From NCBI GenBank assembly GCA_977020255.1, contig CDROCS010000562.1, positions 310,001 through 374,000 of the forward strand: a stretch of DNA of 64,000 nt, in the 5' to 3' direction. The translations under genes were made by a program, and so were the position numbers. Shown one piece after another: positions 1 through 64,000 of the stretch; positions within the stretch are counted from its first letter, which is position 1, and every line of letters begins with the position of its first letter. This DNA is from Obrimoposthia wandeli. Its lineage: Eukaryota. A model generated the notes under the pieces. It worked only from the letters and a program-made list of their open reading frames with translations. It was not told the DNA's origin and did not search any database.

Positions 1-235
1 TAAGTTTTTGAGAAATCGGGTAGATTTGTTCCTCGAAGTTAAGAATTTGATAAGTTTTGAAAAATCGAGTAGATTTGTTCCTCGAAGTTAAGAATTTGAT
101 AAGTTTTTGAGAAATCGGGTAGATTTGTTCCTCGAAGTTAAGAGTTTGATAAGTTTTGAGAAATCGGGAAGATTTGTTCCTCGAAGTAAGAATTCGATAA
201 GTTTTGAGAAGTCGAGTGGATTTGTTCCTCGAGTT
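1..235 (+). repeat. Tandem array of ~49-50 bp units (>=4.7 copies, truncated by window edge) in the element's 5' leader
   Basis: Unit taagttt(t)gagaaatcgggtagatttgttcctcgaagttaagaatttga repeats at about 1, 51, 100, 150, 198. Confidence 0.95.
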
Positions 236-237
236 AG

Positions 238-459
238 TAAATTTGATAAAGTGAGAATCGAGTGGATTGATACTCGAAGTAATTAATTGAATAGGTTAAG
301 TCGGGAGACTGTGTCCTCGAACTAATTAAAGAAATAAAAAATCGTAAATAAATTTGATAAAGTGAGAATCGAGTGGATTGATACTCGAAGTAATTAATTG
401 AATAGGTTAAGTCGGGAGACTGTGTCCTCGAACTAATTAAAGAGATAAAAAATCGTAAA
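238..459 (+). repeat. 111-bp tandem duplication in the 5' leader
   Basis: taaatttgataaagtgagaatcgagtgg...aaaaatcgtaaa occurs at 238 and 349, nearly identical. Confidence 0.95.
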
Positions 460-728
460 ATAAGAATTGTGAAATAAGATACAATAATAAGTAAATTGAT
501 ATCGTAAACGAATACATAATTGATAAGACAACGGATAATAGAAAAGGACCCGCGTATAATACTAGAAGACAAAGTCAGATTCCCAAGGAAGAGATAAATA
601 ATAATAAAGTTAACCGAATTGAACAGGTTCCCCAAACAGATAACGAAGTAACAGAAAAGACTAGAGTCGAAGAAAACGTATCAGAAAGAGACGTTGATCA
701 ATCAGCGGTTTCAACCGGCAGTTTTAAT

Positions 729-3269
729 TTGACTGAATTATTTGGTGACATAGACCCAGAAGAATATGAAATTGCCAATCCAGTAGTGATTGAGGAAGTT
801 CCATTGAATAATATTGAAGAAATAGTTGAAGATATAGTTGAAAATATGGCTCAACCAGGAGCTCAAGCAGAAAATAATGCAGGAAATAATGTAGGTGACA
901 TGAATGCCGAGCAGTTGGCACAAGCCATAAATGCGACGTTGAGACCCAATTTTTCAGGATCATTGCAGATTACAAAGTTTAAAGGAGATGAGGAAAGTAT
1001 TTGTGACTTCCTCGCAGAATATTCGAGTTGTGCAGATGTTCAAGGATGGAACGATAAAGAAAAATGTGTCCGAGTACAGGCACACTTAACCGGATTAGCA
1101 CTTGAAGTGTATAAACATTTGACAGAAGCAGAACGTTTAGACTGGCCAACGTTGGAAAATGCTTTTATTGGAAAATTGGTATTAGGAGACTTAGCCAAAG
1201 TAAATAAGCGACTCATGAGAGAACGGAAACAGAAACATGATGAAGGCGTGAATGAATACGCGTATGTTTTGAGAACCTTGGCCGCAAGAGCGTACCCAAG
1301 AAGAATAATGAGAAATCAGGACGGTAATCCTGTAGCTCAAGAAGCACAAGTAGCGGAAAATGACCGGAACCAAAATGAAATGGCAGAGGTTTTGTTAGAT
1401 ATATTTAGAGGAGGATTGAAAAAGGATATTAAAGTGTTATTAGCAGTATCGGATACAAATGATTTTGATAACGCCGTGCGAAAGGCGAGAGAGATCGAGA
1501 AAAATATAAAAAATAACGCAGCATTGGCAATTTACGCAATGACTGCAGGTGACGACGATAAGACAAAGGTATTTGTGAATAAAACAGAACCGAGTAATTT
1601 TCAGAATCGAAATTATGGACAAAATAAGTTTGAAAAAGTAGATGAATCCAGTAACGGAAATAGCGATAATTTCCGAAGTAGGAATCGAGATGATTCGAGA
1701 GGTAGAAATAATAGTGAGTCTTGGAACAGGAATCGAGATGATTCAAGAGGTAGAAATGGTAATGATTCGTGGAATAGAAATAGAGATGATTCCAGGAATA
1801 GATTTAATAGAGATAATTCAGGAAATCGCCAACCTTGGAGAGGAGACGATAGGAATTATAACGCCAACAGAGGAGAGCGAAGTGACTCTCGATTTGGAAA
1901 TAATACAGGAAGTAGTGACGGAAGATTCAATAATCGAGGAAGCGGTTTTGAATCGAATTTCCGAAGAAATGATTTTAGAGGACGATATGATAATAGACAG
2001 AATAGTCGTCGAGTGCAGTTCGAAGATGAACAAAATAAGATAGATATTCGAGGGAGAATAATGTGTTACACGTGTAAACAAATGGGTCACTATTCGAGAG
2101 ATTGTACGAGAAGTAAAGAGTTCGGAACTAACAGATTTGGAAATAATAATTTCGGTAATAATAATTTTGGAAACAATTATAGAGGATATAATTCACCTCC
2201 GCCATGGAATAGAGGTGGGGGATATACTCCACAGCCATGGAGACCGAATAATCAGTATACAGATAGACAACAGTCACCAGGTAGATACAATAACTATGCA
2301 GACAGACAGCAAGGAGCTGAGAGATACAATAATTACGTAGGACAGCAAGGAGCTGAGAGATATAATAATTCCGGTAAATATAATAATAATAATGTCGACA
2401 AGACAAATAGTCGTGAGAGTTCGCCGAAACCGAAGGGAAATTTTAGTTATGTAAGCGATGACAGCGATAGGAATCGTGAGACCGAACTTCGACGCGAAAT
2501 AGATTTTGAGGATAGTGATAGTAAATTTGAACGAATGTTGGGAATAATTAAAGATTCACCACATACAAAGATGGCGAATTCATCTACGTTGTCGAAACAA
2601 GCAAAAAGTCTACACTCGAGAGAAGAGATGAATGATTTAATGAATAAAATACTAGAAGCGTATGAGACACCAATAGAGAAAACGTGTAACGCACAACCTA
2701 TGACTGATCATGTAGAAGCAGCAAGAAATGCTATGAGTATGGAAAATGAAAAAAAGATAATTAGTGAAGCTAAGGAGACGTTGAATCAACCGTTAGATGA
2801 AACAAGTGAAGCTCCAGAAGTTTTGGCCAAATTGCAAACAATTAAAGTGCACAGATTGGAAGAAGTGCGAGCAGAATTGGTTAAACATAGTCATGATAAC
2901 TTGGGTTACAAAGAAGTACCACGAGGACTATTGAAAGGTTATGGTCGTTACGTACAGAGATCAAACCAAAAAGGAACGATGAAAATTTCGCTTCGATTAA
3001 TTTCCGGACAGATAATACATGAAAAACTTAACGTGTATCAGACAATGAAAACTATTCGGAAAAAGTTGGCAGAGAAACTTGAAATTGATGGAATGAATAT
3101 GTTGTTCCATTATAAAGGGAGATCACTAGATGATGAGGACGTACCAGTCAAGTGTGGATATCCGATAGGAAATGAATTAGAGGAAAAAATTGATGTCATC
3201 ACGGTAGGACGTCAAGAGTTAGTAGATAATGAAGGATTAACGGAGATATTAAATTCTGCGTTGGAATAG
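729..3269 (+). CDS. gag: ORF1: Gag (capsid-like domain, R/N/D-rich and N/Q/Y/G-rich low-complexity regions, CCHC zinc knuckle) with a C-terminal ubiquitin/SUMO-like domain
   Basis: FKGDEESICDFL..W..KEK..V..HLTG.AL..Y retrotransposon Gag pattern; knuckle CYTCKQMGHYSRDC; UBL-like MKISLRLISGQ...FHYKGRSLDDEDVP at 2979-3212. Frame is open from 495; 729 is a TTG and the first ATG is 846. Confidence 0.9.
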   Translation: MTELFGDIDPEEYEIANPVVIEEVPLNNIEEIVEDIVENMAQPGAQAENNAGNNVGDMNAEQLAQAINATLRPNFSGSLQITKFKGDEESICDFLAEYSSCADVQGWNDKEKCVRVQAHLTGLALEVYKHLTEAERLDWPTLENAFIGKLVLGDLAKVNKRLMRERKQKHDEGVNEYAYVLRTLAARAYPRRIMRNQDGNPVAQEAQVAENDRNQNEMAEVLLDIFRGGLKKDIKVLLAVSDTNDFDNAVRKAREIEKNIKNNAALAIYAMTAGDDDKTKVFVNKTEPSNFQNRNYGQNKFEKVDESSNGNSDNFRSRNRDDSRGRNNSESWNRNRDDSRGRNGNDSWNRNRDDSRNRFNRDNSGNRQPWRGDDRNYNANRGERSDSRFGNNTGSSDGRFNNRGSGFESNFRRNDFRGRYDNRQNSRRVQFEDEQNKIDIRGRIMCYTCKQMGHYSRDCTRSKEFGTNRFGNNNFGNNNFGNNYRGYNSPPPWNRGGGYTPQPWRPNNQYTDRQQSPGRYNNYADRQQGAERYNNYVGQQGAERYNNSGKYNNNNVDKTNSRESSPKPKGNFSYVSDDSDRNRETELRREIDFEDSDSKFERMLGIIKDSPHTKMANSSTLSKQAKSLHSREEMNDLMNKILEAYETPIEKTCNAQPMTDHVEAARNAMSMENEKKIISEAKETLNQPLDETSEAPEVLAKLQTIKVHRLEEVRAELVKHSHDNLGYKEVPRGLLKGYGRYVQRSNQKGTMKISLRLISGQIIHEKLNVYQTMKTIRKKLAEKLEIDGMNMLFHYKGRSLDDEDVPVKCGYPIGNELEEKIDVITVGRQELVDNEGLTEILNSALE

Positions 3270-3383
3270 ATAAAAACGCCTATAGAAATTTTAGACAGTT
3301 CAAGCGAAAGCGGAGATAATGATGTAGCTGAAGCTTGGAACAAGACATCCACACCAGAACCGTACGTAGCTGAATTACAAGAC

Positions 3384-6300
3384 ATGAATTTAGAAAATGA
3401 GTTGACAACTCCAGTGGTCGAGGTGCCACCAGAACCAGATATAATTCAAATCAGACAAGATGAAGTCACGGATACAGCTAATCAAGCGAGACAAAACGAA
3501 AACGTAACCCAACTAGTAGGAGAAGACGAAATCTCCGAAATTGTAGATTTAGATTCACCAATTTGGCATGCTGCATACAAAGATAGACAAGCAGAGCAGA
3601 TGATGCGACAAAATGAAGAGATTGGCCATGAAGAAGGACCAAGTCAAGAGATACAGTATAATGATGAACCGTATGATCCAGGAGAGAATCAAACTGAGTA
3701 TCAGTATTTTCGAAGAGGACCTGGAAGACCTAGAAAGGACGGAAGTATATTACGAAATGTTCTAACTGCACCACAAACTGATGAAGAGAGACATCTAAGC
3801 ATTGGACAGTTAGCAGCGTCATTAGAGCAGTATAGTGCAGAGAGGAATGAAGATATCAGAGGTGATATGAATTCAGAAGCTCCAAGTAGTAAAGATATAC
3901 TTACGGGAATTCTCAGGCAAGTGAAGCCGAAGTTGTTCAAAATGTACAGAGATGAAACAACCGATATAACAGACAATTTGACTAAAGCAGTTAGATCACA
4001 GATGTCTGCAGTAAAGAGAATGACCGCGAATCATGTATACCATGCATCGATAGATAGATTTTACGACGGTGAAGTTTTAGCGCGATTATGTGGAAACCAG
4101 ACTACAAATAAAAAGTTAATTACAGCAATCACATATCTATGTTTCCAATTGACGGAACGAACGAGCCAACCTCACGAAGTCAAACAAGGAATAAATGAAG
4201 CAATGTATCTGATCGAGAATGTATTACAGAGACGAATTGACGAAAACGGAGGTTGGGCAAAATTAAGTGACTACGCTAAAACCATTGTGGAAATGAATGA
4301 AGACGATGACGAACAATGTCATGAGAATCGTCAAAGAGAAAATAAACAATACCGTCCGAAAGAGAGAAACAATCAACCAAATATGTCCACAACAATGATG
4401 ATGATGATGTTAGTAATGTTCATGGGAATGCAACAGGCATCAGGACTGATAGCATACGACTGTAGCATACCAAAGATGGGACAAAAGTATTCACTGCTTG
4501 ACAGCGAAGACTGTCCAGAATCACAACCGTCAAAACTAGAAGTTAAAGGTGTTGAAAACTACTTTGTGTATCAGGATGTTGATAAAGTACAAGTAGAAGT
4601 GAAAGAATGTTCAATCCATTCAAGTTATCACGAATTCTATTGTGGCCATAGAAGTTTTATGTCGGAAATCACACCTACCACACCGTACAAAGCACATAAG
4701 GTTTTGCCAAGAGATTGCGAAGACGCATTTCGAACAGGAACAATAGAAGTAGACAAGAATTACAAACCTGATGTAAAAATTGGAGTGAGACGATACGAAA
4801 CAGTCACGAGAGTCGGACAACGATGGGCTGATGGATCTTGTGACGGAGGAACAAAAAACGTGCGTGGAACCAAAGTAACCGAGTTAGTAATGGACGTAAC
4901 TTACAAAATCGAATTAAAAACATGGACCGCCAATTTTGATAAAAAGACACAACTAATGATGAAGTATCCAGAATGTAAAATGACAGATACATCTTGTTTT
5001 ACAGGCGAATCCACAATTGTGTATCACGTGAATCCGAAACAATGCTCTTTAGTATTTTTGAAAGAGATTAGCTTTAACAAAATAAAAGGATTCCTGTATA
5101 ATAAAGATGGAGAAGGATTCCTGTATAATAAAGTTGGAAAAGGATTGCTCAATGAAACAAGACCAATTCCAATGACAAAGACACCTACACTGTTAATGGC
5201 AACATCAATAGAAGAAGGATTGATATTTATTAAAAAGAGAAACAAAGCGCGATGTGGAATGACTGTTAGTACTACAAACTATCCTGGAATAGTTTTGTCC
5301 AAAGAAGCAATAGCATTGGCAGAAACCAAGCTAGAACCTAGAGATATGCAGCTACACACGTATTTTAATAATAAAATTGATTTCTATTATCATAAAGGAT
5401 TGATGCAAATGGAACAGTTATATCGGATGATGATCGAAAGAGATTGCCAGCTAAACAAAGAGATCGTAAGAACAAAGTTAGCATTAGCTATTACGAATCC
5501 AGACATGGTAGCACCATTATTACCCTTGGATGAAGGAGTATTTGCTAAAACCATGGGAGAAGTATTGTATACTTACAAGTGTAATAAAGTAGAGGTACAG
5601 TTGAGAAAAACAGATCGATGTACGAGTGAATTGGCAGTAACGTATAATTTAAAAGATCTTTTTGTTGAACCAATCACGAGAATGATACTTCCAAAAGACA
5701 CTCCAACTAAAGAAATCAGCTGCTCTAATATAATGGCACCTGAATATCAGATGACGAATGATCTATGGATAACGTTACCTGATCGAAAGCCAACGAAAAC
5801 CCCAGCGATGATAAAAATGACGAATCTTAAAGGTAAAATGAAATTCGAAGCGGTGGAAAATATGGAGAACGCAGGATTGTACAATGAAAAAGATTTAAAA
5901 GCGGCGTGGAACGAAATAATGTTTCCAGTAAAAAGAGCCAGAGTACTTACGGAGATGGTACATCGAGCATTACCGCCAGGAGCTAGATATGCGAATTTTG
6001 ATATGTTATTATCGCCAAGTCATTTCAAGGAAGCAGCACATCAGACACTTAGAAAGATGTGGGGGAAATTCCTTGTTTTAGGACAACTATTTTCGGGTAT
6101 CATAGGTATTTATGTTATAATTAAATTTGTGCTGGTAATTATAGCCCAGGTGTTGTCTACGTATAGTTTATACAGGATAACCGGAATCACCTGGCAACTT
6201 ATAATTGGATGTTTTCCATTTTTAGCAAAATATCTAATGCACCATCATCACGAGAACGAGTTGCGAGCCCTCAAGAAGGAGCAACATCAAACGAGAACCA

Positions 6301-6986
6301 TGATACGAGACCCAAGAAATTATCGAGACGACAACGACGACGATAACGATAGTCCAGGAGTATATGCAAAGATACCAGGAAAACCAAAGATTCCGTTACC
6401 AGACAAGGAAGAAGTGGCGTTAAACCTATACCCAATGAAGGAACTAAAGGAAGAGAAGGAAAAGTTCAAGAGAGGCATTTTAATGATAAGATGGCCTAAA
6501 GTGAGCTACAGTGAGATTCCACAAGCAGAGGAAAAAGACAAAAAAGATAATTCCAGAAGAATTCTGAAGTCTAGGATATCAAATGAGAATCCAAATGCTC
6601 CACCCCAAGTAGCAGTAACATTGAACGGAAGAGAATATCTTGCCGAAGTTGATACTGGATCCGCAGTATCAGTACTGAGTAAAGAAATCTTGTCATCAAA
6701 AGAATTAAGAGAAGTATGTCCTAGAAAACAGACATTTGTTAACGTAAATGGTACAGATGTAGTGTCGGAAGGAACACTGAAATGTTCATTGAATATCGAT
6801 GGAAGAGCATTGCAGTTAAGTGCTAGAATATTCACAGATTGCGGTAGTCCAGTCATGATTGGGATGGACGTAATAAGAATGTTTGAAGGAATAATTATAC
6901 TACCAAACAACAAGAGTTATAAGAATGACAGTTCAGTGAGAGAGATAAAAATGTTGAGAGGACCTATAGTCGAAAAGAAAAAATAA
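3384..6986 (+). CDS. env: ORF2: acidic N-terminus + AT-hook + Bcl-2-like domain + internal signal peptide + chuvirus-type (class III-like) envelope glycoprotein + TM + retropepsin 1
   Basis: RRGPGRPRK (3711-3737); IDENGGW BH2-like motif (~4236-4256); signal MSTTMMMMMLVMFMGMQQASG then LIAYDC (4446); Cys-spaced ectodomain motifs DGSCDG, RCGMTVSTTNYP, RDCQL, GEVLYTYKC; TM ~6070-6236; protease VDTGSAVS (DTG 6651-6659). Confidence 0.85.
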   Translation: MNLENELTTPVVEVPPEPDIIQIRQDEVTDTANQARQNENVTQLVGEDEISEIVDLDSPIWHAAYKDRQAEQMMRQNEEIGHEEGPSQEIQYNDEPYDPGENQTEYQYFRRGPGRPRKDGSILRNVLTAPQTDEERHLSIGQLAASLEQYSAERNEDIRGDMNSEAPSSKDILTGILRQVKPKLFKMYRDETTDITDNLTKAVRSQMSAVKRMTANHVYHASIDRFYDGEVLARLCGNQTTNKKLITAITYLCFQLTERTSQPHEVKQGINEAMYLIENVLQRRIDENGGWAKLSDYAKTIVEMNEDDDEQCHENRQRENKQYRPKERNNQPNMSTTMMMMMLVMFMGMQQASGLIAYDCSIPKMGQKYSLLDSEDCPESQPSKLEVKGVENYFVYQDVDKVQVEVKECSIHSSYHEFYCGHRSFMSEITPTTPYKAHKVLPRDCEDAFRTGTIEVDKNYKPDVKIGVRRYETVTRVGQRWADGSCDGGTKNVRGTKVTELVMDVTYKIELKTWTANFDKKTQLMMKYPECKMTDTSCFTGESTIVYHVNPKQCSLVFLKEISFNKIKGFLYNKDGEGFLYNKVGKGLLNETRPIPMTKTPTLLMATSIEEGLIFIKKRNKARCGMTVSTTNYPGIVLSKEAIALAETKLEPRDMQLHTYFNNKIDFYYHKGLMQMEQLYRMMIERDCQLNKEIVRTKLALAITNPDMVAPLLPLDEGVFAKTMGEVLYTYKCNKVEVQLRKTDRCTSELAVTYNLKDLFVEPITRMILPKDTPTKEISCSNIMAPEYQMTNDLWITLPDRKPTKTPAMIKMTNLKGKMKFEAVENMENAGLYNEKDLKAAWNEIMFPVKRARVLTEMVHRALPPGARYANFDMLLSPSHFKEAAHQTLRKMWGKFLVLGQLFSGIIGIYVIIKFVLVIIAQVLSTYSLYRITGITWQLIIGCFPFLAKYLMHHHHENELRALKKEQHQTRTMIRDPRNYRDDNDDDNDSPGVYAKIPGKPKIPLPDKEEVALNLYPMKELKEEKEKFKRGILMIRWPKVSYSEIPQAEEKDKKDNSRRILKSRISNENPNAPPQVAVTLNGREYLAEVDTGSAVSVLSKEILSSKELREVCPRKQTFVNVNGTDVVSEGTLKCSLNIDGRALQLSARIFTDCGSPVMIGMDVIRMFEGIIILPNNKSYKNDSSVREIKMLRGPIVEKKK

Positions 6987-6998
6987 ACTACGTTCCGT

Positions 6999-9900
6999 AT
7001 GGGAAATTCGTACCAAGACAAAAAACAGGAAGCGCTAGTAAAGTCGATACTTCACTACAAAAACGTAAACCTCGGACCACAAGAGATGACGAGGAGGAAA
7101 ATAACATATGTGAATCTGTCAGAAAAGGATCCCATGAGATTCGAGAAAAAGAGACGAAATATATTAGAACTGTACTATTCAAAAGAAATGGCACGTAAAA
7201 TGGCAAGATCAGGTTTAGAAATGTTAAACGCGACAAGCAGTTATGGTCATGAGATAGTAGTACGATGCGTATTGTGTAGAGTAAAGTTTAGAGAGTGGGA
7301 AAAGAATGAAAACCCAATGAGACGTCATAAAAGAGATGCACCAAATTGTCCATTTCTTTTGAAACTGAAAACGTCAAACGTACCAGAAATCCAAAAAGGA
7401 AAAGCACCCGATTTCGATTACAGTGACGAGATTCCAAAAGGAGAATCAGCTCTAATAGTAGGCAGAGTAGTAACAAATAGCCGAATTGAAGACATATTCG
7501 AAGTTATGCGAGAAGTGAACGAATGTGACGAACAGTATCGAGAAATAACTTTCGAAGATCCAAGACTTAAAAAATTGGCAAAAAAGGGACTTTTTGCTAT
7601 AAAAAAGGATGGTAAAGACGTAATTAAATGCCACAAGTGTAAAAAAGAACGAATTATCGACAGATATACTCTTGAGCTGCCTAAGAAAATTTTACATCAT
7701 GAATTTTGCGAGTTTTGTATGTTAAAAAACAAAATAAAGCAAAAAGAACAGAAAACCGAATGTATAATCGAATACCAAATCACACGGAAAGAGATCTTGG
7801 CTCAACAGGACACACCGGTAGTGTCATTCGTGAGAAGGTTATATCCAAAAGAAGCAGAAAGAATCAGAGAATTGGTAGAATTAAAAATAAAAACTACGCG
7901 AAACGGATACGGATCGATTTTTGAATTACTGCGAGATAAAGATGACAGTACAATTGAAACAAAAGAGAAAGAGTACATAAATGAACTAGAATACGTACTA
8001 GAAGATCCGGAATGCGCAGTTTGCATGGTCAACAAAATAGAAGTTGCCTTTCTACCATGCGGACATGTAAGAACATGTCGGAGATGTGCGAACGAAATGG
8101 TATCATGTCCAATTTGTCGAAGAATAATAGATCGACAAGTGAGAAACATTAGATTTCACTATCCAAACAAAGGAAGTGGACCGACAGAGTGTAATAATTC
8201 GATAAATACAATATACCATATGGGAAATATAAATGGAGCACAGCGACCAGCAGCTATCATTAGAGTAAATAATTTAAGAGTAAAAGCCTTAATTGATACA
8301 GGTGCTGTAGCTTCGATAGTAAGTGAAGACTGTTTGACAGAAGAACAGAAACGAACAATGGCAGAACCAGATGAATTCTTGGTATCGGTCAATGGAGACC
8401 CTGTTAAAGTGACGGGAATATTACCATGTACATTTATAATTGGACGTAATACGATCACTATACCCGTTAGAATCATGAAAGAATGTCCTGAACCTACAAT
8501 TTTAGGAATGAATGTACTATCTCAACTTAAAGGAATAAGTATTGATTTACAAGATCCAAGATTGAAGGATAGCACATCAAACAGACAAATAAACCAAATT
8601 GATGTAATTATAGAGAATCCTATAAAAATCGGAAAAAGATCACAATTTCTCATTCAAGGTCACACCTTATCAGAAGATAAAGGACCAGTTGTGTTCGAAC
8701 CATCACGAGATTTCATAGAGAAATACGAATTACCAGTTGTAAGTACAGTATGTCTGATTGAAAATCACAAAATACCAGTTAGACTGATGAATACAACCAA
8801 CAATGACATCCTATTATACAGAGGGATGAGGTTTGGAAAGATAGCACAGATGGAGAATCCCACCATGTGTGCTATGAAACTCGATAAAGATACGAATGAT
8901 TACGAAGAAATAGTAATCCAATCAGAAAGACTGACAACTAGAGAAAAGAAACAATTACTTGATCTAATACATAAATTTCCGAAAGTAATTGCAAAAAATC
9001 CATATGACATAGGAGAAACACCTGTCATAAAACATACAATACCACTGACAGAAGACAAAGTAGTCAGAAGAAGACCATATCGAGTACCATTACAGTTACA
9101 AGATGAAGTAAAAAGTCAGATCGAAGATATGTCTAAAACAGGAGTAATTAGACCGAGTTTTTCGCCATTCTCAGCACCTGTGGTGTTGGTAAAAAAGAAG
9201 GATGGGAAAATGAGATTCTGTATAGATTTCAGAGAACTGAACAAGATCACAAGAAAAGATGTGTATCCATTACCTAGAATCGAAGAGATGCTCGATACAT
9301 TGGGTAATTCAGATTTTTTTACAACATTAGATTTGCAGAGTGGATACTGGCAAATCGAGATAGAGGAAGAGGATAAACACAAAACAGCCTTTTCCTGCGG
9401 AGATGGATTATACGAATGCGAAAAGATGCCATTCGGACTGACAGGAGCTCCAGCAACATTTCAGCGTTGCATGAATTTTGTACTCGCATCGTGTGCAAAC
9501 ACGATGGTTTATATCGATGACATAATAATATTTTCGAAAACGTTCGAAGAACATTTAAAAAATCTTGAAGTTGTATTTAAAAGACTGGAAAACGCTAAAT
9601 TAAAAGTTAAACCTACAAAATGCGAATGGGCTAAAGAGCGAGTAACATTTTTAGGACATATAGTATCGAAAGAAGGCATTCGACCTAATCCAGCAAAGAT
9701 CGAGAAAGTAAAAGCGCACTTAGCGCCAAAGACTGTTAAGGAAATACAGAGTTTTTCAGGTCTTGCGAACTATTATAGACGATTTGTTGAACATTTGTCA
9801 GATATAGCAACACCATTGAGAAAGTTGACGAGGAAAGATAAGAAGTTCATATGGGGAGAAGAAGCACAACAAGCGTTCGAGCATTTAAAAGAAAGACTGA

Positions 9901-11666
9901 TAAAAGCACCAATATTAGGGTTTCCAGATATAAATCGAAAATTCATACTAATGACAGATGCAAGTAACTATGCTGTAGGAGCAGTATTGGGACAAGAGGA
10001 TGACGAAGGAAGAGAACACGTCATCGCGTATGCGAGTAGAGGATTAAACAGAGCCGAAAGAGGATACTCTGTTATCGAAAAGGAATGTCTAGCCATAGTG
10101 TATTCATGTAGACAGTACAGACACTATTTGCTAGGACAAAAAGTATTCCTGTATACAGATCACAAACCACTACAGTTCTTATATAAACATAGAGATGAGA
10201 TGAGTAGATTAAACAGATGGTTTCTAAAATTGGCCGAATTCGATCTAGAAATCCGTTATAGAACCGGAAAGTCGAACGGCAACGCAGATTGTTTGTCGAG
10301 ATTGACAAATGTAGACGAGAAAGGAAACATAATTCCAGAAGAAGATGAAACCAATGACCAAAAAGGAGAAGCAAATCTACTGACGATTTTGCTAAAGACG
10401 GGTAAAATAGACAAAGAGATCATCAAAGAACAGAAAGAAGATGAAGAACTGAGTCTAATCAAAGAATTGTTGGTGAATGGAGACCTAAACGATGAAATGA
10501 CGAAAAAATACTCGATAAAAGAAGGAATCTTGTATATTGTCAATAATGTCGGAAAGATAGTAGTAGTAATTCCGAAGTCATTGAAAACAGCAGTGATGAT
10601 CCAGTATCACGATGGAACACTAGGAGGACATCTGTCAGGGCGAAAGACAATAGCCAGAATCAAAGAGAAGTACCATTGGGATGGTATGGAAGACGACATA
10701 AAACAATGGTGTAAACAATGTAAAGTATGTTTAACCAGAAAAGACACCGGAACTCGTACTAAAGTTCCACTGAAACCAATGCCAGTTCCCTTGGCACCAA
10801 TGGAATTCACAGCGATGGATATATTGGGATCATTGAGAGAATCAAGTAAAGGAAACAAGTACGTCATAGTATTTACGGACTACATGACGAGATGGGTAGA
10901 AGCATATCCCATGCAAAACCAGAAAGCTGAAACAATAGCGCAAATCTTAGTGGAAGAGATAATATTTCGATACGGAGTGCCTAGAAAGTTGTTAACGGAT
11001 CAAGGTAAGAACTTCACTGGAGAAGTCATAAAAGCAGTATCGAAGATATTCGGAATCATGAAGTTACAAACTTCACCATATCACCCACAAACAGATGGTC
11101 TAGTAGAAAGGTTTAATAAAACTTTATGTATGATGGTACAATCCTATTGCTCAGACAAGCAAGAGGATTGGGATAAATATTTACCTTCATGTTTATATGC
11201 TTACAGGAATTCAGTTCGAGAGGCGACGGGTCACACACCATTCTATCTGATGTATCTCAGACAGAACAATATGCCGATGGATCTGGAGTGGACCCAGCCA
11301 ACATCTCAGTATCTAGAAACTGAACAATACATTGTCGTCATGAAGGAAAGATTACAAGATGCTTGGACCAAAGCCGGATTGAAGTTGAAATTCAATCAAG
11401 AAGGTTACAAGGAACAATACGACAAAAAAGCAAAACCACATGAATTTAGAGTCGGAGATCAAGTGATGATATTTTATCCAGTCATCGAACCAGGTCTATC
11501 GTTTAAACTGCATAGACCATACAAAGGACCATACAAGGTGATCCAAACAACCTCAACAAATTTGAAAGTAATCAACGAAGAGAATCGGAACAAGGAACCG
11601 ATGATTGTACATGCAAATCGATGTAAATTAGTACCAAATAAAGATAACACGTCACGATATGAGTAA
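6999..11666 (+). CDS. pol: ORF3: IAP module (BIR, degenerate BIR, RING) fused to Pol (retropepsin 2, dUTPase-like spacer, RT, RNase H, integrase)
   Basis: BIR C-x2-C-x16-H-x6-C at 7266-7349; RING CAVC..PCGH..C..C..CPICR at 8013-8132; LIDTGA (8295); RT LDLQSGYWQ, MPFGL, YIDD (9510-9521); RNase H TDAS..GAVL, TDHKPL; integrase H..GH..C..C, MDILG, TDQG, ERFNKTL, GPY. Confidence 0.95.
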   Translation: MGNSYQDKKQEALVKSILHYKNVNLGPQEMTRRKITYVNLSEKDPMRFEKKRRNILELYYSKEMARKMARSGLEMLNATSSYGHEIVVRCVLCRVKFREWEKNENPMRRHKRDAPNCPFLLKLKTSNVPEIQKGKAPDFDYSDEIPKGESALIVGRVVTNSRIEDIFEVMREVNECDEQYREITFEDPRLKKLAKKGLFAIKKDGKDVIKCHKCKKERIIDRYTLELPKKILHHEFCEFCMLKNKIKQKEQKTECIIEYQITRKEILAQQDTPVVSFVRRLYPKEAERIRELVELKIKTTRNGYGSIFELLRDKDDSTIETKEKEYINELEYVLEDPECAVCMVNKIEVAFLPCGHVRTCRRCANEMVSCPICRRIIDRQVRNIRFHYPNKGSGPTECNNSINTIYHMGNINGAQRPAAIIRVNNLRVKALIDTGAVASIVSEDCLTEEQKRTMAEPDEFLVSVNGDPVKVTGILPCTFIIGRNTITIPVRIMKECPEPTILGMNVLSQLKGISIDLQDPRLKDSTSNRQINQIDVIIENPIKIGKRSQFLIQGHTLSEDKGPVVFEPSRDFIEKYELPVVSTVCLIENHKIPVRLMNTTNNDILLYRGMRFGKIAQMENPTMCAMKLDKDTNDYEEIVIQSERLTTREKKQLLDLIHKFPKVIAKNPYDIGETPVIKHTIPLTEDKVVRRRPYRVPLQLQDEVKSQIEDMSKTGVIRPSFSPFSAPVVLVKKKDGKMRFCIDFRELNKITRKDVYPLPRIEEMLDTLGNSDFFTTLDLQSGYWQIEIEEEDKHKTAFSCGDGLYECEKMPFGLTGAPATFQRCMNFVLASCANTMVYIDDIIIFSKTFEEHLKNLEVVFKRLENAKLKVKPTKCEWAKERVTFLGHIVSKEGIRPNPAKIEKVKAHLAPKTVKEIQSFSGLANYYRRFVEHLSDIATPLRKLTRKDKKFIWGEEAQQAFEHLKERLIKAPILGFPDINRKFILMTDASNYAVGAVLGQEDDEGREHVIAYASRGLNRAERGYSVIEKECLAIVYSCRQYRHYLLGQKVFLYTDHKPLQFLYKHRDEMSRLNRWFLKLAEFDLEIRYRTGKSNGNADCLSRLTNVDEKGNIIPEEDETNDQKGEANLLTILLKTGKIDKEIIKEQKEDEELSLIKELLVNGDLNDEMTKKYSIKEGILYIVNNVGKIVVVIPKSLKTAVMIQYHDGTLGGHLSGRKTIARIKEKYHWDGMEDDIKQWCKQCKVCLTRKDTGTRTKVPLKPMPVPLAPMEFTAMDILGSLRESSKGNKYVIVFTDYMTRWVEAYPMQNQKAETIAQILVEEIIFRYGVPRKLLTDQGKNFTGEVIKAVSKIFGIMKLQTSPYHPQTDGLVERFNKTLCMMVQSYCSDKQEDWDKYLPSCLYAYRNSVREATGHTPFYLMYLRQNNMPMDLEWTQPTSQYLETEQYIVVMKERLQDAWTKAGLKLKFNQEGYKEQYDKKAKPHEFRVGDQVMIFYPVIEPGLSFKLHRPYKGPYKVIQTTSTNLKVINEENRNKEPMIVHANRCKLVPNKDNTSRYE

Positions 11667-11714
11667 AGATCACAGAAATCGAAGCCGAATACCAATACCA
11701 TTAAACTTACACGA

Positions 11715-14700
11715 ATGGTAAGTGATCGGAACTACATAAACATGATGACGAGTGGTAGCGAGGAAAAACCAGCGAGAATTGGTATGCTCAGAATGAAGCA
11801 CCAAGAGGAAAAGGAAGTAATCCGACACATCGCACCACAAGAGATATTAGAAGAAGATGAAGAGATAATAGTTGTTTTCGAAAAAACACAACCAACAGAT
11901 GTGGCTAAAGAAGTCATTGTGAAAGATGCACTGACAAACGAATTTCTGTGCGAACTTAGAGTGTCATACTACGACGGAAATACATTAGTCGCAGCACTAT
12001 ATCAAAACTCCAATGTGTTTACGACTGAGAAAGTGATAATCGAAATCACATTGACACCAAACATAGTTGCATGGCAGAACTATGACAGTACTGAAGCAGG
12101 ACTAGCCAGTCAGGAAGAGAAGGAACCGGCCGGTGGTCACATACTGCATGGTACACCAAAAAGACTCAAACAAGAATACCACGATGTAATAATGGTATTA
12201 CGTAATTCACATGGGAAAAGAGATATCATGAGAGTTCATTTAATCGACGCAGACACCGAAAAGATAATTTGTCAGATGGACACCAAATATTTTGACGGAA
12301 AGACAATTGTATGTTGTATACCAGAATCTCACCGGTTAGACACAGATCAAACGGAAGTATCTGTAAGGTTGAGTGTAATAGAAGGATTTCATTCGCCAAA
12401 CCAACCGGAAGTGGCTAACAATAAAATCATCAAAGCAACGGCAGAGTTACGCATTGACAGTGGATACCGGAAGTGGGAAGCTAAAAATAAAAAACCACAA
12501 AGAATCAATATGATCCGAGAACAAGTGACCAACTCAATCCAGCCAAAATATCATGCTGAAATAGTATCATCCGCGCCAAGTGTGATTACATCGATAAACG
12601 ACGAAATTATAATTTTACTAAAAAATCGATGGCCGTCATCAACCGAGATACGAGTAAATTTAATTAATTATGCGAAAACACCGATATCTAAGCTGAATGT
12701 TATCTATTTTGATGGATTGTCCATCATGGGTAAATTGGAAACAATTGTCATGTGCTATGGAGCACAGTTCCAAGTTGAGATACTTAAAGATAGCGTAATA
12801 CCGTATCCGATTCACAAATACGAAGGGGAAATCAATCCAATTATTCTAACCCCTTCATTAATTTCAGTTCAGACAGACATACCAGAATACCCTTCGAGCG
12901 AGTCTAGTCAAGACAGCGAACCAGAAAGTAACGATACAGAATCAACAGAATCCGAAGATAACATGATAGAGCGATTCGGAAAAACCATGGAGGTTGAATT
13001 CGCTAAAGAGAGCAGAAAAAGACAAAACATAGAATTCGTGAAACAGAATATACAAGAAAGACGAATTAAATCTGCAGAAGAGACCGAGTCGGAAGAAGAC
13101 TCAACAAAGGAACAGACATCAGAGACAAAGATGAATATCTCTCCAGCAATACGAATGCTGAGAGGGAAGAAACTGGCAAAACTATCCAACATCGACGAAC
13201 AGATAGAGAAGAGATTAGAAAGACTAAAACTTGAAGAGTCAGAATTATTGCCACCAATGAGCGAGATCATTCCAGATAAGTTATACCTCGGAAATGTGGA
13301 AGATGCAACAGATGAAAAGAAACTGTTGGAACAAGGGATAACATACGTGATCAACGTTACAATGAATCACAAATCGCAATATCAGACAATCAGAGCTATG
13401 ACATTAGGATTAAAAGACTCAATGGACGCTAATCTTCTCGAATGGTTCGTAGAAACAAACGAAATACTTCACAGAGAACTCCGAAACCAAGGAAAAGTGT
13501 TGGTACATTGTCAGAAAGGAATTTCTCGATCAGCAACTCTAGTATTAGCATATCTAATAAAGACTAGACGAATGCAGGTACTAGAAGCGCTAAAATACCT
13601 ACAGGAGAGAAGAAGTATTGCAAACCCAAATCTTAATTTTTTGGGACATTTGGCAAATTACCAACTTCTGTTGCAAGAACAAAGACGGATGGACGACATT
13701 CCTGAGGATCCAAAGGAAAAGAATTTCCTCCAAGCATTATCGTTGACCGGGTTATTCTTAGCCGGAGTCGACAAAATTACACAGATAATGCCAAAAGTAT
13801 TTTTATGTCATCCGGGAGATATAGATACTGCTGGATTAAAGTTCCACAGTATCAACCGAGTAATCAACATTGTTGAAGTCGGAAACGAGATAATTAGTCT
13901 GTGTCAAAATACTGAAGACGACACCACTCGATACATACATGCTTCTAATCGAGAGATAAACGATGCACAACAACATCTGACGAAATTGACTCAAACCATC
14001 CAAGCCGAAGTCACAGAAGGAAACGGCGTTCTGATATATCAGAAAAAAGGTACGATGTTAGCGCCTACCATAGGTGTATCCTTGTTGGTAGAGTACCATG
14101 GTCACACGCCAGAAGAAGCGATGGTCTACATCAAACAGAATAGACCAGATACGGAATTCAAACCGTTACTCGTTCGAGAAATAGAGAAGTACGCCGAAAA
14201 GAGGAAACAGCAACGAGAAACAAATGAAGCTACAACAACAGTGCCCAGCTTTCAATACCAAAGATTGCTAGCGATAGGCTTGTTAAGTTGTCTAATGCCG
14301 ATAACGGGAGCACAAGAGATAGGCTCCAACCACGGAAATAGTTCCTGGTTCAACGAAATCCACAACTACACCATACAGTACCATACGCAGGCACTGATGA
14401 TGCTATTAGTGTTGTTAGGATTAATTGATGTATGGATCATCCGAAAATGTCTCCAATCTATGAGAACCGACAGTAAAAGATTTCAGTTTGTAAAGATGAA
14501 AAGACCAAATGGACCAACGAACAAAGTGCTTGTGTATCTAGACGAAAGGATCGAGGACAACATAGTAAATGAAGCGATATTTTACCCACAAAACAGAATA
14601 CTGAATCAATTCCGAATAGATTACGAAGCTGACCGACAGCGCACACTTGACCGAATATCAACAACATTCGCCGGATGCAAGCGAAGAAAACGAATTGTAA

Positions 14701-16928
14701 AGGAAATACAAAAAGATGCTGATACAAAAGGACCGACGTATATATTCGACGGCGATGTCATCAAAACACGTGAGTATGGAAGTAAGAGAGTGATAATAGA
14801 AACGATGGAAGGACATAAAACATGCTTGTCCGCTAAAAATGGATTCGGAAAGTTGATGATACAAGGTAAACAGGTACAGTTGATTATCGGAAGAAATGGA
14901 ATCGAGGAGATGTCAAAACAACGACAGACAACAAAACGATCCAATCAGAAACAGATATCTCTCAAACGATTGATAATTAAAACCCTTTGCAAAAGGTCAG
15001 TCAAGGCCCTGTGCACCGTTGCACAAGGATTGATCTACGGAGTAGTAATTGGATTAGTACTACAAGCCATGCCAACCAGTAAAGCTGAAATGATGACATT
15101 ATACGAGTATAATCTACATTTGAGAAATCTAGACAACACCCTCGAAATAATCAAGACGTCCCACAGTAAAGCCGTAAGGATCATGTGTGTAAAAGGATGT
15201 CCAGGACGAATGTGTATAGTTCCAGCGACCGAAATGAAAACACTTAATGGACATTATGGAGTTAGTATTGTCACATGTGAAGACTACACATTTGGACAAA
15301 CTAAAATAGTACTTCTCAGTGACATGTCCAACCAAAGTGCACACAAATTTAAAATATTAACCATCAAGAGTAAAGGAATACCAGCAGTACGTTATGGTAT
15401 TCTAGAATTGGTTAATCCAATACTCGCACTGATCATTGGATTCATAATATTAATATTACTCATCTTGTTTTGTTGTACAAAGATAGAGTTGAGATCAAAA
15501 AAGAAACGTCATGATCTCGCAAGACGAACAGGTCAAATGAATTTACAAAAATTCAACACAAGTATACCAAGACCACCATTTCTAGATGAACCAGCACCGG
15601 AGTACCAGCCAACGATATATGAACATATCGAGGAAAGACCGTACTATATGAGTAATCTGAGTTGTTTCATTGAAATTCCTGAGTTTAGGAATCGAACGAT
15701 CATAGGAATCATGCTGATCATACAAATTACCACTACCAAGGCTAGTTATGAAATCATGATCAGTAAATGGAGACAAGATGTAATACGGGCGTTATACATA
15801 GAAATCCCTCTATTAAAAACAAATCACGTAGTAGACATTCATCTACAGACGTCAGCAACCGACAATATCGATCAGAAATTGTATGTCATCCGACAGGTCA
15901 GAATAAAGATCGACAAAAGTACACCCGATTACAACTTAATATTATTCTATCATGAAAGAGTGTTATACCTACGGATAACGATATCAAAAAGGAAGCGGAT
16001 TATCCAAAGTATCCGAACAAAGTCATTAATATTGCCTAGAGATGAGCGCATCTGGAAAATTGTCGACAGGATTATGATCACAGGTAGACGACGTAAAGCC
16101 GTATGGAATTCCGTTAGAATATTTTTCAGATTACTAGAAACTGACAAAGTAACAGTATCGTGTCCCAATCCAGATGGCGGAATCAGATTCGAAATCCAAA
16201 ACCAAATGTTAGTACCACATTTTGATACAGAATGTCTGTGTAATCGAATTCCCAGTAACACTACAGAGACCTCAACCATAATCATGGTAATAACAGGTGA
16301 AATATTCTACATAACTCTAAGATACCAGAACCGTCGATTTCGTAGATCCGGTATAAGTATCAAACCCAGGAAAATCATTCCCAAAAAACCAATCCTAGTC
16401 AAAAAGAAGGCAAAGATAAACGAAAGTAAACCCCATTCCAAAAAGCCGAACGTGATCAGAACAAAGACAGAAGCGAAAGAAAAAGAGCTAAATTCCAGAA
16501 ACCAAAGTACAGTTATTAAGAGGACAAGAGTGAGGGGAACGATCCCACTAGATCCCAAACATCATTTCCAATCCAAAATAATAATACCTGTTCTACCAGA
16601 AACAAAACACCCAAATCCACGAATTTTTAGAAAATCGGACATAATACATGGAAACCGATCAAAACCCATGGAAATGTCATTCGAACCGACAAACAACAAA
16701 ATGAAGTATGATTATCAATCATCAGATAGCGGAGTAACAGCGGTCAATGCTCTAATTGGAATGGCCGTAGTGTCAACAGCAGTGGTTCTATTGACAATCG
16801 TGTGCGTGAAAGGCAGTCAAGTATGCCCAAGAATACGACGAAAATGCGAAGGATTGCGATGCTGTGACAAACCCACCATGGAGGAAGTGGAATTGCGACC
16901 CTTACCTCCGCCTCCCATCAAGATATGA
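11715..16928 (+). CDS. ORF4: accessory polyprotein with 3x IPT/TIG-like repeats, dual-specificity phosphatase, inactive phosphatase copy, and several signal-peptide/TM modules
   Basis: Three ~80-aa repeats with a Y(Y/F)DG core; DUSP IIPDKLYLGN...VLVHCQKGISRSAT (HC at 13506); second DUSP-like domain with VLIYQKKGTMLAP; six hydrophobic segments; ends TGA TAA. Confidence 0.85.
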   Translation: MVSDRNYINMMTSGSEEKPARIGMLRMKHQEEKEVIRHIAPQEILEEDEEIIVVFEKTQPTDVAKEVIVKDALTNEFLCELRVSYYDGNTLVAALYQNSNVFTTEKVIIEITLTPNIVAWQNYDSTEAGLASQEEKEPAGGHILHGTPKRLKQEYHDVIMVLRNSHGKRDIMRVHLIDADTEKIICQMDTKYFDGKTIVCCIPESHRLDTDQTEVSVRLSVIEGFHSPNQPEVANNKIIKATAELRIDSGYRKWEAKNKKPQRINMIREQVTNSIQPKYHAEIVSSAPSVITSINDEIIILLKNRWPSSTEIRVNLINYAKTPISKLNVIYFDGLSIMGKLETIVMCYGAQFQVEILKDSVIPYPIHKYEGEINPIILTPSLISVQTDIPEYPSSESSQDSEPESNDTESTESEDNMIERFGKTMEVEFAKESRKRQNIEFVKQNIQERRIKSAEETESEEDSTKEQTSETKMNISPAIRMLRGKKLAKLSNIDEQIEKRLERLKLEESELLPPMSEIIPDKLYLGNVEDATDEKKLLEQGITYVINVTMNHKSQYQTIRAMTLGLKDSMDANLLEWFVETNEILHRELRNQGKVLVHCQKGISRSATLVLAYLIKTRRMQVLEALKYLQERRSIANPNLNFLGHLANYQLLLQEQRRMDDIPEDPKEKNFLQALSLTGLFLAGVDKITQIMPKVFLCHPGDIDTAGLKFHSINRVINIVEVGNEIISLCQNTEDDTTRYIHASNREINDAQQHLTKLTQTIQAEVTEGNGVLIYQKKGTMLAPTIGVSLLVEYHGHTPEEAMVYIKQNRPDTEFKPLLVREIEKYAEKRKQQRETNEATTTVPSFQYQRLLAIGLLSCLMPITGAQEIGSNHGNSSWFNEIHNYTIQYHTQALMMLLVLLGLIDVWIIRKCLQSMRTDSKRFQFVKMKRPNGPTNKVLVYLDERIEDNIVNEAIFYPQNRILNQFRIDYEADRQRTLDRISTTFAGCKRRKRIVKEIQKDADTKGPTYIFDGDVIKTREYGSKRVIIETMEGHKTCLSAKNGFGKLMIQGKQVQLIIGRNGIEEMSKQRQTTKRSNQKQISLKRLIIKTLCKRSVKALCTVAQGLIYGVVIGLVLQAMPTSKAEMMTLYEYNLHLRNLDNTLEIIKTSHSKAVRIMCVKGCPGRMCIVPATEMKTLNGHYGVSIVTCEDYTFGQTKIVLLSDMSNQSAHKFKILTIKSKGIPAVRYGILELVNPILALIIGFIILILLILFCCTKIELRSKKKRHDLARRTGQMNLQKFNTSIPRPPFLDEPAPEYQPTIYEHIEERPYYMSNLSCFIEIPEFRNRTIIGIMLIIQITTTKASYEIMISKWRQDVIRALYIEIPLLKTNHVVDIHLQTSATDNIDQKLYVIRQVRIKIDKSTPDYNLILFYHERVLYLRITISKRKRIIQSIRTKSLILPRDERIWKIVDRIMITGRRRKAVWNSVRIFFRLLETDKVTVSCPNPDGGIRFEIQNQMLVPHFDTECLCNRIPSNTTETSTIIMVITGEIFYITLRYQNRRFRRSGISIKPRKIIPKKPILVKKKAKINESKPHSKKPNVIRTKTEAKEKELNSRNQSTVIKRTRVRGTIPLDPKHHFQSKIIIPVLPETKHPNPRIFRKSDIIHGNRSKPMEMSFEPTNNKMKYDYQSSDSGVTAVNALIGMAVVSTAVVLLTIVCVKGSQVCPRIRRKCEGLRCCDKPTMEEVELRPLPPPPIKI

Positions 16929-17050
16929 TAAGTCAGAGGAGGTTGTAGATAATTAATGTATGAAATATGTAGAAATACCTAGAAGCAATTGTACAAATAG
17001 TAGAAATATATAAAACTCATGTAGAAATTAATCATCATCATGTATTTAGA

Positions 17051-17350
17051 ATGTCCGAAGAATGCCCAATATGTTTGGAAGATCTAACCGAACGAAGAAC
17101 AAGACCCGAAACCTGCAACCATTTACACCACGAGGAATGTTTATCGACATGGATCAGAACTTATGGACAGTTCGGACATCCAACATACCCTTGTTGCCCT
17201 GTATGCAGAAGACAATTCGCAAGATTCATCATGTTAGAACCCAACCAAGAGGATGTATATGTACAGGTGGTATTCTGTTGGAAGAATTTCGGAGAGTGTT
17301 GGTGTTACTACTGTTTGTCAGAACGACAAAATCCGACCACTTTTGTGTAA
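17051..17350 (+). CDS. Small RING-H2 protein 1 (putative E3 ligase) with C-terminal Cys motif
   Basis: CPIC...CNHLHHEEC...CPVC gives C3H2C3; tail CWKNFGECWCYYC. Confidence 0.85.
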   Translation: MSEECPICLEDLTERRTRPETCNHLHHEECLSTWIRTYGQFGHPTYPCCPVCRRQFARFIMLEPNQEDVYVQVVFCWKNFGECWCYYCLSERQNPTTFV

Positions 17351-17410
17351 ACATCACACAATCACCAGTCCTCAATCGAGCCCAAATTCAACATCAACCC
17401 TCTCACAGTA

Positions 17411-17716
17411 ATGTCTGGAGAATGTTCCATCTGCTACGAGAGCATCGTGGACTTCTACACCAAGCCCAACAACTGCGACCACCTCTTCCACATCGAATGC
17501 CTCGAGACGTGGATTCCCATCGCCAACAGCAACAATCCCCTCGACTTCCCAACCTGCCCGATGTGCAGAGCGACCTTCTCAGTGCACTACGTGTACAACC
17601 AGGACAGCCTCCAAGCAGTGGTACCCATAGTACACTGCTGGAAAACTATCTGCGATTGCTGGTGCTCGTTCTGCGTGGAGGAGCGACGCACAGGCCAGCC
17701 CAATTCCCAGCAATAA
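17411..17716 (+). CDS. Small RING-H2 protein 2 (paralog of RING 1)
   Basis: CSIC...CDHLFHIEC...CPMC; tail CWKTICDCWCSFC; collinear with RING 1. Confidence 0.85.
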   Translation: MSGECSICYESIVDFYTKPNNCDHLFHIECLETWIPIANSNNPLDFPTCPMCRATFSVHYVYNQDSLQAVVPIVHCWKTICDCWCSFCVEERRTGQPNSQQ

Positions 17717-18067
17717 TCGAAGGTAACTTTCTGACTTTGAACGTGACATCATGAACTACCCTGTGTATTGCATACCGCGATAAATTAGCTACCATAATTG
17801 TAATCATAATTGTATAATCTTGTGAAACTGTAAAATGACCATTACCATTTTTATGTATGTTGTTTAACTGAAATTGTAATTATTATACTGAAATTCTAAA
17901 AGACAATTTTTATGCCTAGTGTGAATGTGTAAACATGCCTAAAATCAGAACAAAACTCGGTAGGATTAAAAAACTAAAGGTTCATTTTGAAACTAAAATT
18001 TTAACCTTATAAATTAACGACGAAAACAGTTGAACCCCAAGTTGAAAGGAATCATTTTCTTGTGCAG

Positions 18068-18598
18068 ATGAAGTGTTCAGTATGCAGGGAGAAAATTTGG
18101 ACGGGATCGGCATCCCCTGTCGGCTGCCGTCACAAATTCCACGAGTCGTGCCTCTATTTGTGGGCCAAGGCTCGACCCCCAGGCCAAATCACATGCCCAT
18201 TGTGCCGGGCACCCTTTTGCAAGTGGACGCTCCAGTGCCGTGGACGATCCAAGGGCACCCGATCACCTGCCAGTTGCATTGGTGGCATACACTGCCAGTG
18301 CTACGTGTGTCTCGCACGCCGTCGCGACACACAATTGGGCATCCGCGAGCGATGGCGGTCTAGCCGCGACTGCCATTCATGGTTCCAGGCCAGACGCTTA
18401 TGGATGGAGAACCATGCGCTGAACGGGCAATATTTTGACCTATTTGTCGAGAGCCCGCACCTGACCCGGAGCCAGCAACTACACCTCTACAACGGGGACA
18501 GTCCGTCCTTTCCAGACCTACCCCTGGAGCAGGTCATGCGTTACCTAACTAGTCGGAACCAGCCGACAATTACAATCGATCTTACTAACGACAATTGA
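18068..18598 (+). CDS. RING-H2 protein 3 (diverged paralog with longer C-terminus)
   Basis: ATG at 18068; CSVC...CRHKFHESC...CPLC; tail CIGGIHCQCYVC. Confidence 0.8.
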   Translation: MKCSVCREKIWTGSASPVGCRHKFHESCLYLWAKARPPGQITCPLCRAPFCKWTLQCRGRSKGTRSPASCIGGIHCQCYVCLARRRDTQLGIRERWRSSRDCHSWFQARRLWMENHALNGQYFDLFVESPHLTRSQQLHLYNGDSPSFPDLPLEQVMRYLTSRNQPTITIDLTNDN

Positions 18599-19324
18599 TA
18601 ACATTACATTCTTTCCTCCCTTCTTTCCTTCCTAATTCCTTACTTATCTATGTAGCCATTTTGTGTATAAGTAATAAATTAGTGAATATTTGAGACTCTG
18701 TCCAAATGTTCACTTTTTTAGAAAAAACCGAGTTTCTTTTAAAAGTTTTGGGCATGTTTGATGAATTGAATGACTGATTTTGTAGGGATGGACCTAAAAT
18801 CAACAGCCAGAGGCTTATAAGAGTAAAATCGATACGTTCCGGGGACGTAACTTTTTTGGAACCCCCGAGATATGTTAGATTTAGGAATTGAGAAATTATT
18901 AAAAAAATTAAATAATTTATACTAAAATAAAATCCTTGAAAGCAAGGTTGAAAATTAAATATTTAAAATTAAGTTAAAATATTAGAGGATAAAATCAGGG
19001 GTAAATATTAATAGGACCACGAAGGTCGTGTGTAGTGTGTCGTATATATAGGTTAAGATTATTAATACAAAAGTGCAAAATAAGAATAAGACTTAATTAG
19101 GGGAAACTAAGAAGAAAAATCAAGAAAGAAATTAATCAAGGAAAGAAGAAATTATCGTTTAATTTTCCACCTGCCAAATTGTTTCGGCGCAGCACTCGTT
19201 ATATCGACTATTGTGTTTTCAGCTGTCTAGGATCGACAGTAGCGCTCGAGCCTAAGAGGAAAAAAGTAATTAGATTAAATCTATAAATTTTACTTAATTG
19301 CTTAGCAGCTGATTTTATATCGAC

Positions 19325-19404
19325 TATATAAGTCGCCCCAATCAATTGTCAGAAAAAGAAAGGATTCTAGCCGAGACACACACAGCGGAAAAGAGCTGGT
19401 AAGC
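19325..19404 (+). promoter_or_regulatory. TATA-like box and downstream 5' splice donor in the putative LTR
   Basis: TATATAA at 19325-19331; CTG|GTAAGC with GT at 19399-19400. Confidence 0.45.
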
Positions 19405-19487
19405 GTGTCTAATTTGAGTTAGATTAATTCCGGCATTTTTATAGAAATCTGAAATTTACCAATCCTGAAATATTTACCCATCCTGCC

Positions 19488-19883
19488 ATCAATTTGAATC
19501 CAGTATTATCAATTTGAATCCAGTATTATCAATTTGAATCCAGTATTATCAATTTGAATCCAGTATTATCAATTTGAATCCAGTATTATCAATTTGAATC
19601 CAGTATTATCAATTTGAATCCAGTATTATCAATTTGAATCCAGTATTATCAATTTGAATCCAGTATTATCAATTTGAATCCAGTATTATCAATTTGAATC
19701 CAGTATTATCAATTTGAATCCAGTATTATCAATTTGAATCCAGTATTATCAATTTGAATCCAGTATTATCAATTTGATCCAGTATTCTCAATTTGAATCC
19801 AGTATTATCAATTTGAATCCAGTATACTCAACTGCATCCAGTATACTCAACTGCATCCAGTACGCTCAGCTGAATCCAGTTTG
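19488..19883 (+). repeat. 20-bp tandem array (~20 units) inside the LTR
   Basis: atcaatttgaatccagtatt x14 perfect (19488-19767), then progressively diverged units. Confidence 0.98.
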
Positions 19884-19957
19884 CTCTACCGATCCCGCGC
19901 CAGCCGATCTCGAGACTAGAAAACGTAAGAGAGATTAGTAGGGCCAAGAGTTGAGGG

Positions 19958-20483
19958 TTACCCATTTTCTGATTTACATTAATTTTGGAAAAATTGAAAG
20001 TTACCCATTTTTGATTTACATTAATTTTGGAAGAATTGAAAGTTACCCATTTTTTGATTTACATTAATTTTGGATAAAATTGAATTACCCATTTTCCGAG
20101 TTACATTAATTCCGGATAACATTGAATTAACCATTTTCTGATTTACATTAATTTTGGATAAAATTGAATTACCCATTTTCCGAGTTACATTAATTCCGGA
20201 TAACATTGAATTAACCATTTTCTGATTTACATTAATTTTGGATAAAATTGAATTACCCATTTTCCGAGTTACATTAATTTCGGATAACATTGAATTAACC
20301 ATTTTCTGATTTACATTAATTTTGGATAACATTGAATTACCCATTTTCTGAGTTACATTAATTTCGGATAACATTGAATTAACCATTTTCTGATTTACAT
20401 TAATTTTGGATAACATTGAATTACCCATTTTCTGATTTACATTAATTTTGGATAAAATTGAATTGCCCATTTTTTGATTTACA
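19958..20483 (+). repeat. 42-bp tandem array (~12.5 units) with partial 84-bp higher-order structure
   Basis: Variants ttaaccattttctgatttacattaattttggataaaattgaa and ttacccattttccgagttacattaattccggataacattgaa alternate. Confidence 0.97.
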
Positions 20484-20745
20484 ATAATTATTGATATAAA
20501 GATAAAAGTTTACCCTCCAAGTAGTAAAGTTGACATTAAAGTTAAATTGATTGAAAAAGCTATAACTTGAGCTTATTCGCGAGTTAGAGGAACGACTCTA
20601 AAAAACTCGACTAACTTTACATAAAATCGATACGTGGTTCATCCCCACTTTTTGTAGAGACTTACAGAAGTCTTAGGAATTTTTACTATACTTTTTAGAA
20701 AATACGTACATAAACGTATTGTTGTGTTCAGTTTAGTGTGCTACC

Positions 20746-20751
20746 AATAAA
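20746..20751 (+). terminator. Polyadenylation signal in the putative LTR
   Basis: AATAAA ~150 bp before the inferred LTR end. Confidence 0.4.
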
Positions 20752-20904
20752 CGATTTCCTACATTAGAACACGTTGTTTTTAAACCCTTCAGATTAAGAG
20801 ACGTCAAACCAAACACCTTCAGATAAGAAAAAGAGATAACACTAAACCATAACACTAAGTAGGCCACGACCAACTTTAAGACCTGCTTCTATTCGAACTC
20901 ACGT

Positions 20905-20916
20905 TGGGGCTCTCCG
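20905..20916 (+). promoter_or_regulatory. Degenerate primer-binding site (tRNA-Pro-like)
   Basis: TGGGGCTCTCCG resembles TGGGGGCTCGTCCG, the complement of the tRNA-Pro 3' end; it directly follows the inferred LTR end. Confidence 0.5.
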
Positions 20917-21049
20917 CACATAAGAGGATCTATACAAGTCTCGTATAGAAACCCCAACAAAATAATTAAGAGAGAATAAGATATATAAAAACAGAATTGA
21001 ATTAAGAATACGATAAGTAATAAGTGAATTAATACGGGAATAAGTAAAT

Positions 21050-21454
21050 TGATATAAAGAGTTCGTAAAATAATAAATTGAGTAATCAAAATATAAAATA
21101 TTAAAAAGTAATAAGTAAATTGAAGTTGTTGAGATATAAGTGAATACATAATTGACAAGATAGTGGATAATCATTGAGAACCCGCATTTAATACTAGAAG
21201 ACAGAGTCGAGATGATCAGATTCCTCGAGTAAATAAAGATGTTACATAAGTATTTCAAGTCGAAGATGTTGAAGAAACAGTATCTGAAAGATACATTAAT
21301 TATTTGACGAAGTAAATCAAGTAGATATCCAGGAAAGATTGAAGAAGCTAATTTGAACGATATTGAAGACATAATTGAGGAAAATGTGGCTAACGCAGCT
21401 ATGAATGTGGAATAGTTAGTGCAAGCATTGAATGTGATGTTGAGATCCAATTTT
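21050..21454 (+). pseudogene. Decayed copy of the leader and gag 5' end from a related element
   Basis: Homologous to ~455-955: PAFNTRRQS vs PAYNTRRQS; MNVE*LVQALNVMLRSNF vs MNAEQLAQAINATLRPNF; contains stops and indels. Confidence 0.85.
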
Positions 21455-21754
21455 ACATAATAATATAAGATAAGAATGTAGGTTTTTGTTCTGTCGCCAT
21501 GCCGCTGAATCGTCCCTTTATACTACTAGTAGGAAATTTAATGAAAAAAATTGATCGATTAAATAAGAAATTCGGAGAAGAGCCTCATGATTTGATGGTT
21601 ATCCTAGCAAATAAACTATTATAATATCCCAATGAATATCAACTTTACGAAAGTTTAGTCAAATTCGAGGAAAAGTGAGTTTATTTTGGAAATTCCACAA
21701 GACAATTCGATGCTTTAAATGAGAGGAAACACCTTCAGCTGTACCAAAGAATTA

Positions 21755-22146
21755 TCGCTTTTGCTATTAGGCGTGTGGTAGAACTATGAAGTGATTATAT
21801 TTTCGAATTGCTTGAAAATGGGGTAACAGTCAAGTTGGATGTTTAGAGGACTCGATTGGATATTGTATATAAAATCACAAAAATATCAATTCTTAATAAA
21901 TAGAAAACGATGTTTACTTCAACTCGACAATGCTCGACCTCACACATCTACAAGGTCCTCAAATTTCTCAATGATAATCTTGAAATATTATCACATCCCG
22001 CTAATAGTCTGGACTTAGTTCCATCAGATTTCCATATTTCCTTGTCGACGGCCTGCTTTCTAAAAGAAAAAATAATTTACGAACTAAATTTGGATGTTTC
22101 GAAGGAATGGTACAGCTCATGGTTTAAGCAACTAGTAAGAAGATGG
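21755..22146 (+). mobile_element. mariner transposase relic
   Basis: LLGVW*NYEVII.ELL, QLDNARPHT and HPANSLDLVPSDFH match mariner (W..GV...ELL, HDNARPH, HPPYSPDLAPSD); stops and frameshifts present. Confidence 0.8.
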
Positions 22147-22602
22147 TGACTACCATCGATTATGATGTATCTTGTGTTGTGTTAAGAGACGACTTTCTTC
22201 ATTGGACAATTTTCTACATTTATAATTGGACTGATCAACATCATTATTTTTGGAATTTGAGCAGATGCGTAATTTCCCCAAAAATAGCAAGACCATCTTT
22301 GATATATGATGATTGAGGTGATTCGATAGAGTTTCCCTCGCTTTCATTGATTTGAATTAAAAAAGAAGTTTTGCTGTTGACAATTAAATTACGAGTTCAG
22401 CATTTCTATTCTACTTGTCATCCCCTTAAATTAGCGACAAGTAAGATTGCGTAAAAATATCACTAGCTATATATAAAAAATGTATGTAACAACAAATGAA
22501 GATAGAGTGTTAAGAGAAAATGCGTGTAATTAATAAAAACATGTGTTAGGAATTTTTCAAACTATTTTTAGTTAGTTTAAAATGATTAAAAATAAACTAT
22601 GA

Positions 22603-22730
22603 ACATCTATGAGTCATGAAAGACTTCAAAAATTGTCTGTGATGATTGTAAAATATGATAAATTTAAAAATGTTGACTTTATAGAGATAATCGAAGATGT
22701 TTCAAGGAAGAAGTCTCGAAAAGAACATAC
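22603..22730 (+). mobile_element. hAT transposase C-terminal fragment
   Basis: TSMSHERLQKLSVM...IIEDVSRKKSRK resembles the hAT C-terminal STM.QERL..L...IID.FA.KK.RK. Confidence 0.5.
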
Positions 22731-23354
22731 TGATAATTGCTTTTTTAAATATTTGTTTTATTAAAGAGTTTTTAATTGAAGTATTTTTATTTTAAATGTA
22801 TACTAAATAAAATTAAATTACCAAATTATAATTTCTGTCCAAAAGTTTTTGGAAGAAATTGAAATACCAGAAAATATAATATTTACCTTTCCAATACGCT
22901 AAAAATACTCAGAAAATTCAGTTACAACACGGGAAACCACCAAGCAATGTCGCACAAACAATCTCCCCTGGAGATTCATCGGTCTTACCTTACGGTGTGA
23001 CGCTACAGGGAATTTAATTGCCTGTATGTGTTTACTACAAGTTTTTGTTCTCACTATTAAGAAAAATTTCTCGAATTTCCAGAACAAATGAAAGAAATAT
23101 GATGCAAATTTATTACCTTAAGGATATTGGATTATCAACCAATGGACGTTAATGTTTCTGATCCCATGTGAAATTTCAGACTAGAAGAGGCGAAATCTGG
23201 GTCATGTTGGGTATTTTATGTTGGGTTTATTGATATTGCCCTAAATATACACGAATTTCTGGATTTAGTCAAGGTTTTAATATAGTATCTCTTAGAACTC
23301 CGTATCCATTTATTATAACTCTAATAAAACGAGAGACTGAGTAGACAGCTGATC

Positions 23355-25001
23355 ATGTTGCCATTCCAGTCCATCTTACTTGTATTTCTACTGCATTTCA
23401 ATGAAAATCTCAGCGAAGAACCGGGAATGTCCTGTGAAAACTCGAATGCATTTTGCAGCTGCCACGAGGAATGTGTCGACTTTTCTGATTGCTGTGTAGG
23501 CTATCGTCGGCAATCGATTGGATCGGATGTAAGTTCTAAATTGGGTTGCAAATATTCGGTGTGGTTTACAAACAAGAGCGGAGACAAGCAGCACCGATTC
23601 GCCCTATTTTGCACAAATCTCCAAATGGACCCTCCACATCAGACAGTAAATTTTGTTTCAGTAGTACAAGTAAACTCAGATAAAATATTTAACGAAACAT
23701 TTTGTGTTATCAGCAAAGGTGTCAATCGACTCAAATATGCTTTAGATGGTATCAAAAGCGACGATATTGTTGCGCAGAAAATTACCGAAGCAACCAACAT
23801 CATCAGAAAAACCCTCGACAAATGTTTGTTAGAACCTAAATCCGAAAATGTGAAAACTCGACATGATTACAACGATATGATTCGAGCTTGTTTTGACACG
23901 ACAAATGAACACTACACGAACTGTACAGTTGGTCCTTGGAGACCACGTAGTAATGGCTCCCATTTCTTCTCTGACGAGTACTGCTGTAATTGTCACGATA
24001 ATGCACCTCAGTGCATCAAACTCAACCCAGGAACTGATTCACCATCTTCTTCTCCAACTATCATAAATTTCGGTGAATGCACAAATTGTTCGAACAACAA
24101 TCGAAGCGACAATAACTCAACTAATGCACATCGACATATTTATATTATGTACTGTATTGATATCTTTTGTACCATTCTATCTATTATTGCTTTATCTCTG
24201 TTGCTTTTAATGTACTTTTCTCAACCAACTTTCCATAACTTTGGAGGATATCTGACAATTAGTCTGTGTTCCAGTGTTCTCCTGGAAGATGTATTCTGTA
24301 TATGCTACCCCTCAGGATTTTCTACTCATTGTATTTTGACAGGTGCCATGCATCATTTCTTTATTTTAAATAAGTATGTTTGGATGAGCACATATGCCCT
24401 CAATTTAGTACAAACTTTTGGGGTCGATCGTCATCAACTGAGAAAGAAGAGTTTGAAGACATTTCTGGTATATTTAGGGAGTGCATTTGGAGTTGTGTCT
24501 TGTTTGGTGATGTCTGCGTGGTCTTTTGATCGATTTAGGCCTGAATCGTGGTTGAGACCGGGATATTGTCAACCAAACTATGTAGGTTTTGTCATTTGGT
24601 ATATCATACCAGGTATACTGCTGCTGTTGTTTAATCTTATTGCATGTGTAGTGGTTTTCTACAAGATCATCAAGAGATCGGTAGCGTCTCGAGGGGCCAA
24701 TAAGAGATCCTTAAAGATTTTTCTATTATGTGTTCGACTGACTTCCGTGTTTGGAGTTAACAGCATGATCTATTTTTGGGTTTACATCTGTTATGATAGA
24801 TATTTTTATTATATTTCCGCGATTCTCGTTAGTTTGCATGGAGTCCAACTGGCTATCTGCTTCCTTTGGACCAACAAGGCCAAAACTGTTGTGCTAGACA
24901 TGCTCAGGTCCTTACGTACTCGAGTGCAACTAAAAGGTCATCAAAAACCTGAGCTATGTAACATTATGGTACCCGATACGGAAGAAGACAAAATTGGTTG
25001 A
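23355..25001 (+). CDS. Single-ORF family-B/Methuselah-adhesion-like 7TM GPCR with signal peptide and somatomedin-B-like Cys domain
   Basis: N-terminal signal; SCENSNAFCSCHEECVDFSDCCVGY; seven hydrophobic helices with family-B-like motifs (ILSIIALSLLLLMY, HHFFIL..YVWMS..A, RPGY, LHGV). Confidence 0.85.
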   Translation: MLPFQSILLVFLLHFNENLSEEPGMSCENSNAFCSCHEECVDFSDCCVGYRRQSIGSDVSSKLGCKYSVWFTNKSGDKQHRFALFCTNLQMDPPHQTVNFVSVVQVNSDKIFNETFCVISKGVNRLKYALDGIKSDDIVAQKITEATNIIRKTLDKCLLEPKSENVKTRHDYNDMIRACFDTTNEHYTNCTVGPWRPRSNGSHFFSDEYCCNCHDNAPQCIKLNPGTDSPSSSPTIINFGECTNCSNNNRSDNNSTNAHRHIYIMYCIDIFCTILSIIALSLLLLMYFSQPTFHNFGGYLTISLCSSVLLEDVFCICYPSGFSTHCILTGAMHHFFILNKYVWMSTYALNLVQTFGVDRHQLRKKSLKTFLVYLGSAFGVVSCLVMSAWSFDRFRPESWLRPGYCQPNYVGFVIWYIIPGILLLLFNLIACVVVFYKIIKRSVASRGANKRSLKIFLLCVRLTSVFGVNSMIYFWVYICYDRYFYYISAILVSLHGVQLAICFLWTNKAKTVVLDMLRSLRTRVQLKGHQKPELCNIMVPDTEEDKIG

Positions 25002-26268
25002 ACAGAGAAAACTGCGTGAGAATTTAATGCATTTTGATCACAATATATTCACTTAATAACTTCCTATACAGTAGTTGGATTTGGTTGAGCAAGAAGGTGA
25101 TTTTAAAAAATTTCATTAATTCTGATCGTAAATTTTTCGAAATCTCTAAATAAAAAGGCCACTAAAGTCTGTAAAATTTCAAGAATATTAACAAACCTTA
25201 AACGACATAAAAATATTTAAATTCGATCTACTCATACAATTTGAATCAATTGGGATCAATGTACTGATTCTTATTTTGATTAATTAAACTTAGTTTTGGA
25301 AAGTTTTTAGGTTTTGATTTTTAATATAAAAGTACGACATTTCATATGTAATAACCTAATATATAGTTTTGAATTGTTTACGACTTACACTGTGCTCGTA
25401 AGATAATATTTTGTCCAAAACCCATAAATCTTCAGATTTTGAGAAGATCCAAGATATGCTTTGACACACAATCCCTTAAGAACCCACAAACTAGAGGCTT
25501 CTATAAGAAGCAAAACAACTCATTTAACGTTAGTAAATCGAACTAAACAACATAAAATGTAATCAATAACTTTTACTTTAATAAATGTATAGTGAAAAAT
25601 AGTGGATCCCTTTAGAAATATCTGTAATCGTTTTAAAGCAGTTTGTTCATGCAAATGATAAAATAAAATTTTTCTTCTCAATTTGTTTAGAAGTTTTAAG
25701 TTCATCTTTAGTTTGGCTTTAGTCATAAATCACCTATTTTACATTAGTGAGTTAAAATGAGAAATTTACTAAATTAGTACCTCTAGTATATTCCAATTAC
25801 AGATCCTATCGCTGATAGGATATCGTCTCGTTTCTGGCCCAGATAGTTTACTAAAAAATAATTTAGTAGGTCAAAATATATGGAAAAATTAATTTACACA
25901 AACTTACACAGATGAGCAAAAAATTGATTTGATGAAAATCCATCGAAGAGCATATTTTTTCATTTTAACTTAGTAAGGTAACTATTTATAACAAGAAAAT
26001 AAAACTTTGTGCATAGGAATTTACACTGAATTCCCCGATTGATATTTTTAGTAAAGTTATTGATTGAATTTATTGGAAAATTATAATTTTTTCACAATTA
26101 ATACTTAAATTTAATTAAAACAAAAACTAAAAAATTAAATTTAAAATAGCTTCTATTTGTACTTCAGTATTAATGAAATACAATAAAATACATTTAAAAT
26201 ATTAGCTAAATTTATTATTTTTTAAAATTTACTAAATGTCTGAATATAAATCACTAAGTTACAATGAG

Positions 26269-26629
26269 TGTACCGTGTATATCTACTTGAAATCGTTAGT
26301 TAAATGTGCCAGTACTACCGGGTGCTGTGCTAAATGCATCGATCAGAGCATTAGCGCAGCTTATATGCACTGCGCACGGCGCGAGGAGGGTGTGCATGGG
26401 ATGAGGGAACGAGTATCATCGATCTGGAACGTGCTGGGTCTCGTGAGACCAAGTTGGCAGTGCAGGGGACAGAGCAAGCATGACCCAGGGAAGCAAATAG
26501 CCGTGTATGACAGAACGTCAACATAAGAGGGCCTCAAGCAGGCAATTGTTTGTTCTCAGTTATTGGCTCTCCTTATTCACTTCGTCTCAGCACCAATAAG
26601 GGACCAGAGAGCCTGCTTACATGCTTACA
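26269..26629. other. Unexplained GC-rich island with TGTA...TACA ends and internal inverted repeats
   Basis: Sharp compositional contrast with very AT-rich flanks; several hairpin-capable pairs; no target-site duplication found. Confidence 0.4.
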
Positions 26630-27589
26630 GAATGAAAAAGCAATCAACAAAAAATAATTTAAAAAAGTGGATATTGGCAAAAAAAATTTAATTCCCCTCT
26701 ATAAAATTTTAATATCAGTTCGAGTGCTATAAAATTGTGGTACAATATAATCAAATCTACACAACATACTGTGCAAATAATTTTTGGCCCAATTTATAAT
26801 ATTTTATAGTCAACGCCAATATCAGTGTACATTGCTAAATCCAAATATCTAACATGGAGACGCTTTTTGAAAAAATTAATAAATTTTAACAAAGGTTCTT
26901 TTTCATTAGATCGAATATATTTTTTAAAAATTTGATTATTGATAATTGCTTATTTGAAACCAATACCAAAATTATCTAGGTAGTATTTAAATTAGCAAAT
27001 TGTAAAGATTATCATGTGAAAATTTTATATTATTTAAATTAAAATTTTTAAAATATATATGATAATTTTAATTCTGACTGATATTTCGTAATTGTTATAT
27101 AATCTAAAGAAGGAATGGTGAATTTATTTAATCAGTGACTTAAAAAATTTAAATTGTTTTGAGAGTTAAAAGACAATTTTTTAAATAATAATTGATATCA
27201 ATAAGATAAAATACAAATATTAAAAAAATTATGATATAATTAAGGATTCCAATGATTATTGTTCTTGCTTTTTGAAGCTGTTTTTTTCTATTCAAGACTT
27301 GTAAATATTCACCTTCGCACACAAGCAGCACTAATTTTCCCCCAAATCGATTGTAATGTGGATTTTTGATTAAATTCATTTGAGGAAACATTCACTCATA
27401 TGCGTATGTTGATCCAAACAGTGTGAGAAGTGCCAGCTAATAATTTCATTGAATTGAATGTGTTTGGTAAGGATATCCACATTCTCTGTTGTAATATGAA
27501 AGGCAATTTTACAAATACTCGCAATTGGTTGTGCTTGCAAATCACGTTGTTTTAAGAACATTATGGGTATTTCTAAATTGCCCGTGACC

Positions 27590-27770
27590 GGGAACGCTAA
27601 TCGCAAAGCCTGGATGACTGGAGAATTTTATTCAGCATAGCTGCAATCATTAAATAAAGACATGAAACTAAAATTACGAAAGGTGCTGTTATTTGTAGAC
27701 AATTGCCTTGCACATCCGATTATTGAAGAGTTATGTATAAGTTGCATTCTTTCCACCAAATGAGATTAAT
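27590..27770 (+). mobile_element. pogo/Tigger DDE transposase fragment
   Basis: N.KAWMTGE...KVLLFVDNCLAHP...FFPPN. Confidence 0.75.
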
Positions 27771-28125
27771 TTCATCTTTGAGCCGTTTTACAAAGCCAAT
27801 TTTGTTCCCAATAATACTTGGAGCCCCATCAGTTGGGACAGAAATAATCTTGTTCAAATCGATGTTCATTTGAAAAAAACTCTTCGTACATTTCATAGCT
27901 CCTGTTATTGTTCCTTTAATGGTTCTTGATTAGCTCTTCTTCCAGGACATATTTGGATTTATACTTCTCCAGTAATATCGGTACTTTCATCAGAAGAAAT
28001 GAAAAGCACTCCAACAGAGTTCAAATGATCAATTATTTGAGCAGCAAAATTTTGATCCAAATCCAAAATTCGATCTTTAATGGTGCTCTGATTATCAGAT
28101 AATTCTTTAATAGTGCTTCGCAATT
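27770..28125 (-). mobile_element. hAT (SPIN/GTF2IRD2-like) transposase fragment
   Basis: Minus strand: TIKDRILDL..., SSDESTDITG, KIISVPTDGAPSIIGNKIGFV. Confidence 0.7.
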
Positions 28126-28129
28126 CTAT

Positions 28130-29304
28130 TCTTTAGTTCAAAATTGTGAGGGGCATTACATCACCGAGCTCATTGGAGAGCGTCTTGATCACAAGGGCGT
28201 GATGGTGGTACAAATAGCGTGGTGCTATGACGTCGGAGACCTTATCTTTCGTAAGAGCAATACATCTGGATCGCTTTCCCATTATTACCGAAGCACCATC
28301 TATACACAATGATCCGATTTTCGTCCCCTCGATGTTGTTTGCTTCCATTAAAGGCATCAAAATACTTATAATGTCCTACAATTTGGTTGTTGTTTTGAGA
28401 GGAGAACATAACTGGAACTCTTCCTTCACAATTAATCCCGTCCAGTAGCAGGCAAAAACTAGCAATTGACTGCATCTCGCTCCATCCGTGGATTGTTCGA
28501 GTTGCAGGCTGAAGCGGCAATTCGATTCACGGAGTTCTTGGGTAACCTGAACCACAAAATCTTTTGACGTTTGATGGTGTTGTTGCACATTGGAATACTC
28601 CCATGTTTTTTGGCCTCCTCGAATCCACAAACGAAGTTCTCCATCACCTAGGCACAGGGCTTTGCAAGTGCTTCACGTTTTGTATGAGCCTTTTCATCTG
28701 TTGTGCAATCAGGAGTGCGACTTCGTACGAGGCTTCAAGGATATGCTTCGTTGACTGTTGGAAACCATGCTGAGCCAGGTATTCCAAGTCAAGTAGAGAG
28801 CTTTCTTTCTTCTGAACACGTCTTCAGAGTCCTTCTTCAGAGTCGGATTAATGCTGGCTTCGCATTGCGGATGTTCACTGAACATTGTTCAGTCCCATCT
28901 TTCTCCACAAACTTAACGAACCCCGACTTGATGTACGAATCATAGTATTTGCGCTTCTTGGAGATCATGGATGGAGTTGAATTTGTGAAAAAATATGATG
29001 CCGATATAAATTATGGTCCTCGCAAACTCGTCCTGACTTTAAAAAATAAAATTCATCCTAGAGTAATTTAAATAAAAAATCTACAAGGGATGATCGAGCG
29101 ACTTTAATAATTTTAATATATCCATAAACCGGTTTTAAAAAATTTAAATTAAATTGAATCATTCTTCCATTTGATAAGTATAGGTTAAAGGCTGTTGTTT
29201 CTTCTTACAAAACTCCAGTTTTGACTTTCAGAAAGCCTCACGGACCCCTTGGATCGACCCACGCACCCCCTGGGAGTGCATGCACCCCAGTTAGGGAACC
29301 CCCG
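28130..29304 (-). mobile_element. hAT Buster/Charlie (ZBED5/FAM200-like) relic with one terminal region
   Basis: MISKKRKYYDSYIKSGF (ATG 28968), FSLQLEQSTDG..SQLLVF, CIDGASVIMGK; terminus reads GGGGGTTCCCTAACTGGGG on the minus strand at ~29304. Confidence 0.8.
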
Positions 29305-30380
29305 CTACATAATATGGAATAATATGGCACAACTGTATTTAGAACATTAAATTATATTCAATTCAACGAAATTTAATTCACTGTCTGTAATTTTTACTTT
29401 AATCATAATGTTTCATAATTCAAAATAAACACAGCAAAAGAAATCTAAGTTAATTTAGTCAATTTAAATTATGTTGGAGTTGTTTATAATATATATTTTA
29501 TCCACCATTTTTTATAAAATATTATTTATAGTCCAACTAAATTAACACGAAAGTATTTGGTTGGATATGTCTGAAGGTTACACTGATAAACATATGTTAA
29601 AAAGTGTACATTACCATCAATCGACAGTGTCAAGTTTCTTAAGAAATGTCAAAGTTACTGGTAAATTATCCAGAAAAGTAGGTAACTAAATGGAAAGAGA
29701 AACTAAATTGGCTTCTGCAGCTCAGAATAAGAAGACTATAAATAAATATCCTAAACTTACAACCCATAAAATTTTAAAAAATTGTCGATTGGCTGACATT
29801 TTATGCAATAGATAATAAAACTGGAATACATTTTACTTTTCAACTTAAAAATTATTAAACGTGTAAGAAGACTAAAAATTTGCAACAAAATAAGAAGTAA
29901 TACGTTTTAAAAATATACGGAGGATGTGGCTCTGACTTATAGGTACGTCTTGGGTAGGGTCTTTAAGCCAGAAGTGTCACACCCACTTACTAGTTAGGTT
30001 TTGGGATATGTGTACTCCGTATATTAATGGAGATAAAGATCAATTTTTGACGAATGTACAGGTGCATTCCCTAATCACTTAATTCCCGCCTTTTAAAAAG
30101 TCCACCGCCCGCTTGTAATAGCGTGAGCTAAAAATATTTTCACACATTATAATTATAAGTTAATTTTACATTAAGATACATAAAAATGTGTATGTTTAAA
30201 TTATATGAAATACAAAGTTATGTGTCAATTTGTTAAAATTTTGTATACGTCTGAAATTGCATATTGATTGCGAAAATAGAACCTGATAATGCATTGGCAA
30301 AAAACGGATTGAGGTTTTTTCCAATCAGCAGCAGCTGTGTTTCTGCAAAATGTCTGATTTGCAATAAGATATTTTCTTAA

Positions 30381-30620
30381 CCCTCAATACGCGGGAACCG
30401 AGATAACTCGGTCCCGACAAATACGCATACAGTGACGGGAACCGAGTTAACTCGTTTTTAGACAGGGGATTTCCCATCGATTTCCATCGAAGCCGTTGGT
30501 AGAAGGGTACGAGAATATGATGCTGTGCCGATTGACACCGACAACGACCTTCCAAATGATTTATTACTGAATTGGTCCCGAGATTAGGATTACTGTATTA
30601 AATACATAGCACAGTGAGGG
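30381..30620. mobile_element. 240-bp piggyBac-type MITE
   Basis: TTAA|CCCTCA ... TGAGGG|TTAA; internal palindromic repeat gggaaccgag(a/t)taactcg occurs twice. Confidence 0.75.
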
Positions 30621-33600
30621 TTAAAACCGAGAAAAATCAAATACTCTTTTCACGGTATATTAAAAGAAAACATTCTGAAATGAAGAAACGAAAATTTGAT
30701 AAAGATGTACTTATAAAATAGCTTAAGAAAATTTTAATTCATTGATAAAATTAAGTTGGCATGAGCTCACAAATAAGCTGCCGCTGTTTTTCGCAAATAA
30801 AGAAGAAGTTTCATGTGCTGTTCATGTTTTAGGAATTATCGAATAATCGTGAGACATTTTTGAGAAATCCTAGGGATTGTTCATCAGCTAATGATCTAAA
30901 AGTTTTCTCAATGAACATTTTGTAGAGTTTATAAATAGCTAGACTTCTCAAAATGTTTTGCACTGACTTCTTTCACACATTAAGTTTTATAAAAAGCTCT
31001 CTATGGCTTTTTCTTCTTTCGTTTTTGATGAGTTTTGATGAAGAGTCATATTAATTATAATTTGTTTGCCCACTTTCTCTACAAAATAGTTTTAAAATAT
31101 GTCGTATTTTAGTCAAATTAAATTCTTTTAAATTAAACTAAAGTTAATAATATTAATACTATAAGAAGTTCAAATTAATTGTTGTAACATTTATTTATTA
31201 AACAAATGTTATAACTTCTAAATTAGTTTATTTTATGTTCAAACTCAACATTAAATTTAACTTATTTAAAATGACATTTTAAAATAAGCATATAATTTGG
31301 AATATTACATACTTAAAACAAGACTTTTCATCAATTTTATTACTTGTTTTCTTGTAATATATGTATTTAGCAAACATTAATCATTGGAATTATTCCCTTT
31401 TTATGGGGTTAAATTAAAAATAAATCAGATAGAAATTGAATTTGTTTTATTTATGTTTAATTTAAAAAAAGTCAGTATATTTTATTTTGGGTAAATCTTC
31501 ACACAATCACAATTTCAAATTAAGCTCAGGCCCTTCATTATCTGTTCTGAAATTTTGCAAATGATTTTAAATAGTTATTTAAAAAAATTTACAAAATATT
31601 CAAAATAAATATAATTTTCTAAAATGTTAAATAAATTTCAAATAAATATTTAAATTCATTGTTTTTCTATTTCAAACAAATTTTATCTTTATATTTATTT
31701 GTTTTCTTTTATCTTGATATAAATCCCTTTATTCATGACTATCAAAAATGGGTTTCTATTCATCGAAATGCAAATGTAAATCCCACTTACTCAGTGAAAC
31801 CATACTAATGTTTTTGCATTATTTCAATTTCTTTCATGAAATAAAATAATTATTAAACGTTTTTATGTGCATAGTGCTGCAGAAAAAGAATCGATTCAAA
31901 AGATGAAAGAGGTTTTGGAAAGCATATTTTTTAGTTTTGGGAGTTAATTTCACTCCAAATTGTTGGTAGGGCTCAGAATACAATGATCATACGAGAGACA
32001 GCTCGCAAACATGTCTTCTCGTTCGGCTATTTGTCGGTTTGTGGAATTTTCAAATCCGATCATTCTATTCGATGAAATTTCTACAAATTCCACATTTAAT
32101 TTCGGTCCGATACAGTTTCTGTCGGTTGTTTGCTTCAATAATGAATCTGCTCAGCTTAGCTATTATCGTGGTAAGTAGTCAAAAATATTCTTATTTTTAT
32201 TTTACTTTCCTGAATTATATTCTCACATTTATTCTTGGAAATGAAACATTCATGAATCAAATTTAATCGATAAAGAAGTATAGATGCAAGATTGCGTTTA
32301 TTATTATACAAACTAATTTCAGTCAAATTAAAAGATATCTATTTGATAATTACGTGAATAATATAAAATCTAAAGCGAAAATATTAAATTTAAACACTCA
32401 AACTACATATTTTTGGAATTTAAAAAAGTTAATCCCAATTTTAGACATTAAACTTCAAAATTATTGGTTGGAAAGAGGGGAAAAATTTAATATGAAAATT
32501 AATTTTAGAATAAAAGAAACCTTAATTCATTTATAAGATCTGTTGCTCTATTAAACGTACAAATTAAATTTGAAAGAAACATTCAAATAAGAGCTGTGGT
32601 TAAGGCACATAATAATTTAATAATATTTTTTTAATTTTCATTTAAACTATTATATTATATTATATAATTTATTAAAAAATAATTAATCAAATATTATGTA
32701 TGTAAAATTTATTGTCAGTTGATATAATAATTAGAAGACAAAAATTTTTTAAAATGAATTTCACATACGTTTTAAATGTTTTTAAATATTCTAAAAAGTT
32801 TTTTTTAAAATAAAATCAAGAAAAATGTTTATATATCATGGTTAATAAGTATTTAAGTGTATCGTTGGAAAATTTATAGAAAATGTTTAATACATACATT
32901 TTAAAATAAAATATCTACAATAAATCTTTCTCTTAAGTTCATTTAAAAGTTCTCATTTTTGTATTGTAATATAGAATTTAAAAAAATCTAATTAATAATG
33001 TAAACCAATGTATAAAAACAATTTATGTCTTATTATTTTATTTAGTAACATTTTATAAGTAGAATTTTTGTGTGGACTATCAAAATTAAAATTAGACATT
33101 TTTATTTTTGTTTGATCATTAAAAAGTAGAATTACTGAAATCACCGAGTTTTTTAATTACAACATCAACAAATATGTATTTCCGGAATCTAAAAGGAATA
33201 ATTACTAATTCTTAGTTAGGCAATTATTATAATGACATCATTAGTACTTAATCATGACCCAATAAATATTGTGCAATATATTTGAAAATATTTAGTATTT
33301 CACTGCACCCGGAATAATTTTGCTCGTTTGTTACAATTAAAAGATATTGTAATGATTTTCGTGTAGTTTATATTTTATCTAAATTATTTTCTTGTGTAAT
33401 TAGCCACGGCATAAATTTCACTTTGACTGTATTAACTTTACATTTATATTTTCCCTTTATAAATGTCGATATGTAGAATTTAAAGATGCACTTATTTAGC
33501 GACTTCAAGTAGACGTTTATAACAAATTATTATTTATTCTTACAAAAAAAGGGTTTTCTGAATATTTTTGATTGACCCATCTGTAGTAAGTTAAAATTAT

Positions 33601-34319
33601 TAACGTACAATTTTAAAAACATATACAATTACAAATTCAAATAATAATTTTCGTAGTATATACAATTTTAAAAATTGACTATTTATATTTATAAACACAT
33701 GGCTAAATTAAAAATAATTAAGAATAAAATATTTGAAAGAAATTTGAACATGATATATATTTTTTAAATAGTTTTCAAAGTTATTTTGTAAATAAATAAC
33801 TTTTAACTTAATGTAGTTAGGCCAATAAAGATTTTAAAAGTTCTTATACGTTAAAATTTCTAATCAAAATCGTTCTTTTGTTAGTCAATATGTTGATGTT
33901 TAGAACAACATTTGGTGCATTTAAATTACTGGCAATTGTAAATGGATAATCCCCTATTTCCAATTTGTAGTGCGATTACTGGGAAAGATTACGAACCACT
34001 GTGGAAGATTTACGTTTATAGAGGGTATACAGATTATGCAGATATTCTGTACTGTTCGCAGTAGTAAATGATTTATTGGTCACCCAGAGTGTTTGTGAGG
34101 TGCGGATTCACGCCCAAATTGGTGCTAGAGGCGGTGATAATTATTGTAAACAGGCAATAGACCGGAAATAATAATCATCGATCATCACTGAAATTGAGTA
34201 TTAGTCAGCCAGTGTTTCGATTATTTACGTTTTTATTAATATATAAAGAAAGTGAAAATCTGAGAATCCTGCATACATGGAAAGTCACAATGATCAAACA
34301 CGATCCGACTAAAAGACTA

Positions 34320-34483
34320 CAGTAATTATTCACCTATAAGGGGTCCCACCTATAAGGGTGTCCGGTCACCGAAAATTTCACGCTTCACCTATAAGGGTAC
34401 CCGGTGACATCTATAAGTGATTCGGTGTCGGTCTCTCTCAAAAACATGTTTTAATGAATACCCTTACAGGTGAATAATTACTG
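34320..34483. mobile_element. pogo/Tc1-type MITE, copy 1
   Basis: TA TSD; 22-bp TIR CAGTAATTATTCACCT(A/G)TAAGG with 21/22 match; internal cacctataag repeats. Confidence 0.9.
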
Positions 34484-34622
34484 TACCAGGAGACCAAAAC
34501 AATAATAGATGTCAGGATATTTTGTAGTATTTGAAGATAACGAACAAATAGTTGGTTTAGTGTCTAAATAATTTTAAAGATGAGAATGTTCTTTGCACAG
34601 CTATAGTAACGACATACACCTC

Positions 34623-35478
34623 TCTTGTAGTGATTATATTCTGTTATGTATGTTGACTATTTTATTCCATTTGTACTTCTCGTTTTATGTTCATAATTAC
34701 AGAACTCTCTCTCCAACCTGCCAATTTTGGGAAGTAAAACATAAAGGGTATATAACCGAATTTTGTATAAATCAGCATCTTTGAGAAGATAACTGCAGCG
34801 TCTTCTAAACAGCAACATCTCCAATACAGCACCAATTTATCGATAATTGTGGGAATTATTATTCAAAGACACTCCACAAATCAGCAACTTTGAGTAGTTC
34901 ACTGCAGCCTCTTTTATACAGGAACAAATGAATTAGTATTTCAGAATAAAATATGGTTTCATACAATTTATTCAAATCAATAAAACTTTTAGTTTGTATT
35001 TTAAATCTTTTATAACTTTAAAAATTAATTTAGTTCGATATTTTTTAAAATCTTGTAGTGATTATATTCTGTTATGTATGTTGACTATTTTATTCCATTT
35101 GTACTTCTCGTTTTATGTTCATAATTACAGAACTCTCTCTCCAACCTGCCAATTTTGGGAAGTAAAACATAAAGGGTATATAACCGAATTTTGTATAAAT
35201 CAGCATCTTTGAGAAGATAACTGCAGCGTCTTCTAAACAGCAACATCTCCAATACAGCACCAATTTATCGATAATTGTGGGAATTATTATTCAAAGACAC
35301 TCCACAAATCAGCAACTTTGAGTAGTTCACTGCAGCCTCTTTTATACAGGAACAAATGAATTAGTATTTCAGAATAAAATATGGTTTCATACAATTTATT
35401 CAAATCAATAAAACTTTTAGTTTGTATTTTAAATCTTTTATAACTTTAAAAATTAATTTAGTTCGATATTTTTTAAAA
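34623..35478. repeat. 428-bp perfect tandem duplication
   Basis: 34623-35050 and 35051-35478 appear identical by eye. Confidence 0.95.
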
Positions 35479-37334
35479 TTAAAATATTTTACAATTTACA
35501 ATAACTGAATAAAATGATCAGAAAGCAAATAGTTTATATTTGAATTATAAACTTGTTAAAAAATAATGCCATCAATTTACGGCAAATCTAAACAATTTAA
35601 TTCCGTACTAAGCTATTCTCAAGTTGTAAACACACACGTTTGTTAAATTTCTGCATCGAAAGACTCCTTAAGAAAGTTGTCTTAGAAAAGTTCATATTTA
35701 TTTATCTATCCCACAACATATAAATCGTTGCTATGTATCAAATCGAAAGTTCACTTTTCAAAGGCTATTATGAATGGTTATTATTAATTTCCGTATTTCT
35801 AATTTTCAACATTTTTCAGTAAAGAATTTTTTTCATCCATTTTAAATGTTATTTTTAGACTAAATTTTGACTTGTAATGTTTTAAAATCATCAAAATCCT
35901 TTTTTTGTTTTAATTTTTATCTTTAATTTTAATTAACCTAAAATAACATTATCATTTGATTCAATTAATTCAGTTTCAGATTCCAATGTCAAAGAAGATA
36001 AATAGTAAAGTTTAGAAATAAAAAATTGGATTTATTAGCTTTTCAATTTCTTTGAATTTAACAAATTAATCAATTTTAATGGATTATATTGTTTGAAGAG
36101 GAATTTGAGGTCAACAGTTAAATTTTTCTGATGATTTTTTGTTGCAAATTTAAATCAACGATTTGTAACTATTGAAACATAAAATATGTAAATTAATATT
36201 GTAAAAAACATTTTTGTATTTCTTCAAATTAAATACTACAAAAATATATAATTAACATTTTAACCCATTTAAATATAATTATACAATTTTAGAAATAAAA
36301 CATCCAAATCTCCATTTTATTAGCAACATTTCACAGTAAATTGTTCATCTCTAAAATATGCCCATATCTGCCTTTTTGCATTTAACGTGTCGAAATTCTT
36401 CTTTATTAACTTCAAATGAATTATAATTGAAAAAAAATTTACAATTTTTCCCCTAAAGTTTGTTTAAGTCTATTAAATTGACTTTATTGGGAATTAAAAT
36501 AGTCCTATGAAGATGTCACTACTAACAATTTTTATAAGTTTCTTTATAATGATATGGATTACTTTAAAACAGGTAAATTGACTTTTAAAGTTTGTAGAAT
36601 AATAAATGTTTATAAGAAGATTTTTTTTATTTTTTTATAAGTTTACATCAATTAAGACTAAAATTTACCACTAAAGGTCATACAACACGTTCAAATGCTA
36701 GTAAGAGTCTTTTTCAAACATTATTAAGTATAAGAAAATTGTGTTCACGTTTTAATGCATTTCTAACACCTGGCATACAAAATCACACCACACGGCCCAG
36801 ACGGTCATCTTAAAACTCTTAAATAGGGACTCAGGGGTCAGCATTTCTCTTCGAAAGACGATTAACAGAATGGTCAAACGAAGAATGATTATTTAACACG
36901 ACTTAAAATTAATTGGAATTAATTGTTTTAATAACAATAACTGTTTAAATATATTGTAAGAACCCTTAACAATCTCGATTCGCATGTTAATAATGCTTTT
37001 ATAATTTCCCCGAACTAAATAAAAAATATACAGCAAACAGGATGCTTGAATGTGAAGAAATATATGAAAATATTTATAAAAATGAGCACAATGATGGATC
37101 TGTTGTTAAAGGCCCGATGATCCTAGTAATGATGAGAATAAAGAAAATAATCCTACGGTATTTGGAGTTTTTTGACAAACCTATCATATTTAGCCCTCAC
37201 TGTGGCGGAAGAATACCCAGACTAAATGTGATTCATGAACGACCATAAAATTTTTACATGATTAAACTCGTAATATGTTGACGAATACAACCATGTACTT
37301 GAAACTATGAAATTCCATTTTTTATTTAACCCTT

Positions 37335-38186
37335 CATCTATGGACGACCATACATATATGGATGAATTCGTCTTCTAAAGATGATTCCAACCATGTATTC
37401 AAACCTTGATATTTTAAACTTGATTTTGTCTTTAGCCCGACCCTTTGATTTATGACCGACCATACTTTATGACTGAATTCACCTTCTAAAGATGATTCCA
37501 ACCATGTACTAAAACCTTGATATTTTAAACTTGACTTTGTTTTTAGCCCGACCCTTTCACCTATGGACGACCACAACCCTTTAGATGTGATGGCCAACCA
37601 TAGTTGACCTTAATTATACCTTCTAAGTTTCAAGTCAAAACTGACCTTGACCCTTTGAATTATGGACGTCCATGACCCTTTAGATGTGTTGGTCAACCAT
37701 AGTTGACCTCAATTATACCTTCAAAGTTTCAAGTCAAAACTGAGTCCGACCCTTTGACCTATGGACGACCACAACCCTTTAGATGTGACGGCCAACCATA
37801 GTTGACCTTAATTATACCTTCAAAGTTTCAAGTCAAAACTGAGTCCGACCCTTTGATTTATGGACGACCACAACCCCTTGGGTATGTTGGCCGACCATAG
37901 ACCGTCACGACCATACCTTCAAACCTTCAAGTCAAAACTGAGTCCGACCCTTTCATCTATGGACGACCACAACCCCTTGGGTATGTTGGCCGACCATAGA
38001 CGGTCACGACCATACCTTCAAACCTTCATAACCTTTCTGAGCCAGACCCTTATGGTGTGGCAAGACACCCCTATGGTGAGGCAACATATACCCTTATGGT
38101 GTGACACCTTATGGTGTGACATTTCTATGGTGTGACACCCTTTAACTTGATGTGCGCACACAGGGGGGGACCCCCCAGTGGTCTAG
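37335..38186 (+). repeat. Compound tandem array (~120-bp x2, ~99-bp x5, short ccttatggtgtg repeats) ending in a GC hairpin + CTAG; possible non-autonomous Helitron/Helentron
   Basis: tatggacg(a/t)cca recurs at ~37563, 37660, 37762, 37859, 37959; cac-a-G7-a-C6-a-gtg hairpin at ~38159-38180 followed by CTAG at 38183-38186. Confidence 0.6.
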
Positions 38187-38699
38187 ACTCCATCAAAGTA
38201 CCTACTACTAGTCGTTCTAAAAGTTTCATCGAGCTCATAGGCATCCTGAGTCAGATCGAGAGCATGAAAGTAAAGATTAGGCGATAAACACAGAAAAAAT
38301 ACAACACCTTCAAATAGCAATTGTTGACAGAATATGCACCGATGATACGAGGAGTGCATTGAGTAGAAAAGGGAGCACTTGCAATGAATGAGAAGAAACC
38401 ATGGGAGCAATACTTGCAAACGGTATTATTGTATTAATCCTTCAAGAAACTGCTTTTTTTGATGTCCATTTTGGAGTTATATTTTTGTAACTTAACTGCC
38501 GAATGTTACATCGGTAAAGAAGTTAATTTAGACAAATATTTCTAATCACAGTGATATTTATGGTTTAATTGTATCTCTTAGAAGTATATAAATGAAGCAT
38601 AGTATACAGTTTAAACATTTAAAGGGTTCATCTGATATTTGATCTTGAAATGTCTAATACAATTGTTCTATCAACAAATATATATCAATGAATATTGAG

Positions 38700-39960
38700 A
38701 GAAAGAAGATTTTTAAGAACCTTAAACTATTAAATGTTTTGGGCAACATTATGTACAAATGATTATTCTTGGTGTGGACAGAAATGCTGGTGAAAGTGTA
38801 GAGGAACTGCAGTCAAAGAGCGATGGAGGGTCAACCTTTTCTGTTAGTGGATCTCATTTTAACTCAAATAGAACTGCTTTAATTAAGTAGAAGCAAATGA
38901 TTTCTCAAAAATAATCGCTCTAGTTGTATGAGCTGATGTTTTATAATATCAATGAAAATAATCTAGTTAATATTTTCTTCCAATCAGGACATCAAAAACG
39001 CCTTATTATAGGTTTTGCAGGCTAATGTCTTCCATTCTTTCACCCTGTTTATTTTCACTTTGCCTATCTTTTTTTACAACATATTTGATTTAGATCGCAA
39101 ACTGTCCTGGCACTTATGGTATTCTTAAATCCCTCGAAGGTACACATATTCCTCTGAACATAAGAAGCCGTACTAAAGTTATTGCAAAATCTTCAAGGAA
39201 ATGTTTCCCTGGTGCCCGACTATTATTTATATCCCAAAATTTGTTTTATATTATTGAACCTGTAGATAGATATGGCATTTTTACAAATATTTGACAACAT
39301 CTGTCGTCCCTTGTGACCTTACAAGTCCAAGAAAATGTTTGTCAAATCTAGTAGTGAGTTTATTGAACTTAGAGCAGTAATTTGAGCAATCAATTATCAA
39401 GTTTATAATCTTCTTAGTAATAGAAAACGATTCAAATGCCTCTAACTCATTAACTATTTTATTTGATTTAGAATTCAAACCCGACACTAAATATATGATG
39501 ACTTAGGCGCATGTTTTTCTTTTACGAATAGGTCATACGTATATGCGATTTCACCATCTTTGAAAAAAAACTGTCTTTGACTTCTCGCTAGAACGAAATC
39601 TTTTTCTTCAATTTTATTATTATCTTCTATGTCACTTTCGACTATAAAAAATATTATTATATTCCATGTAGAAGAATTATCGTGATCGTCGATATCGGAC
39701 TCAGTTTGATTTCTGTTATTGTAAGTTCATTTTCTAGCATCTTCAATGCTTCATACGATGTCATTTTGAAATTTTGATTTAGATAAATTTGGTATTACCA
39801 GAAAACAAAAATAAATCCAGTAGAAAAATTATTTAAGGATTAGAAAGTAGATGTTTGAACTAGAAATATATATGAAAATGATCATTTAGTTAATATGAAT
39901 ATACTAAGTTTACATTAATAAAGTATGGGGGTCATTTTGACACCAATTGTAGTTCTAGTG
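38700..39960 (-). mobile_element. piggyBac transposon relic with one intact terminus
   Basis: Minus strand begins TTAA|CACTAGAACTACAATTGGTGTCAAAATGACC; decayed motifs LEAFESF..KKIINLIIDCSN and FRGIC...P*VPGQFAI. Confidence 0.55.
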
Positions 39961-41699
39961 TTAAATTAGATGTTCCCATTTGAGATCATCAAAGGGTTTA
40001 TAATCAAATGCTATTTTTATTAGTCAGGTACTTTTAAGGTATTTTGTACTTCGAAACAAGTCCATTGAGCACAATCAATACATATTTTAAAGTCAAACAT
40101 GCTACACATTTATTATCCTTTTTAACACTCTTAATTTGTGGGTGGCAAGGTCATCCATGTAGGCATTCTGATTAGCCGTTGCTATTTGGCATGTGCAATT
40201 CTGGGGGATGTTGAAAGTTCTGAATGCTTGATAGTCAATTTTACAGCTAATGGAGTTTTTTGACATATATATTTATGAGAGATTCATCTCTTGAACATCT
40301 TTTTATCCTTGCCAGGTTTTTGATTCATATCAATGATATTCTAATTTATCAATGTTACTGCAAAATATTATCGAAGCTGTATTCGTTGTAAATTATAATA
40401 TGCTGTAATTAATTTATTTTAACATTAAATCAATTGTGCTACACAAGGAATTAATTTAAAGAATTACCAAAGACCTTTTTGTACATATTTTTTGCAGTTT
40501 ATTATTAAAAAAGTTCACTGAGTTTTGAATTTACCTCCAAAGTTATTTCCCGTGGATCCAATTGACAATTGGAGTGAATAATTAAAGATTAAGTGCATAT
40601 CCAATTTTACCATAATTCCTATCGACTTTATAGTGTAACAGCGCCCATTTAGTCACATTTTGAAGTTGTTACAAATCGGTACATACTCAGAGAGAAAAAA
40701 CAAAATATCACACACTTTTTGCAGTTTGAATTATCGCAGCTGTAAATAAGCTCTCTTTTCTAAGAGTTGGGATCACGATTTGCTCTTCTCTGATTGGATT
40801 GTCAGATGAAAAATGCTTTTGTAATAAAGCAAAGGGAATTGCGTATAACTTGTTCTCATATAGTATTCATATTTCTGTAAAGCCTACATAAATTTTAGGC
40901 ACAATATTCGTAAAAGTCTAATTGTTTATGGATATATCAGTTTGAAAGTTATGTAAAAAAGAAAAGAAATCCCACAGATAAATGCGTTTTGCTTAAATCA
41001 CATAAAAGAAATAAAGCATTGAGAAACAAAGGAAAAAGAAAGAAGACCATGAAAACTCGCGTGTCCCTATTAGAAAATAATGCCTACTTGTCTGACCGGC
41101 ACGCGTATGCATTTGTTTTCCCATTGTTTGAATGATGAGAACGACGAAATAAAAAATATTTTCATTATATTTTCTAAAAAAAACTTATCCAAGAATTTGG
41201 ATATTTAAAATAGAAAAACGTATTCAAATATATGCTACTAACATTCATTATTTCAACAAAATAGTACATAGAAAATTTACACTAAATTTGGAACATAAGT
41301 TGAAAAAACATTTAATGGACCAAAATAGAGACTAATTTTAATTATACATCAATTTCATACTATGAATCATAATTAATTTTTATTTGATAATAATATCGAA
41401 TCAGGTTAAAAATTCATCAGTACTTACACATGGAAACAATTAATCAAGAGTGACGTTTGGCGAATGTCAGATTACATTCCGATAATATTGAAAGGGGTAA
41501 AAAAATGTGTTTGACATTCTATGGCAATTTAAATGTGAAAAGTTTCTGTCTATATGTGTAAACGAGAACAGATGGATCGAAATGCTGAAAGTGGAAGTTT
41601 TAACCGTAGACTTAAAGATACCGTGAGCCATAAAACTTGAATTTCTCAAAGTAAACTGCCATCAAATTTCAGGGTTGTCAATCCACATATTCTCATAAA

Positions 41700-42040
41700 A
41701 TTACAAAGGTTGGAATACGATATTTAAAACGCAAGAAGGTTCCACTGACTTCTGCAAAAACAAAGCTCAGAACAAAATAAGAACCATCTTTGAGGTAAAT
41801 TGAAATGAACGATGAATTGTATTTCACTCTAAGTGGTTCAGAAATTCCAGGTGATTTTGGAGTTAATACAGATTTTATTTAGGATACACATAGTTCTGTA
41901 AAGTATTATGGAAAAGAGAAATAGGAAGAATCCCTAATGGTTTGGTTTGCAATGAGTGAGAAAGGGGTTAGCGATTTTGAAATATTTGAGAATGGAGAAA
42001 GGCTCAATAATGCAAGTTATCCCAAGATTCTCAATAATAG
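41700..42040 (+). mobile_element. Tc1/mariner-type transposase relic
   Basis: KVGIRYLKRKKVP, MNDELYFTL, LMVWFAMSEKG.S resemble Tc1/mariner catalytic-domain motifs; broken frame. Confidence 0.45.
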
Positions 42041-42396
42041 TCTATAACACTTTACCGACTCCAATTACAACAAAATAAATTAAATTATTTTCTGGCTGGA
42101 TTTAGGAGCTTTGACACCTAATTGAGTTTATTTCCTTTGTATATAAAGCTTCTTCAGATGGGATAATGCTTATTTAAATTCTAAACTATTTTTATACCCC
42201 TAAAAATATTTTAAGTGTTAAACTGAAAACATTTAAACTTCACAAAAAAGAAGTTACATCAAAAGTTTAAAGACTGTAACTATGTTTCTAATTAGCTCAA
42301 AGAATAATAAACAAATCTCTGTTCTTATATCTTTATTTTTATCGAGGTTCCAAGACTAGGTCATATGAAAATTCGGCATTAAAATATCTCAGACTA

Positions 42397-42575
42397 CAGT
42401 AATTATTCACCTATAAGGGGTCCCACCTATAAGGGTGTCCGGTCACCGAAAATTTCACGCTTCACCTATAAGGGTGCCCATAAGTGCCTATAAATAATGC
42501 ATCTATAAGTGATTCGGTGTCGGTCTCTCTCAAAAACATGTTTTAATGAATACCCTTACAGGTGAATAATTACTG
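42397..42575. mobile_element. pogo/Tc1-type MITE, copy 2
   Basis: Same TIRs, TA TSD and body as 34320-34483, with a small internal indel region. Confidence 0.9.
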
Positions 42576-42707
42576 TACCCTAACTTGGATATCTGAAAAT
42601 TATGATGAACATTGACCCAGACGGTCCTGATGGCCTTTGCTGCGAGTCACAATTCCCGCTCATCTGCGAGAGACTATGCAGATGACCAGATCCGATCTTC
42701 GCTTAAC

Positions 42708-42761
42708 AAGAGATTCGCAGACTGGAAGAGATTCGCAGACTGGAAGAGATTCGCAGACTGG
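42708..42761. repeat. 18-bp tandem triplication in a small GC-rich island
   Basis: aagagattcgcagactgg x3. Confidence 0.95.
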
Positions 42762-45700
42762 AAGCGAGACTTTCCAGCGAGACATCTGCCAGGCATCGTT
42801 GACAGAAAGCGAGTTCTGGCAGACTTTTAGACAATGATCAAAAGAGCATGTCGTAGATATTAATATACGGCCAGGTGTGCACGTGTTTATGACTTTTACT
42901 TTCTTCGAAATCATAAACTGAGAAATATCCGTGTTTATTTCTCCACCTGCTGCGATTATTGGGTTTTACAAAGTGACATTATCTTGAGACGTTATTTTTT
43001 CTAAATACCCCATAATAAAGAGTATTGGCGCTTAAATTTCAATAGTCAATGTCTATTCTACGACCATTCCATTTCTAGGGATTTGGTTTGCTTAACCTAT
43101 TGTAAACAACGGATCGAAAATGAGGTTTAGTGCCATATTGTTGGACATTAGACCTAGTTTTTGATCGTAACCATACAACCCTATTTCCGAGTTTCATGCA
43201 ATTTGTATTTTAGAGTAAGTTGGATTGCATCTCCAATGGTACGATTCTTTCAATTTCCTTATTAGCTGAATGGATTATACGGCTGCAAAAATCTTTTGAA
43301 CTCTACTCAATTCTTTAATCAAAGCGCTTTCCTTTATGTATGATTCTTGGAGCTACGCATTTTGATAGCAATTGTTGTTTTCACTTGAGTGCTGTCGGAA
43401 TTCAATGGTGCACATTGGTGCTTTAGATCAATACTTGCATGATAAGCTTCATGCTAAAGATGACGTGTTTGAAAGATGGGCAAATATCCACAAAAATTGA
43501 TTCAATTAAGTTTTTGTCACAAAATATATTTTTTAATAACTTCTGCCCTTTTCATATACAAATTATTTTCATATTCAATGTGAGGATTTTGTATTCATTT
43601 TGTGTGGACAATATTTAAACCTACACTAAAATGAATACCCTACTCATACAGATCAAGTAATTTTAAGATGTGAAATATTCTATCATGTGAATATTATATT
43701 TTGGAGTTAATTGTAAAGAGTTCATTACATACGTTACGTATTTCGGTTTCATCTTCAAATTCTGAAACATAAAAACCTTTCGCAAAACAGTTCTGGACAG
43801 CCACACGAGATGCTTTACTCCTTTCCTTGGATATCGAACAACGACTTTTTTCCTTTTTCACATTCTTTAATAATTTTGTATTTTTATTTAAAATAAATAT
43901 GAGTTTATAACATTGCAACTACACTCAATTTATTTAATTAATCTTTATCAAAACATTTCTAAAATAATGTGGGTCAAACATTATACTAAATTTCAATTTT
44001 CAAGCTCTTTCTTAATTTTAGTTAGTTAGTTTATTTATTAAATGTTTTAGATTAAACATCGTTGTTCGATATATAAAATCAATTATTAAACATTTTAAAG
44101 ATTAAATAATTCAATATTTTAAGGTAAAAAATACATTTCATTGAAATAGACTTACTTACAACAGTTTTTCACACTTTATAATTTTTTTAGTATAAAATAT
44201 ATAAATTATAAAACTTAGATTTACATTTCATAAATATAGCAGATTTTGATTTGAAAAAGTTGTGCCCTGCTTTCTGAGATTTGATCTAACTCTAAATTCT
44301 TTAGATCATTGATAGTCGATCTTTGTTGAATACATGCCACCATACATCAGATAATATACGATATTCATAGCTTACAGACTTTTGATCAGCCATGACAAAT
44401 CATAAGTTAATGTCAATGTTATTCGATATAGTTTTTATTTCAATAAACCATTTTTTATAACGAATTTAGATGCGTCGAATTGTTATGTTTACACATTTAT
44501 AAACTGAATCTGGTTAGAATCTGCCTTTTAAAATGATCATTTAAACTCAATTATTGCTTTAAAAAAATGTGAATAATTCAATAAGATTATGTTTAAAATA
44601 TAAACTTTAAATATTTTTTCAAATTTGTAATAAATTGTAATTGCCTTGTATAAAAGAAGCAAAAATATGCACACAAATTAATATAAATTATATTTTTATA
44701 TAAAATGAACTTTGCTTAATAATATATAAGACATATGCAGTGATGCCACATTCAAATTTATACTCTGAATCTTTACAACAAACCACCGATGAATATAATA
44801 TATTGTAGAGACTTTACTACTCAGAAAATATTACGAAATACGTTGAATTATCCAATCGTATGGCCTCCCATAATCGCAATTCACGGAGAAAACGCCCAGA
44901 ACATATTCAAACATATATGAAAGCAAATATTGGAAAGAAAATTGCTTTGGCTTGAATGTTGTTATTATTTAAGTGAGTGTCTTAATTCAGAAGATGTAGA
45001 AATGCAACCTGGGAAGAATATTGTCAAGGAATTTATCCAAAGAAGCAATTATAAATATTCTCACACAGTAAATATTTGCGGCTTACCGTTGAAAAGGTGG
45101 AAATCTACAAGTATCTGGAAACGTTTTACAACTATTCGAAGTTTCGTCGTCAGAAAGAAGATTGTACCCCCCGAGTTCGTCCATGAGTTGCAACGCGAGT
45201 CGATCAAAATGTCTTTTCAAAAGATACAATTTTATACTTTTCAAAATTTATGTTTTTAAAATATTTACTTCATATACTGTATATAATTATTGCCTAAAAA
45301 TTTAATTTTGTATTTAAAACCTAAACTATTATAGTGCCTTGTCATTCTTTTATTTAAAAATCTCTCAGGAGGGTTTTTACTGTAGTTTTGTTCCGTTATT
45401 AACGATAAAATAATAATTCACATATTTAAATTATTTTATCCTATTAGTAGGTTTAATTCAATAAATAGATTATTAAAATTATAAAATGATTATTTTTTAC
45501 TATAGAAAATTAAATTCTAAATAAAAAATTATATTTAAAAAAAATTCCCCAAAAAATATTTATTTTAATATTTTACTTTCATACACAACTGTCTGTTTTT
45601 AGGATAATTCATCTATTTTGTTGTGTTATTCAAATAACTTTTGAATAAAAACGTTTTGTTATCTTACACGGGAAAATACCCATTATGAAATTTGGTAATT

Positions 45701-46300
45701 CTAATTCATTTGAATATTTAGAGAGAAAAATCCAGTTGGGAACCGCTGCTCTAGGGAATTCTCCAGCAGAAATCGAAAAGAAAGTTTTGAGAGAATGTGT
45801 TGGAGAAGTACTGTGAAACGGTGGATCCCACGATGGTACTGATTCCAGACTTGCACACCAAACCGGCAACATTCGATTACCTACAAGAATTTATGGCCAT
45901 CTCGGTGAATTCAAGGAAACATGGGCGCATACTCAGAAGATCTGAAATAAAACCCTAAATATTATTCCCACAATGTTCGGGTTTATCTGAAAGAAACCTT
46001 TAGTGTCTATCGAATTCTTTTGCGGGTGTGTAACATCACATGACCAGCTAAATCTCCGCTTTAACGACAGTAAACTCTTAGAGGTCGAACTTTCCCCCAC
46101 GATTCACCAACAATTGTCCTTTGAACCTTCGTATAGCTCTCGGGACAACCTAAATTACAATTTTAGCGACTGTCACAGTCAGTCACGCCTTCAATAATAA
46201 TAAATACAAAAAGTATTTAACGGTACCACTTTACAAAAATTAAATCGCCACATTAAGAGGATATAATTCAGAGAGCTGTCAATATTTCCCAGATGTTTCT

Positions 46301-46400
46301 CTAAAAGACAGAGCATTTCTTCAGACGGTTCATCGGCTTTGTTCGATCACATTTGAAGGCCTTGGAAAATTCGGGCATGTTCGAGAGTGGGCCGTTGATT
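46301..46400 (-). CDS. M13 peptidase terminal exon
   Basis: cag|A ATC AAC GGC...: (R)INGPLSNMPEFSKAFKCDRTKPMNRLKKCSVF*. Confidence 0.92.
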
Positions 46401-49400
46401 CTGCGAGGGTGAGCTACAATGAATGGAGGGACTCGTGCTAATAAGAGCGCACCCACAATTAACACAATCCCTGCACAAATATTTTAGCTATTTGGTAACA
46501 ACTTTGCAATTGTATGAAAATCACACAATTCTCTTTTTACACGGTCTTTTTTTACACGGTTTGAAATAACACGGTCAACAAAAGTGTATTTTTTTATTTT
46601 TTTGGACGATTTTGATTGCACAGTATTTTCTATTTTACACGTTTTTCTAACTTGCGTTCAGTCATTTTAGCAAAGATCATCTATAAATAATGCGTAAATC
46701 GTTCTAGTTAAATGGAAACTGGAGGCCAAAATACACAAAAAATTATCTTGGTTTTCTTACAATTATCTTAGAAGGTTTCTAAGAAGCATATAGGTATGAA
46801 AAAAATTCTTAAGATGAAATATATTTATGAATGAGATGCAAAATTCATTAGATAACTGTTTTGTTTCATAGTATGCGTCTATAATTGACCTCTTTTGTTT
46901 TTAAAAAGTATTACATACTATTTGAACCGAACACATTTTAAAGAAATGTTTTAGCTTTTTGTAATGATTTGTAGAATATATTGAATATTCCGAAAGAAAG
47001 TAATTGCATGGCAATAAAACTATTCAATGCATTTTTATGTAATTTAATTGCATACCTTTTTCGGCTATTGAAACCAGAGCTTTGTTTAAAATTTAATTAG
47101 TTTGGTAAAAAGTTTGTGACGAGAAAGTTGTATTTGTGAATAAATTTTGTGTACTTTCTAAAAGTAAAAAACTATAATAAGTTTATTTGTTTTTTCATAC
47201 CTTTCATACAATGAACAATTTAAAAAAAATAATAATAAAAAAGAAAATAGAACTAATTCAAATTATTTTATTGATTTTTTAAAAACTGTTCACGTCATCA
47301 TTTCAATACGTTCTCTGTGGTCATAGTGTACTCCAGAACGTTAAAAGAATATAATTTTTTTTAAGGAAATTGCTGACGCCGGTAATTAATACACATTTTA
47401 ATTGAATCCAAATTATCTCTTTTTTTTCTTAGCCTAAGTATAAAATGTCTACTGATATCCAAGAAAAGAACATGAAAAAAAGGAAACTAGTTTTTTTGGA
47501 AACTAAAATAAAAATATTAGACCGTCTTAAAAGCGGCGAAGGTTCAACATATGTCAGTAGATGTTTTGGATTGAATGGAGCTACAATACGAACAATTAGG
47601 AAAAATGAAAATTCTTTAAGAAAATCTGTAATCGCTGGATCAAAAATCGAATTTACAAACAAATGAAAGAACAAAAGCCGTCTATTAGTTTTGAATCTAT
47701 GCAAGCGTAGAAGTTTGTATTTTTTGGAAGTGCAGGCGGCTAACGAAATTTCGAAAGAGAAACGCATTTCACAACTGACAAATAAAATTTGAAATTGCAT
47801 CCGCAGATGAAAATGCTGCTGGAATCTTTCCACCAAAACTGGCCAAATTAATTGAAGGTAGGGGTATACTACAGACCAAGTCTTTAATGCTGACGAAAAA
47901 GATTTGTTCTGGAAGAAAATGCCTAGCAGAACCTACATCGCAAAATTCGAACATCGTGCCAGTGATGTCAAGGCTGCCAAAGATCGGGGGACGATTTTAT
48001 TCTGCCGTAACGCTTCAGGTGATCGAACGCTAAAACCTCTGCTAATCAATCGAACATTAATTCCGCAAGGACTTTTAAAAACTTCCCGTTCATTGAATGG
48101 AAAACCATGGTTTAATTGTTTTGTTCCTGAAGTTCGAAGATACATGGAAGAAAATAGTCTTGAGTTAAAAGTACTTCTAGTTATCGATAATGCGCCTGGC
48201 CATCTTCATTTTGACCATCCAAATGTTCAATTATTATTCTTGCCACTCAATACAACTTCCTTGCTTCAACCCTTAGATCAGGGTATAATAGGAACTTTAA
48301 AAATTTACTACGTTAAAAGAAGATTCAAATAGATTTTAGATAAAATAGAAGAAGAAAATCTGCCTGTCATTGATGCAGGGATAATTTTTTATTTGGATTG
48401 TGTAAAACATGCTACTTGAGTTAAGAGCATCGACATTAAATGCTTGCTGGAAGAAACTTTGGACAGAATGCGTCAAAAGTGATATTTCTGTACCAAATAA
48501 TGCGATCGAGTTATCCAAAGTTTTAACTTTGGCTCATTCAATTCGTGAAACCGGTTTGACGATATACAAATAGAGAATGTCGATGAATTGTTGATTGACA
48601 AAGAACTAAGCGAAGAGGATGTAATTGAGCTTGTGGAGCCTGATACCCATATTGATGATAATGGAGACGAGGCTGACGTTTTTCCACTAACTGCTGATGT
48701 GATTCGCCAAGGGCTCTAATTCCTTACAAACTCGGTAGATATTTTCCTAAAAATGACCCCAACGTAGAAGGGGCTTTAAGATTTCAACATGATCTGAAGA
48801 TTTGCACTAGAATTATCCATGGAACTAGCCAAACCATTATTTCAGCCTCGTATAACAGACTTCTTGATCAAAGAAAAATCAACAACTCATGAAATTCCAG
48901 AAACCATTATTACAATCAATACTGGCCGAAAATCAAAATAGGATTCGCTGTTTGTGTGATATTCTATATATTTCTAGCGATGAATATGATTTTACACCAG
49001 CTCTTCGCAAGCAGATGCGCTTTGTATCTAGTAGTGACGAATCAATATAAACCTTTGTATTTATATTAGTTTATTTCTTACACAATGTGTTCCTATTTTT
49101 TCTCGTTTAAAAGTAAAATTTGAATTTATATTGATTTTATTTGCATTAGAAATATAACTGTTTCTACTATTTCAAACTTTATTTTTCTTCAAAATAAAAA
49201 TGTTCATTTTATATTAATTTTTTATTTTCGTAGAATTAAAAACTGATTTCTTTTGCACGGTTTATATATATTTCTTTCGTTGTACACGTTTTTGGAAGTT
49301 ATGGAACCTATCCCCTATGGAGTCAATGTCTTTTTTACAAGGTTTTCTGTGGAACGTATGTACCGTGTAAAAAGAGAATTAGATGTATTTTTCAACTTTA

Positions 49401-52400
49401 TTAGTATTTTTTAAATATAAATATAATATTCATTATTTTTAGTAACTAATGTTTAATTTAAATGCTTTTAGACTATTTTGTAAGTGGGAAAATTAATTCA
49501 TTCTGCATAAAGTCTTAGATGAAACTTTCAAACTTGTTCATTTTTGGATTTAGATTCTTGATTCTGGTTTACTGAAATCGTAATTGTAGAGTTTAGCAAC
49601 CATAATATTTAGCTAAGCTATTTTCAGGAAATTGATATTTTATTTTTATACACAGTTATCTGCCAAAGTTTCATAAGAATGACCACGGGTTCCTATAAAG
49701 CTACTTATCTATTGTTTGGTGCTGAGAAACGTCTTCTGCAAGCAGTATATCAATCTAACGCTGAAAGTTTCTCTTCTGTGGTGTTCTCAAACAGGGGGCA
49801 GCATAGAAATATTCTAAACGAACCTGTACTTCCCAATTGTGTGGACATCATCTTGGATAAGTGACAGAATTGACTCTTTAGTATGGATCGAGCAAAATAC
49901 CTGCGTAACAATGCGGGCAATTTTTTCAGTTTCATATCACACAGTTTAAGCTCATCTTAACAATTCACAACATTGTATGTGTAAACGCATTGTTTGTATG
50001 GTTATTATGGTCGGTGCCGTATTAGACTATACTAAAACCGAGGGGCTCGCCAAAAGCAGGGCTCATGTAACCTTTTCTATCTTAATGTAAAATGTTAACA
50101 GTACGGATATGGCGGTTAGAAAACTCACCCTACCTGTAGTAAAATTGTACTCAGCCCCCGATTCGTGGGCTGTGAATGAAATTGTATTTATTAACAAGAG
50201 ACAAAAGTAGGCGAGACATACATGACAATATGCCCGTGATATCTTCGCGAATATGAAAGATGAATACACTTTACTTTGTAGTCGTGAGACATCAAGTTAT
50301 ATTACCCTTTTAATCAATACACAAATGGATCTATAAAAGAATGAATACCATTGAATGTTCTGCTATAAGAGCTATCAGAAGTTACTATACAAAACATGGA
50401 CTAAAGGCAAAGTCATCGTTTCCAAAAGAAACGCTATTGAGAAGCCTGATTACAAATTTTGAGTGTCATGGTTGGATTGCAGATGTCCCTGAATTTGGTA
50501 GAGGATATGCTAGAGATGAAAAGTCTGGGAACCAGGTTGAGGAAGTGCTATAACTGCTGAAAATTAAGGAAACTTACCCTTAACAAGACATGTTTCTGAA
50601 AGTTACAGCTTGTCAAAAAAACAGTTCGGATGTTCATGTGCCACTATCTTAAGGTGTATCCCTACCATATTAAGGTTGAATAGAAACTTAAGGAGAAACA
50701 TTAGCAAAACGCGAGTGGAAAATTCTGAAATAATTATCCAGAACTTGGCACGACTTCCTAAGATTTTTTCCGGACGAGGCCTTCTTTTAGTGAATAGGAA
50801 ATACCTATATTCGCTGAAACAAAAGACTTTGGCCAAAAAGTAATGTTATGGACAGCATTTTCAATGAAATTTAAAGTTAACAATTGTTGTTCTGAGAGAA
50901 CTGTAAATCATGAAGCTTACATGGATAGAATAGAGCAATAACTGTTACTTTTCCTATATTGATTTCATATTGCAACAAGATGGAGCGCGGCCCCACACAT
51001 CCTAGAGTTCATTGGTTTTTCTTCAAAAATATTTTACTGCAGGAGTAATTAGTGGCCGAACAAATAATTTTTCGTCGCTGAAATGCCCTGGTGTAAGTTT
51101 TCTGAATTTCTTCATATGGGGATACGTACAAAAATCTAGTTTATGCGAGTTGCAGGTCTCAGAATATTCCTTAGCTAAACGAGAAAATAGTCAATACTCT
51201 TGAACATTTTCCCCACGAGATACTCAAAATGTTTATTGAAACTGTACCTAGACGCCTAGAGTATTGCTTGCTTAAATATGGAAGGCATTTCGAAAATTTA
51301 TTTCCATAACTAAAATCCAATTGCATATTGAGCATGTTCCCGTTTTTTTAAAAAATAAAGTTTATGGAGCTGATTAATTTTTTGTGAAGATATTACGGAT
51401 ATTACATAACTGAATAATTTCAAATCAGAAGAAAACAAAGTTATTTAATAAATAGAAATATTTGTTTTTAATATTAAAATCAGAATTTTATTTTTTCTCT
51501 TTTTGAGTCACAGTAATTTTAAAACTCTTTTCGTCATGGAACTCACAATACTATCAATTGTCACCTGATGTAATTATTTTGTCGAGAAAACTAGATAAGG
51601 TATTGTTGAATGTTATTCGTTTTCTAAGACGAAGTTTTAAAATTGACTAAAATTCCTTATGGGATTAATGTCAAGCCAGTTAGCAAAACAGTCAATTGTT
51701 CATATTCCAGTCAAAATTTTAAAATCTTGTGTTAAATAACTTTAATGCGATGATGCATTGTCGACCATATAAAACCAAGTTGTTTCCGGATCACTTTTAT
51801 CATGGCATAGGGCATATATGTTATCTTACAAAAATTAACTAAACGTTCAGAATTCATAATTTTGGACAAAAACATAACTTAGTACGACCTTTCGTCCAAA
51901 GTGCAGCACGAATATTTAATCTACTCCTGTCTTTGTATCAAAGGGGAAACAATTTCTTCATTTTGATCGTTTTCAGATTTTTTTTCCAAACTTTTATTCT
52001 GTCATCTAAGTTAATTTTGGGATTATGAATCCAAATCTTGATTCGATTTTTGTCTATCGCCACCTCAAGATTTTGAGTTAAGAAGTCTTGTATTTTCACA
52101 AGAAACATCAATTTTATTATCATAATAAGAGAACTAATCAGATATGCCAAATTTTAAAAAGTCGTTCCACAAAGTTGTAGGAGTGAATTTTCTTCTTTGG
52201 GAATTTCTAATGGCCAGTGTCTCTTGATGACGTTAGCTATTACTTTTATGTCTTTGATCCAAAAGTTCCCCTTGCCCTTTACTCACATCACCCAGGTTAT
52301 CTTCTACAAGTTCTTGTAAACTCAAGAGAAGCTCCTCTGAAATATCTTGGTATTTGTCGGCTTTGTTGTTCCAAGGAAATTCTGCATCACAACAGAGAAT

Positions 52401-55400
52401 GAATCCCGAGATCTAGTCTCTGCTGCAGTAATTGTTTTAACAAAGTGTGGATCCCCGAAGAGAGTTCTTCTTTAAAGTTCATTAAAAATTCCTGCGTTAT
52501 TCTTTTTGCCATTGAAACTTGAAAAGGTTGATCATATATAGCTGAAGCATTTTTACTATGATCAAAATCCTTTAAGGAATTGTTTCATCAAACCCAGTTT
52601 AATTTGCATTAGAGGAAAGATAACGTTTTTCCTATCAACCAGAGGGTTATTAATGATGTATTTGTCACCAGACGTCAAACCCTTTCTTTGTGACCATTTC
52701 TTTCTCACCCAGTCATCTACTGTAGCCCTGCTGTAACAATAGCACAGGAAACAAGACTATTTTCTGTAATCTCCTTGCTGGCCCAGCAGAAAGTCCCCCA
52801 TTTTCAAATCCACATAAATCACCCATCCATGAACATGGTTTTGCAAGCTCTCCAGAACAATCTCGCATTTGGTATCATCTTCCTTCATTTTTACAGAATA
52901 TCTTATTGGGATTGAACAATATATGTTTCCCATAGGGAAGTAAAATACATTTGGACTTATATAAAACTGTCAAAAAGTCTCCCGTCACTTGAATGATATG
53001 CAGGCAGTTCAATAGTGAGAAGAATCCCTTCAATATTATTACAATGAACATGCTGACCATATGAATGCACGTATTTCCGCTAGCTAAACAGGTGAAAACA
53101 CAAAGAAGTGCATGAACATTATTACATTTGCTATCTACAGCCAATACCACACAAATAGTGGTGGAAAGAGCAAATCTGAGTTCAAATTTGGATTCAACAC
53201 CACAAAATAGGACTAAACTGATCAAAGTGTTCATGTCAGAAATTTTATTTTCTGTTGACCAGTGTAATTTGAAATAAAATATTCAACGTTAGAAATAATA
53301 TTAGTTTGAAGAGTTTTATACTGTTAACCCAATAGCTGTAATAATGGCTACTTTAGATCCCGAAAACTAAAATAGATTCTAAAATCCAGCTTTCCCATGG
53401 AATCAACCTACTCACCTTCTGAAGACCAATGGGAATGGCTACATTCAGAGAAAATCAAGCTCAATTAAATGAAATCAAATAAAACGATTCATTATTGTCT
53501 AACCTTGGTCTGTGAAACATTGACCTGGATAAAGTAAGTAATACCTTACTTATGGTAACTATGTAAGGTTACCTGAAGACTAGTTAAAGGACACTTTCAC
53601 ACGGTGGGTGAAGTGTATAAGTGGTCGTTTTGGAACCATTCGCTAGAAACCTGATACATTTACACTTTAATCTTTGGTGAGTTTTGTAGGATTAGTTCAT
53701 TAATTAAATATTCAGGCAATCATTACTGAAAACCTCTTTGTTCGTGTGACCATGTGATTGACCATTTTGCATGAGATACCCATGGCGTACACATCTGGGA
53801 AATATGATAGCCGCATATTTTAGGTATCTGCACGATTATTGCTGAAATGGAGTTTAAGTGGTTTTATTAGAAAATTATTAAATCGAATTAAGATGAATTT
53901 TCTGACTGCGATAATTAGTATAATGGTTATGACAAACAATGTAATAACTCTCGTGAAGGAGATGATGTTGGTGTGTTGAGGTTTAGGAATAAAGAAGATG
54001 GTTGAAGGGGTTGGTTATTTTCAATAATCATTTGCTCTTTTGCTGTTTTAAAAAAGATTTACAAAAAAGTCACTTACCCTTGCGTATTTTAAGAAGAACA
54101 GCTGCTCAGGAGTGTAGTTGAGACCCTCAATCATGTCTGCCTCTCGGTTCTTCATTTGAGCCATCGCAGCCTGGAAACAGTTAACTAGTGTAAGGTTGGT
54201 GACAGTTTTGGGAGGGATTAACCTAATTCAGGATTGATATAGTTTATTTTCAATTATAAGTAGTTAATTATAAACAATTAACAATATGAAACTATCCAAA
54301 TACAATACAGCTTGATTTAATGATGGATGGTTGATTGTGAGACAAATACGACCGAGGTCACCTTGAATGCCATCTTCATACCGGCGTTGTCGGCAATATC
54401 TTCTCCAATTGTTTGTGTGGACTTCAGCTGAATGTACACAAATATAAGTTAGAGTACGCATTGGTAAATAGACAAATATGTAATTATTCAAATGTCGATT
54501 CTAATGACTGGTATTATTTTAAAATTTGTTCACTAAAATTTAAATAGTATTTATTCAGTAACCTTCACTTGCTTTTGTGTATCATATGTTCTAATTTTTG
54601 CAAATATTTAAACTTGTATATAAATATATTACTTATAGTTAAAAGTAGAAAGACAGATTTTAAAATTAAGATTTTTAAGGGATATTATACCGGATTTTAG
54701 AGACATTGTAGATTAGTGACTACTTTAATAATTTGAAATAATTTAAATCCATATTAACCTTGGTGTTGAAGATGCTGTAGTTTCCGTACTGTTTGATGAT
54801 ACAATTGGCTTTCTGTTTGTAGGCTGACCTCGTCTCCTTGGTCCACCAGTCTCTAAGCATTCCGTCGCTGTCGTATTGAGATCCTGTCACCAACAGCGTC
54901 AGATATTCAGTATTCGGAGAGGAAAAGAATTATATTATATACACATTTGCTAGGTTTTACCAAACTGGTACTATATTTCAGAGGTTAAATCAAAGCACTG
55001 GTTTCTTTAATTATCCATTATGTAGTGATAAAAACTAAGAAACCTATTGTTAGTTGAATGTCACAAGAATTCACAAACGAGCACCCAACAAGTACGAGAG
55101 TTTGATTACTGATATATTGTGATTATATGAAGATTAAAGAAATAAGTTAGAATTTGTTGAACATTTTGAGCTAAATATAAAAATTAAATGAGAAATTTTC
55201 AAACATACTTTATAAGATTGAACTTGCCGTTTTCTTTTTGTTTCAGTCCAGAAGATTTTAAGCCAAATGGATTATTTGGGTTTAAGCAGAAAGTACTTGG
55301 ATTCACTTTGGGTGTTAGTAATTAATTTCTGATTAAGCAAATTTGTTTCTTCGACAATAAATCTAAATGTCCTAATCAGAGGATGATACCGACTTATACA

Positions 55401-58400
55401 CTTTTAGTGCTTTGTTTGCATACACAATGAGACGATTGTGTAATTGTTGTTTTTTAAAAGAATGTGGATCAATTGATGATTGTGATTAAAAGAATAACCA
55501 TCTGAAGTCAAAGATCAAAATATGGCGTGATGCAATGTCAAAATATAACTTTCCTCACGATTGTTCATGGAGTCTCACTTGGAATTTGTTAGAATATAAG
55601 TTTTCTGAGATAAAATGAGGTTTAATTGGAAATCTGATAACTATCATTTTGTAACTTGTCAAGCACTAAGAAAAATTAAAATTTTCCGCATACTGTCGCA
55701 TACGAATACCGCCATGTGTTGCACTTGTCATGTTGTTTCTCAGTTAAGATATTTTAATTCAAATGTGTTAGGGTGTCATAAAACCATTCTTTTAGAGAAT
55801 AAATTTGATGTTTTGTTTATTTTGATAGGATGTTCAATGATCAGTACCAAACTTGTTTTATATTAAATTATTTTAATTAGATAATTATTTAAACTTTGAG
55901 TTTGAAGAATATTGAATATTTTAGATATAATTATTTTAAAATGTAACTTTAATATATTTATTTTCATTTATATGTTATTCACCAACTGATAGTACACGTG
56001 GATTAAAATTAGATAATATGATAAATTCCAGTATTTATGAAGAGAGAAAATTTTAAACTAGAGTGCGCGAAAGTGAAACAAGAACTAGTTAATATACGAG
56101 CCAGTTAATTGAAAGTGATTTGTGGTAAATTGTGGAAAATAATGAATCTTTTTGGAAATGAATTATACGCAAAGAAAGTCTTTTTGCTGAAAGACTAAAG
56201 TGAGTTAAGCAATATATTCGCTTAATTGCAAAGTAATTTCTGGAAACAATTGAGTGGTGAAGCACCAACAATCAGTATAAAAAAATTCACCGAAAAAGAG
56301 AAAACAATTCAAAGACGACGTAAAATAAGTTATTCCGAGCAAGTTAATTAAATCAAGGAAAAAGAAGTCGCAGATAGTCTAATCCACGCAAGGAAGAACT
56401 GGGAACCATGAGATGCACAGCTAGATGACAACAGGCAGAAAGCGATGATCTGCTCCCAACATACACCTGCACTGATCACTCCGAATTCATAAAACCACAA
56501 ACCATATTGCCATAAATGAGTAATAACCATTTAAAGGAATAATTAACTTAAACTTCGACCATTGCTACATCATAATTTGAAAATCCTGCAGTAGAGTCAT
56601 CATGCAGTTTTACTGATTGTGACCTAATTATTATCTGGATTTAGTTAAAACAAGATTCGTTAATACAGGGAGGGTATAAGTGGGAATAACATCATTAGTA
56701 GGGGAATTGAGATTGGGCTTAACACAATGCGAATCAGCTTGAAATCCGCCCGGATTTCTTAGTCTAGACTATTTTAAAGACTCATCTAAGAAACCCCAAC
56801 AAAACTATCAAAACTTAATATTTTACTGTTTATCCTAATCGAATACTAACCCCACAAACTAGCCAGAAAATTTGAAAATGTGCACGTGATCTCCTTAGAT
56901 TTCTTTCTTGAAGAGTCTATACCTTCTAAGATTAAGGAAATTGATTTTTTAACTTTCCCATTAAAAGTAAACAACTCAAAAATGCAAACCACCAGATGCT
57001 ATCCCAGAAGTCAATGGAAGAACGAAAGAGAAGACAGAGTAAAGGAAACGAGACAGGTGTCTAGACAATATTGATAGTTAAGCATTTCGTAGAGTTATTT
57101 ATGGAACAGTCACATTGGTGAAGGTGCCAGTGTCTCTCCACCTGATGCAGCCAGTCAGTGTTCCGATTAACATACTCAGGGGAAAAGGGTTAGGTCGTTG
57201 TGACCATGATTCGCCTTGCCATGTCTTCTAATTAATCTGCATCTATAATCTGGAGTCGTTGAATGTCTTGCTGAATAAAGTTATTTCATCTTCTTGGCTC
57301 TGTGAATAACTTGAATTTGACCCAAAGCGCAGTTTCCATCTATGTACAGATAATGGTTTTTATACACAACTCACCAAGGGTGTCGAACCCGTGAAGTATC
57401 TCGTGACCAATCACAGCACCGATTGCGGCATACTTAGTGCTGATTGGCAGACCGATTTCGTACATGGGAAACTGCAAGATCGATGCTGGGAAAACGATCT
57501 CGTTGTCGAGGGGATTGTAGTACGCATTTACCGTATGGGGATGCATCATCCACCTGTAATTTCCGACGTTGTTGAAATAGTACTTTTATTAAAAATATAA
57601 TTTCAAGCCCAATTTTAATTACCCTCCCAATATATATATATATATATAATCTTGATATTTTATATTGCAGCTAAGCTGTGCATTCGACCAATTTCACAAC
57701 ACGACTAAATGGATGCGCTTGTTATTGGCCAGTAGACAATTGTTGTATCTGTAATGTAATTGCAAAGTGTCAAAAGTTATGTTGTGATTGTGAAAAACGT
57801 CAAAAGAGCCTTCGTCAGTCAGAAAGAGTGGCTACATTGAGATCAAATTGAATTAAAACAGTTAAAATTAGATAATCTTAATAATAATTTTATTCCATGT
57901 AACTGACTAATGACACAACTAACCCTGAATGAGACTGCTTTTGAAATACCTAAATTTTAATTATTTAAATATGTTAACCCCTATTTTGAGTCAAATTCTA
58001 AAAATCAAACAATATATTTGGGCCGTGTTTGGTAAGAACTGGCAATGTGGGATGACCCAGACATCCAGACATCCGCAACAGGTCTCCTAGGCGAGCAGCA
58101 TGTAGTTGAAGTACAATATAGAAGGGAAGCTAAGCCGGACAAATATTCTCGTCCCACATCGCCACATCCCTGAAGAAACCTCCCAACCGTCAAATCATAA
58201 AGGTTCACTTACAAGTCTTTGGGAATCTTCTGTCCTACGTTATGGAGATCCTTGGGAAATGTCAGGAACTGATAGGCTACAGTGTTGTCCAAAAACGCCT
58301 TTGGATCAACTTTGAACTGAAAAAATAAGTTCGTTACGGAATCAAGCTTCTGCAAAGTACAGAAGTTAATAATGAAATAATGTTTATATTTAATTTTTAG

Positions 58401-61400
58401 AAATTTTTATATTTTGGATAATTTTTGAATCACCTCATTTCTCTACTTAAGTAATTTATTTTGAAATTTAAGCTTTACCTTTAGTAGATCATTAATACAT
58501 GTTTTCATTCAGTTTTGTTATTACTTATTATTTTATAAAATGTTTAAGTATTTTTTTAACAATTTACATTATTTTCCACACATGACCTTGACATTTATTT
58601 ATTACATCTACAATTTTCATTAATTTTGGAATTAAAATTTTACAGTTCATGTTTGTTTTGTTTTATGACTGTTTATTAGTAGTTTATTAGCCTCCCTCGT
58701 GGGCTAGTTCTTTGTTGTGCCACGTGTACGCTGATTGCTACTGCAAGAGTTGTAGATATCATAAACTTGTAGAGATGTGCAACAAAGTCGCCACATTTAC
58801 CAAGAGTATTCATGAACTTGTAGAAATGAGCCCAGTGCATCACTTTTACCAAGAGTATTCATTTTCTTTCTCATTTTGATTTTGAAAACTTTCTTTAATC
58901 AAATTTTACACTTATTTCAAATAAATAGACCAAATTTCAATTTGAGTTTATTCAAACCAATTAAAATTCAAAGTTTTCACGAAACTAATTAAAATAAATT
59001 CAATAAAAATCAAATTTTATGTTGATTTCAAAGAAATTTCTCACATTTCGATTGAAACAAATTCAGTCACATTATTTCGCTGACATGTCAACCTTCTTCA
59101 ACGGTTCACCACTCCACTCTAAGTTTGCAAATGGATTTTGTTTATAGTCAATAAAATAAGAGTCAATAGACTAAGATAAAAAGGGAAAACATTAATATTT
59201 ATTAATAGTCCTTTGGTAAATTTTGAAATTGGTTTTAAGTATCTATTATGTTTTGTTCTGAATCTTTGCGTCATGATGAATATGATCCATTTTCATTTTT
59301 CCTATCATTGCCAACTTTCTAATAGTCCCCATACCATTATGGAATTATAAGGAATCCTTTATCCAATCTGCTATAATTTTTTATTAAATACATATCCCAT
59401 CCACAGTAATAATAAGGAGCTTCACATTGCAGTTTCTTCAATTTGATAGCATCATGTTTATTTTCAAATCTACTTTAAGTTTCCCAGGGTGTTTGCAAAA
59501 TATTTAACCATCATTCAGAATTTTTGTATATATAATACATTTTCATTCTGATTTTAAATTTACATATTTTCGATGACAAAAAAACTTTTAATTTCCAAAA
59601 ATATTTTTATTTGGAAATTTATGAAATTTAATGGTTGAAAATCACACAAATGTTTGGCCTTTTGCCTCAGGACCGTGTGAGTTTAAATTGTGTAGTCCAA
59701 ATTTCGGAAAATTTATGAAAGAGAATTTTCAAAACATATTCATTGATTCATAAAAGTTAAACAAGCAGCAAGTGACATACACCACTAAAATATTTGATAA
59801 AAAACATCAAAAAGTGCTCAAATCGAGAGATTTAGTGAACCTTTTTTGCAATACCAAACTGCAGTAAAATCAATTTTTTATATCACCATAAAGGTTTACT
59901 TAATCCAAACACTTCTCTTTATGAATGTTGAAGTTTCAATTGTGTGTATTTAGGATTTGTCTGGTTTAATCCATCACAATTTTGCCGCCCCCGAGGAGAG
60001 GCAAACCTTTGTCCTTCAAAACCATGCATCTAAAACAGTATATAATTAAGCCACAAGTTTGAAAGCCTAGGGGACTCTCGAAAAGATCTCAGAATGTTAG
60101 AGGACTTGGAAATCGCATATGGTTTTAGTCTGATACAGTGCCATGAAGAGTAGAAGAAAACCTATCTGAAATTTCAGACGCTATTCTAATCTAAACGAAA
60201 GGCTTTACAGTCTATGACAACCAGAATACTGCTCTTTTGCGGTTGGTAAGTCTGTATATGTTTCAGTTTGAAAATCTTCTAGAGATACACAGCTTTTTAA
60301 ACAGAAGCACGAAATTTCACTTCATACTCAAATGCATGGTTTGGAAGTTTAGCCTACCCCGAAGGGAAATGGGGTGACTTGGATAGGATATATCTATCTT
60401 ATTAGTTAACTGCAAAAACATACCTTTACGAAATCTTGCACCAATTTTGTTTCGTTGAGAATGGAGTCAGGATATCCGATTTTGTAGCTCATCGAAGATA
60501 GCTGCAAGGATCAACATACTTGTTATCTAATATGACTTTATTTATTAATATAGAAATCTTAATTTGGATCGAATGGATTCCAAATGTTTTTAATATGAAC
60601 TTTTATCATAAACTTTATTCCTATAAACAATATATCTACCGTCGTATGGCAGAACGCCGTATCTTCAATTTTACAACTATGAGTTAGATAAAAATTGACT
60701 TCAAATAATCGTTTGTACATGTAATATATAATTTCCACATCTTTATCTTATTCATAACCAAACAAAATTGTCGAATCTCTACATGTCAACTCATGCATTA
60801 ATTCGTGTTTTTTGTTATTTATCAACATTTTCAATTTTGAAGATACGACATATCTTTTCCATAATGCGGTAGATATATATATATATGATATTTGGTACCT
60901 TCTTTAAAGCCTCTCCGCGCGTGGCGTTGTCCATCCAATTGAGTTTCTTCAGCTGTTTATGGAACGCCTTCTTTACTTGCTTCACAAGACGTTCAATCTG
61001 AATATGAAGATCACATCACACCACCGAATAAACTCGCTCTTTTTACCATTTCCCCTTTATTGGAGATTAGTAAACTTAACATTTTGTTTGAAATTAATAC
61101 TTCAATGACCATATTAACATTAAAATGTTGCAACTTTTCTGAATTTATCCAGTTAGATTTCCATTGGCTTAATATTAAATTTATTCAGTTTTGCATAATT
61201 ATTTTACAATCAAATAAGCCTAAATTAAAAATTTAGTTTGTTATCACAATTACATCAGATTTTCAGGGTTAAAGATTTGAATTTATATTCCACTTAATTG
61301 AAATGAACAAACCAAACAAGTGCAGATATTTATTAAATAATTTAAAATTAACTTCTCTTAAATTCCAATAGCGGCTAAAATATTTTCTTATAAATTTTAA

Positions 61401-63033
61401 ATCGATTTGTGATTATCAGTTGAGAAGCTTTTATATCACAAATATGTCGTGTGAAAAATGTAACTTAACAAATAGACCTTTCTTATAATAAAATTACTTC
61501 TTCAAGCAGTACAACAAATGTACGCTGAATTATTTCCCATGACATTATCCATATGCAATTTTATTGTTTCTTAATCGTAATGGGAAAAAGTACTCACATC
61601 CTTCTTCTGAGAAGCGTGGAAGCTCTCCTTGACGTACATGTTGCCAACAATGGTGCCCAACAGATTTGATGTAACGTCTGTACATGTCTTCCATAACTTC
61701 TTTCGTCCTACTACGCCTACAAGCAAACATCGTCGGTTTATTGTCAAAAGTACATTAATCCTCGAATAAACAAACCCTTCACTCTTTGAAAAGACAAAAA
61801 CAATTGTGATATAGAAAAACAATGTTACATGTATAAAACTACAAGAAAATCATGTCCGGTTGTGTCATGAAGGCCTCTTTTACTAAAAGTAAATATTAGA
61901 AATACCACTTTTTTCTTTGTATTCAAGTTATGATGATAGGACAACAATATTCCTGAATTGATATGTTGAGTAAACGGTTTTTTATAATACAGATACTTAT
62001 TTTGTTTTATATGTTGAATTGTAAATGTTGTTATTAAATTATAAAATACAAGGAGTTTTCTGCAAATTATTTCAACTCAAAACAATAATTGAATGTTACA
62101 GTCTGTTATCGGACCCATTTCGACCTTCTATTGACTAATTTCCCGTGTAATACAACACAAATAAATCCATAAGAATTTTAATGTGGTAAGCAAAGTATAA
62201 TTCCCATATTTACCTTGCCTAATTTATTGCTAAGGAATGTCCACAAAATGATAAAGTAGAACTTAATTACGAACATTTTTCGACATGGGTGTAGGATGCA
62301 CTGCAATTACGTAAGGTTTTTTCATTATTACCATTTCAACAGATTCCCAATTCAGAGATAAGCACAGGCGACCTTATGCTGTCCCCTACCTCAATTTGGT
62401 ATTGAAAAACATTAAAAGGTTTAGCACAACTATTGCACAATTCATTTGAGGTCCGTTACAAAATTGTTTCACTGAGATGATCAGAAAAAACCCCAACTTC
62501 CTTGTAAATAGGTAAAAACGTAAATTGTGATTCATTAAAAGCATTTTTAGAATATCCTCAAAATCGCATAATTTAAAACTTAGTTTCACATAGATTTTTC
62601 CTAAATTAGCAGTATAAATTATATTAGAAAATCAATTTTTAAAAAAGAAAAGTTTGGTAATCTTAAGTTGACCTTGTTTACCATTAGAAGGAAAACCTAC
62701 CATACAGAACTGCACTCAATTCTTCTTTAGCTCTTATCATCTTCTCTGATCCGTAAGGTACCAACGCATTAATCATTGCCCATTCAATATCGAATTCCAG
62801 CACCCTGCGGTATAATTTATAGTTAACAATGTACTACTTACCTTTATGAGTAGACAAATACAATATATTAAAAAGAAAACTGACTTTGATTTGGTGGGAT
62901 CCGACTTGTACTCCTTGAGAATCACACATATGTTGTCGATGTACGGCTTTGAGTAGACCAAGAGACTGGATGAGGCATTGAACGAATGTCCACTGCCATT
63001 CAGAGCACCGTTGATGAAGGTCATCCAATTGAT
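46301..63033 (-). CDS. M13-family (neprilysin/ECE-like) zinc metallopeptidase, 3' portion (12 coding exons identified; 5' exons not identified, probably beyond the window)
   Basis: Phase-consistent GT-AG exons give INWMTF..., WKTC...VGNMYV, WMD, IGYPD, VNAYY, HEILH, GEDIAD, PEQLFF, VFC..DVH..YR, C..F stop. Confidence 0.95.
46522..49385 (+). mobile_element. Tigger/pogo DNA transposon (~2.9 kb, frameshifted transposase) in the last M13 intron
   Basis: 19-bp TIR core aattctctttttacacggt at 46527 and inverted at ~49362-49380; HTH KKRKLVFLETKIKILDRL; DDE FWKKMPSRT, LLVIDNAPGH, LQPLDQGII. Confidence 0.9.
49824..49900 (-). CDS. M13 peptidase exon
   Basis: VFCSIHTKESILSLIQDDVHTIGKY(R); AG/GT flanks. 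Confidence 0.9.
50341..51310 (+). mobile_element. Tc1/mariner transposase relic with N-terminal HTH (DUF4817-like)
   Basis: LITNFECHG.IAD..FGRG, LQQDGARPHT, NFFIWGYVQK, RRLEYC..YGRHFENL; many stops. Confidence 0.75.
52200..53210 (-). mobile_element. Chapaev3-like DNA transposase relic
   Basis: Minus strand: IYVDLKMG.FLLGQQG, NPLVDRKNVIFPLMQIKLGLMKQF, MQNFLG. Family name assigned from recalled motif (PLHIKLGLMKQFVKAL). Confidence 0.6.
54078..54170 (-). CDS. M13 peptidase exon
   Basis: AAMAQMKNREADMIEGLNYTPEQLFFLKYAR; ccag/gtaagt. Confidence 0.92.
54362..54427 (-). CDS. M13 peptidase exon (third zinc ligand)
   Basis: LKSTQTIGEDIADNAGMKMAFK. Confidence 0.92.
54759..54883 (-). CDS. M13 peptidase exon
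   Basis: (G)SQYDSDGMLRDWWTKETRSAYKQKANCIIKQYGNYSIFNTK. Confidence 0.93.
57375..57553 (-). CDS. M13 peptidase exon (NAYY and HExxH)
   Basis: WMMHPHTVNAYYNPLDNEIVFPASILQFP...IGHEILHGFDTL(G); acag/gtgagt. Confidence 0.97.
58213..58316 (-). CDS. M13 peptidase exon
   Basis: FKVDPKAFLDNTVAYQFLTFPKDLHNVGQKIPKD(L); ttcag/gtaagt. Confidence 0.88.
60424..60501 (-). CDS. M13 peptidase exon
   Basis: LSSMSYKIGYPDSILNETKLVQDFVK. Confidence 0.9.
60899..60997 (-). CDS. M13 peptidase exon
   Basis: IERLVKQVKKAFHKQLKKLNWMDNATRGEALKK. Confidence 0.92.
61598..61716 (-). CDS. M13 peptidase exon
   Basis: (G)VVGRKKLWKTCTDVTSNLLGTIVGNMYVKESFHASQKKD. Confidence 0.9.
62701..62804 (-). CDS. M13 peptidase exon
   Basis: VLEFDIEWAMINALVPYGSEKMIRAKEELSAVLY(G). 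Confidence 0.85.
62885..63033 (-). CDS. M13 peptidase exon (most 5' exon identified)
   Basis: INWMTFINGALNGSGHSFNASSSLLVYSKPYIDNICVILKEYKSDPTKS(K). Confidence 0.85.
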
Positions 63034-64000
63034 CTGCGGTCATGAGTACGATCATGTTGATTGACTAATATAAGTATAATTTACTATAAATAATTTCGCA
63101 GAATAATTTTCAAATAAATCTTACTTTTCAACGTAAATGTTTGCTGGGTATACATCATTTTTTCATTAATTCTCACAAATAAAATATTTCTAGCGATTGG
63201 AGTTGAGATAGACTTCTTGCAGAGACAAAATGAACTATTTTTTACCTGTACCCGCTTTTGGGTAAGGAGTGCTGAAATAGTCTCATCAGCTTCAATCTAT
63301 AACGGGATTACCTATTCGGGATGTAACCACTAAGATATTCGAGTTCTTCGTAGTTCTGAGAAAAGGCCCATACAGACAAGAGTCTTCTGATTTTTGCTAT
63401 AATTAAATATATTTCTCAATGATGAACTGACTGTAGTACTCCTTCCCTCATTCTTCAACATCAGTTTGAATATCTATCTGACTATATGCAGTTTAGACAC
63501 ATCTATTCAGCTCCCTTGTCGAATATCCTCACTTCAGTATATATCCGTCACATTCCTTTCTTTCCTCAAAATACGATTAACTGTACTGAGCCTGCTTCAA
63601 CCAAATAAGATGTGTGAAAACACATTTTTAGATATTTCTTATCGTGTAAAGTAATTTAAGCGTGTTTAATTTCCAAGATACAGATAAAAATTCTTTTTGA
63701 AATTTCAATTTGTATTCTCTACTGCATGCCAGTCCAACCTTTCTTCGTTAGTGGTTTCCTTAGCCAATTCAGGGTCCCAAGAAAATGTTTATCATCAATT
63801 GGTTTTACTTCAATTGAAATGCATCAACAATATCAGATCTTCACATTAGCTTTCAATGTATAGATGGTTAGAATAGGTTTGAAAATTGCCTTTAGTTTAA
63901 TTGCCCACTAATTTCCGCCATTTCAGGGATATTATGGAAATGTTTCATCTTTAAGTTTCTTTTATGAACCAATGTTTTCATGGCCTGATTATAATCAATC

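What the first reader, a model, noticed from the sequence alone, without database searches (positions are those of the whole stretch)
495..20903. Giant enveloped Ty3/Gypsy element carrying a virus-style anti-apoptosis and signalling-suppression kit
Seen in sequence: one retroelement encodes, beside Gag/PR/RT/RH/IN, a fusion glycoprotein, a Bcl-2-like domain, an IAP (BIR-BIR-RING), a dual-specificity phosphatase pair, IPT/TIG-like repeats, a ubiquitin/SUMO-like domain and three RING-H2 proteins, with long ORFs intact. Established: vBcl-2, IAPs, VH1-type phosphatases and RING ligases are host-defence antagonists of large DNA viruses (herpes-, baculo-, poxviruses), not normal LTR-element cargo. 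Inference: this may be an infectious, retrovirus-like element that blocks both mitochondrial and caspase-level cell death plus stress/immune signalling. From memory, the giant planarian Burro Gypsy elements were reported with an IAP-type domain; I cannot verify overlap, so novelty must be tested against them.
Basis: partly seen in the sequence, partly recalled or inferred. Interest (0 to 1): 0.95.

Follow-up and report, generated by a model that had tools for sequence, protein, structure and literature searches.

The report
Giant enveloped Burro-like Gypsy retroelement
This is a real, nearly intact giant enveloped Ty3/Gypsy retroelement of the kind already described in planarians as Burro; its cell-death and ubiquitin genes are typical of that kind, while its MAP-kinase-phosphatase-like pair, membrane modules and three small RING genes appear not to have been reported.

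Summary
The observation largely holds. One + strand reading frame (495-16928, about 5,400 codons) has three internal in-frame stops and no frameshift. The other two frames have 435 and 525 stops.

**Modules found, in order:**
- Gag with a CCHC knuckle, then a ubiquitin-like domain and a Bcl-2-like fold
- a Monjiviricetes-type fusion glycoprotein (Pfam E 2e-95) with its own signal peptide and membrane anchor
- protease 1, an IAP-like module (BIR, degenerate BIR, IAP-type RING), then protease 2, RT, RNase H and integrase
- three beta-rich repeats
- one intact MKP-like phosphatase plus one catalytically dead copy
- three signal/anchor membrane modules
- three paralogous RING-H2 ORFs downstream

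IPT/TIG repeats could not be confirmed.

**Novelty.** Giant planarian Burro/GYPSM1 elements were already reported with Ubl, BCL2, an in-frame env, PR and BIR, and were proposed to be proviruses that meddle with apoptosis and ubiquitination (PMC6431247). The closest database relatives (pol 45-57% identical) share the layout but not the IAP module or the cargo after integrase. I rate this a new variant of a known kind.

**Open points.** Function and infectivity are inferred only. The host, other copies and the LTR pair could not be examined.

The parts
1..454 (+). Tandem-repeat arrays in the 5' leader (49-nt units at 1-235, 111-nt units at 233-454). The window's left edge cuts the element, so no 5' LTR is in view.
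   Evidence: Relatives L002 and L003 also have tandem arrays upstream of gag.
495..16928 (+). One continuous reading frame of about 5,400 codons (polyprotein). It has three internal in-frame stops and no frameshift. No recognised domain is interrupted.
   Evidence: 3 stops in frame against 435 and 525 in the other two frames.
927..1511 (+). Gag capsid-like region
   Evidence: 27-33% identity to the gag of relatives L005 and L006 and 21-22% over longer stretches to L002-L004. No Pfam Retrotrans_gag hit.
2064..2108 (+). Gag CCHC zinc knuckle (single)
   Evidence: PF00098 E 8e-6; pattern found.
2949..3146 (+). Ubiquitin-like domain with no terminal di-glycine
   Evidence: Pfam ubiquitin E 0.011 and UBX E 0.054. 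PDB hits are nearly all ubiquitin, ISG15 or SUMO, best 3e-6. Relative P0017 has a weak ubiquitin hit at the same position.
3969..4340 (+). Bcl-2-like helical domain
   Evidence: Homologous stretches in P0005 and P0017 hit Pfam Bcl-2 (E 1e-3, 0.055). Profile A1 hits only the Bcl-2 family in the PDB. AF2 model pLDDT is 65-87 over the domain. All top 50 Foldseek PDB hits are Bcl-2 family (E from 6.5e-3, TM by target 0.45-0.61).
4383..4448 (+). Internal signal-peptide-like hydrophobic stretch at the start of env. Inferred also to anchor the preceding Bcl-2-like protein.
   Evidence: hydropathy and sequence. The same feature is seen in relatives in alignment A1.
4392..6335 (+). Envelope: Monjiviricetes-type fusion glycoprotein, in frame between gag and pol. 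Membrane anchor at 6084-6170.
   Evidence: PF24664 E 2e-95. Anchor. 1,277 library hits; the best are 34-38% identical retroelement polyproteins, and free proteins of about 650 aa are about 25% identical.
6609..6878 (+). Retropepsin domain 1 (D-T-G present)
   Evidence: PF13975 and PF13650.
7182..7358 (+). BIR domain 1 with complete zinc ligands
   Evidence: PF00653 E 3e-13 for the module; pattern; PDB cIAP1, NAIP and DIAP1 BIRs.
7554..7649 (+). Degenerate second BIR-like zinc motif
   Evidence: PF00653 E 0.027; atypical Cys/His spacing.
8004..8135 (+). IAP-type RING (C3HC4_3)
   Evidence: PF13920 E 3e-12; cIAP1, cIAP2 and XIAP RINGs in the PDB. 28% identical to a separate 3' RING ORF of relative L006.
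8241..8534 (+). Retropepsin domain 2 (D-T-G present)
   Evidence: PF13975 and PF00077.
9189..11087 (+). Reverse transcriptase (9189-9665, Y-x-D-D present), Ty3-type RNase H (9852-10241), integrase zinc and core domains (10569-11087)
   Evidence: PF00078 1.5e-37, PF17917 8e-39, PF17921 3e-18, PF00665 1e-11. 45-57% identity to the closest pols.
11892..12824 (+).
   Evidence: Repeats seen in the sequence. All-beta secondary structure but pLDDT 38.8. No Pfam or PDB hit.
13263..13664 (+). Dual-specificity phosphatase domain with an intact catalytic loop; MAP-kinase-phosphatase-like
   Evidence: PF00782 E 1e-40; DUSP10 E 2e-22, also DUSP4, DUSP1 and DUSP16; catalytic motif.
13776..14159 (+). Second DSP-like domain lacking the catalytic Cys and Arg (pseudophosphatase)
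   Evidence: Second DSPc stretch. Pairwise alignment to domain 1: 21% identity, with catalytic positions replaced.
14262..16925 (+). Three consecutive modules, each with a signal-like hydrophobic stretch, a presumed luminal part, a strong membrane anchor and a basic tail
   Evidence: Hydropathy and sequence. No significant Pfam or PDB hit.
17051..17350 (+). RING-H2 ORF a (99 aa)
   Evidence: (PF13639 E 3e-9).
17411..17716 (+). RING-H2 ORF b (101 aa), GC-rich
   Evidence: PF13639 E 1e-8; GC 0.55, GC3 0.78.
18062..18598 (+). RING-H2 ORF c (178 aa), GC-rich
   Evidence: PF13639 E 2e-7; GC 0.57, GC3 0.65.
19100..19153 (+). Purine-rich tract, a candidate polypurine tract
   Evidence: Read directly from the sequence. 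Inference only.
19180..20901 (+). Candidate 3' LTR: TG...CA ends with an imperfect terminal inverted repeat, a TATA-like motif, AATAAA near the end, and two tandem arrays (19408-19847, 19959-20588). Unverified because no partner LTR is in the window.
   Evidence: No LTR pair was found.
20905..21450 (+). Primer-binding-site-like TGG... motif (20905-20919), followed by a degenerate leader and gag-start fragment of a related element
   Evidence: 472-580 against 21096-21213 is 73-79% identical. No protein similarity further downstream.

Best explanation
The region is the internal part and probable 3' LTR of a young, giant (at least 20 kb), envelope-bearing Ty3/Gypsy retroelement of the Burro-like kind.

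**Shown by sequence**
- One frame of about 5,400 codons encodes Gag-CCHC, a ubiquitin-like domain, a Bcl-2-like domain, a signal peptide, a class III-type (Monjiviricetes-like) fusion glycoprotein with a membrane anchor, protease 1, an IAP-like BIR/RING module, protease 2, RT, RNase H, integrase, beta-rich repeats, an MKP-like phosphatase, a dead phosphatase and three membrane modules.
- Three paralogous RING-H2 genes follow.

**Inferred**
- The long RNA is translated into polyproteins. The three in-frame stops act either as ordinary ORF ends or as leaky stops that set the ratio of products.
- The two retropepsins cut the modules apart.
- The internal signal peptide sends the glycoprotein ectodomain into the ER. 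It leaves Gag, Ubl and the Bcl-2-like part on the cytosolic side, with the signal's hydrophobic core acting as a tail anchor for the Bcl-2-like protein. The stop-transfer anchor returns protease and pol to the cytosol.
- The glycoprotein lets particles leave and enter cells.
- The cargo, captured from host genes long enough ago to have taken on the element's A-rich composition, keeps the expressing cell alive and quiet. The Bcl-2-like part acts at the mitochondrial step and the BIR/RING part at the caspase or ubiquitin step. The MKP-like phosphatase acts on JNK/p38-type stress kinases. The RING-H2 ligases act on unknown host targets.
For: **Architecture and domains.**

**Coding integrity.** 3 stops against 435 and 525 in the other frames.

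**Cargo is integral, not adjacent.** It is in the same frame. A fraction is 0.36-0.42 and GC3 0.26-0.39 throughout gag, env, pol, IAP, DSP and the membrane modules. The host ORF has A 0.28 and the flanks have GC of about 0.30. The IAP module sits between two protease domains.

**Family.** The closest relatives are long polyproteins with env-PR-(PR)-RT-RH-IN in one or two ORFs. Several have CCHC, ubiquitin, Bcl-2 and env in the same order, ankyrin repeats after integrase, and tandem arrays in the leader and 3' region.

**Literature.** Burro/GYPSM1 shows Gag, Ubi2/SUMO, BCL2, in-frame env, PR, RT, RH and IN plus BIR. It was proposed as a provirus that tinkers with apoptosis and ubiquitination (PMC6431247). 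BURRO1 is described as abundant, active and PIWI-controlled in planarians (PMC8532177). GAG-ENV-POL Ty3/gypsy elements with class III env occur in Platyhelminthes (PMC13524379).
Against: - No second copy, no LTR pair and no target-site duplication could be examined, so age and copy number are unknown.
- The three in-frame stops may be decay rather than design.
- The Bcl-2-like and ubiquitin-like calls rest on moderate evidence (model pLDDT 58 overall; E-values near threshold).
- None of the cargo activities is tested.
- The second BIR and the second phosphatase are degenerate.
- MATH/TRAF, dUTPase and ankyrin, which are reported for Burro, are absent here.
- No Burro sequence was available for direct comparison, and the host species is unidentified.
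- The closest database pols are only 45-57% identical.
Confidence: 0.72

Rival explanations
1. A dead, decaying endogenous copy. The three stops are inactivating mutations of a once single giant ORF, and the cargo domains are passengers picked up by template switching with no present function for the element.
For: There are three in-frame stops. Some relatives read through the corresponding junctions without a stop (L001, L006, P0017). The second BIR and second phosphatase are degenerate. The review notes decaying Burro fragments in another planarian.
Against: Only 3 stops in 5,399 codons and no frameshift. All catalytic motifs checked are intact: both D-T-G, Y-x-D-D, the phosphatase Cys-X5-Arg, and the RING and BIR zinc sets. 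None of the stops falls inside a recognised domain. Relatives also split the frame into ORFs at module junctions. The cargo has the element's composition, so it has been carried for a long time.
Confidence: 0.2
2. An assembly chimera, or a chance juxtaposition of a Gypsy element with host IAP, DUSP and RING genes.
For: None of the available relatives carries the IAP module in pol or anything like the cargo after integrase. RING-H2 ORFs b and c have a foreign, GC-rich composition.
Against: The IAP and phosphatase modules lie in the same frame as gag, env and pol. They have no intervening stops inside them, no introns, and the element's A-rich composition. The IAP module is bracketed by two protease domains. 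Variable cargo after integrase is a trait of the family: ankyrin, RNase_T and RING in relatives.
Confidence: 0.04
3. An endogenous viral element from a negative-strand RNA virus (glycoprotein gene) that happens to sit inside or beside a retrotransposon, rather than an env belonging to the retroelement.
For: The Pfam family is named for Monjiviricetes fusion glycoproteins. Hundreds of free proteins of about 650 aa match at about 25% identity.
Against: The glycoprotein is in frame between the Bcl-2-like domain and the protease. The best matches (34-41% identity) are all retroelement polyproteins with the same order. No other RNA-virus gene is present.
Confidence: 0.03

Closest known systems
Burro / GYPSM1 giant Gypsy-like LTR retrotransposons of planarians (Schmidtea mediterranea; Burro-like element of Dugesia/Girardia tigrina), as described in PMC6431247
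   Same: Giant size and one enormous reading frame (4,873-5,140 aa there, about 5,400 codons here). Gag with CCHC, then a ubiquitin/SUMO-like domain, then BCL2-like, then env in frame, then PR-RT-RH-IN. A BIR domain, RING-type motifs and tandem-repeat arrays. Env resembling mononegavirus fusion glycoproteins.
   Different: No MATH_TRAF_C, dUTPase, ankyrin or Smc/midasin-like hits here. One CCHC knuckle, not two or three. The frame carries three in-frame stops. An MKP-like phosphatase plus pseudophosphatase, three membrane modules and three separate RING-H2 ORFs are not in the published domain lists I could read. Sequence identity to Burro could not be measured, and Grohme et al. 2018 was not readable here.
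Uncharacterised giant env-in-frame polyprotein elements in ENA assemblies ERZ25039515 and ERZ5540424 (loci L001-L006; proteins P0001, P0003, P0017, P0159, P0186, P0275)
   Same: Pol is 45-57% identical, env-PR 31-41% and gag 21-33%. The order is the same, including CCHC, ubiquitin, Bcl-2 and env in P0017. Multiple protease domains. A long extension after integrase. Small 3' accessory ORFs, including an IAP-type RING. Tandem arrays.
   Different: They carry ankyrin repeats, an RNase_T exonuclease, C2H2 fingers and up to six protease-like domains. They have no BIR, no phosphatase, none of the beta repeats or membrane modules, and no RING-H2 trio.
GAG-ENV-POL Ty3/gypsy 'errantiviruses' with HSV-gB-type (class III) env in Platyhelminthes, Nematoda and Bryozoa (PMC13524379)
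   Same: A Ty3/gypsy pol with a class III-type env placed between gag and pol.
   Different: That study does not mention Burro, planarians or accessory anti-apoptotic cargo in the text searched. Whether its flatworm elements are relatives of this one was not testable, because no supplementary files were held.
Cell-death and signalling antagonists of large DNA viruses (baculovirus IAP, herpesvirus and iridovirus vBcl-2, poxvirus VH1-type phosphatase)
   Same: The same protein folds, put to presumed use by a mobile genome. The Bcl-2-like model matches KSHV, iridovirus and ASFV Bcl-2 homologues as well as it matches cellular ones.
   Different: This is analogy, not membership. The carrier here is a retroelement. 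The modules are parts of a polyprotein. The phosphatase's best sequence matches are cellular MAP-kinase phosphatases and the IAP's best match is cellular cIAP1.

Membership tests
Ty3/Gypsy (Metaviridae-type) LTR retroelement | Pol domain order PR-RT-RNase H-IN with Ty3-type RT-linked RNase H and H2C2 plus DDE integrase | tested here: met
   PF00078, PF17917/PF17919, PF17921 and PF00665 in that order. Thousands of Ty3/gypsy pols matched.
Ty3/Gypsy (Metaviridae-type) LTR retroelement | Gag with a capsid region and a CCHC knuckle | tested here: met
   PF00098; gag homology to relatives.
Ty3/Gypsy (Metaviridae-type) LTR retroelement | A pair of long terminal repeats with PBS, PPT and a target-site duplication | tested here: inconclusive
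   No LTR pair in the window, because the left edge cuts the element. A candidate 3' LTR (19180-20901) is preceded by a purine-rich tract and followed by a PBS-like motif that seems to belong to a neighbouring remnant.
Burro-like giant planarian Gypsy elements | Giant internal region read as one enormous frame | tested here: met
   Frame 495-16928, about 5,400 codons with 3 internal stops. The internal region is at least 18.6 kb.
Burro-like giant planarian Gypsy elements | Env in frame between gag and pol, resembling mononegavirus fusion glycoproteins | tested here: met
   PF24664 E 2e-95, in the same frame as gag and pol.
Burro-like giant planarian Gypsy elements | Ubiquitin/SUMO-like and BCL2-like domains just upstream of env | tested here: met
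   Ubl. Bcl-2-like. Moderate strength.
Burro-like giant planarian Gypsy elements | BIR domain | tested here: met
   PF00653.
Burro-like giant planarian Gypsy elements | MATH_TRAF_C, dUTPase between PR and RT, and ankyrin repeats (reported for Burro1 and the Dugesia element; not all present in every member) | tested here: not met
   No such Pfam hit at E up to 1 in the relevant stretches.
Burro-like giant planarian Gypsy elements | Sequence relatedness to Burro1-4/GYPSM1, and a dugesiid planarian host | not testable with these tools
   No Burro sequence or Repbase copy is held. The host was not identifiable: no exact protein in the collection and no RNA genes.
IAP (BIR-containing, RING E3) proteins | At least one BIR with the Cys-Cys-His-Cys zinc set, plus a C-terminal C3HC4 RING of the IAP type | tested here: met
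   The second BIR is degenerate.
IAP (BIR-containing, RING E3) proteins | Binding of caspases or IBM peptides; E3 activity | not testable with these tools
   Needs protein-level data.
Bcl-2 family | Bcl-2 helical-bundle fold | tested here: met
   All top 50 Foldseek PDB hits are Bcl-2 family, probability about 1.0, E from 6.5e-3, TM by target 0.45-0.61. The model is only moderately confident.
Bcl-2 family | Sequence-level membership (Pfam PF00452 above its cut-off; BH1 and BH2 motifs) | tested here: inconclusive
   No Pfam hit on the window copy. Relatives are below the cut-off. A conserved G-G-W is present at the place where the profile aligns to the Bcl-xL C-terminal region, and no BH1 pattern was found.
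MAP-kinase-phosphatase-type dual-specificity phosphatases | DSPc fold with the catalytic His-Cys-X5-Arg-Ser/Thr loop | tested here: met
   Domain 1 meets it. Domain 2 lacks Cys and Arg.
MAP-kinase-phosphatase-type dual-specificity phosphatases | N-terminal rhodanese-like kinase-binding domain | tested here: not met
   No Rhodanese or other Pfam hit upstream of the DSP domain.
Class III viral fusion glycoproteins (Monjiviricetes G type) | Near full-length match to PF24664, with an N-terminal signal peptide and a C-terminal membrane anchor | tested here: met
IPT/TIG repeat proteins | Immunoglobulin-like IPT/TIG fold | tested here: inconclusive
   No Pfam hit. The model is all-beta but pLDDT is 38.8, so no fold search was run on it.

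The most novel reading that the evidence does not exclude
This may be a currently or recently active retrovirus-like agent of an invertebrate, probably a flatworm, and the first retroelement known to encode a MAP-kinase-phosphatase-type enzyme with a pseudophosphatase partner. It would also carry a cassette of three small type-I membrane proteins and three RING-H2 ligases, on top of the Bcl-2-like and IAP-like modules known from Burro. That would be a retroelement whose host-manipulation toolkit rivals that of a large DNA virus, and whose cargo is swapped between lineages (ankyrin, RNase_T and RING in relatives).
Probability: 0.3. Interest if true: 0.75.

Novelty: new variant of a known kind. 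Interest (0 to 1): 0.55.

Why it matters
Retroelements are usually seen as minimal genomes. Burro-like elements break that rule, and this copy widens the known cargo from apoptosis and ubiquitin modules to a stress-kinase phosphatase and membrane proteins. It also shows, by comparison with relatives, that the region after integrase is a swappable cargo bay. If the cargo is expressed, these elements would be a natural example of host-gene capture for host control by a retroelement. They would also be a link between LTR retrotransposons, retroviruses and negative-strand RNA virus glycoproteins. The lineage has no close relative among about 15 billion database proteins, so it also marks an unsampled host or element clade.

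Tried and rejected
- **LTR pair and age.** Self-comparison of the window found no LTR pair, only a 110-nt leader-like match at 73-79% identity. LTR dating was therefore dropped.
- **Other copies in the window.** tblastn of all element proteins against the rest of the window found nothing.
- **Exact-sequence look-up of the ORFs.** None is in the collection.
- **Relatives of the cargo after integrase.**
  - The word-index search found nothing, though its length filter would exclude giant polyproteins.
  - IMG/VR and JGI metagenome scans found nothing.
  - phmmer and tblastn against all fetched relatives found nothing.
- **Relatives of the IAP module at the head of pol.** The only hit was a cellular mussel IAP.
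- **A second metagenome scan with pol.** It returned only distant pols at 28-34% identity.
- **IPT/TIG.** Pfam, PDB sequence search and a single-sequence AF2 model were all uninformative. I did not run a fold search on the poor model.
- **Membrane modules.** Only sub-threshold Pfam hits (poxvirus 2L_N, reovirus p10, neurexophilin; E 0.02-0.03), which I treat as noise.
- **The 230-aa ORF at 17062-17754.** Rejected as an alternative-frame artefact overlapping RING-H2 ORFs a and b.
- **Host identification.** No tRNA or Rfam hit in the window.
- **Grohme et al. 2018.** Not held, so the original Burro domain tables could not be checked for a phosphatase.
- **Non-coding similarity to relatives.** None.

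Full report
**1. What is there**

Between 495 and 16928 the + strand holds a single reading frame of about 5,400 codons. It has three internal in-frame stops and no frameshift. The other two frames of the same stretch have 435 and 525 stops. The stretch is GC 0.36-0.40 with a strong excess of A over T. The flanks are about 0.30 GC with no such skew.

Pfam and PDB sequence searches of the pieces between stops give the following, in order.

- A CCHC knuckle at 2064-2108.
- A ubiquitin-like domain at 2949-3146 (Pfam E 0.011; PDB hits nearly all ubiquitin, ISG15 or SUMO).
- A Monjiviricetes-type fusion glycoprotein at 4392-6335 (PF24664, E 2e-95, almost full profile length). It has a signal-peptide-like start (4383-4448) and a membrane anchor (6084-6170).
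- Retropepsin 1 at 6609-6878.
- BIR at 7182-7358, a degenerate BIR-like motif at 7554-7649, and an IAP-type RING at 8004-8135.
- Retropepsin 2 at 8241-8534.
- RT, RNase H and integrase at 9189-11087.
- A DSPc phosphatase at 13263-13664, and a second DSPc-like domain at 13776-14159.

Three small RING-H2 ORFs follow at 17051-17350, 17411-17716 and 18062-18598.

**2. The less obvious modules**

*Bcl-2-like domain.*
- Pfam does not call it on the window copy.
- The stretch just upstream of env is homologous to the same stretch in three relatives.
- Two of these give weak Pfam Bcl-2 hits. In P0017 the order is CCHC, ubiquitin, Bcl-2, env.
- A profile of the four sequences hits nothing in the PDB except Bcl-xL, Bcl-2 and Bak (E 0.05-2).
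- An AF2 model has pLDDT 65-87 over the domain and 58 overall.
- Its top 50 Foldseek PDB hits are all Bcl-2 family proteins, best E 6.5e-3. Its top hits in the viral library are mostly viral Bcl-2 homologues, four of the first five.
- I accept a Bcl-2-like fold with moderate confidence.

*Phosphatases.*
- The first domain has the intact catalytic loop. Its best matches are cellular MAP-kinase phosphatases (DUSP10 E 2e-22, then DUSP4, DUSP1, DUSP16).
- The second aligns to the first at 21% identity and has lost the catalytic Cys and Arg.
- This is an enzyme plus a pseudoenzyme, not a pair of enzymes.

*Beta-rich repeats.* Upstream of the phosphatases lie three beta-rich repeats of about 100 residues (11892-12824). 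The IPT/TIG label could not be tested. No Pfam or PDB hit was found, and the model was too poor.

*Membrane modules.* Downstream (14262-16925) lie three modules, each with a signal-like stretch, a strong membrane anchor and a basic tail. None has a recognisable relative.

**3. Cargo is part of the element**

- The IAP-like module sits between two protease domains.
- All modules up to 16928 share one frame and one composition: A 0.36-0.42 and GC3 0.26-0.39. The neighbouring host ORF has A 0.28.
- This argues against a misassembly or chance neighbours. It suggests the cargo has been carried long enough to take on the element's base bias.
- The exception is RING-H2 ORFs b and c, with GC 0.55-0.57 and GC3 0.65-0.78. 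I cannot explain this.
- The three RING-H2 proteins are paralogues, 26-39% identical, and share an extra Cys-rich tail.

**4. Relatives**

- A full HMMER scan of 1.84 billion representatives with the glycoprotein-bearing segment found 1,277 hits.
- The best, at only 34-38% identity, are long polyproteins with env-PR-(PR)-RT-RH-IN. Free proteins of about 650 residues match at about 25%.
- The closest pols are 45-57% identical. Nearly all come from one ENA assembly, ERZ25039515, whose host is unknown.
- These relatives are also giant. One polyprotein has 4,844 residues. They have two to six protease-like domains, ankyrin repeats after integrase, and tandem-repeat arrays in the leader and 3' region.
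- They carry small 3' accessory ORFs, including an RNase_T exonuclease and an IAP-type RING.
- They share gag, env-PR and pol with the window element. They share nothing of the BIR module, the region after integrase, or the RING-H2 ORFs.
- Searches for that cargo elsewhere also failed.
- So the backbone is conserved, and the cargo bay after integrase, as well as the space between the proteases, differs from lineage to lineage.

**5. Ends of the element**

- The window starts inside tandem arrays of the 5' leader, so the 5' LTR is not in view. No LTR pair exists in the window.
- After the last RING-H2 ORF there is a purine-rich tract (19100-19153).
- A stretch of about 1.7 kb follows (19180-20901) with TG...CA ends, a TATA-like motif, two tandem arrays and an AATAAA near its end. 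I list it as a candidate 3' LTR.
- It is followed at once by a PBS-like motif and a degenerate leader and gag-start fragment, 73-79% similar to the element's own leader. This looks like the remnant of a neighbouring related element.
The start coordinate, 495, is only where the frame opens.

**6. Comparison with what is known**

- The review of giant transposons (PMC6431247) describes planarian Burro/GYPSM1 elements with one ORF of 4,873-5,140 residues.
- That ORF holds Gag with CCHC knuckles, MATH_TRAF_C, Ubi2/SUMO-like, BCL2-like, an in-frame env with hits to mononegavirus fusion glycoproteins, PR, dUTPase, RT, RH and IN, plus BIR, ankyrin and RING-type motifs.
- The review already proposes that they are integrated proviruses meddling with apoptosis and ubiquitination.
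- BURRO1 is described as abundant, active and PIWI-controlled (PMC8532177).
- GAG-ENV-POL Ty3/gypsy elements with class III env are reported in flatworms (PMC13524379).
- The window element matches this kind in its defining layout.
- It differs in lacking MATH, dUTPase and ankyrin.
- It also differs in carrying the phosphatase plus pseudophosphatase, the membrane modules and the RING-H2 trio. I found none of these in the literature I could read.
- The original Burro paper was not available, so a phosphatase in Burro-2 to -4 cannot be excluded.

**7. How it most likely works**

Shown: the domains and their order. Everything below is inferred.

- Translation yields polyproteins whose amounts are set by the three stops, either as ORF ends or as leaky stops.
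- The retropepsins release the modules.
- The internal signal peptide places the glycoprotein ectodomain in the ER lumen. It leaves the Bcl-2-like protein membrane-tethered on the cytosolic side, and the anchor returns protease and pol to the cytosol.
- The glycoprotein mediates cell exit and entry.
- The Bcl-2-like, IAP-like and MKP-like modules restrain apoptosis and JNK/p38-type stress signalling in the expressing cell.
- The RING-H2 ligases and membrane modules have unknown targets.

**8. Verdict**

I rate it a new variant of a known kind, of moderate interest mainly for the unreported cargo and for the lineage's distance from anything in the databases.

**9. Slips to disclose**

While reasoning about I also recalled short BH2-type motif strings of cellular Bcl-2 proteins. 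These were used only as pattern checks. The conclusions rest on the profile, PDB and fold searches.
- My first two notebook entries record the ORF finder's bounds for the four frame segments. One search printed the gap ranges used to count stops. These bound the stops more closely than this report does.
- translated the frame in a script only to count stops. Nothing read through was printed, saved or searched.

Noticed in passing
window 17411-17716 and 18062-18598: Two of the three RING-H2 ORFs are strikingly GC-rich (GC 0.55-0.57, GC3 0.65-0.78). The element is otherwise GC 0.36-0.41 and the host flanks about 0.30. This could mean recent capture from a GC-rich source or a different expression route.
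   Followed up: partly
window 6609-6878 and 8241-8534; loci L002, L003, L006: Retropepsin domains are multiplied in this family: two here, both with D-T-G, and up to six in relatives, some after integrase. Tandem protease domains might pair within one chain.
   Followed up: partly
window 20905-21450: A PBS-like motif and a degenerate leader and gag-start fragment of a related element sit directly after the candidate 3' LTR. This suggests a tandem or recombined arrangement of two elements.
   Followed up: partly
window 23355-25001 (+): An intronless 548-aa ORF with a weak secretin/adhesion-type 7TM receptor hit (PF00002 E 3e-6). Probably a host gene.
   Followed up: partly
window 47904-48332 (+): A fragment of a DDE_1 (pogo/Tigger-type) transposase, E 7e-17.
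   Followed up: no
window 34623-35479; 37330-38051; 34314-34487 and 42391-42579: An exact 429-nt tandem duplication, a tandem array of units about 100 nt long, and a dispersed repeat of about 180 nt at 90% identity, all in the AT-rich flank.
   Followed up: no
L001 9547-11622; L006 21702-22841 and 22895-23398: Relatives carry an RNase_T-type exonuclease ORF and a separate IAP-type RING ORF downstream of pol. This shows that the 3' cargo bay differs between lineages.
   Followed up: partly
proteins P0006 and P0195: Two relatives of this eukaryotic retroelement are labelled in NCBI as proteins of bacterial MAGs (Flavobacteriaceae, Turicibacter). These are probably mis-binned eukaryotic contigs.
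   Followed up: no

Follow-up and report, generated by a model that had tools for sequence, protein, structure and literature searches.

The window analysed here comprises 64,000 nucleotides of Obrimoposthia wandeli (contig CDROCS010000562.1, abbreviated C562, positions 310,001 to 374,000, forward strand). It contains an env-like gene whose host element is an LTR retrotransposon of 23.6 kb in total, with an internal region of 19.5 kb and a 5' LTR lying upstream of the window (Table 1). The coding region forms one long frame, which in the window's copy is interrupted by stops at 3267, 6984 and 11664, all three outside env; these single stops separate the same-frame ORFs 495-3269, 3270-6986, 6987-11666 and 11667-16928 (+ strand), and a full polyprotein cannot be made from this copy without readthrough. 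The domains follow the order Gag (with one CCHC knuckle), ubiquitin-like, Bcl-2-like, env, protease, BIR plus RING, second protease, RT, RNase H, and integrase; after integrase come two DUSP domains, four hydrophobic segments, and then three RING ORFs.

Comparison of the two LTRs over about 1,050 bases outside the tandem arrays revealed 4 differences in total, with none in 598 bases (one gap) at one end and 4 in 450 bases at the other. In the 5' leader (C562 about 309470 to window 454), repeats of ~49 and ~111 nt are arrayed in tandem. The tRNA-Met genes of this genome form tandem arrays on contigs C2252 and C2837, with a spacing of ~284 nt on C2252 and 55 pattern matches genome-wide. The element has inserted into an older relative, within the 5' leader of the latter: the downstream flank (window 20960-21479) shows 76% identity to the inserted element's own leader and gag start, the upstream flank (C562 about 307050-307373) looks like the end of an LTR together with a primer-binding site that has decayed, and both flanks scored well over 30 shuffles.

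Elsewhere in the window, an uninterrupted ORF of 557 codons (23328-25001, + strand) resembles a family-2 GPCR with a somatomedin-B-like N-terminus (Atlas 0.96) and is likely a host gene; it gave no pointer to the identity of the host. A short element of ~180 nt, seemingly internally palindromic and possibly a MITE, is present in two near-identical copies (34314-34487 and 42391-42579). The fragment at 47862-48332 (+ strand) resembles, by eye, a pogo/Tigger DDE transposase.

Table 1 Features of the element, in positions of the window unless a contig is named.
Feature	Position	Strand	Evidence or remark
5' LTR	C562:307377-309414, upstream of window		2,038 nt, TG...CA ends
Target-site duplication	flanks element		4 bp, AAAT
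Primer-binding site for tRNA-Met	after 5' LTR		complementary to 3' ends of tRNA-Met(CAT) genes of the same genome
Single frame, 5,360 codons from Met 846	846..16928	+	gag-Ubl-Bcl2-like-env-PR-BIR-RING-PR-RT-RH-IN-DUSP-TM part
Gag, capsid-like region	1080..2108	+	Retrotrans_gag E 0.008, below cut-off
Gag CCHC knuckle, one	2064-2108	+	zf-CCHC E 9e-6
Ubiquitin-like domain	2991..3143	+	PF00240 E 0.004, below cut-off
Bcl-2-like domain, directly upstream of env	4068..4256	+	PF00452 E 0.066, weak
Internal signal-peptide-like segment before env, inside the long ORF	4383..4445	+	hydropathy peak 2.15 (11-aa window)
gB/class III-type, chuvirus-like env ectodomain	4446..6062	+	PF24664, AF2 model, Foldseek, VIA-align
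Env transmembrane anchor, single strong TM segment	6063..6173	+	KD peak 2.71
First aspartic protease, on predicted cytosolic env tail	6609..6878	+	PF13975 E 8e-6; DTGS at 6651
IAP-like module	7185..8135	+	BIR 7185-7358 (E 5e-9), RING 8004-8135 (E 2e-11)
Second BIR, weak	about 7551-7649	+	E 0.012
Ty3/Gypsy pol	8241..11663	+	second protease (DTGA 8295), RT (YIDD 9510), RNase H, integrase
Possible IPT/TIG-like repeats after integrase, lead only	11715..12860	+	ESM Atlas 0.88 (mark 0.9)
Two dual-specificity phosphatase domains	13281..14200	+	PF00782 E 4e-39, two stretches; second end approximate
C-terminal part, four further hydrophobic segments	14382..16826	+	hydropathy
Three short accessory RING-finger ORFs	17051-17350, 17411-17716, 18068-18598	+	zf-RING_2 E 3e-9, 1e-8, 2e-7
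3' LTR	18873..20959	+	2,087 nt, TG...CA, with 20-nt and 42-nt tandem arrays

The env region (4383-6240) matched the Pfam family PF24664 (Monjiviricetes_fusion) with an E value of 2.4e-95 and 320 bits against a curated cut-off of 27, a profile match that far exceeds chance. The preliminary description, made from the letters of the window, had proposed a chuvirus-like, gB/class III-related glycoprotein with a signal peptide and a terminal TM segment, and every motif that it quoted was found in the + frame ORF 3270-6986: LIAYDC at 4446, followed by SLLD..DC, VKEC...YCG, DGSCDG, RCG....TNYP, YFNNK, RDCQL...NPD, and GEVLYTYKC, with the signal-like stretch opening at Met 4383 and the TM segment at 6063-6173. 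When aligned with its relatives, a hydrophobic stretch ending right before an x-A/G-Y/F-D-C start was observed in 13/13 polyprotein relatives and in the 6/6 other homologues checked, and the TM segment was conserved in the six polyprotein relatives and two stand-alone homologues shown. Both calls are based on hydropathy and alignment, and signal cleavage ahead of the ectodomain is predicted from them. The ectodomain contains one N-glycan sequon and 14 cysteines. A search of env for a furin-type R-x-x-R site found none; according to the part of PMC13524379 available, gB-type env proteins do not always retain such sites.

The AlphaFold2 model of env, built from a 96-sequence alignment, reached a mean pLDDT of 89.4, whereas the single-sequence fold (pLDDT 33) was unusable. 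Foldseek against viral models placed chu-like and related G proteins on top (E 5.6e-44, TM up to 0.68), with ~20% identity between env and the top chu-like matches. Against solved structures, herpesvirus gB accounted for all 40 of the matches listed (best E 1.6e-13), and VIA-align ranked HSV-1 gB first (Z 10.0, 421 aligned residues, rmsd 8.2), its best five matches all being gB with Z values of 7-10. At the sequence level, an env profile run against PDB sequences gave 37 matches, 36 of them to herpes gB and all weak (E 0.016 or worse), and phmmer searches of env against the PDB yielded chance matches only. A trimer prediction of env residues 310-540, with the alignment not used, scored 0.20 against a mark of 0.32. 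The best structural matches are fusion-type glycoproteins, in line with the family first named for this gene; by its modelled fold, the env protein is a gB/class III-type glycoprotein, which suggests a fusion activity. Likenesses to the G proteins of Chuviridae/Monjiviricetes and to herpesvirus gB extend over the fold, the cysteine frame, the central helix, the signal, and the C-terminal TM segment, with identities of ~20% and 10-13%, respectively; those proteins are stand-alone, whereas env here is embedded in a polyprotein.

For the remaining domains, the weak Bcl-2-like assignment has a counterpart in the relative P0005, where such a domain occupies the same position (E 0.001). The pol region matched PF00078, PF17917, PF17919, PF17921, and PF00665. 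A spacer is present between protease and RT, within which no Pfam match to a dUTPase-like or other domain was obtained; the dUTPase-like domain of Burro elements was assigned by HHpred (PMC6431247, available part). Pfam likewise gave no match in the candidate IPT/TIG-like region, no family at cut-off in the C-terminal part, and no MATH or ankyrin match at E 0.1 in the four main ORFs. The motif HCQKGISRS is located at 13506 in the first DUSP domain, and the motif search did not find it in the second.

The order of domains in pol had been used in the preliminary description to call the element Gypsy, and env had been placed between gag and pol. The placement was borne out, since env follows the CCHC knuckle (2064) and precedes protease, RT, RNase H, and integrase. 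The order PR-RT-RH-IN is, however, common to Gypsy and BEL/Pao and does not tell them apart; sequence tests discriminate instead, and they lead to the same assignment. Pol carries Gypsy-type RNase H and integrase families (PF17917, PF17919, PF17921), its best solved match is Ty3-G Gag-Pol (E 1e-131), and no Pfam match to Peptidase_A17, DUF1759, or DUF5641 was found in the element at E 0.1. RT-RH identity to six env-bearing Gypsy polyproteins was 51-60%, whereas against eight BEL/Pao loci of the same genome it was 22-38% over short stretches, with E values of 0.005 or worse. In an RT tree whose BEL/Pao rows were the five of these eight loci with a usable RT motif, and which held no named Gypsy row, the five BEL sequences separated from the element at 100/100. 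Paired LTRs, a primer-binding site, and a target-site duplication are all present, as for Ty3/Gypsy (Metaviridae). On these sequence comparisons, the element is Ty3/Gypsy and not BEL/Pao.

HMMER retrieved 1,362 env homologues at E 0.001, whereas word-index protein searches returned no match with env alone and one with the alignment. Closest to the window's env (30-43% identity) are long polyproteins of up to 4,844 aa with the order env-protease(-RT-IN), and env, protease, and RT follow one another within the single proteins P0151, P0002, P0006, P0009, P0014, and P0015. In the env tree, for which 126 of 152 rows were kept, the window's env fell into one clade (17 rows, support 0.998) with the envs of retroelement polyproteins. 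Outside this clade were stand-alone homologues of ~650 aa (22-28% identity) and a BEL-type env, P0021, which is linked to DUF5641 and follows it, i.e. lies 3' of pol. Most of the stand-alone homologues looked up are unlabelled, so that the tree neither tells viral G apart from retroelement G nor shows which way transfer went. Several aspartic protease domains were observed in the related polyproteins P0151, P0002, P0003, P0004, and P0011, with seven matched stretches in P0151. The Burro-type env-pol polyprotein P0006 is deposited under a Flavobacteriaceae bin name and is probably a mis-binned animal contig.

A search of the genome with env gave 2,900 first-look candidates, and all 40 scored places were at least 99% identical; 34 of the 39 places other than the window were examined as copies. 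The positions of the three inner stops were sense in all other copies with letters there (33/33 at 3267, 33/33 at 6984, and 32/32 at 11664), while the terminal stop at 16926 was common to 29/29. Scattered private breaks occurred in most copies, with 96 stop events at 91 positions, and open frames of more than 4,000 codons surround env elsewhere in the genome (68 scored of 20,251 candidates). Because the inner stops are sense elsewhere and such long frames exist, the family design is one giant ORF, of which the window holds a damaged copy. Programmed readthrough or a changed genetic code was considered for the three stops and rejected, since they are absent from the other copies. The earlier picture of env in frame within a polyprotein, with predicted cytosolic domains on both sides, accordingly applies to the family but not to the window's copy, which is a young insertion carrying three stops of its own and, as a whole element, is probably dead. 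In sequence terms the family is one of high copy number that has recently spread. Among copies 98% identical in the coding region, only the LTR ends were alike (~200 nt at 76-81% and 370-470 nt at 86-90%); the LTR middles of copies L013-L028 could not be aligned with window 18873-20959, and those seen hold tandem arrays. In the copy at C704:114920-119436, the first 826 nt of env are present in three extra tandem repeats, either a real duplication or an assembly artefact.

Selection was counted in the window and 30 other copies; the remaining 4 of the 34 were excluded because they had many indels or low identity. Env variants common to at least three copies comprised 30 silent and 5 replacement changes (pN/pS 0.04), whereas private variants comprised 50 silent changes, 61 replacements, and 5 stops (pN/pS 0.34); these ratios are uncorrected for transition bias, and env divergence is biased downward because resemblance to the window's env was the criterion for choosing copies. 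Shared variants were 30 silent and no replacement in RT-RH, 35 silent and none in integrase, and gave a pN/pS of 0.19 in the gag capsid. Met 4383 was retained in 34/34 copies and the 14 ectodomain cysteines in 33-34 of 34. The counts indicate that env is under purifying selection among the copies, which could partly reflect the need of the whole polyprotein for correct threading and processing.

The arrangement has close counterparts in the literature, cited here from the available parts of each paper. In planarian Burro elements, env lies in frame between gag and pol, with matches to mononegavirus fusion glycoproteins and a proposed tie to gypsy Env, whereas in errantiviruses env usually has an ORF to itself (PMC6431247). 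Burro/GYPSM1 and the present element share a single ORF of ~5,000 codons (4,873 and 5,140 aa in Burro, 5,360 here), a Gag with CCHC, a Ubl followed by a Bcl-2-like domain, env between Bcl-2 and protease, BIR, accessory ORFs, tandem repeats, and high copy number (PMC6431247); the order Ubl, Bcl-2-like, env, protease is present here together with BIR, the Ubl and Bcl-2 matches being weak. The present element is smaller (23.6 kb with 19.5 kb internal, against more than 30 kb with up to 25 kb internal) and carries one CCHC instead of two to three (PMC6431247). Its env is clearly of the gB/class III type, whereas Burro env was linked to gypsy Env, and its two DUSP domains, two proteases, and three downstream RING ORFs are absent from the Burro description in the available part of PMC6431247. 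The MATH and ankyrin domains of S. mediterranea Burro1 were not matched here, and MATH placement varies among Burro host species (PMC6431247). The element is Burro-type; strict membership of Burro1-4 is not claimed, given that neither MATH nor ankyrin was matched and that the comparison with named Burro elements is by description and not by tree.

Gypsy elements with a gB-type GAG-ENV-POL arrangement have been described in Nematoda, Bryozoa, and Platyhelminthes; six of them are from S. mediterranea, at 1-215 copies each, and in arthropods chuvirus-like G occurs beside gypsy pol (PMC13524379). Smed_errantivirus_1-6 resemble the present element in their Gypsy pol, gB-type env before pol, flatworm host, and many near-identical copies; by eye, the eight domain I-II cysteines of the window's env match the S. 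mediterranea C1a rows, but the sequence, again by eye, is clearly distinct from all six S. mediterranea rows (PMC13524379). The available main text of that paper nowhere uses the terms 'polyprotein', 'single ORF', or 'in-frame', and topology is not treated there. The mosquito Anakin elements carry the same glycoprotein family within an LTR element but on a BEL/Pao backbone (PMC7642597). Burro1 is reported from Geoplanidae and Dugesiidae (PMC13465017), and in S. mediterranea it is expressed and PIWI-controlled (PMC8532177). The novelty implied for the gag-env-pol arrangement is thus not upheld; the arrangement is real but already described (PMC6431247, PMC13524379). What is new is the family, in a host that is probably another flatworm than those reported. 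The cargo of two phosphatase domains and three RING ORFs, with no MATH or ankyrin match, may be new as well, although further Burro cargo lists may already include phosphatases or RING ORFs.

As far as COX1 indicates, the host lies outside the three flatworm species of PMC13524379. The multi-copy COX1 of the assembly is a better fit to the flatworm than to the invertebrate mitochondrial code, shows 66-71% identity to named triclads, and clusters with triclads and prolecithophorans at 0.96; finer placement is unsupported and the link to the window's contig is indirect. The host is likely a flatworm, and probably a triclad. Many near-identical stretches in flatworm mitochondrial code lie in large contigs (C109, C2590, and others) and are likely nuclear insertions. 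A COX1 contig grouping with a snail (C5352) was set aside as likely food or contamination. Stop-free, bacterial-looking COX1 genes and the snail-like mitochondrial contig indicate that the assembly is mixed.

We consider it probable that the env of this Burro-type giant Ty3/Gypsy element, in frame with gag and pol, is a likely gB-like (class III) fusion protein cut from a membrane-threaded polyprotein. From general membrane-protein biology, the internal signal would send the env ectodomain into the ER lumen, and signal peptidase would split Gag-Ubl-Bcl2 from Env-Pol, with the signal stub keeping Gag anchored to the membrane. The TM segment would bring the chain back to the cytosol, leaving Pol attached to the tail of Env until cleavage by the aspartic proteases of the element freed it. 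Gag, Env, and Pol would then be brought together at one membrane and bud from it in enveloped particles, which Env would fuse into other cells. Enveloped particles and fusion would be the likeliest purpose of env.

Several other readings were weighed. Env might arise chiefly as a protein of its own, translated from Met 4383 of an RNA that is spliced or has an internal start, with the full polyprotein a minor product. The methionine begins the signal and is kept in every copy examined, and errantiviral env usually has its own ORF (PMC6431247, available part); however, several relatives lack a Met at the head of the signal, and with no stop after the TM segment the product would continue into protease and pol, which makes this reading unlikely. 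We regard as improbable, too, that Env serves as a membrane scaffold anchoring Gag and Pol, or fuses intracellular or neighbour-cell membranes without free particles. The in-frame design would demand a folded luminal domain for Pol production whatever the fusion activity, the cargo (BIR, RING, Bcl-2-like, phosphatases) suggests manipulation of the host cell, and the BIR-RING module of Burro1 is reported, at second hand, to protect stem cells (PMC13465017, available part), yet a full gB-like fold, 14 cysteines, and a low pN/pS are more than a spacer requires.

That a chuvirus glycoprotein was recently inserted into the element, or that a BEL/Pao element was misread as Gypsy, is refuted by the comparisons above and retains a very slight probability. 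Chu-like G proteins are the best viral structural matches, BEL/Pao capture of chuvirus G is published (PMC7642597, available part), and the genome holds many BEL/Pao copies. Against this, env is only ~20% identical to viral G and clusters with retroelement polyprotein envs, far from P0021, while both the RT-RH identities and the lack of Peptidase_A17, DUF1759, and DUF5641 matches set the backbone apart from BEL/Pao.

Returning to the gB-like env cut from a threaded polyprotein, a wider proposal would make Burro-type elements enveloped retroelements of flatworms, infectious from cell to cell, with Pol packaged via the cytosolic tail of a class III Env and not via Gag, a flavivirus-like polyprotein cut by signal peptidase, and the present family extending such elements to a flatworm lineage beyond those reported; taken as a whole, we offer it tentatively and hold it to be rather doubtful. 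To the published picture, as far as the available parts show it, the present analysis adds purifying selection on env during the spread of the family and an internal signal conserved across diverged polyproteins. It also bears on the packaging of Pol in a chain where Gag and Pol lie on either side of a luminal domain, and it makes testable whether Gypsy elements with a gB-type env form infectious particles.

Follow-up and report, generated by a model that had tools for sequence, protein, structure and literature searches.

The genome of Obrimoposthia wandeli contains an abundant, very young Burro-type LTR retrotransposon that holds a conserved IAP module within its polyprotein; we consider it quite probable that this module is cut free and that it is a predicted ubiquitin ligase which likely keeps the host cells alive. 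The element was analysed in a window of 64,000 nucleotides (GCA_977020255.1, contig CDROCS010000562.1, positions 310,001 to 374,000 of the forward strand); positions below are those of the window unless another locus is named, and the features of the element within the window lie on its + strand.

The element has the Burro layout, a giant of gypsy order carrying the IAP module, and measures 23,583 bp (~23.6 kb). Its 5' LTR (2,038 bp) lies upstream of the window at G000:C562:307377-309414 (L031:7377-9414) and is followed by a TGG primer-binding-like site; positions 1..494 hold the last part of the 5' leader, including tandem repeats, and the 3' LTR (2,087 bp) occupies 18873..20959. Both LTRs have TG...CA termini, the target-site duplication is 4 bp (AAAT), and the LTRs differ by 4 mismatches in 1,994 aligned bases when tandem-repeat indels are set aside, the mark of a young insertion. 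Searching the animal's own genome (1.35 Gb) gave at least 118 scored matches with 96-100% amino-acid identity; the element is both high-copy and young. Contigs from two sequencing runs span the stretch, and an assembly artefact as the source of the element was ruled out by the 118 scored matches and the short-read contigs. The insertion site is the leader of an older, related element: the upstream flank (L031:7100-7376) holds an LTR end about 70% alike along with a primer-binding-like site, and the downstream flank (20960-21460) holds a decayed gag start. Further out in the window we observed an ORF of 557 aa that lacks introns and matches the secretin family of 7TM proteins (23328-25001), two near-identical short MITE-like repeats 8 kb apart (34314-34487 and 42391-42579), and a 300-bp duplication at 34623/35051.

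A single reading frame of ~5,480 codons (495..16928) runs through the element, and in the window copy three private stops (positions 3267, 6984 and 11664) divide it into four consecutive in-frame long ORFs (495-3269, 3270-6986, 6987-11666 and 11667-16928). The codon at 6984-6986 was a sense codon in 29/29 siblings picked by IAP similarity and again in 29/29 picked by protease-2 DNA (58/58 for both sets together); codons 3267 and 11664 were each sense in 14/14 siblings, and sibling open frames spanning the IAP reached 4,985 aa. Since the stops are private to the window copy, the family encodes a single ~5,480-codon polyprotein in which the IAP has a protease on either side; as the siblings carry sense codons at all three positions, programmed read-through was rejected. 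The motifs named in the original prediction do all lie in one frame (6987-11666), with protease 2 in frame directly after the IAP; its placement of the IAP as the N-terminus of Pol was wrong, given that the stop at 6984-6986 is sense in the siblings and the module is internal. The window copy itself likely makes none of the IAP module, because two of the stops lie upstream of it.

The order along the frame is Gag, ubiquitin-like, Bcl-2-like, Env, protease 1, IAP, protease 2, RT, RNase H, integrase and phosphatase. Gag (846..2108) gave a weak Pfam Retrotrans_gag match and has a CCHC knuckle at its end; the ubiquitin-like domain (2970..3230, Pfam E 0.0028) and the weak Bcl-2-like segment (3945..4280, Pfam E 0.051) both scored below the cut-off. 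The Env-like fusion glycoprotein (4380..6200; Monjiviricetes_fusion, 320 bits) has a transmembrane segment starting at about 6066. Pfam also matched aspartic protease 1 (6609..6878), aspartic protease 2 (8241..8534), and the RT, RNase H and integrase in gypsy order (9189..11087); after the integrase the same frame continues into two stretches of dual-specificity phosphatase (13281..14200), behind which come four transmembrane-like segments. GC-richer accessory ORFs (17050..18598) with three RING-H2-like motifs are situated downstream of the long frame and ahead of the 3' LTR; the motifs of 17050-17754 were read by eye, and the Pfam RING match is confined to 18005-18598.

The IAP module (7041..8168) comprises BIR1, BIR2, a UBA-like domain and a RING, and is collinear with free IAP genes found on Mavericks in the same genome; its homology to free IAPs extends from 7041 to ~8160, so that the extent first proposed (7150..8132) is too narrow. 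BIR1 (7131..7385) has the predicted C-x2-C-x16-H-x6-C spacing, with ligands C7266, C7275, H7326 and C7347, and scored 37.1 bits in Pfam against a cut-off of 22.9. The RING (7985..8165) is of the IAP-type C3HC4 kind, as had been predicted (Pfam zf-C3HC4_3, 44.3 bits); the cIAP1, cIAP2 and XIAP RINGs and the DIAP1 BIR1 were among the best PDB matches of the module. IAP RINGs normally terminate the protein; this one sits inside the polyprotein. An aromatic-proline pair, a typical retroviral protease bond, follows just after the RING, and each position of this junction is conserved in at least 9 of 10 copies. The BIR-BIR-RING layout that had been called complete does hold these domains and misses a further one, UBA-like and of the type found in cellular IAPs, which separates BIR2 from the RING (approximately 7760..7950); this domain aligned weakly to the UBA region of cIAP1, and its profile matched 24/148 other IAPs compared with 0/148 shuffled sequences.

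BIR2 (7521..7725; ligands C7629, C7638, H7695 and C7707) had been described as degenerate, which is correct for its spacing and not in the sense of decay. It departs from the canonical spacing, with x18-H-x3 in place of x16-H-x6, and in the window it gave no Pfam match; the shortened C-x2-C-x18-H-x3-C pattern nevertheless recurs, at about 30% identity, in Maverick family A and in the proteins P0010, P0011, P0014 and P0121, with x19 in P0038, whereas Maverick family B is without BIR2. Its four ligand residues were invariant in 7/7 aligned homologues of 23-31% identity, and its profile matched 27/148 IAPs as against 0/148 shuffled sequences; judged by its sequence, BIR2 is non-canonical yet conserved and is BIR-related by profile. 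AlphaFold, given a 12-sequence alignment of the module, folded BIR1, BIR2 and the UBA (pLDDT about 60-88 by block), with BIR2 modelled as a helix, three strands and a short helix (pLDDT 78-88); the RING was not folded (pLDDT below 50). Foldseek with this model matched PDB BIRs. In an alignment of BIR1 with cIAP1 BIR3, the E, W and F of cIAP1 BIR3 are matched by R, D and A of BIR1, at positions that we take to line the IBM pocket; an Arg in the IBM pocket marks non-IBM (type I) BIRs. Because the pocket residues are absent from BIR1, direct caspase binding or classical IBM binding by BIR1 appears doubtful.

Sibling variants were counted in 29 copies picked on protease-2 DNA alone, plus the window copy. 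The whole module was present in 29/29 copies, 11 of them intact and the other 18 interrupted by a stop or frameshift within the IAP; such breaks were equally common in RT and RNase H, which fits decay after insertion. IAP variants common to at least two copies comprised 44 synonymous and 20 non-synonymous changes (dN/dS 0.11), compared to 44 synonymous and 73 non-synonymous private variants (dN/dS 0.42; Fisher p=8.8e-5), and the RT gave 0.04 for shared and 0.31 for private variants. The IAP module is under purifying selection; dN/dS across copies, which had been put forward as a check, thus showed a selected module, and neutral decay was not seen. Shared dN/dS by domain was 0.14 for BIR1, 0.19 for BIR2, 0.05 for the UBA and 0.00 for the RING; singly, BIR1 (p=0.1) and BIR2 (Fisher p=0.49) had no significant constraint versus the private baseline. 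Both BIR ligand sets were intact in 14/14 more divergent copies (91-95% identity), for which whole-module dN/dS was 0.23-0.31, in pairs that share the window's branch and so are non-independent. Between subfamilies, BIR1 had a dN/dS of 0.48-1.04, with most changes falling in the N-terminal half of the domain and around an indel of 2 residues; this fast change is possibly adaptive. BIR1 dN between subfamilies was ~0.19, versus mostly 0.01-0.10 elsewhere in the module, and its zinc ligands were intact.

A BIR search of the same genome, in which the best 150 of 12,110 candidates were scored and 30 loci fetched, returned 28 loci with free IAP ORFs, which fall into two families (341 and 301 aa), and two cellular-looking BIRs, which we take to resemble survivin and Bruce. 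None of the 28 free IAP loci lay beside a Burro protease; a Maverick ATPase or integrase lay within 1.5 kb in 16/28, and the TBP-like gene of the same elements accompanied the other 12. The larger Maverick stretches contain an A32-like ATPase, an rve integrase, an adenain-like protease and, from the motifs read, what is presumably a type B polymerase. Multi-copy Maverick/Polinton-type elements with free IAP genes were seen at G000:C609:140001-168000 (L068-L070), G000:C777 (L074-L075) and G000:C3067 (L071-L073). In one Maverick family, inverted repeats of 4.1 kb with 99.7-99.9% identity contain the IAP, the TBP-like ORF and a partial phosphatase, and flank a core of ~6 kb with ATPase, integrase, capsid-like and protease genes; no polymerase ORF was found between the 4.1-kb repeats of this IAP-bearing family. 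The Maverick IAPs align collinearly with the module (32-36% identity) and end 3-4 residues past an RFH motif that they have in common with it. The family A IAP adjoins a phosphatase that is 29.5% identical to the first phosphatase stretch of the retroelement (E 3e-14). New here are these collinear IAP homologues, free-standing and borne by Mavericks within the genome that also holds the Burro-type element; in one of their families a related phosphatase lies alongside.

A representative search gave further collinear proteins (P0010, P0011, P0014, P0121 and P0038), of which P0010 scored against the module as high as the Maverick proteins did; scans of viral and metagenome contigs for the context of P0011 found no relative. 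The word-indexed protein searches returned only 4 and 1 distant proteins, and no IAP-Pol fusion appeared in them, one of these searches being confined to proteins of 857-2,729 aa. For a tree (186 columns), 39 of 166 sequences were used, those with BIR, UBA and RING hits, and the other 127 were left out; this set contains no named baculoviral sequence and no flatworm host gene. The window module, four Maverick proteins and four of the P-proteins grouped in one clade, separate from 30 other IAPs (100/100); its branches are long and its inner order is unresolved. Gene exchange between Mavericks and a Burro-type element is possible on this sequence evidence. We would go further only tentatively, to an IAP subfamily with a shortened second BIR that resides mainly on mobile elements and may have been passed, with the phosphatase, between Mavericks and giant Env-bearing LTR retroelements.

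In the reading that we prefer, unbroken copies would translate the whole ~5,480-codon frame, and the transmembrane segment of Env would leave protease 1, the IAP, protease 2, RT and integrase on the cytosolic side. The proteases would cut on both sides of the module, probably right behind the RING, at the point where the free homologues on Mavericks terminate; once released, the RING and UBA could ubiquitinate caspases or their activators, and cells expressing the element would survive. The original prediction had the IAP released by proteolysis and co-produced with RT and integrase: the placing of all three in one frame bears out the second part, and release by the proteases is plausible from the layout. 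The tie that it drew to apoptosis set off by integrase-induced breaks is hypothetical.

Selection could instead have kept the module as an E3 ligase or scaffold whose targets are proteins of innate immunity or silencing, by cIAP- or DIAP2-like signalling or through the removal of restriction factors, with any effect on survival being secondary; this we think rather unlikely. A BIR1 without IBM-pocket residues (whose role is assumed here), the fast change of BIR1 between subfamilies, the UBA-like domain and RING as the most constrained parts (shared dN/dS 0.05 and 0.00), and the phosphatase and RING-H2 cargo of the element would all suit such a target. Against it stand the Bcl-2-like segment, weak as it is, within the same frame, and the Burro1 counterpart, which is reported, at second hand and in the accessible part of the source, to block caspase-mediated apoptosis (PMC13465017). 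It is improbable that the module remains fused to protease 2 or Pol and works on the element, for example in the turnover of Pol, in the assembly of particles or in budding: cleavage is predicted from the sequence, and the frame continues past the RING whereas the RING of the free homologues ends the protein, but two proteases flank the module, its boundaries coincide with those of the free IAP genes, and the pair after the RING that resembles a retroviral protease bond is conserved. That the IAP is a neutral passenger decaying in a successful element, as the 18/29 broken copies and the BIR2 without a Pfam match might suggest, is very improbable and is largely refuted by the sibling variant counts, where shared variants are strongly synonymous, along with the breaks being as frequent in RT and RNase H and the zinc ligands being kept across subfamilies and in homologues at 30% identity. 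Capture from a baculovirus or similar large DNA virus, to which the original prediction pointed through the layout of two BIRs plus RING, has as little probability: Foldseek in BFVD did find baculoviral and nudiviral IAPs (best E 5e-9), but the best of these had 13-23% identity with poor global overlap, whereas the module and the Maverick IAPs are collinear at 32-36%; its UBA-like domain is of the kind seen in cellular IAPs, and its best collinear relatives are proteins either borne on Mavericks or unassigned.

Baculoviral IAPs, for which we take Op-IAP3 as the type, share with the module two BIRs plus a RING and the structural matches, and differ in their low identity and in being free genes, where the module has a UBA-like domain and a non-canonical BIR2. 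With cellular cIAP1/2, XIAP, and mollusc and echinoderm IAPs the module has in common the BIR1 zinc motif, the UBA-like domain and the IAP-type RING; it differs by its shortened second BIR, its altered IBM-pocket residues, its position within a polyprotein and its long separate tree branch. Carriage of IAPs by Maverick-type elements is known, with IAP and Bcl2 homologues noted in the part of the adintovirus account available to us (PMC8502044), and the two such families here are close collinear relatives of the module.

Planarian Burro elements are described, in the accessible portion of PMC6431247 (citing Jurka 2007 and Grohme 2018), as having an ORF of 4,873-5,140 aa with Gag, ubiquitin-like, Bcl-2-like, in-frame Env and BIR regions, and BURRO1 is termed highly abundant and active in the excerpt available of PMC8532177. 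The likeness of our element to Burro1/GYPSM1 and Burro2-4 is taken from published descriptions and from domain layout and order: a length above 20 kb, a single ORF of about 5,000 aa (~5,480 here), high copy number, Gag-CCHC, ubiquitin-like, Bcl-2-like, BIR and protease-RT-RNase H-integrase, and an in-frame Env, resembling mononegavirus fusion proteins, between Gag and protease. The Bcl-2-like and ubiquitin-like segments here are below the Pfam cut-off, yet stand in the published Burro order. The element is shorter (23,583 bp) than the >30 kb given for Burro of S. mediterranea, and has one CCHC by Pfam and two proteases around the IAP. Its post-integrase phosphatases and 3' RING-H2 ORFs find no mention in the available portion of the Burro description (PMC6431247). 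Pfam gave no match for MATH/TRAF or ankyrin in the element, and MATH is not in every Burro's ORF1 according to that portion; nor was there a Pfam match for a dUTPase-like domain between protease and RT, at 8550-8900, where the published Burro dUTPase call, as given in the text available, came from HHpred.

An anti-apoptotic role has been reported for the Burro1 "B-IAP" (Lee et al. 2026, Dev Cell, as cited in the accessible part of PMC13465017), which is likewise a BIR and RING region inside a Burro element; its function is reported, whereas that of our module is predicted. The anti-apoptotic reading of the module is partly supported, by analogy with the role reported there. Our literature search, of a kind that misses most subscription papers, found no paper on an IAP common to Burro and Mavericks.

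No cellular RING-IAP surfaced in the own-genome searches, where 88-150 of 12,000-20,000 candidates were scored each time, a scoring that may miss a split host gene. All 34 of the loci fetched in three of these searches match this retroelement at 90-98%, and in a fourth, the BIR search described above, 28/30 loci were Maverick-linked. RING-IAPs are reported, in the part of PMC13159474 available, as lost in the flatworms sampled, those named being parasites. If flatworms have indeed lost their cellular RING-IAPs, mobile elements would be the host's sole source of RING-IAP activity.

An IAP inside a Burro polyprotein is already published; the element described here represents a second family, abundant and very young, in which selection maintains the module. 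To this are added a UBA of the cellular type, a conserved non-canonical BIR2, natural boundaries taken from free homologues, and Maverick relatives in the same genome. Should the Maverick link represent real exchange, it would change the origin story of the Burro anti-death gene, and would mean that cargo moves between a DNA virus-like element and a retroelement.

Follow-up and report, generated by a model that had tools for sequence, protein, structure and literature searches.

A dual-specificity phosphatase and an adjoining pseudophosphatase in a giant Burro-like Ty3/gypsy element

The window analyzed here, a stretch of 64,000 nucleotides of Obrimoposthia wandeli DNA, contains a giant env-bearing Ty3/gypsy element that carries two tandem domains of the dual-specificity phosphatase (DUSP) family behind its integrase. 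The first domain (D1) is a predicted active atypical DUSP, whereas the second (D2) is, as judged from its sequence, a true member of the same family that is catalytically dead. The loss of catalysis in D2 is a fixed, family-wide state, and D2 is under purifying selection, its constraint in a small sample of variant sites being no weaker than that of the surrounding sequence. Our searches found no report of a signaling phosphatase as cargo of a Burro-like LTR element, and we regard this cargo, including the selected pseudoenzyme, as probably new; the anti-death cargo of giant gypsy elements was already known. These observations suggest that the element tunes host-cell signaling as large DNA viruses do.

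Anatomy of the element and place of the phosphatase pair

The carrier is a ~20-kb Ty3/gypsy element with the order Gag, ubiquitin-like domain (Ubl), Bcl-2-like stretch, Env, protease (PR), BIR, RING, PR, reverse transcriptase (RT), RNase H (RH) and integrase (IN), followed by a further long open reading frame, ORF4. The order PR-RT-RH-IN with Gag upstream is that of Ty3/gypsy elements. The window begins inside the 5' untranslated region, and the 5' LTR lies outside the window. The features identified are the following.

846..3269, + strand: Gag with Arg/Ser/Asn/Asp-rich repeats and a CCHC knuckle (zf-CCHC, 7.8e-06); first segment of a single frame
2991-3143, + strand: weak ubiquitin-like domain in the Gag ORF (Pfam E 0.0042, below the cut-off)
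3384..6986, + strand: ORF with the Bcl-2-like stretch, a class III fusion glycoprotein Env (Monjiviricetes_fusion, 2.1e-95) and the first aspartyl protease (Asp_protease_2, 4.2e-05)
4068-4256, + strand: Bcl-2-like stretch that immediately precedes Env and contains a BH2-like motif (Pfam E 0.031, below the cut-off), in the position reported for Burro
6999..11666, + strand: IAP-like BIR and RING (BIR, 4.7e-09; zf-C3HC4_3, 1.6e-11), second protease, RT (RVT_1, 1.5e-37), RNase H (RT_RNaseH, 8.4e-39) and integrase (rve, 1.1e-11)
11715..16928, + strand: ORF4 of 1,737 codons, which carries the phosphatase pair, in frame with Pol after one stop
11799..12869, + strand: three diverged ~110-aa repeats, possibly IPT/TIG Ig-like (a lead only, from comparison within the protein and the Atlas)
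13257..13679, + strand: D1, putative atypical DUSP in which the Asp (13416-13418) and the HCxxGxxRS loop (13506-13532) are intact
13770..14204, + strand: D2, predicted DSP-fold pseudophosphatase that has lost the catalytic Asp, Cys and Arg (loop at 14034-14060) and is under purifying selection
14265..14441, + strand: signal-peptide-like segment (recognized by eye, no predictor), short N-glycosylatable stretch and first transmembrane helix (hydropathy, sequons)
17051..17350, + strand: small RING-H2 ORF 1 (zf-RING_2, 2.9e-09)
17411..17716, + strand: small RING-H2 ORF 2 (zf-RING_2, 1e-08)
18068..18598, + strand: small RING-H2 ORF 3 (zf-RING_2, 2e-07)
18873..20901, + strand: candidate 3' LTR with 20-bp and 42-bp tandem arrays (by eye; boundaries tentative)

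The two aspartyl proteases (6609-6872 and 8259-8525) flank the BIR-RING region, and several relatives likewise have at least two proteases, some of them after the integrase. The three RING-H2 ORFs occupy 17051-18598, where the GC content exceeds that of the remaining element; ORFs 1 and 2 are paralogues, each ending in a Cys-rich tail. The untranslated region and the candidate LTR contain tandem arrays with units of 49, 111, 20 and 42 bp, at 1-454, 19408-19847 and 19959-20588. Right after the candidate 3' LTR, positions 20900-21460 hold a decayed copy (64-76% identity) of the element's 5' untranslated region and Gag start, which suggests that the element inserted at an older relative or recombined with it.

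The earlier note placed the phosphatase pair at 13257-14192. This interval proved to be residues 515-830 of the 1,737-codon forward frame 11715-16928, and the methionine at 13257 (residue 515) is internal to this frame rather than a gene start. A stand-alone two-domain gene is thus ruled out, and so is a host DUSP gene adjoining an insertion, since the pair is intronless, in frame with Pol and present at the copy level of a repeat. ORF4 consists of the three ~110-aa repeats, an acidic and coiled stretch, D1, D2, the signal-like segment and four transmembrane helices located by hydropathy, the last three at aa 1098-1116, 1236-1254 and 1680-1698. From this layout, in which the signal-like segment and the helices come after D2, both D1 and D2 would face the cytosol, and the phosphatase part as a whole (TIG-DUSP-pseudoDUSP) is predicted to be cytosolic and closed by the segment at 14265-14441.

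The second half of ORF4 (14265-16925), with its alternating signal-like segments, short ectodomains and four transmembrane helices, resembles a series of small membrane proteins, and one of its segments has a weak match to poxvirus 2L_N (E 0.002). As for the repeats at 11799-12869, comparison within the protein relates R1 to R2 at E 1e-07 and detects R3 at E 0.003-0.009. Their Atlas score for TIG/IPT is 0.88 and so misses the 0.9 bar, with 10 of the 10 best matches in the same family; neither a Pfam match nor PDB support for TIG was obtained.

All four long ORFs (846-16928) share one frame, which three stops interrupt, one each at codons 808, 2047 and 3607 of 5,361 (window positions 3267, 6984 and 11664). 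Among the closest Pol relatives examined, 16 of 17 continue in frame for 195-1,358 residues beyond the position of this copy's post-integrase stop, and in three relatives (L002, L004 and L006) Env, protease and Pol lie in one frame. The shared frame and the in-frame extensions of the relatives most likely place the phosphatase pair in the C-terminal extension of one giant polyprotein of 5,360 codons, which the element probably encodes. Both private damage to this copy and a family-wide separation of ORFs fit the three stops: the 5 to 9 near-private sites observed within 1,701 bases correspond to an expected 2.0 to 3.7 stops for the whole frame, in agreement with the three present, but all three lie near domain borders with an ATG after each, which suits separate ORFs. 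Given these in-frame stops, the copy in the window may be inactive.

We term the element Burro-like because it was likened to Burro by plan and size and not by Burro sequence. The giant Ty3/gypsy elements Burro and GYPSM1 of planarians share with it a Gag with CCHC, Ubl and Bcl-2-like domains, an Env between Gag and Pol, BIR and RING, the PR-RT-RH-IN order, a single frame of ~5,000 codons and many copies; the accessible part of the Burro description gives an ORF1 of 4,873-5,140 aa with Ubi, BCL2, Env, PR, BIR and RING domains (PMC6431247). In the window, an in-frame Env, Ubl, Bcl-2-like stretch, BIR, RING and an ORF1 of this length were all found, with sub-threshold scores for Ubl and Bcl-2 and with three stops in the frame. 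The two elements differ in their remaining cargo. Ankyrin repeats or a MATH domain are found in Burro, whereas the four ORFs of the window have no Pfam match to either and possess instead TIG-like repeats, the DUSP and pseudo-DUSP, four transmembrane helices and, downstream, three small RING-H2 ORFs. Burro resides in a planarian host and exceeds 30 kb with its LTRs, and no phosphatase is named in the accessible part of its description (PMC6431247).

In an RT tree built without Burro sequences, the window element and 15 relatives form a clade of 16 of the 44 rows (SH-aLRT 99). The closest relatives have ankyrins or a DEDD exonuclease in place of the DUSP. Ankyrins were found in the clade relatives P0136, P0157, L001 and L003, in the last two within the Pol extension; a DEDD exonuclease ORF and several ORFs without Pfam matches lie downstream of Pol in related Gag-Env-Pol elements (L001:9043-10371, L002:10617-12104, L003:8592-9920, L004:12085-13470). 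According to the accessible text of a survey of GAG-ENV-POL elements, these are known from nematodes, bryozoans and flatworms, and errantiviruses of this type with an HSV/gB-type env resemble the window element in having Env before Pol and a class III fusogen, but the window element has far more cargo; the words 'phosphatase' and 'DSPc' are absent from the main text and seven text supplements of that survey (PMC13524379).

Catalytic residues and fold of the two domains

The motifs previously noticed in D1 are present in one frame, namely the loop HCQKGISRS (13506-13532), the general-acid Asp in LKDS (ORF4 aa 568), AYL and PNLNF. ORF4 as a whole matches Pfam DSPc at E 3.8e-39 in two stretches, and a profile of 24 DUSP homologues detects D1 at E 9e-58. 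At E<=0.001, D1 matches 77 distinct PDB sequences, the best of which is the catalytic domain of DUSP10/MKP5 (E 2.2e-23). Both HCQKGISRS and Asp568 align with MKP5, giving D1 the full Asp/Cys/Arg set; the two hallmarks of DSPc named in the accessible text of PMC13577060, the HCxxGxxR(S/T) P-loop and the general-acid Asp, are thus present. In an alignment-guided AlphaFold model, D1 has pLDDT mostly of 80-96 and TM-scores of 0.88-0.91 to human DUSPs, superposing on human DUSP5, DUSP1 and DUSP4 with an RMSD of 1.3-1.5 A over ~140 residues at ~33-38% structural identity.

The designation of D1 as MAPK-phosphatase-like, if taken to mean membership of that group, was not borne out. MAPK phosphatases (MKPs) are defined, in the accessible part of PMC6227380, by an N-terminal non-catalytic domain with a kinase interaction motif (KIM). 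D1 resembles the catalytic domain of both MKPs (DUSP10/MKP5, DUSP1/2/4/5) and atypical DUSPs (DUSP14/18/22), but it lacks the rhodanese/KIM domain that MKPs carry at their own N-terminus: Pfam detected none in ORF4 at E<=0.1, and D-motif-like strings are fewer than expected by chance (two, against a mean of 3.4 in shuffled sequences). In a tree of 45 rows, D1 falls within a polytomy of 41 rows, outside the four-row MKP clade (95/92), the bootstrap of this tree being not fully settled. DUSP14-type matches score as high as MKPs, with 94.6 bits for a cnidarian DUSP14 and 96.5 bits for MKP5. Because it has no rhodanese/KIM domain and lies in this polytomy, D1 is best called an atypical DUSP, its sequence displaying no MKP-specific feature; the proposed targets JNK, p38 and STAT are conjectural.

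The sequence features reported for D2 were also recovered, with ITQIMPKVFL at 13776 and the loop IYQKKGTML (14034-14060) containing neither Cys nor Arg. When D2 is compared alone, it matches Pfam DSPc at E 1e-06 and 29 bits, just below the cut-off of 33.5, and the profile of 24 DUSP homologues at E 8.5e-16 over nearly the full domain; its first ESM Atlas match is DSPc at 0.93, with 173 shared features. In the profile alignment the Asp, Cys and Arg positions are filled by Asn, Gln and Leu, and D2 therefore lacks all three catalytic residues, one more than had been noted before. AlphaFold, guided by 19 mostly tandem DUSP rows, yielded the DUSP topology in both halves with a mean pLDDT of 78, and the single-sequence model of the pair had a pLDDT of 39. 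The pTM of the guided D1-D2 model is 0.52, with pLDDT <50 in the linker and the D-loop region of D2, and the relative orientation of the two domains is not set by the model. Since the guiding alignment consisted of DUSPs, the model is a consistency test only.

D2 could be a duplicate of D1 or stem from a separate capture. The two domains have 21% identity, the D2 branch has a length of 3.8-4.1 changes per column where the median is 0.55, and D1 is absent from the 13 best matches of D2 in the 45-domain set. Only four matches to D2 at E<=0.001 exist among 1.84 billion representatives, all of them active-type DUSPs with intact loops. In the Atlas, most of its neighbors are DUSP clusters from giant viruses, but this does not prove transfer.

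In the STYX-type trap for phosphorylated substrates, the P-loop Arg and the Asp are kept and only the Cys is lost. D2 does not follow this pattern, having lost the Arg and Asp positions too. The suggestion of the earlier note that D2 is a substrate trap in this sense is thus unlikely: D2 lacks the phosphate-binding Arg, its D-loop region is modeled with low confidence, and a docking or stabilizing role suits a domain without this Arg better than trapping. What stands of the proposed combination of an enzyme and a pseudophosphatase is the pairing, with a full catalytic set in D1 and a dead D2; the trap role does not.

Dead loop and selective constraint across copies

Words of ORF4 were found in five sequencing runs, four from one sample (0.91-0.92 of the words) and a fifth, a marine metagenome, from a second study (0.17). 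Four runs were compared over positions 12900-14600, namely X1, X3 and X4 of the first sample and X5 of the second study. In each first-sample run, between 47,591 and 55,347 contig pieces align here and ~140 places vary at >=3%, as would be expected of a repeat family of very large size, although depth gives no copy number. No RNA run carrying ORF4 was among the matches listed.

The sole variant shown in the D2 loop is synonymous. All changes of the kind required to create an Arg at the loop position are placed elsewhere in all four runs, so that no variant at >=3% has this Arg. A 295-base X5 contig spans the D2 loop with seven differences, five of which are shown elsewhere; too few remain for a Cys codon in the loop, and an Arg is likewise absent. 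Another X5 contig shows no difference across the Cys-to-Arg stretch of D1. A one-base deletion in the A-run of the D2 loop, at ~5-7% of depth, represents decayed copies or error, and deletions spanning D2 were seen only in single low-depth contigs. With the dead loop in all variants at >=3% and in the second-study contig, copy-specific decay of D2 is ruled out, and the check across copies that had been proposed earlier supports a dead domain for all subfamilies at or above 3%.

Of 164 variant sites, the 40 best-supported were shown, which makes a small and possibly biased sample for the selection test. Synonymous changes account for 9 of the 12 shown variants in D2, against 33% expected (P=0.004), and for 5 of 11 in D1 (P=0.33, not significant). 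If only sites with a share of 0.05-0.90 are counted, the fractions are 7/9 in D2 (P=0.008) and 5/9 in D1 (P=0.17). Since its variants are mostly synonymous, D2 is constrained and not decaying. The whole 1.7-kb stretch has 25 of 39 synonymous variants, one X5-only row having been dropped.

Kindred phosphatases and the proposed role of the pair

DUSPs in virus-like elements of animals are represented by poxvirus VH1, baculovirus PTP-2 and the giant-virus DUSPs. However, these are single-domain genes of large DNA viruses, whereas here two domains, one of them dead, belong to the probable polyprotein of a retroelement. The viral parallel drawn previously holds in spirit, the carrier being an env-bearing, provirus-like retroelement. 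The fold matches in BFVD are DUSPs of Nucleocytoviricota, and the poxvirus and baculovirus enzymes rank under cellular DUSPs (Z ~18 vs 23.6). Chains that combine a catalytic with a non-catalytic PTP-fold domain are also known from Cdc14, which has a dead A domain and an active B domain, and from the D1-D2 receptor PTPs; STYX is likewise a pseudophosphatase. The active-then-dead order of the window domains is that of receptor PTPs and opposite to that of Cdc14, and both window domains are of the small DUSP type. Comparison with the packing of Cdc14 and receptor PTPs gave single-domain or high-RMSD alignments only, that with Cdc14 extending over one domain.

The DUSP profile, which detected both window domains as a control, matched neither the ORFs found in 80 related loci nor 13 related Pol proteins; most of these loci are short contigs and may end without reaching such cargo. 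No element-borne DUSP was present among the best 120 of 127 longer matches or the best 120 of 483 similar-length matches, and scans of IMG/VR gave no match. Three fish proteins with DSPc and a transposon domain (P0009, P0119 and P0004) were rejected, since the transposon part is a LINE-type RT or a DDE domain and gene-model fusion seems the likely origin. A published report joining an LTR element and a DUSP was not found; the Burro annotations (Grohme 2018, Lee 2026) could hold one.

With belief and doubt in about equal measure, we propose that the pair is cargo of a Burro-like element in which D1 acts on a host signaling protein and D2 is its non-catalytic docking or stabilizing partner, alongside the anti-death modules. 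The pair would be made within the C-terminal extension of the Pol polyprotein and then either be freed by the element's protease or remain tethered to the membrane via the following hydrophobic segment, facing the cytosol. D1 would dephosphorylate a host signaling protein, and D2, folded and kept by selection, would provide a docking or stabilizing surface in place of the KIM domain absent from D1, a logic that may be that of the Cdc14 A domain or the receptor-PTP D2. Acting alongside the Bcl-2-like and BIR-RING modules and those of the three RING-H2 ORFs, the pair may damp host stress and death signaling, JNK/p38-type kinases being the likeliest class of target, and the element-making cells would survive. 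A precedent for working anti-death cargo is B-IAP of Burro1, which is reported to protect the stem cells of planarians (Lee et al. 2026, as cited in the accessible text of PMC13465017), and a precedent for the phosphatase is the action of poxviral DUSPs on STAT1 (PMC13577060).

The target of D1 might also be found among the element's own proteins, Arg/Ser-rich Gag or Pol, on which it would act in particle assembly or maturation with D2 docking. Gag aa 266-395 contain 29 Arg, 18 Ser and eight SR/RS dipeptides in 130 residues, the in-frame place behind the integrase would make the phosphatase stoichiometric with particle proteins, and vaccinia offers a parallel in VH1, a packaged enzyme with virion proteins as substrates. 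However, a DUSP is missing from close relatives built on the same Gag-Env-PR-Pol plan and is thus dispensable for the element cycle, and the remaining cargo (Bcl-2-like, IAP, RING-H2) points to the host; we therefore think a target within the particle rather unlikely. Another explanation, which we rate as simply unlikely, accepts a functional D1 but takes D2 for the remnant of a duplication or of a second capture, retained solely because a domain in a polyprotein has to stay folded and having no binding role. The very long branch of D2, its low identity to D1 and its few matches, all of the active type, agree with this, and the synonymous excess is not special to D2 because the whole 1.7-kb stretch shows it. 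Nevertheless, a useless domain of 145 residues could be lost in frame, and the rare deletions across D2 described above do not exceed single low-depth contigs; moreover, the fold-defining motifs of D2 have outlived a long divergence.

The three repeats directly upstream of the pair allow a further possibility, that they form one unit with the phosphatase against Rel/NF-kB, NFAT or STAT factors, the repeats mimicking an Ig-like dimerization domain and D1 dephosphorylating the captured factor or its kinase. Their Atlas likeness to TIG/IPT would suit such a unit, as would the action of poxviral DUSPs, which dephosphorylate STAT1 according to the accessible text of PMC13577060. We consider it improbable, as the TIG score stays below the bar with no Pfam or PDB support and the Atlas clusters of the repeats are generic protist and rotifer TIG proteins, not Rel domains.

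The docking-partner proposal can be extended to an infectious enveloped retrotransposon lineage with a poxvirus-like host-control kit, composed of the Bcl-2-like and IAP modules, three RING-H2 ligases, TIG-like repeats and the active and dead DUSPs. In it, the dead domain would be a new specificity module aiming D1 at a host kinase or transcription factor, and the copies would be enough to reshape stress signaling. This extended version is possible but doubtful. Apoptosis and ubiquitin modules were already known in giant gypsy elements, and the DUSP widens this cargo to phospho-signaling, control of which has so far been linked to large DNA viruses. D2 offers a natural, selected pseudoenzyme with a role testable on a 320-residue fragment, and its very many copies are a ready-made mutational scan of which D2 surfaces matter. 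The Burro-like architecture is also extended to a host whose DNA occurs in a marine sample.

The element is embedded in flanks of ~30% GC. A single-exon gene for a secretin-family 7TM receptor (7tm_2) lies at 23355-25001, and the host side of the window further contains a pogo-like DDE transposase remnant (47433-48329) and, on the minus strand, M13 peptidase exons (57343-61849).

Follow-up and report, generated by a model that had tools for sequence, protein, structure and literature searches.

A predicted LTR leader exon and alternative splice acceptors for three RING genes of a Burro-like Ty3/gypsy element

How could a retrotransposon express genes that lie far behind its polyprotein frame? 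The question is raised by three small RING genes in the window, i.e. the whole 64,000-nt stretch of DNA analysed here, which opens inside the element that carries them. The RING genes are under purifying selection, with a synonymous excess among their copies, and, considering that they also lie 16 kb behind the Gag ATG, they need mRNAs of their own. The original prediction was that the 5′ LTR supplies a short non-coding leader exon, which is spliced to an alternative acceptor in front of each gene. We favor this explanation in a modified form, with a probability of roughly 0.6: a leader from the R region would be cis-spliced across 19–20 kb to alternative acceptors before the RING ATGs. The feature is real and well supported at the level of sequence, whereas the splice itself is a prediction.

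The element and its RING genes

The element with the three RING genes is a young, giant, envelope-bearing Ty3/gypsy LTR element of Burro-like type with a length of ~23.6 kb (Table 1). Its LTR, putative in the original prediction, turned out to be real: it is paired with a 5′ twin, with 4 mismatches over 1,995 aligned positions, has TG...CA ends and is accompanied by an AAAT target duplication. The primer site behind the 5′ LTR, TGGTGCCCCGAG..., is presumably that of elongator tRNA-Met. The primer-site pattern has 5,598 matches genome-wide, and the family's gag was found 3′ of 39 of the 40 matches sampled; a tRNA scan of the window returned 0 hits. The insertion site of the element is the 5′ UTR of a relative that is older and decayed (window 20960–21450; L011 4650–5376) and of which an LTR end and primer site lie upstream of the insertion and a gag start downstream; the search for an older nested relative yielded 18 stretches and no usable accessory cassette. 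Elsewhere, the window contains an intronless 548-aa secretin/Methuselah-like GPCR gene (23355–25001), a short dispersed repeat pair (34314–34487 and 42391–42579), a 300-nt exact duplication (34623–35350) and a 99/111-nt tandem array (37357–38039).

Table 1. Features of the element, in window positions unless noted; a slash marks the predicted splice site
Feature	Position	Strand	Remarks
5′ LTR twin	contig 307377–309414 (G000:C562; L011 5377–7414)		just outside the window, upstream; presumed acting LTR
Polyprotein region	846..16928	+	four ORFs in one frame, short stop-bearing gaps between
Predicted acceptor 1 (tattTAG/aATG)	AG 17048..17049	+	1 nt before ATG 17051
RING gene 1	17051..17350	+	99 aa; Pfam zf-RING_2, E 2.9e-9
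Predicted acceptor 2 (ctctcaCAG/taATG)	AG 17407..17408	+	2 nt before ATG 17411
RING gene 2	17411..17716	+	101 aa; Pfam zf-RING_2, E 1e-8
Predicted acceptor 3 (ttttcttgtgCAG/ATG)	AG 18066..18067	+	directly abuts ATG 18068
RING gene 3	18068..18598	+	176 aa; Pfam zf-RING_2, E 2e-7
Internal AATAAA, possible alternative 3′ end	18673..18678	+	3′ of RING3; in 30/61 copies
3′ LTR	18873..20959	+	2,087 nt, sense strand ATG-free
First TATA	19043..19050	+	LTR +170; in 83/83 LTRs; inferred start near 19072
Second TATA (TATATAA)	19325..19331	+	in 75/83 LTRs; possible second promoter
Predicted 5′ splice donor CTG/GTAAGC	19396..19404 (GT 19399–400)	+	in R; counterpart in the 5′ LTR at contig 307891
LTR poly(A) signal	20746..20751	+	~210 nt before LTR end, 3′ of donor; in 6/6 LTRs examined

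The first of the four polyprotein ORFs encodes Gag with a CCHC knuckle, and the second a fusion glycoprotein (PF24664, E 2e-95) and a protease, in frame between Gag and Pol. The third contains BIR (Pfam E 4.7e-9) and RING (E 1.6e-11) domains followed by protease, RT, RNase H and integrase, in the order PR-RT-RH-IN, and the fourth a DSP phosphatase with a TM region. The Pfam search of the element gave no match to BCL2, MATH, ankyrin or dUTPase. Relatives encode gag-env-pol as one protein of 2,774–4,057 aa; the window copy has intervening stops. No named Burro sequence was present among the 120 of 149 matches listed for the element.

All three ORFs that had been called RING genes match Pfam zf-RING_2, and they are paralogues with a common C-terminal cysteine motif; judging from this family, their products are predicted E3 ubiquitin ligases. 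Shared variants among copies amount to 12 synonymous and 12 non-synonymous changes in RING1 (58 and 239 sites, respectively), 17 and 6 in RING2 (59 and 244 sites), and 38 and 15 in the first 100 codons of RING3 (71 and 229 sites); RING2 is found in at least 150 copies at 98–100% identity. Homologue searches returned none for RING1 and none for the BIR–RING region, and the comparison of RING1 with representatives gave generic RINGs only. A 230-codon frame (17062–17754) overlaps RING1, the spacer and RING2 and is open over at least 222 codons in 50 of 60 copies; it has no Pfam match and may be a by-product of near-identical copies. Just 3′ of the RING2 stop, a donor-like AAG/GTAACT (window 17720–17728) is retained in 59 of 61 copies.

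Predicted splice signals before the accessory genes and in the LTR

Upon re-reading the sequence, we found the AG–ATG contexts, the TATATAA at 19325 and the CTG/GTAAGC at 19399 where the original prediction had placed them. The occurrence of a predicted acceptor before each RING ATG exceeds chance: a YAG within 0–2 nt precedes 3 of 3 RING ATGs compared with 10.9% of the 432 ATGs at window 847–18600, giving a chance of ~0.0013 under a rule that was set after the initial observation and for three genes that are paralogues. Acceptor 1 is also within the 20 of 622 YAG sites that combine at least 10/15 pyrimidines with no upstream AG. Among copies, the YAG is retained in 64/66, 66/69 and 64/66 for acceptors 1, 2 and 3, respectively, and the AG in 64/66, 68/69 and 64/66, the 69 copies of acceptor 2 including 9 loci chosen for altered upstream sequence. 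Such retention says little because the copies are near-identical, the exception being RING3, where the acceptor is kept although the 22 nt upstream exist in 21 versions. No clear branch points were found near the acceptors, and at RING2 there was none by the pattern used. Splicing would have to pass over 17 acceptor-like sites of equal score inside the predicted intron, 6 of them in the LTR/UTR and 11 in the polyprotein.

The comparison was extended to relatives, which provide the stronger test of the acceptors. Of 73 metagenome loci, we looked at 12 that extend past the integrase, and 11 of these carried downstream ORFs, from which short or nested frames were excluded by eye; viral contigs contributed 2 distant loci, which were left out of the analysis. 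In the 11 relatives (50–58% best-segment identity), 9 of the 20 accessory ORFs have a start codon that follows the end of a YAG at a distance of 0–3 nt. Pooled with the window, this applies to 12 of 23 accessory ORFs against 286 of 2,501 other ATGs (11.4%; Fisher p 2e-6), and a YAG together with a pyrimidine tract, at a 10/15 cut-off picked after the data were seen, precedes 11 of 23 accessory ORFs against 73 of 2,501 other ATGs. Relatives L141/L142 and L144/L167 are homologous pairs. The 20 ORFs comprise 4 exonuclease matches, 2 RING matches and 14 without a Pfam match, and because these are other proteins, the acceptor belongs to the position and not to the gene. The adjacent YAG is absent from 11 of the 20, several of which have a YAG 4–15 nt away. 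The exonuclease genes, found in the distant relatives L141–L145, are of the DEDD type (RNase_T matches); exonuclease cargo also occurs in rotifer LTR elements, as stated in the available text of PMC5408684.

The predicted donor of the window matches 5 of 7 scored positions of the host U1, whose 5′ end is canonical (ATACTTACCTG). In a diverged, ~80% identical LTR type, it differs at three positions yet remains consensus, becoming CAG/GTGAGT (7/7). The internal region is ~95–99% identical among copies, whereas the LTRs are extremely variable mosaics, with conservation apparent only in the first ~190 nt and the last ~260 nt. This hypervariability makes a population test of the donor possible. With 7 of 59 loci dropped for lack of a detectable LTR start, the remaining 52 LTRs, ~1.5–3 kb in length, represent 41 types at positions +200..700. 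In this interval, a U1 match of at least 6/7 is present in 13 of 41 types, compared with 2.1 in shuffled and 2 in antisense sequence, and a match of at least 5/7 in 28 of 41, compared with 14.2 and 12; in the control zone at +1150..1650, donors are depleted (1/38 vs 11.9). We then considered 5′ LTRs chosen by the primer site alone, of which 31 remained after 7 of 40 loci without an LTR start and two more (L256 and L279, interrupted or misplaced) had been set aside. A match of at least 5/7 was found in 25 of the 31 (shuffled, 11.5; antisense, 10) and a G/GTRAG core, defined after the data were seen, at +200..700 in 26 (shuffled, 3.9; antisense, 3), while the last 500 nt of the LTR had a donor in 0 of 31; in this sample, 6/7 was reached in only 3 of 33 LTRs. 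A donor of at least 5/7 up to +1300 is absent in 11 of 83 LTRs, some of them on copies with intact RING genes. The donors stand in approximately six unrelated contexts, as judged by eye, and the counts overstate independence because the LTR types are mosaics with common donor modules and some of the relatives are homologous pairs. Overall, the comparative data support a predicted donor under selection near the 5′ end of the LTR. In many LTR types, a second donor-like cluster lies at ~+680..1300 (TAG/GTGAGA, CTG/GTAAGA), nearer to the poly(A) signal; it is absent in the type of the window.

The role originally given to the TATA at 19325 has to be revised. The universal TATA at 19043 is the better promoter candidate; the one at 19325 is unlikely to be the sole or principal promoter, with a second start after it being possible. 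Taken together, the 83 LTRs contain 111 ATGs ahead of +200 and 11 in +200..1500, and in LTRs with both TATAs the first strong donor precedes the second TATA +25 in 37 of 65. The halt of ATGs at ~+200, the universal first TATA and this donor order together suggest a start near LTR +200. Splicing onto each accessory ATG has comparative support, and the predicted leader is probably ~325 nt long, counted from a start near 19072, instead of the ~45 nt first envisaged. It had also been pointed out that no ATG lies between TATA and donor, which is correct and not specific: the whole 2,087-nt LTR of the window has 0 sense ATGs against ~37 expected, and we rejected the ATG-free gap as specific evidence.

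ATGs are nearly absent over the 2.5–4 kb from LTR +200 to the Gag ATG, with 3 against 252 expected at +200..700 and 9 against 857 expected from +700 to the LTR end. In most sampled copies, the Gag ATG is the first ATG 3′ of the primer site; the window copy has an earlier one near 766. A complete LTR was available from one distant relative (L148), which has the same primer site as the window element. This LTR contains a single strong donor at +524, with the last ATG at +485 and none thereafter, and three ATGs between TATA and donor.

Predicted transcripts and competing explanations

If the leader is spliced as we propose, transcription would start near LTR +200, with the second TATA perhaps giving another start. 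Without splicing, the RNA would serve as genome and polyprotein mRNA, scanned through an ATG-free leader of ~2.5–4 kb up to the Gag ATG. In a fraction of the RNA, the R-region donor would be joined to one of the three alternative acceptors, with implied introns of 19,159, 19,518 and 20,177 nt for RING1, RING2 and RING3, respectively, and each RING protein would be made from a subgenomic mRNA in which the ATG-free leader exon is joined 0–2 nt before the start codon. The primer-binding site is situated 3′ of the donor; splicing would therefore remove it, and the element would be unable to copy the spliced RNAs. A further role of this donor may be to help keep the poly(A) signal of the 5′ LTR from being used.

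Searching for genomic copies of the spliced forms gave 0 matches to the leader–ATG pattern and 8, 1 and 0 matches to the acceptor-side patterns; inspection of the 9 showed no upstream LTR sequence in any of them, the matches being small indels, local replacement (L285, L288) and a microhomology deletion (L286). This is the expected outcome, since spliced RNAs would be without the primer site, and such an absence proves nothing. Four sequencing runs from one sample cover the element evenly, in a DNA-like manner, and none of the joints listed connects a RING acceptor with the LTR donor, which is neutral evidence. So far, a junction has been seen in neither RNA nor DNA, and the donor-less LTRs and intervening acceptor-like sites count against the splice model.

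The same acceptors could receive a host spliced leader in trans, which would resolve a polycistronic RNA and leave the LTR donor to another job. In the host COX1 (multi-copy, on large contigs), AAA stands opposite conserved Asn at 4 of 8 and ATA opposite conserved Ile at 5 of 10 positions, with Met at none. We take this usage (AAA=Asn, ATA=Ile) to be the flatworm/echinoderm-type code, and the host is probably a flatworm, for which reason trans-splicing is a candidate. The assembly also includes non-host DNA, as seen from its numerous COX1 genes of bacterial type and from a further mitochondrial COX1, of animal type but with another code (L220). According to the available text of PMC12582326, flatworms trans-splice and acceptors are common to cis- and trans-splicing, and that of PMC3315495 describes spliced Cer1 mRNA with and without SL1; trans-splicing would also account for the 11 of 83 LTRs without a donor. 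However, the leaders reported for parasitic flatworms, as far as PMC12582326 describes them in that text, end in AUG, and such an AUG, joined directly to the acceptor, would match the reading frame of RING3 alone: at RING1 the frame would differ, and at RING2 the start would be followed at once by a stop. Nor is there an AATAAA or ATTAAA in the spacers before RING1 or RING2; an ATTAAA lies 103 nt before RING3, and in relatives the distances of poly(A) signals are scattered. We regard trans-splicing as an unlikely source of the RING mRNAs, with a mixed form, cis and trans at the same AG, being possible.

Still less probable, in our estimation, is a promoter of its own for each RING gene, with the AGs unused. 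In 59 of 59 copies, a TATATAAA is located 42–44 nt 5′ of the RING1 start codon, in 52 of 62 a TATAAA stands 60 nt 5′ of RING3, and an internal promoter drives env in Tor3b/4b elements (available text of PMC4402516). Yet the 60-nt spacer between RING1 and RING2 has no TATA, TATA retention means little because the copies are ~99% alike, and local promoters would leave the AG–ATG adjacency in relatives unexplained. We give similarly little credence to the idea that the LTR donor only binds U1 to counteract polyadenylation in the 5′ LTR, while the partners of the acceptors are donors inside the polyprotein or the cassette. Donor enrichment by itself fits poly(A) control equally well, and foamy virus, as described in the available text of PMC3694450, provides a precedent with a donor 5′ of the poly(A) signal in R. 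Internal partners are on hand as well: 17 internal sites match U1 at 5/7 or better, one of them 6/7 (14770) and one directly 3′ of the RING2 stop (17723). An internal donor, however, would keep the Gag ATG upstream of the RING ATG, and the window donor lies ~1,350 nt from the AATAAA, compared with 193 nt for the whole foamy R region.

Relation to known elements and implications

The element resembles the planarian Burro/GYPSM1 elements as described in the available text of PMC6431247, i.e. in thousands of copies, long LTRs with tandem repeats and accessory ORFs, an env-like fusion protein between gag and pol in the same frame, a BIR domain, and cargo related to SUMO/ubiquitin and apoptosis. 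Unlike Burro (>30 kb), the window element measures 23.6 kb and has three downstream RING genes, the likeness being set by the Burro description in that text, which is silent on the expression of accessory ORFs. The term 'splic' has no match in the available text of PMC8532177, and transcript models may exist in the original Burro papers or their supplements.

With foamy virus, the element shares a donor inside R, upstream of poly(A) signal as well as primer site and present in both LTRs. Foamy virus belongs to the Retroviridae, while the window element is of the Metaviridae type with an inferred R of ~1.7 kb instead of 193 nt, and foamy accessory genes are driven by an internal env promoter, unlike the LTR leader proposed here (available text of PMC3694450). 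Spliced env/ORF3 RNAs are standard in Metaviridae, going by the available parts of reports on Drosophila iERVs (PMC12992720), rotifer ORF3s (PMC5408684) and Cer1 cerv (PMC10309623). As in Tor3a (PMC4402516) and Cer1 (PMC3315495), whose accounts were likewise available in part, a downstream ORF would be expressed from a spliced, LTR-started subgenomic RNA, which for the window element is predicted. Known Metaviridae, within the available text of these five sources, have one spliced product per element, with donors mostly just before or within gag that often supply coding sequence or the AU of the start. The window element differs in having two to three accessory genes, each with its own predicted acceptor and ATG, and env inside the polyprotein. 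At the level of sequence only, a donor near the RNA 5′ end and an acceptor before each downstream gene recall complex retroviruses. In the mostly freely readable literature, we found no Ty3/gypsy or Burro element with multi-acceptor accessory genes fed by an R-region leader.

A broader and more tentative possibility, which we consider doubtful, is a clade-wide plug-in system. One R-region leader would serve every captured ORF whose ATG adjoins an acceptor, and unrelated cargo (RING, exonuclease, orphans) would be added in series. Leader and promoter would be swapped among dozens of mosaic LTR types before a near-constant cassette, and donor-less types would rely on siblings or on the host spliced leader.

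If the proposed cis-splicing is correct, the element would be an invertebrate retrotransposon with a transcription map in the style of complex retroviruses, in which several accessory mRNAs come off one leader. This would explain how Burro-like elements express genes behind a 16-kb polyprotein frame, as well as how they gain cargo. In a trans-splicing host, the element would show, as a natural experiment, how cis- and trans-splicing compete for a single acceptor.

Follow-up and report, generated by a model that had tools for sequence, protein, structure and literature searches.

Three small RING-H2 genes with a shared four-cysteine tail in a giant env-bearing Ty3/gypsy element

RING ligases of viruses and ubiquitin-related domains of giant gypsy elements are both already known. 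Burro/GYPSM1 of planarians is an element of the second kind. According to the accessible part of its description (PMC6431247), it has a mononegavirus-fusion-type env between gag and pol, a BIR, and a ubiquitin/SUMO-like domain behind Gag. Its polyprotein is 4,873-5,140 aa, its internal region is up to 25 kb, and it has many copies and accessory ORFs. The same text reports very high copy numbers for giant gypsy elements, and proposes interference with host apoptosis and ubiquitination by such domains, which was not tested there; the "RING Zn-finger" that it mentions is an AIR1 motif.

Two further kinds of gypsy-type element can be compared. GAG-ENV-POL errantiviruses with an HSV/gB-type env have a gag-env-pol order, a class III env, a Ty3/gypsy pol and multiple copies, and the accessible text (PMC13524379) reports them from nematodes, bryozoans and flatworms. 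Cer1 of C. elegans encodes CERV, an accessory protein made from a spliced RNA and carrying a candidate C4 finger (PMC10309623, in its accessible part). Among viral ligases, herpesvirus ICP0 contains a RING and SIM-like motifs, has SUMO-targeted activity and overcomes SUMO-dependent repression (PMC3174244, accessible part).

Here we describe three small RING-H2 genes, RING1, RING2 and RING3, in a 64,000-nt stretch of Obrimoposthia wandeli DNA (assembly GCA_977020255.1, contig CDROCS010000562.1, positions 310,001 to 374,000, forward strand), which is called the window below. Features are collected in Table 1.

Table 1. Coordinates of the features in the window
Feature	Position	Strand	Description
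gag-like ORF	846..3269	+	CCHC knuckle; weak ubiquitin-like domain at end
env with aspartyl protease-like domain	3384..6986	+	Monjiviricetes_fusion PF24664, E 2e-95
BIR, IAP-type C3HC4 RING, PR-RT-RNase H-integrase	6999..11666	+	Ty3/gypsy order
1737-aa ORF	11715..16928	+	three beta-rich repeats, dual-specificity phosphatase, 4 hydrophobic segments
Acceptor-like pyrimidine tract and YAG	17033..17049	+	1 nt before RING1 ATG; putative use
RING1	17051..17350	+	99 aa; RING-H2, predicted hairpin, four-Cys tail
RING1 tail C-x6-C-x-C-x2-C	17276..17314	+	residues 76-88
Acceptor-like tract and YAG	17392..17408	+	2 nt before RING2 ATG; putative use
RING2	17411..17716	+	101 aa; RING-H2, predicted hairpin, four-Cys tail
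RING2 tail C-x6-C-x-C-x2-C	17636..17674	+	residues 76-88
Acceptor-like tract and YAG	18051..18067	+	abuts RING3 ATG; putative use
RING3	18068..18598	+	176 aa; RING-H2, four-Cys tail, basic region, SIM-like end
RING3 tail C-x5-C-x-C-x2-C	18275..18310	+	residues 70-81
SIMb-like motif TIDLT	18572..18586	+	RING3 residues 169-173, 3 residues before stop; possible SUMO binding
Probable 3′ LTR	19180..20904	+	20-nt and 42-nt tandem arrays; putative limits, 5′ LTR outside window

The element and its copies

The element was longer than 21 kb and multi-copy. It showed the PR-RT-RNase H-integrase order and the CCHC Gag of Ty3/gypsy elements, and, like the GAG-ENV-POL elements with a gB-type env, it carried a class III env between gag and pol. 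Its four large ORFs shared one frame of 5,361 codons with three single stops, a scale similar to that of the Burro polyprotein. In six of the 120 pol relatives listed, env and pol were present in a single protein, and the element family therefore probably makes one polyprotein. Eleven of these relatives were 55-61% identical, nearly all of them metagenome-assembly proteins, and none of the 120 was named Burro. Behind the LTR, at about 20930-21480, leader and gag-start sequence recurred in decayed form, with 64-76% identity.

Several domains suggest a ubiquitin and apoptosis context within the same element. As in Burro, a BIR was present (Pfam 37.1 bits, cut-off 22.9), and it preceded an IAP-type C3HC4 RING at residues 339-373 of the 6999-11666 ORF (44.3 bits, cut-off 27). 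The original prediction had counted this RING together with the three small genes as four candidate E3 ligases, and the count stood. The combination of BIR, ubiquitin/SUMO-like domain and env between gag and pol known from Burro was also found, the ubiquitin-like domain with which Gag ends being a weak match (E 0.0034, below the Pfam cut-off). The phosphatase of the 11715..16928 ORF retained its catalytic motif, and a second phosphatase copy was degenerate.

The element differs from Burro in several respects. Within the limits of the window, its internal region measured about 19 kb, and the phosphatase region after the integrase belongs to the present element. The Burro domains MATH, BCL2-like, dUTPase-like and ankyrin were not found in it by Pfam at E up to 0.1. 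The three stand-alone 3′ RING-H2 genes have no counterpart mentioned for Burro in the accessible part of PMC6431247. The element is Burro-like in layout but, judged by the published description and Pfam domain content, does not appear to be a Burro.

Related elements were sought in several collections. With the BIR-RING-PR part of pol as the query, none of 6,698 candidates was confirmed at E<=1e-10, and no neighbourhoods of related elements were found in viral contigs. GTDB gave 14 loci, which were mostly distant gypsy elements, and none of them matched the RING profile. "Burro" as a whole word occurred 0 times in PMC11592408.

Many other copies were detected. For positions 14000-19300, 124,000-134,000 contigs matched at 80-100% identity in three runs of one sample, a large and diverse repeat family for which contig counts give no copy number. 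A marine metagenome contained 30 matching pieces. Summed contig depth dropped from 17894 onward and was unsuited to ranking the genes. Loose ends of contigs at 18157 in three of the four runs extended RING3 in frame with the Trp kept, as judged by eye, which suggests diverged copies. Ten contigs, a minority, had a one-base deletion in RING3 at 18215, which accounted for about 5% of the depth in run X1.

The other copies bear on whether the RING genes are decaying, or are passengers that do nothing for the element. The copy in the window looks aged, as this reading would have it: at least 90% of depth carried another letter at 20 of the 40 sites listed, and the long frame has its three stops. 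No RNA data set was listed as carrying the sequence, nor did any transcript come to light, a result uninformative on expression. Against it, all ligands were intact in all three genes despite 26-39% identity among them. Contigs of other copies covered all three genes in three of the four runs, all from one sample. Five of the 40 copy differences listed (from 376) fell in the RING ORFs. Four were in RING3 and were all synonymous, one was an Ile/Val exchange in RING2, and RING1 had none. No Cys or His ligand codon was changed among these 40. We therefore give the passenger reading hardly any weight. The original prediction had named conservation in other copies as a check, and the results were consistent with it over the part of the differences seen, 40 of 376.

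Three small RING-H2 genes

With the long polyprotein frame upstream and the probable 3′ LTR downstream, RING1, RING2 and RING3 were intact ORFs from ATG to stop. They are accessory genes in the 3′ part of this giant Ty3/gypsy element with an env. RING2 was in the frame of RING1, with one stop and 20 open codons between them. In Pfam, zf-RING_2 scored 37.5, 35.7 and 31.6 bits in RING1, RING2 and RING3, respectively, against a cut-off of 27.3 bits. The pattern C-x2-C-x13-C-x-H-x2-H-x2-C-x3-W-x14/14/10-C-P-x-C-R was read in RING1/RING2/RING3, so that the RINGs are C3H2C3, and the RING-H2 ligand order C-C-C-H-H-C-C-C with RING spacing was present in all three. The ORFs, the Pfam scores and this ligand pattern bore out the prediction of three small C3H2C3 genes.

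In 3/3 genes, the central helix kept its Trp and the final RING Cys was followed by Arg. In the RING-H2 ligase Arkadia, the Trp contacts the E2 and the "linchpin" Arg holds E2~ubiquitin in the closed state (PMC9954413, accessible part). Each of the three RINGs would very probably bind host E2~ubiquitin and act as an E3 ligase.

The prediction had also described the three genes as diverged paralogs. For RING1 and RING2 this held: they were 39% identical over 93 aa (E 2e-21), and on sequence comparison can be regarded firmly as paralogs. RING3 was 26-32% identical to RING1 and RING2, and its RING core did not settle the matter. In a ranking of RING cores against that of RING3, RING2 came 17th and RING1 48th among 62 others, and in a RING-core tree, made by a quick method with 60 of the best 150 profile hits, a single clade of the three was neither rejected nor supported (AU p 0.68). 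No DNA-level similarity was left among the three genes. The spacing, the tail and the adjacency of the genes suggest that RING3 may be a paralog as well. RING3 also has a basic region with 14 R/K within residues 51-112.

An AlphaFold2 model of RING2 was made from the three-sequence alignment; the best of five models had a mean pLDDT of 74.7 and the others 37-55. Residues 1-30 had pLDDT 85-92 and residues 51-70 had 89, with a predicted hairpin at 58-72 and a predicted helix at 86-94. A single-sequence model of RING3 had pLDDT 38 and was unusable. The best viral fold matches of the RING2 model were baculovirus PE38, IE2 and CG30 (E 8e-5 to 4e-4), and herpesvirus ICP0 matched at E 1e-3. These matches spanned 60-120 columns at 11-38% identity, so they indicate the same fold and not descent. 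PDB fold matches were generic RINGs only (best E 0.024), with Z at most 6.9 and confined to residues 1-77; the fold searches scarcely probed residues past 70. A PDB sequence match to the EHV-1 RING covered profile positions 2-57 only.

In the ESM Atlas, the nearest clusters (scores 0.91-0.94) consisted of small viral RING proteins, 83-196 aa long. The likeness to baculovirus PE38, IE2 and CG30 and to small RING proteins of giant viruses was in the RING only, with low identity in the fold matches, and the tail was found in none of the fetched loci. In the fold matches, the genes share with the ICP0 family a RING at the N-terminus and, behind it, a hairpin-like extension; the family is one of virus-encoded ligases. 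The ICP0 RING is C3HC4. ICP0-family proteins in the matches were 260-820 aa and 17-27% identical, whereas RING1-3 are far shorter RING-H2 proteins with a four-cysteine tail. CERV also differs from the present proteins, being a 517-aa RNA-export factor and not a RING ligase, with differently spaced cysteines (C193, C195, C200, C269; PMC10309623, accessible part).

Two other candidates in this region were not accepted. One was an F-box in RING3 (E 0.02-0.08 over 17 residues, below the Pfam cut-off). The other was an overlapping 230-codon ORF at 17062-17754, which was open in 0.3% of synonymous shuffles (p 0.024 and 0.13 per gene, 15 frames tested) and gave no Pfam match above the cut-off. Rfam had 0 matches in 16500-21500.

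The four-cysteine tail

The tail motif C-x5/6-C-x-C-x2-C claimed by the original prediction was found in each gene exactly as quoted, with x6, x6 and x5 in RING1, RING2 and RING3. The predicted distance of about 20-25 aa after the RING was right as a range, and the actual one was tighter: the first Cys of the tail came 23 residues after the final Cys of the RING in 3/3 genes. When each post-RING stretch of 46-47 residues was shuffled 100,000 times, the pattern arose in 0.06%, 0.2% and 0.6% of shuffles, percentages that overstate significance because the pattern was derived from the very sequences shuffled. Elsewhere in the six frames of the window it occurred at one site, 58718, in a stop-rich frame.

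The original prediction proposed the tail as a candidate second metal-binding or substrate-binding module. Four tail cysteines at fixed spacing, with C-x2-C followed by a helix, are most simply read as a zinc site on general zinc-finger chemistry. It is fairly likely that the four cysteines hold a third Zn, so that the hairpin would end in a small knuckle and helix which select substrates or partners. In the RING2 model, tail residues 76-82 had pLDDT under 50 and were the worst-modelled part.

The low confidence of this stretch, together with the abundant aromatic and aliphatic residues around the cysteines of RING1 and RING2, would also suit another role, in which the cysteines are S-acylation or redox sites tethering the ligases to membranes and bind no metal. 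This reading is very improbable: the exact 23-residue distance and the fixed C-x-C-x2-C in all three genes fit a folded ligand geometry better, and the RING3 tail is less hydrophobic.

Returning to the tail as a zinc site, we searched for proteins that carry it behind a RING. A word-indexed search with the three-sequence alignment found RING and tail together in none of 29 candidates. A profile search of 1.84 billion representatives gave 3,707 matches at E<=0.001, and none of the best 150 of them had C-x-C-x2-C within 60 residues of the RING. In a leave-one-out calibration, RING1 (82 bits) and RING2 (85 bits) exceeded the best-domain score of every match (56 bits). RING3 scored 36 bits, under the floor of the match list at 47.5, so this search rules out close relatives only and would miss relatives at the distance of RING3.

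Contig collections gave similar results. In viral contigs 6 of 96 candidates were confirmed, with the RING core only, and in metagenome contigs 100 of 379 were confirmed, of which the best 80 were retained. None of the 123 RING matches in the resulting 86 loci had the tail. As for a well-known host RING family, which the prediction had raised as a check, neither these 123 RINGs nor the 150 best profile matches included one with the tail. Scans with the tail only confirmed 0 of 71 candidates in viral contigs and 0 of 5 in GTDB genomes, a tail profile run against 14,494 sequences had a best E of 0.91, and phage records and PHROGs contained nothing matching. The exact RING1-3 proteins were absent from a 15-billion-sequence collection, in keeping with the poor coverage of genes inside animal repeats by the collections searched.

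In Pfam, the tails of RING1 and RING2 matched nothing, and that of RING3 matched only YqgG (E 0.027), with no family above the cut-off. The tail score in ESM Atlas (0.78) was judged not credible. No library tested would assign the tail to a named family, in agreement with the prediction. No homologue of the tail turned up outside the element family in these searches, so that its conservation rests on three sequences.

Another possible source of the tail is a captured host gene, of the RING-PHD (PHRF1/SCAF11-like) or double-RING type, that was truncated behind the first C-x2-C of its second finger; the tail would then be a remnant and not a new fold. In hhalign, the C-x2-C of the tail aligned with the C-x2-C that comes first behind the RING in P0062, a RING protein of Caenorhabditis angaria (probability 91%, E 1e-6 overall); the second finger of this protein may be a PHD by our reading of its Cys pattern. 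A Pro three residues before the third Cys was present in 3/3 genes and in 16 of 138 parsed matches, also in double-RING proteins such as P0003 (Hymenolepis). GC3 was 0.77 in RING2 and 0.64 in RING3 against 0.30-0.37 in the large ORFs, which suggests capture from elsewhere. The hhalign score, however, stems from the RING, with a column confidence of 2-7 of 9 in the tail. The C-x-C pair is unmatched, and C-x-C-x2-C was behind the RING in 0 of the 150 best matches. Pfam PHD was not detected in the tails at E up to 10, and only four conserved cysteines follow the RING, not a complete PHD finger. We regard an origin as such a remnant as quite improbable.

Acceptor-like sites, the SIM-like end and possible roles

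A pyrimidine tract with YAG, as at a splice acceptor, lay 0-2 nt before each RING start. Under an acceptor rule set after viewing the sequence, 4 of 441 ATGs in the element fitted, three of them being the starts of RING1-3; in the flanks 7 of 778 (0.9%) and 17 of 763 (2.2%) fitted, and none of the starts of the four large ORFs did. The offset between acceptor and ATG differs among the three genes, so that a shared upstream exon would be non-coding. No matching splice donor was found in the leader by a strict pattern. These sites suggest spliced subgenomic RNAs or trans-splicing, and each RING gene would quite likely be translated from its own spliced subgenomic RNA, with the acceptor just before the ATG. 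TATA-like words 44 nt before RING1 and 60 nt before RING3, and AATAAA after RING3, allow own promoters as an alternative to splicing.

The C-terminus of RING3 reads TIDLT-NDN, similar to the PIAS SIMb core VIDLT (PMC3901395). A scan for [IV]DLT, the only pattern used and one chosen after viewing the sequence, gave this one site. It occurred in 0.25% of RING3 shuffles anywhere and in 0.023% within the last 15 residues. Among the other element ORFs, RING1 and RING2 included, 0 of 6 contained it, as did none of the best 150 of the 3,707 RING matches. A RING and a SIM-type motif in one protein, the architecture of SUMO-targeted ubiquitin ligases, were found in RING3 only, where the candidate SIM parallels the SIM-like motif of ICP0 (PMC3174244, accessible part). 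Binding through one SIM is weak, and RNF4 relies on several of them (PMC3901395). We treat TIDLT, one short motif found post hoc, as a lead only. The original prediction included neither the acceptor-like sites nor this end of RING3.

Drosophila piRNA-guided silencing requires SUMO (bioRxiv 10.1101/533091, accessible part). RING3 could, tentatively, reach SUMO-modified targets through its SIM-like end, a step that we put at somewhat below even. As to what the three ligases target in general, there is about an even chance that it is host restriction factors of the element, for example ones involved in silencing, innate immunity or cell death. The action would resemble that of ICP0, IE2 and PE38, small RING ligases encoded by large DNA viruses, with no apparent membership in those families.

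Ubiquitin helps retroviral budding. The ligases might accordingly act on the Gag or processed polyprotein of the element itself, for ESCRT-type budding or turnover, and the envelope gene and the ubiquitin-like domain at the end of Gag would fit this. We consider it unlikely, since the divergence of the three genes, together with the basic region and SIM-like end of RING3, better fits several host targets, and such a RING was present in the same protein in none of the 120 pol relatives listed.

Taken as a whole, we lean slightly towards the view that these are accessory E3 ligases, made from spliced RNAs and bearing a third zinc site, that act against host defence proteins. A stricter combination is rather unlikely, namely that RING3 is a transposon-borne SUMO-targeted ligase removing SUMO-modified silencing factors as ICP0 does, that RING1-3 pick substrates with an undescribed four-cysteine zinc module, and that spliced subgenomic RNAs, like those of complex retroviruses, give rise to all three.

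In the titles and abstract openings listed from the open-licence literature, no description of stand-alone RING-H2 genes in a gypsy element was found, nor were acceptor-preceded RING-H2 triplets with this tail, the GAG-ENV-POL errantivirus survey included. The words "finger" and "ubiquitin" occurred 0 times in the accessible part of PMC5408684.

If only the basic reading holds, the locus is another example of RING cargo in a mobile element. If the tail folds around zinc, it would be a small new RING-flanking module. RING1-3 are stand-alone proteins of 99-176 aa, and thus the idea that giant gypsy elements meddle with their hosts would be easy to test in vitro.

Long polyprotein frame and its domains

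The four large ORFs of the element lie in a single frame of 5,361 codons (846-16928), which is interrupted by three stops, each of them single, at the ORF ends 3269, 6986, and 11666. The size of this frame is like that of the polyprotein of Burro, the giant planarian Ty3/gypsy elements (PMC6431247), and env and pol are fused in one protein in relatives. The end of Gag carried a weakly matching ubiquitin- or SUMO-like domain (Pfam E 0.0034), for which the PDB search gave matches to ubiquitin and SUMO2 (SUMO2 E 0.09). Such a domain at the Gag end is common to the element and Burro. Two aspartyl-protease-like domains were found, and more than one was also found in P0198 and P0207, database proteins related to the pol of the element.

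Another relative, P0204, is an env-pol polyprotein with 59% identity to the RT region of the element. Its database source is a Flavobacteriaceae MAG, and it is probably animal DNA inside a bacterial bin.

Positions of features in the window
Feature	Position	Location
Tandem arrays, 49-nt and 111-nt units	1-459	leader
Ubiquitin- or SUMO-like domain, weak	2967-3266	end of Gag
Aspartyl-protease-like domain, first	6600-6890	end of env ORF
Aspartyl-protease-like domain, second	8240-8540	in pol
Beta-rich repeats	11820-12830	1737-aa ORF
Dual-specificity phosphatase	13281-14210	1737-aa ORF
Poxvirus 2L N-terminal domain, weak	15060-15500	1737-aa ORF
Overlapping ORF	17062-17754	RING1 and RING2
T-x-V	17336-17347	RING1 C-terminus
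Tandem array, 20-nt unit, 19 copies	within 19488-20496	probable LTR
Tandem array, 42-nt unit, 13 copies	within 19488-20496	probable LTR
Primer-site-like word, decayed leader and gag start	20905-21480	
Host-like gene	23355-25001	
428-nt unit, two copies	34623-35479	
DDE_1 transposase fragment	47862-48329	

The 1737-aa ORF after integrase

A beta-rich unit of about 90 aa recurs in this ORF as three diverged repeats (22-24% identity). One of them matched P0198 directly ahead of the ankyrin repeats of that protein (E 2e-4); no credible match was found in Pfam or PDB. To us, the repeats are reminiscent of the DBB/IPT domain in BCAP-type adaptors.

The dual-specificity phosphatase, an unusual cargo in a retroelement, has an intact catalytic motif (residue 598 of the ORF), and a degenerate second copy lies behind the first within the same region (E 1e-6, below the cut-off). 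The match to the poxvirus 2L domain (PF21584, E 0.0026) was also below the cut-off, and the matching stretch is flanked by hydrophobic segments.

Neighbouring decayed copy and rest of the window

Downstream of the probable LTR, a primer-site-like word, which we take to be similar to the tRNA-Pro 3' end, is followed by a decayed leader and gag start with 64-76% identity to 332-978. Judged by this sequence, the decayed copy appears to be an older relative adjoining the present one.

Elsewhere, an intronless host-like gene encodes 548 aa with a Cys-rich N-terminus and a secretin-family 7TM domain (E 3e-6). A DDE_1 transposase fragment (E 1e-16) was also present. The two perfect head-to-tail copies of the 428-nt unit are either a recent duplication or an assembly artefact.

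RING gene region

RING1 ends in T-x-V, which has the pattern of a class I PDZ-binding motif; the match is short and may be due to chance. A 230-codon ORF overlaps RING1 and RING2, and was open in 0.3% of synonymous shuffles; nothing in Pfam matched it above the cut-off. This ORF is probably not a gene.

Over 17411-18598, GC3 was 0.77 in RING2 and 0.64 in RING3, whereas RING1 had 0.41 and the large ORFs lay at 0.30-0.37, which suggests that RING2 and RING3 may have another origin or another age of capture.
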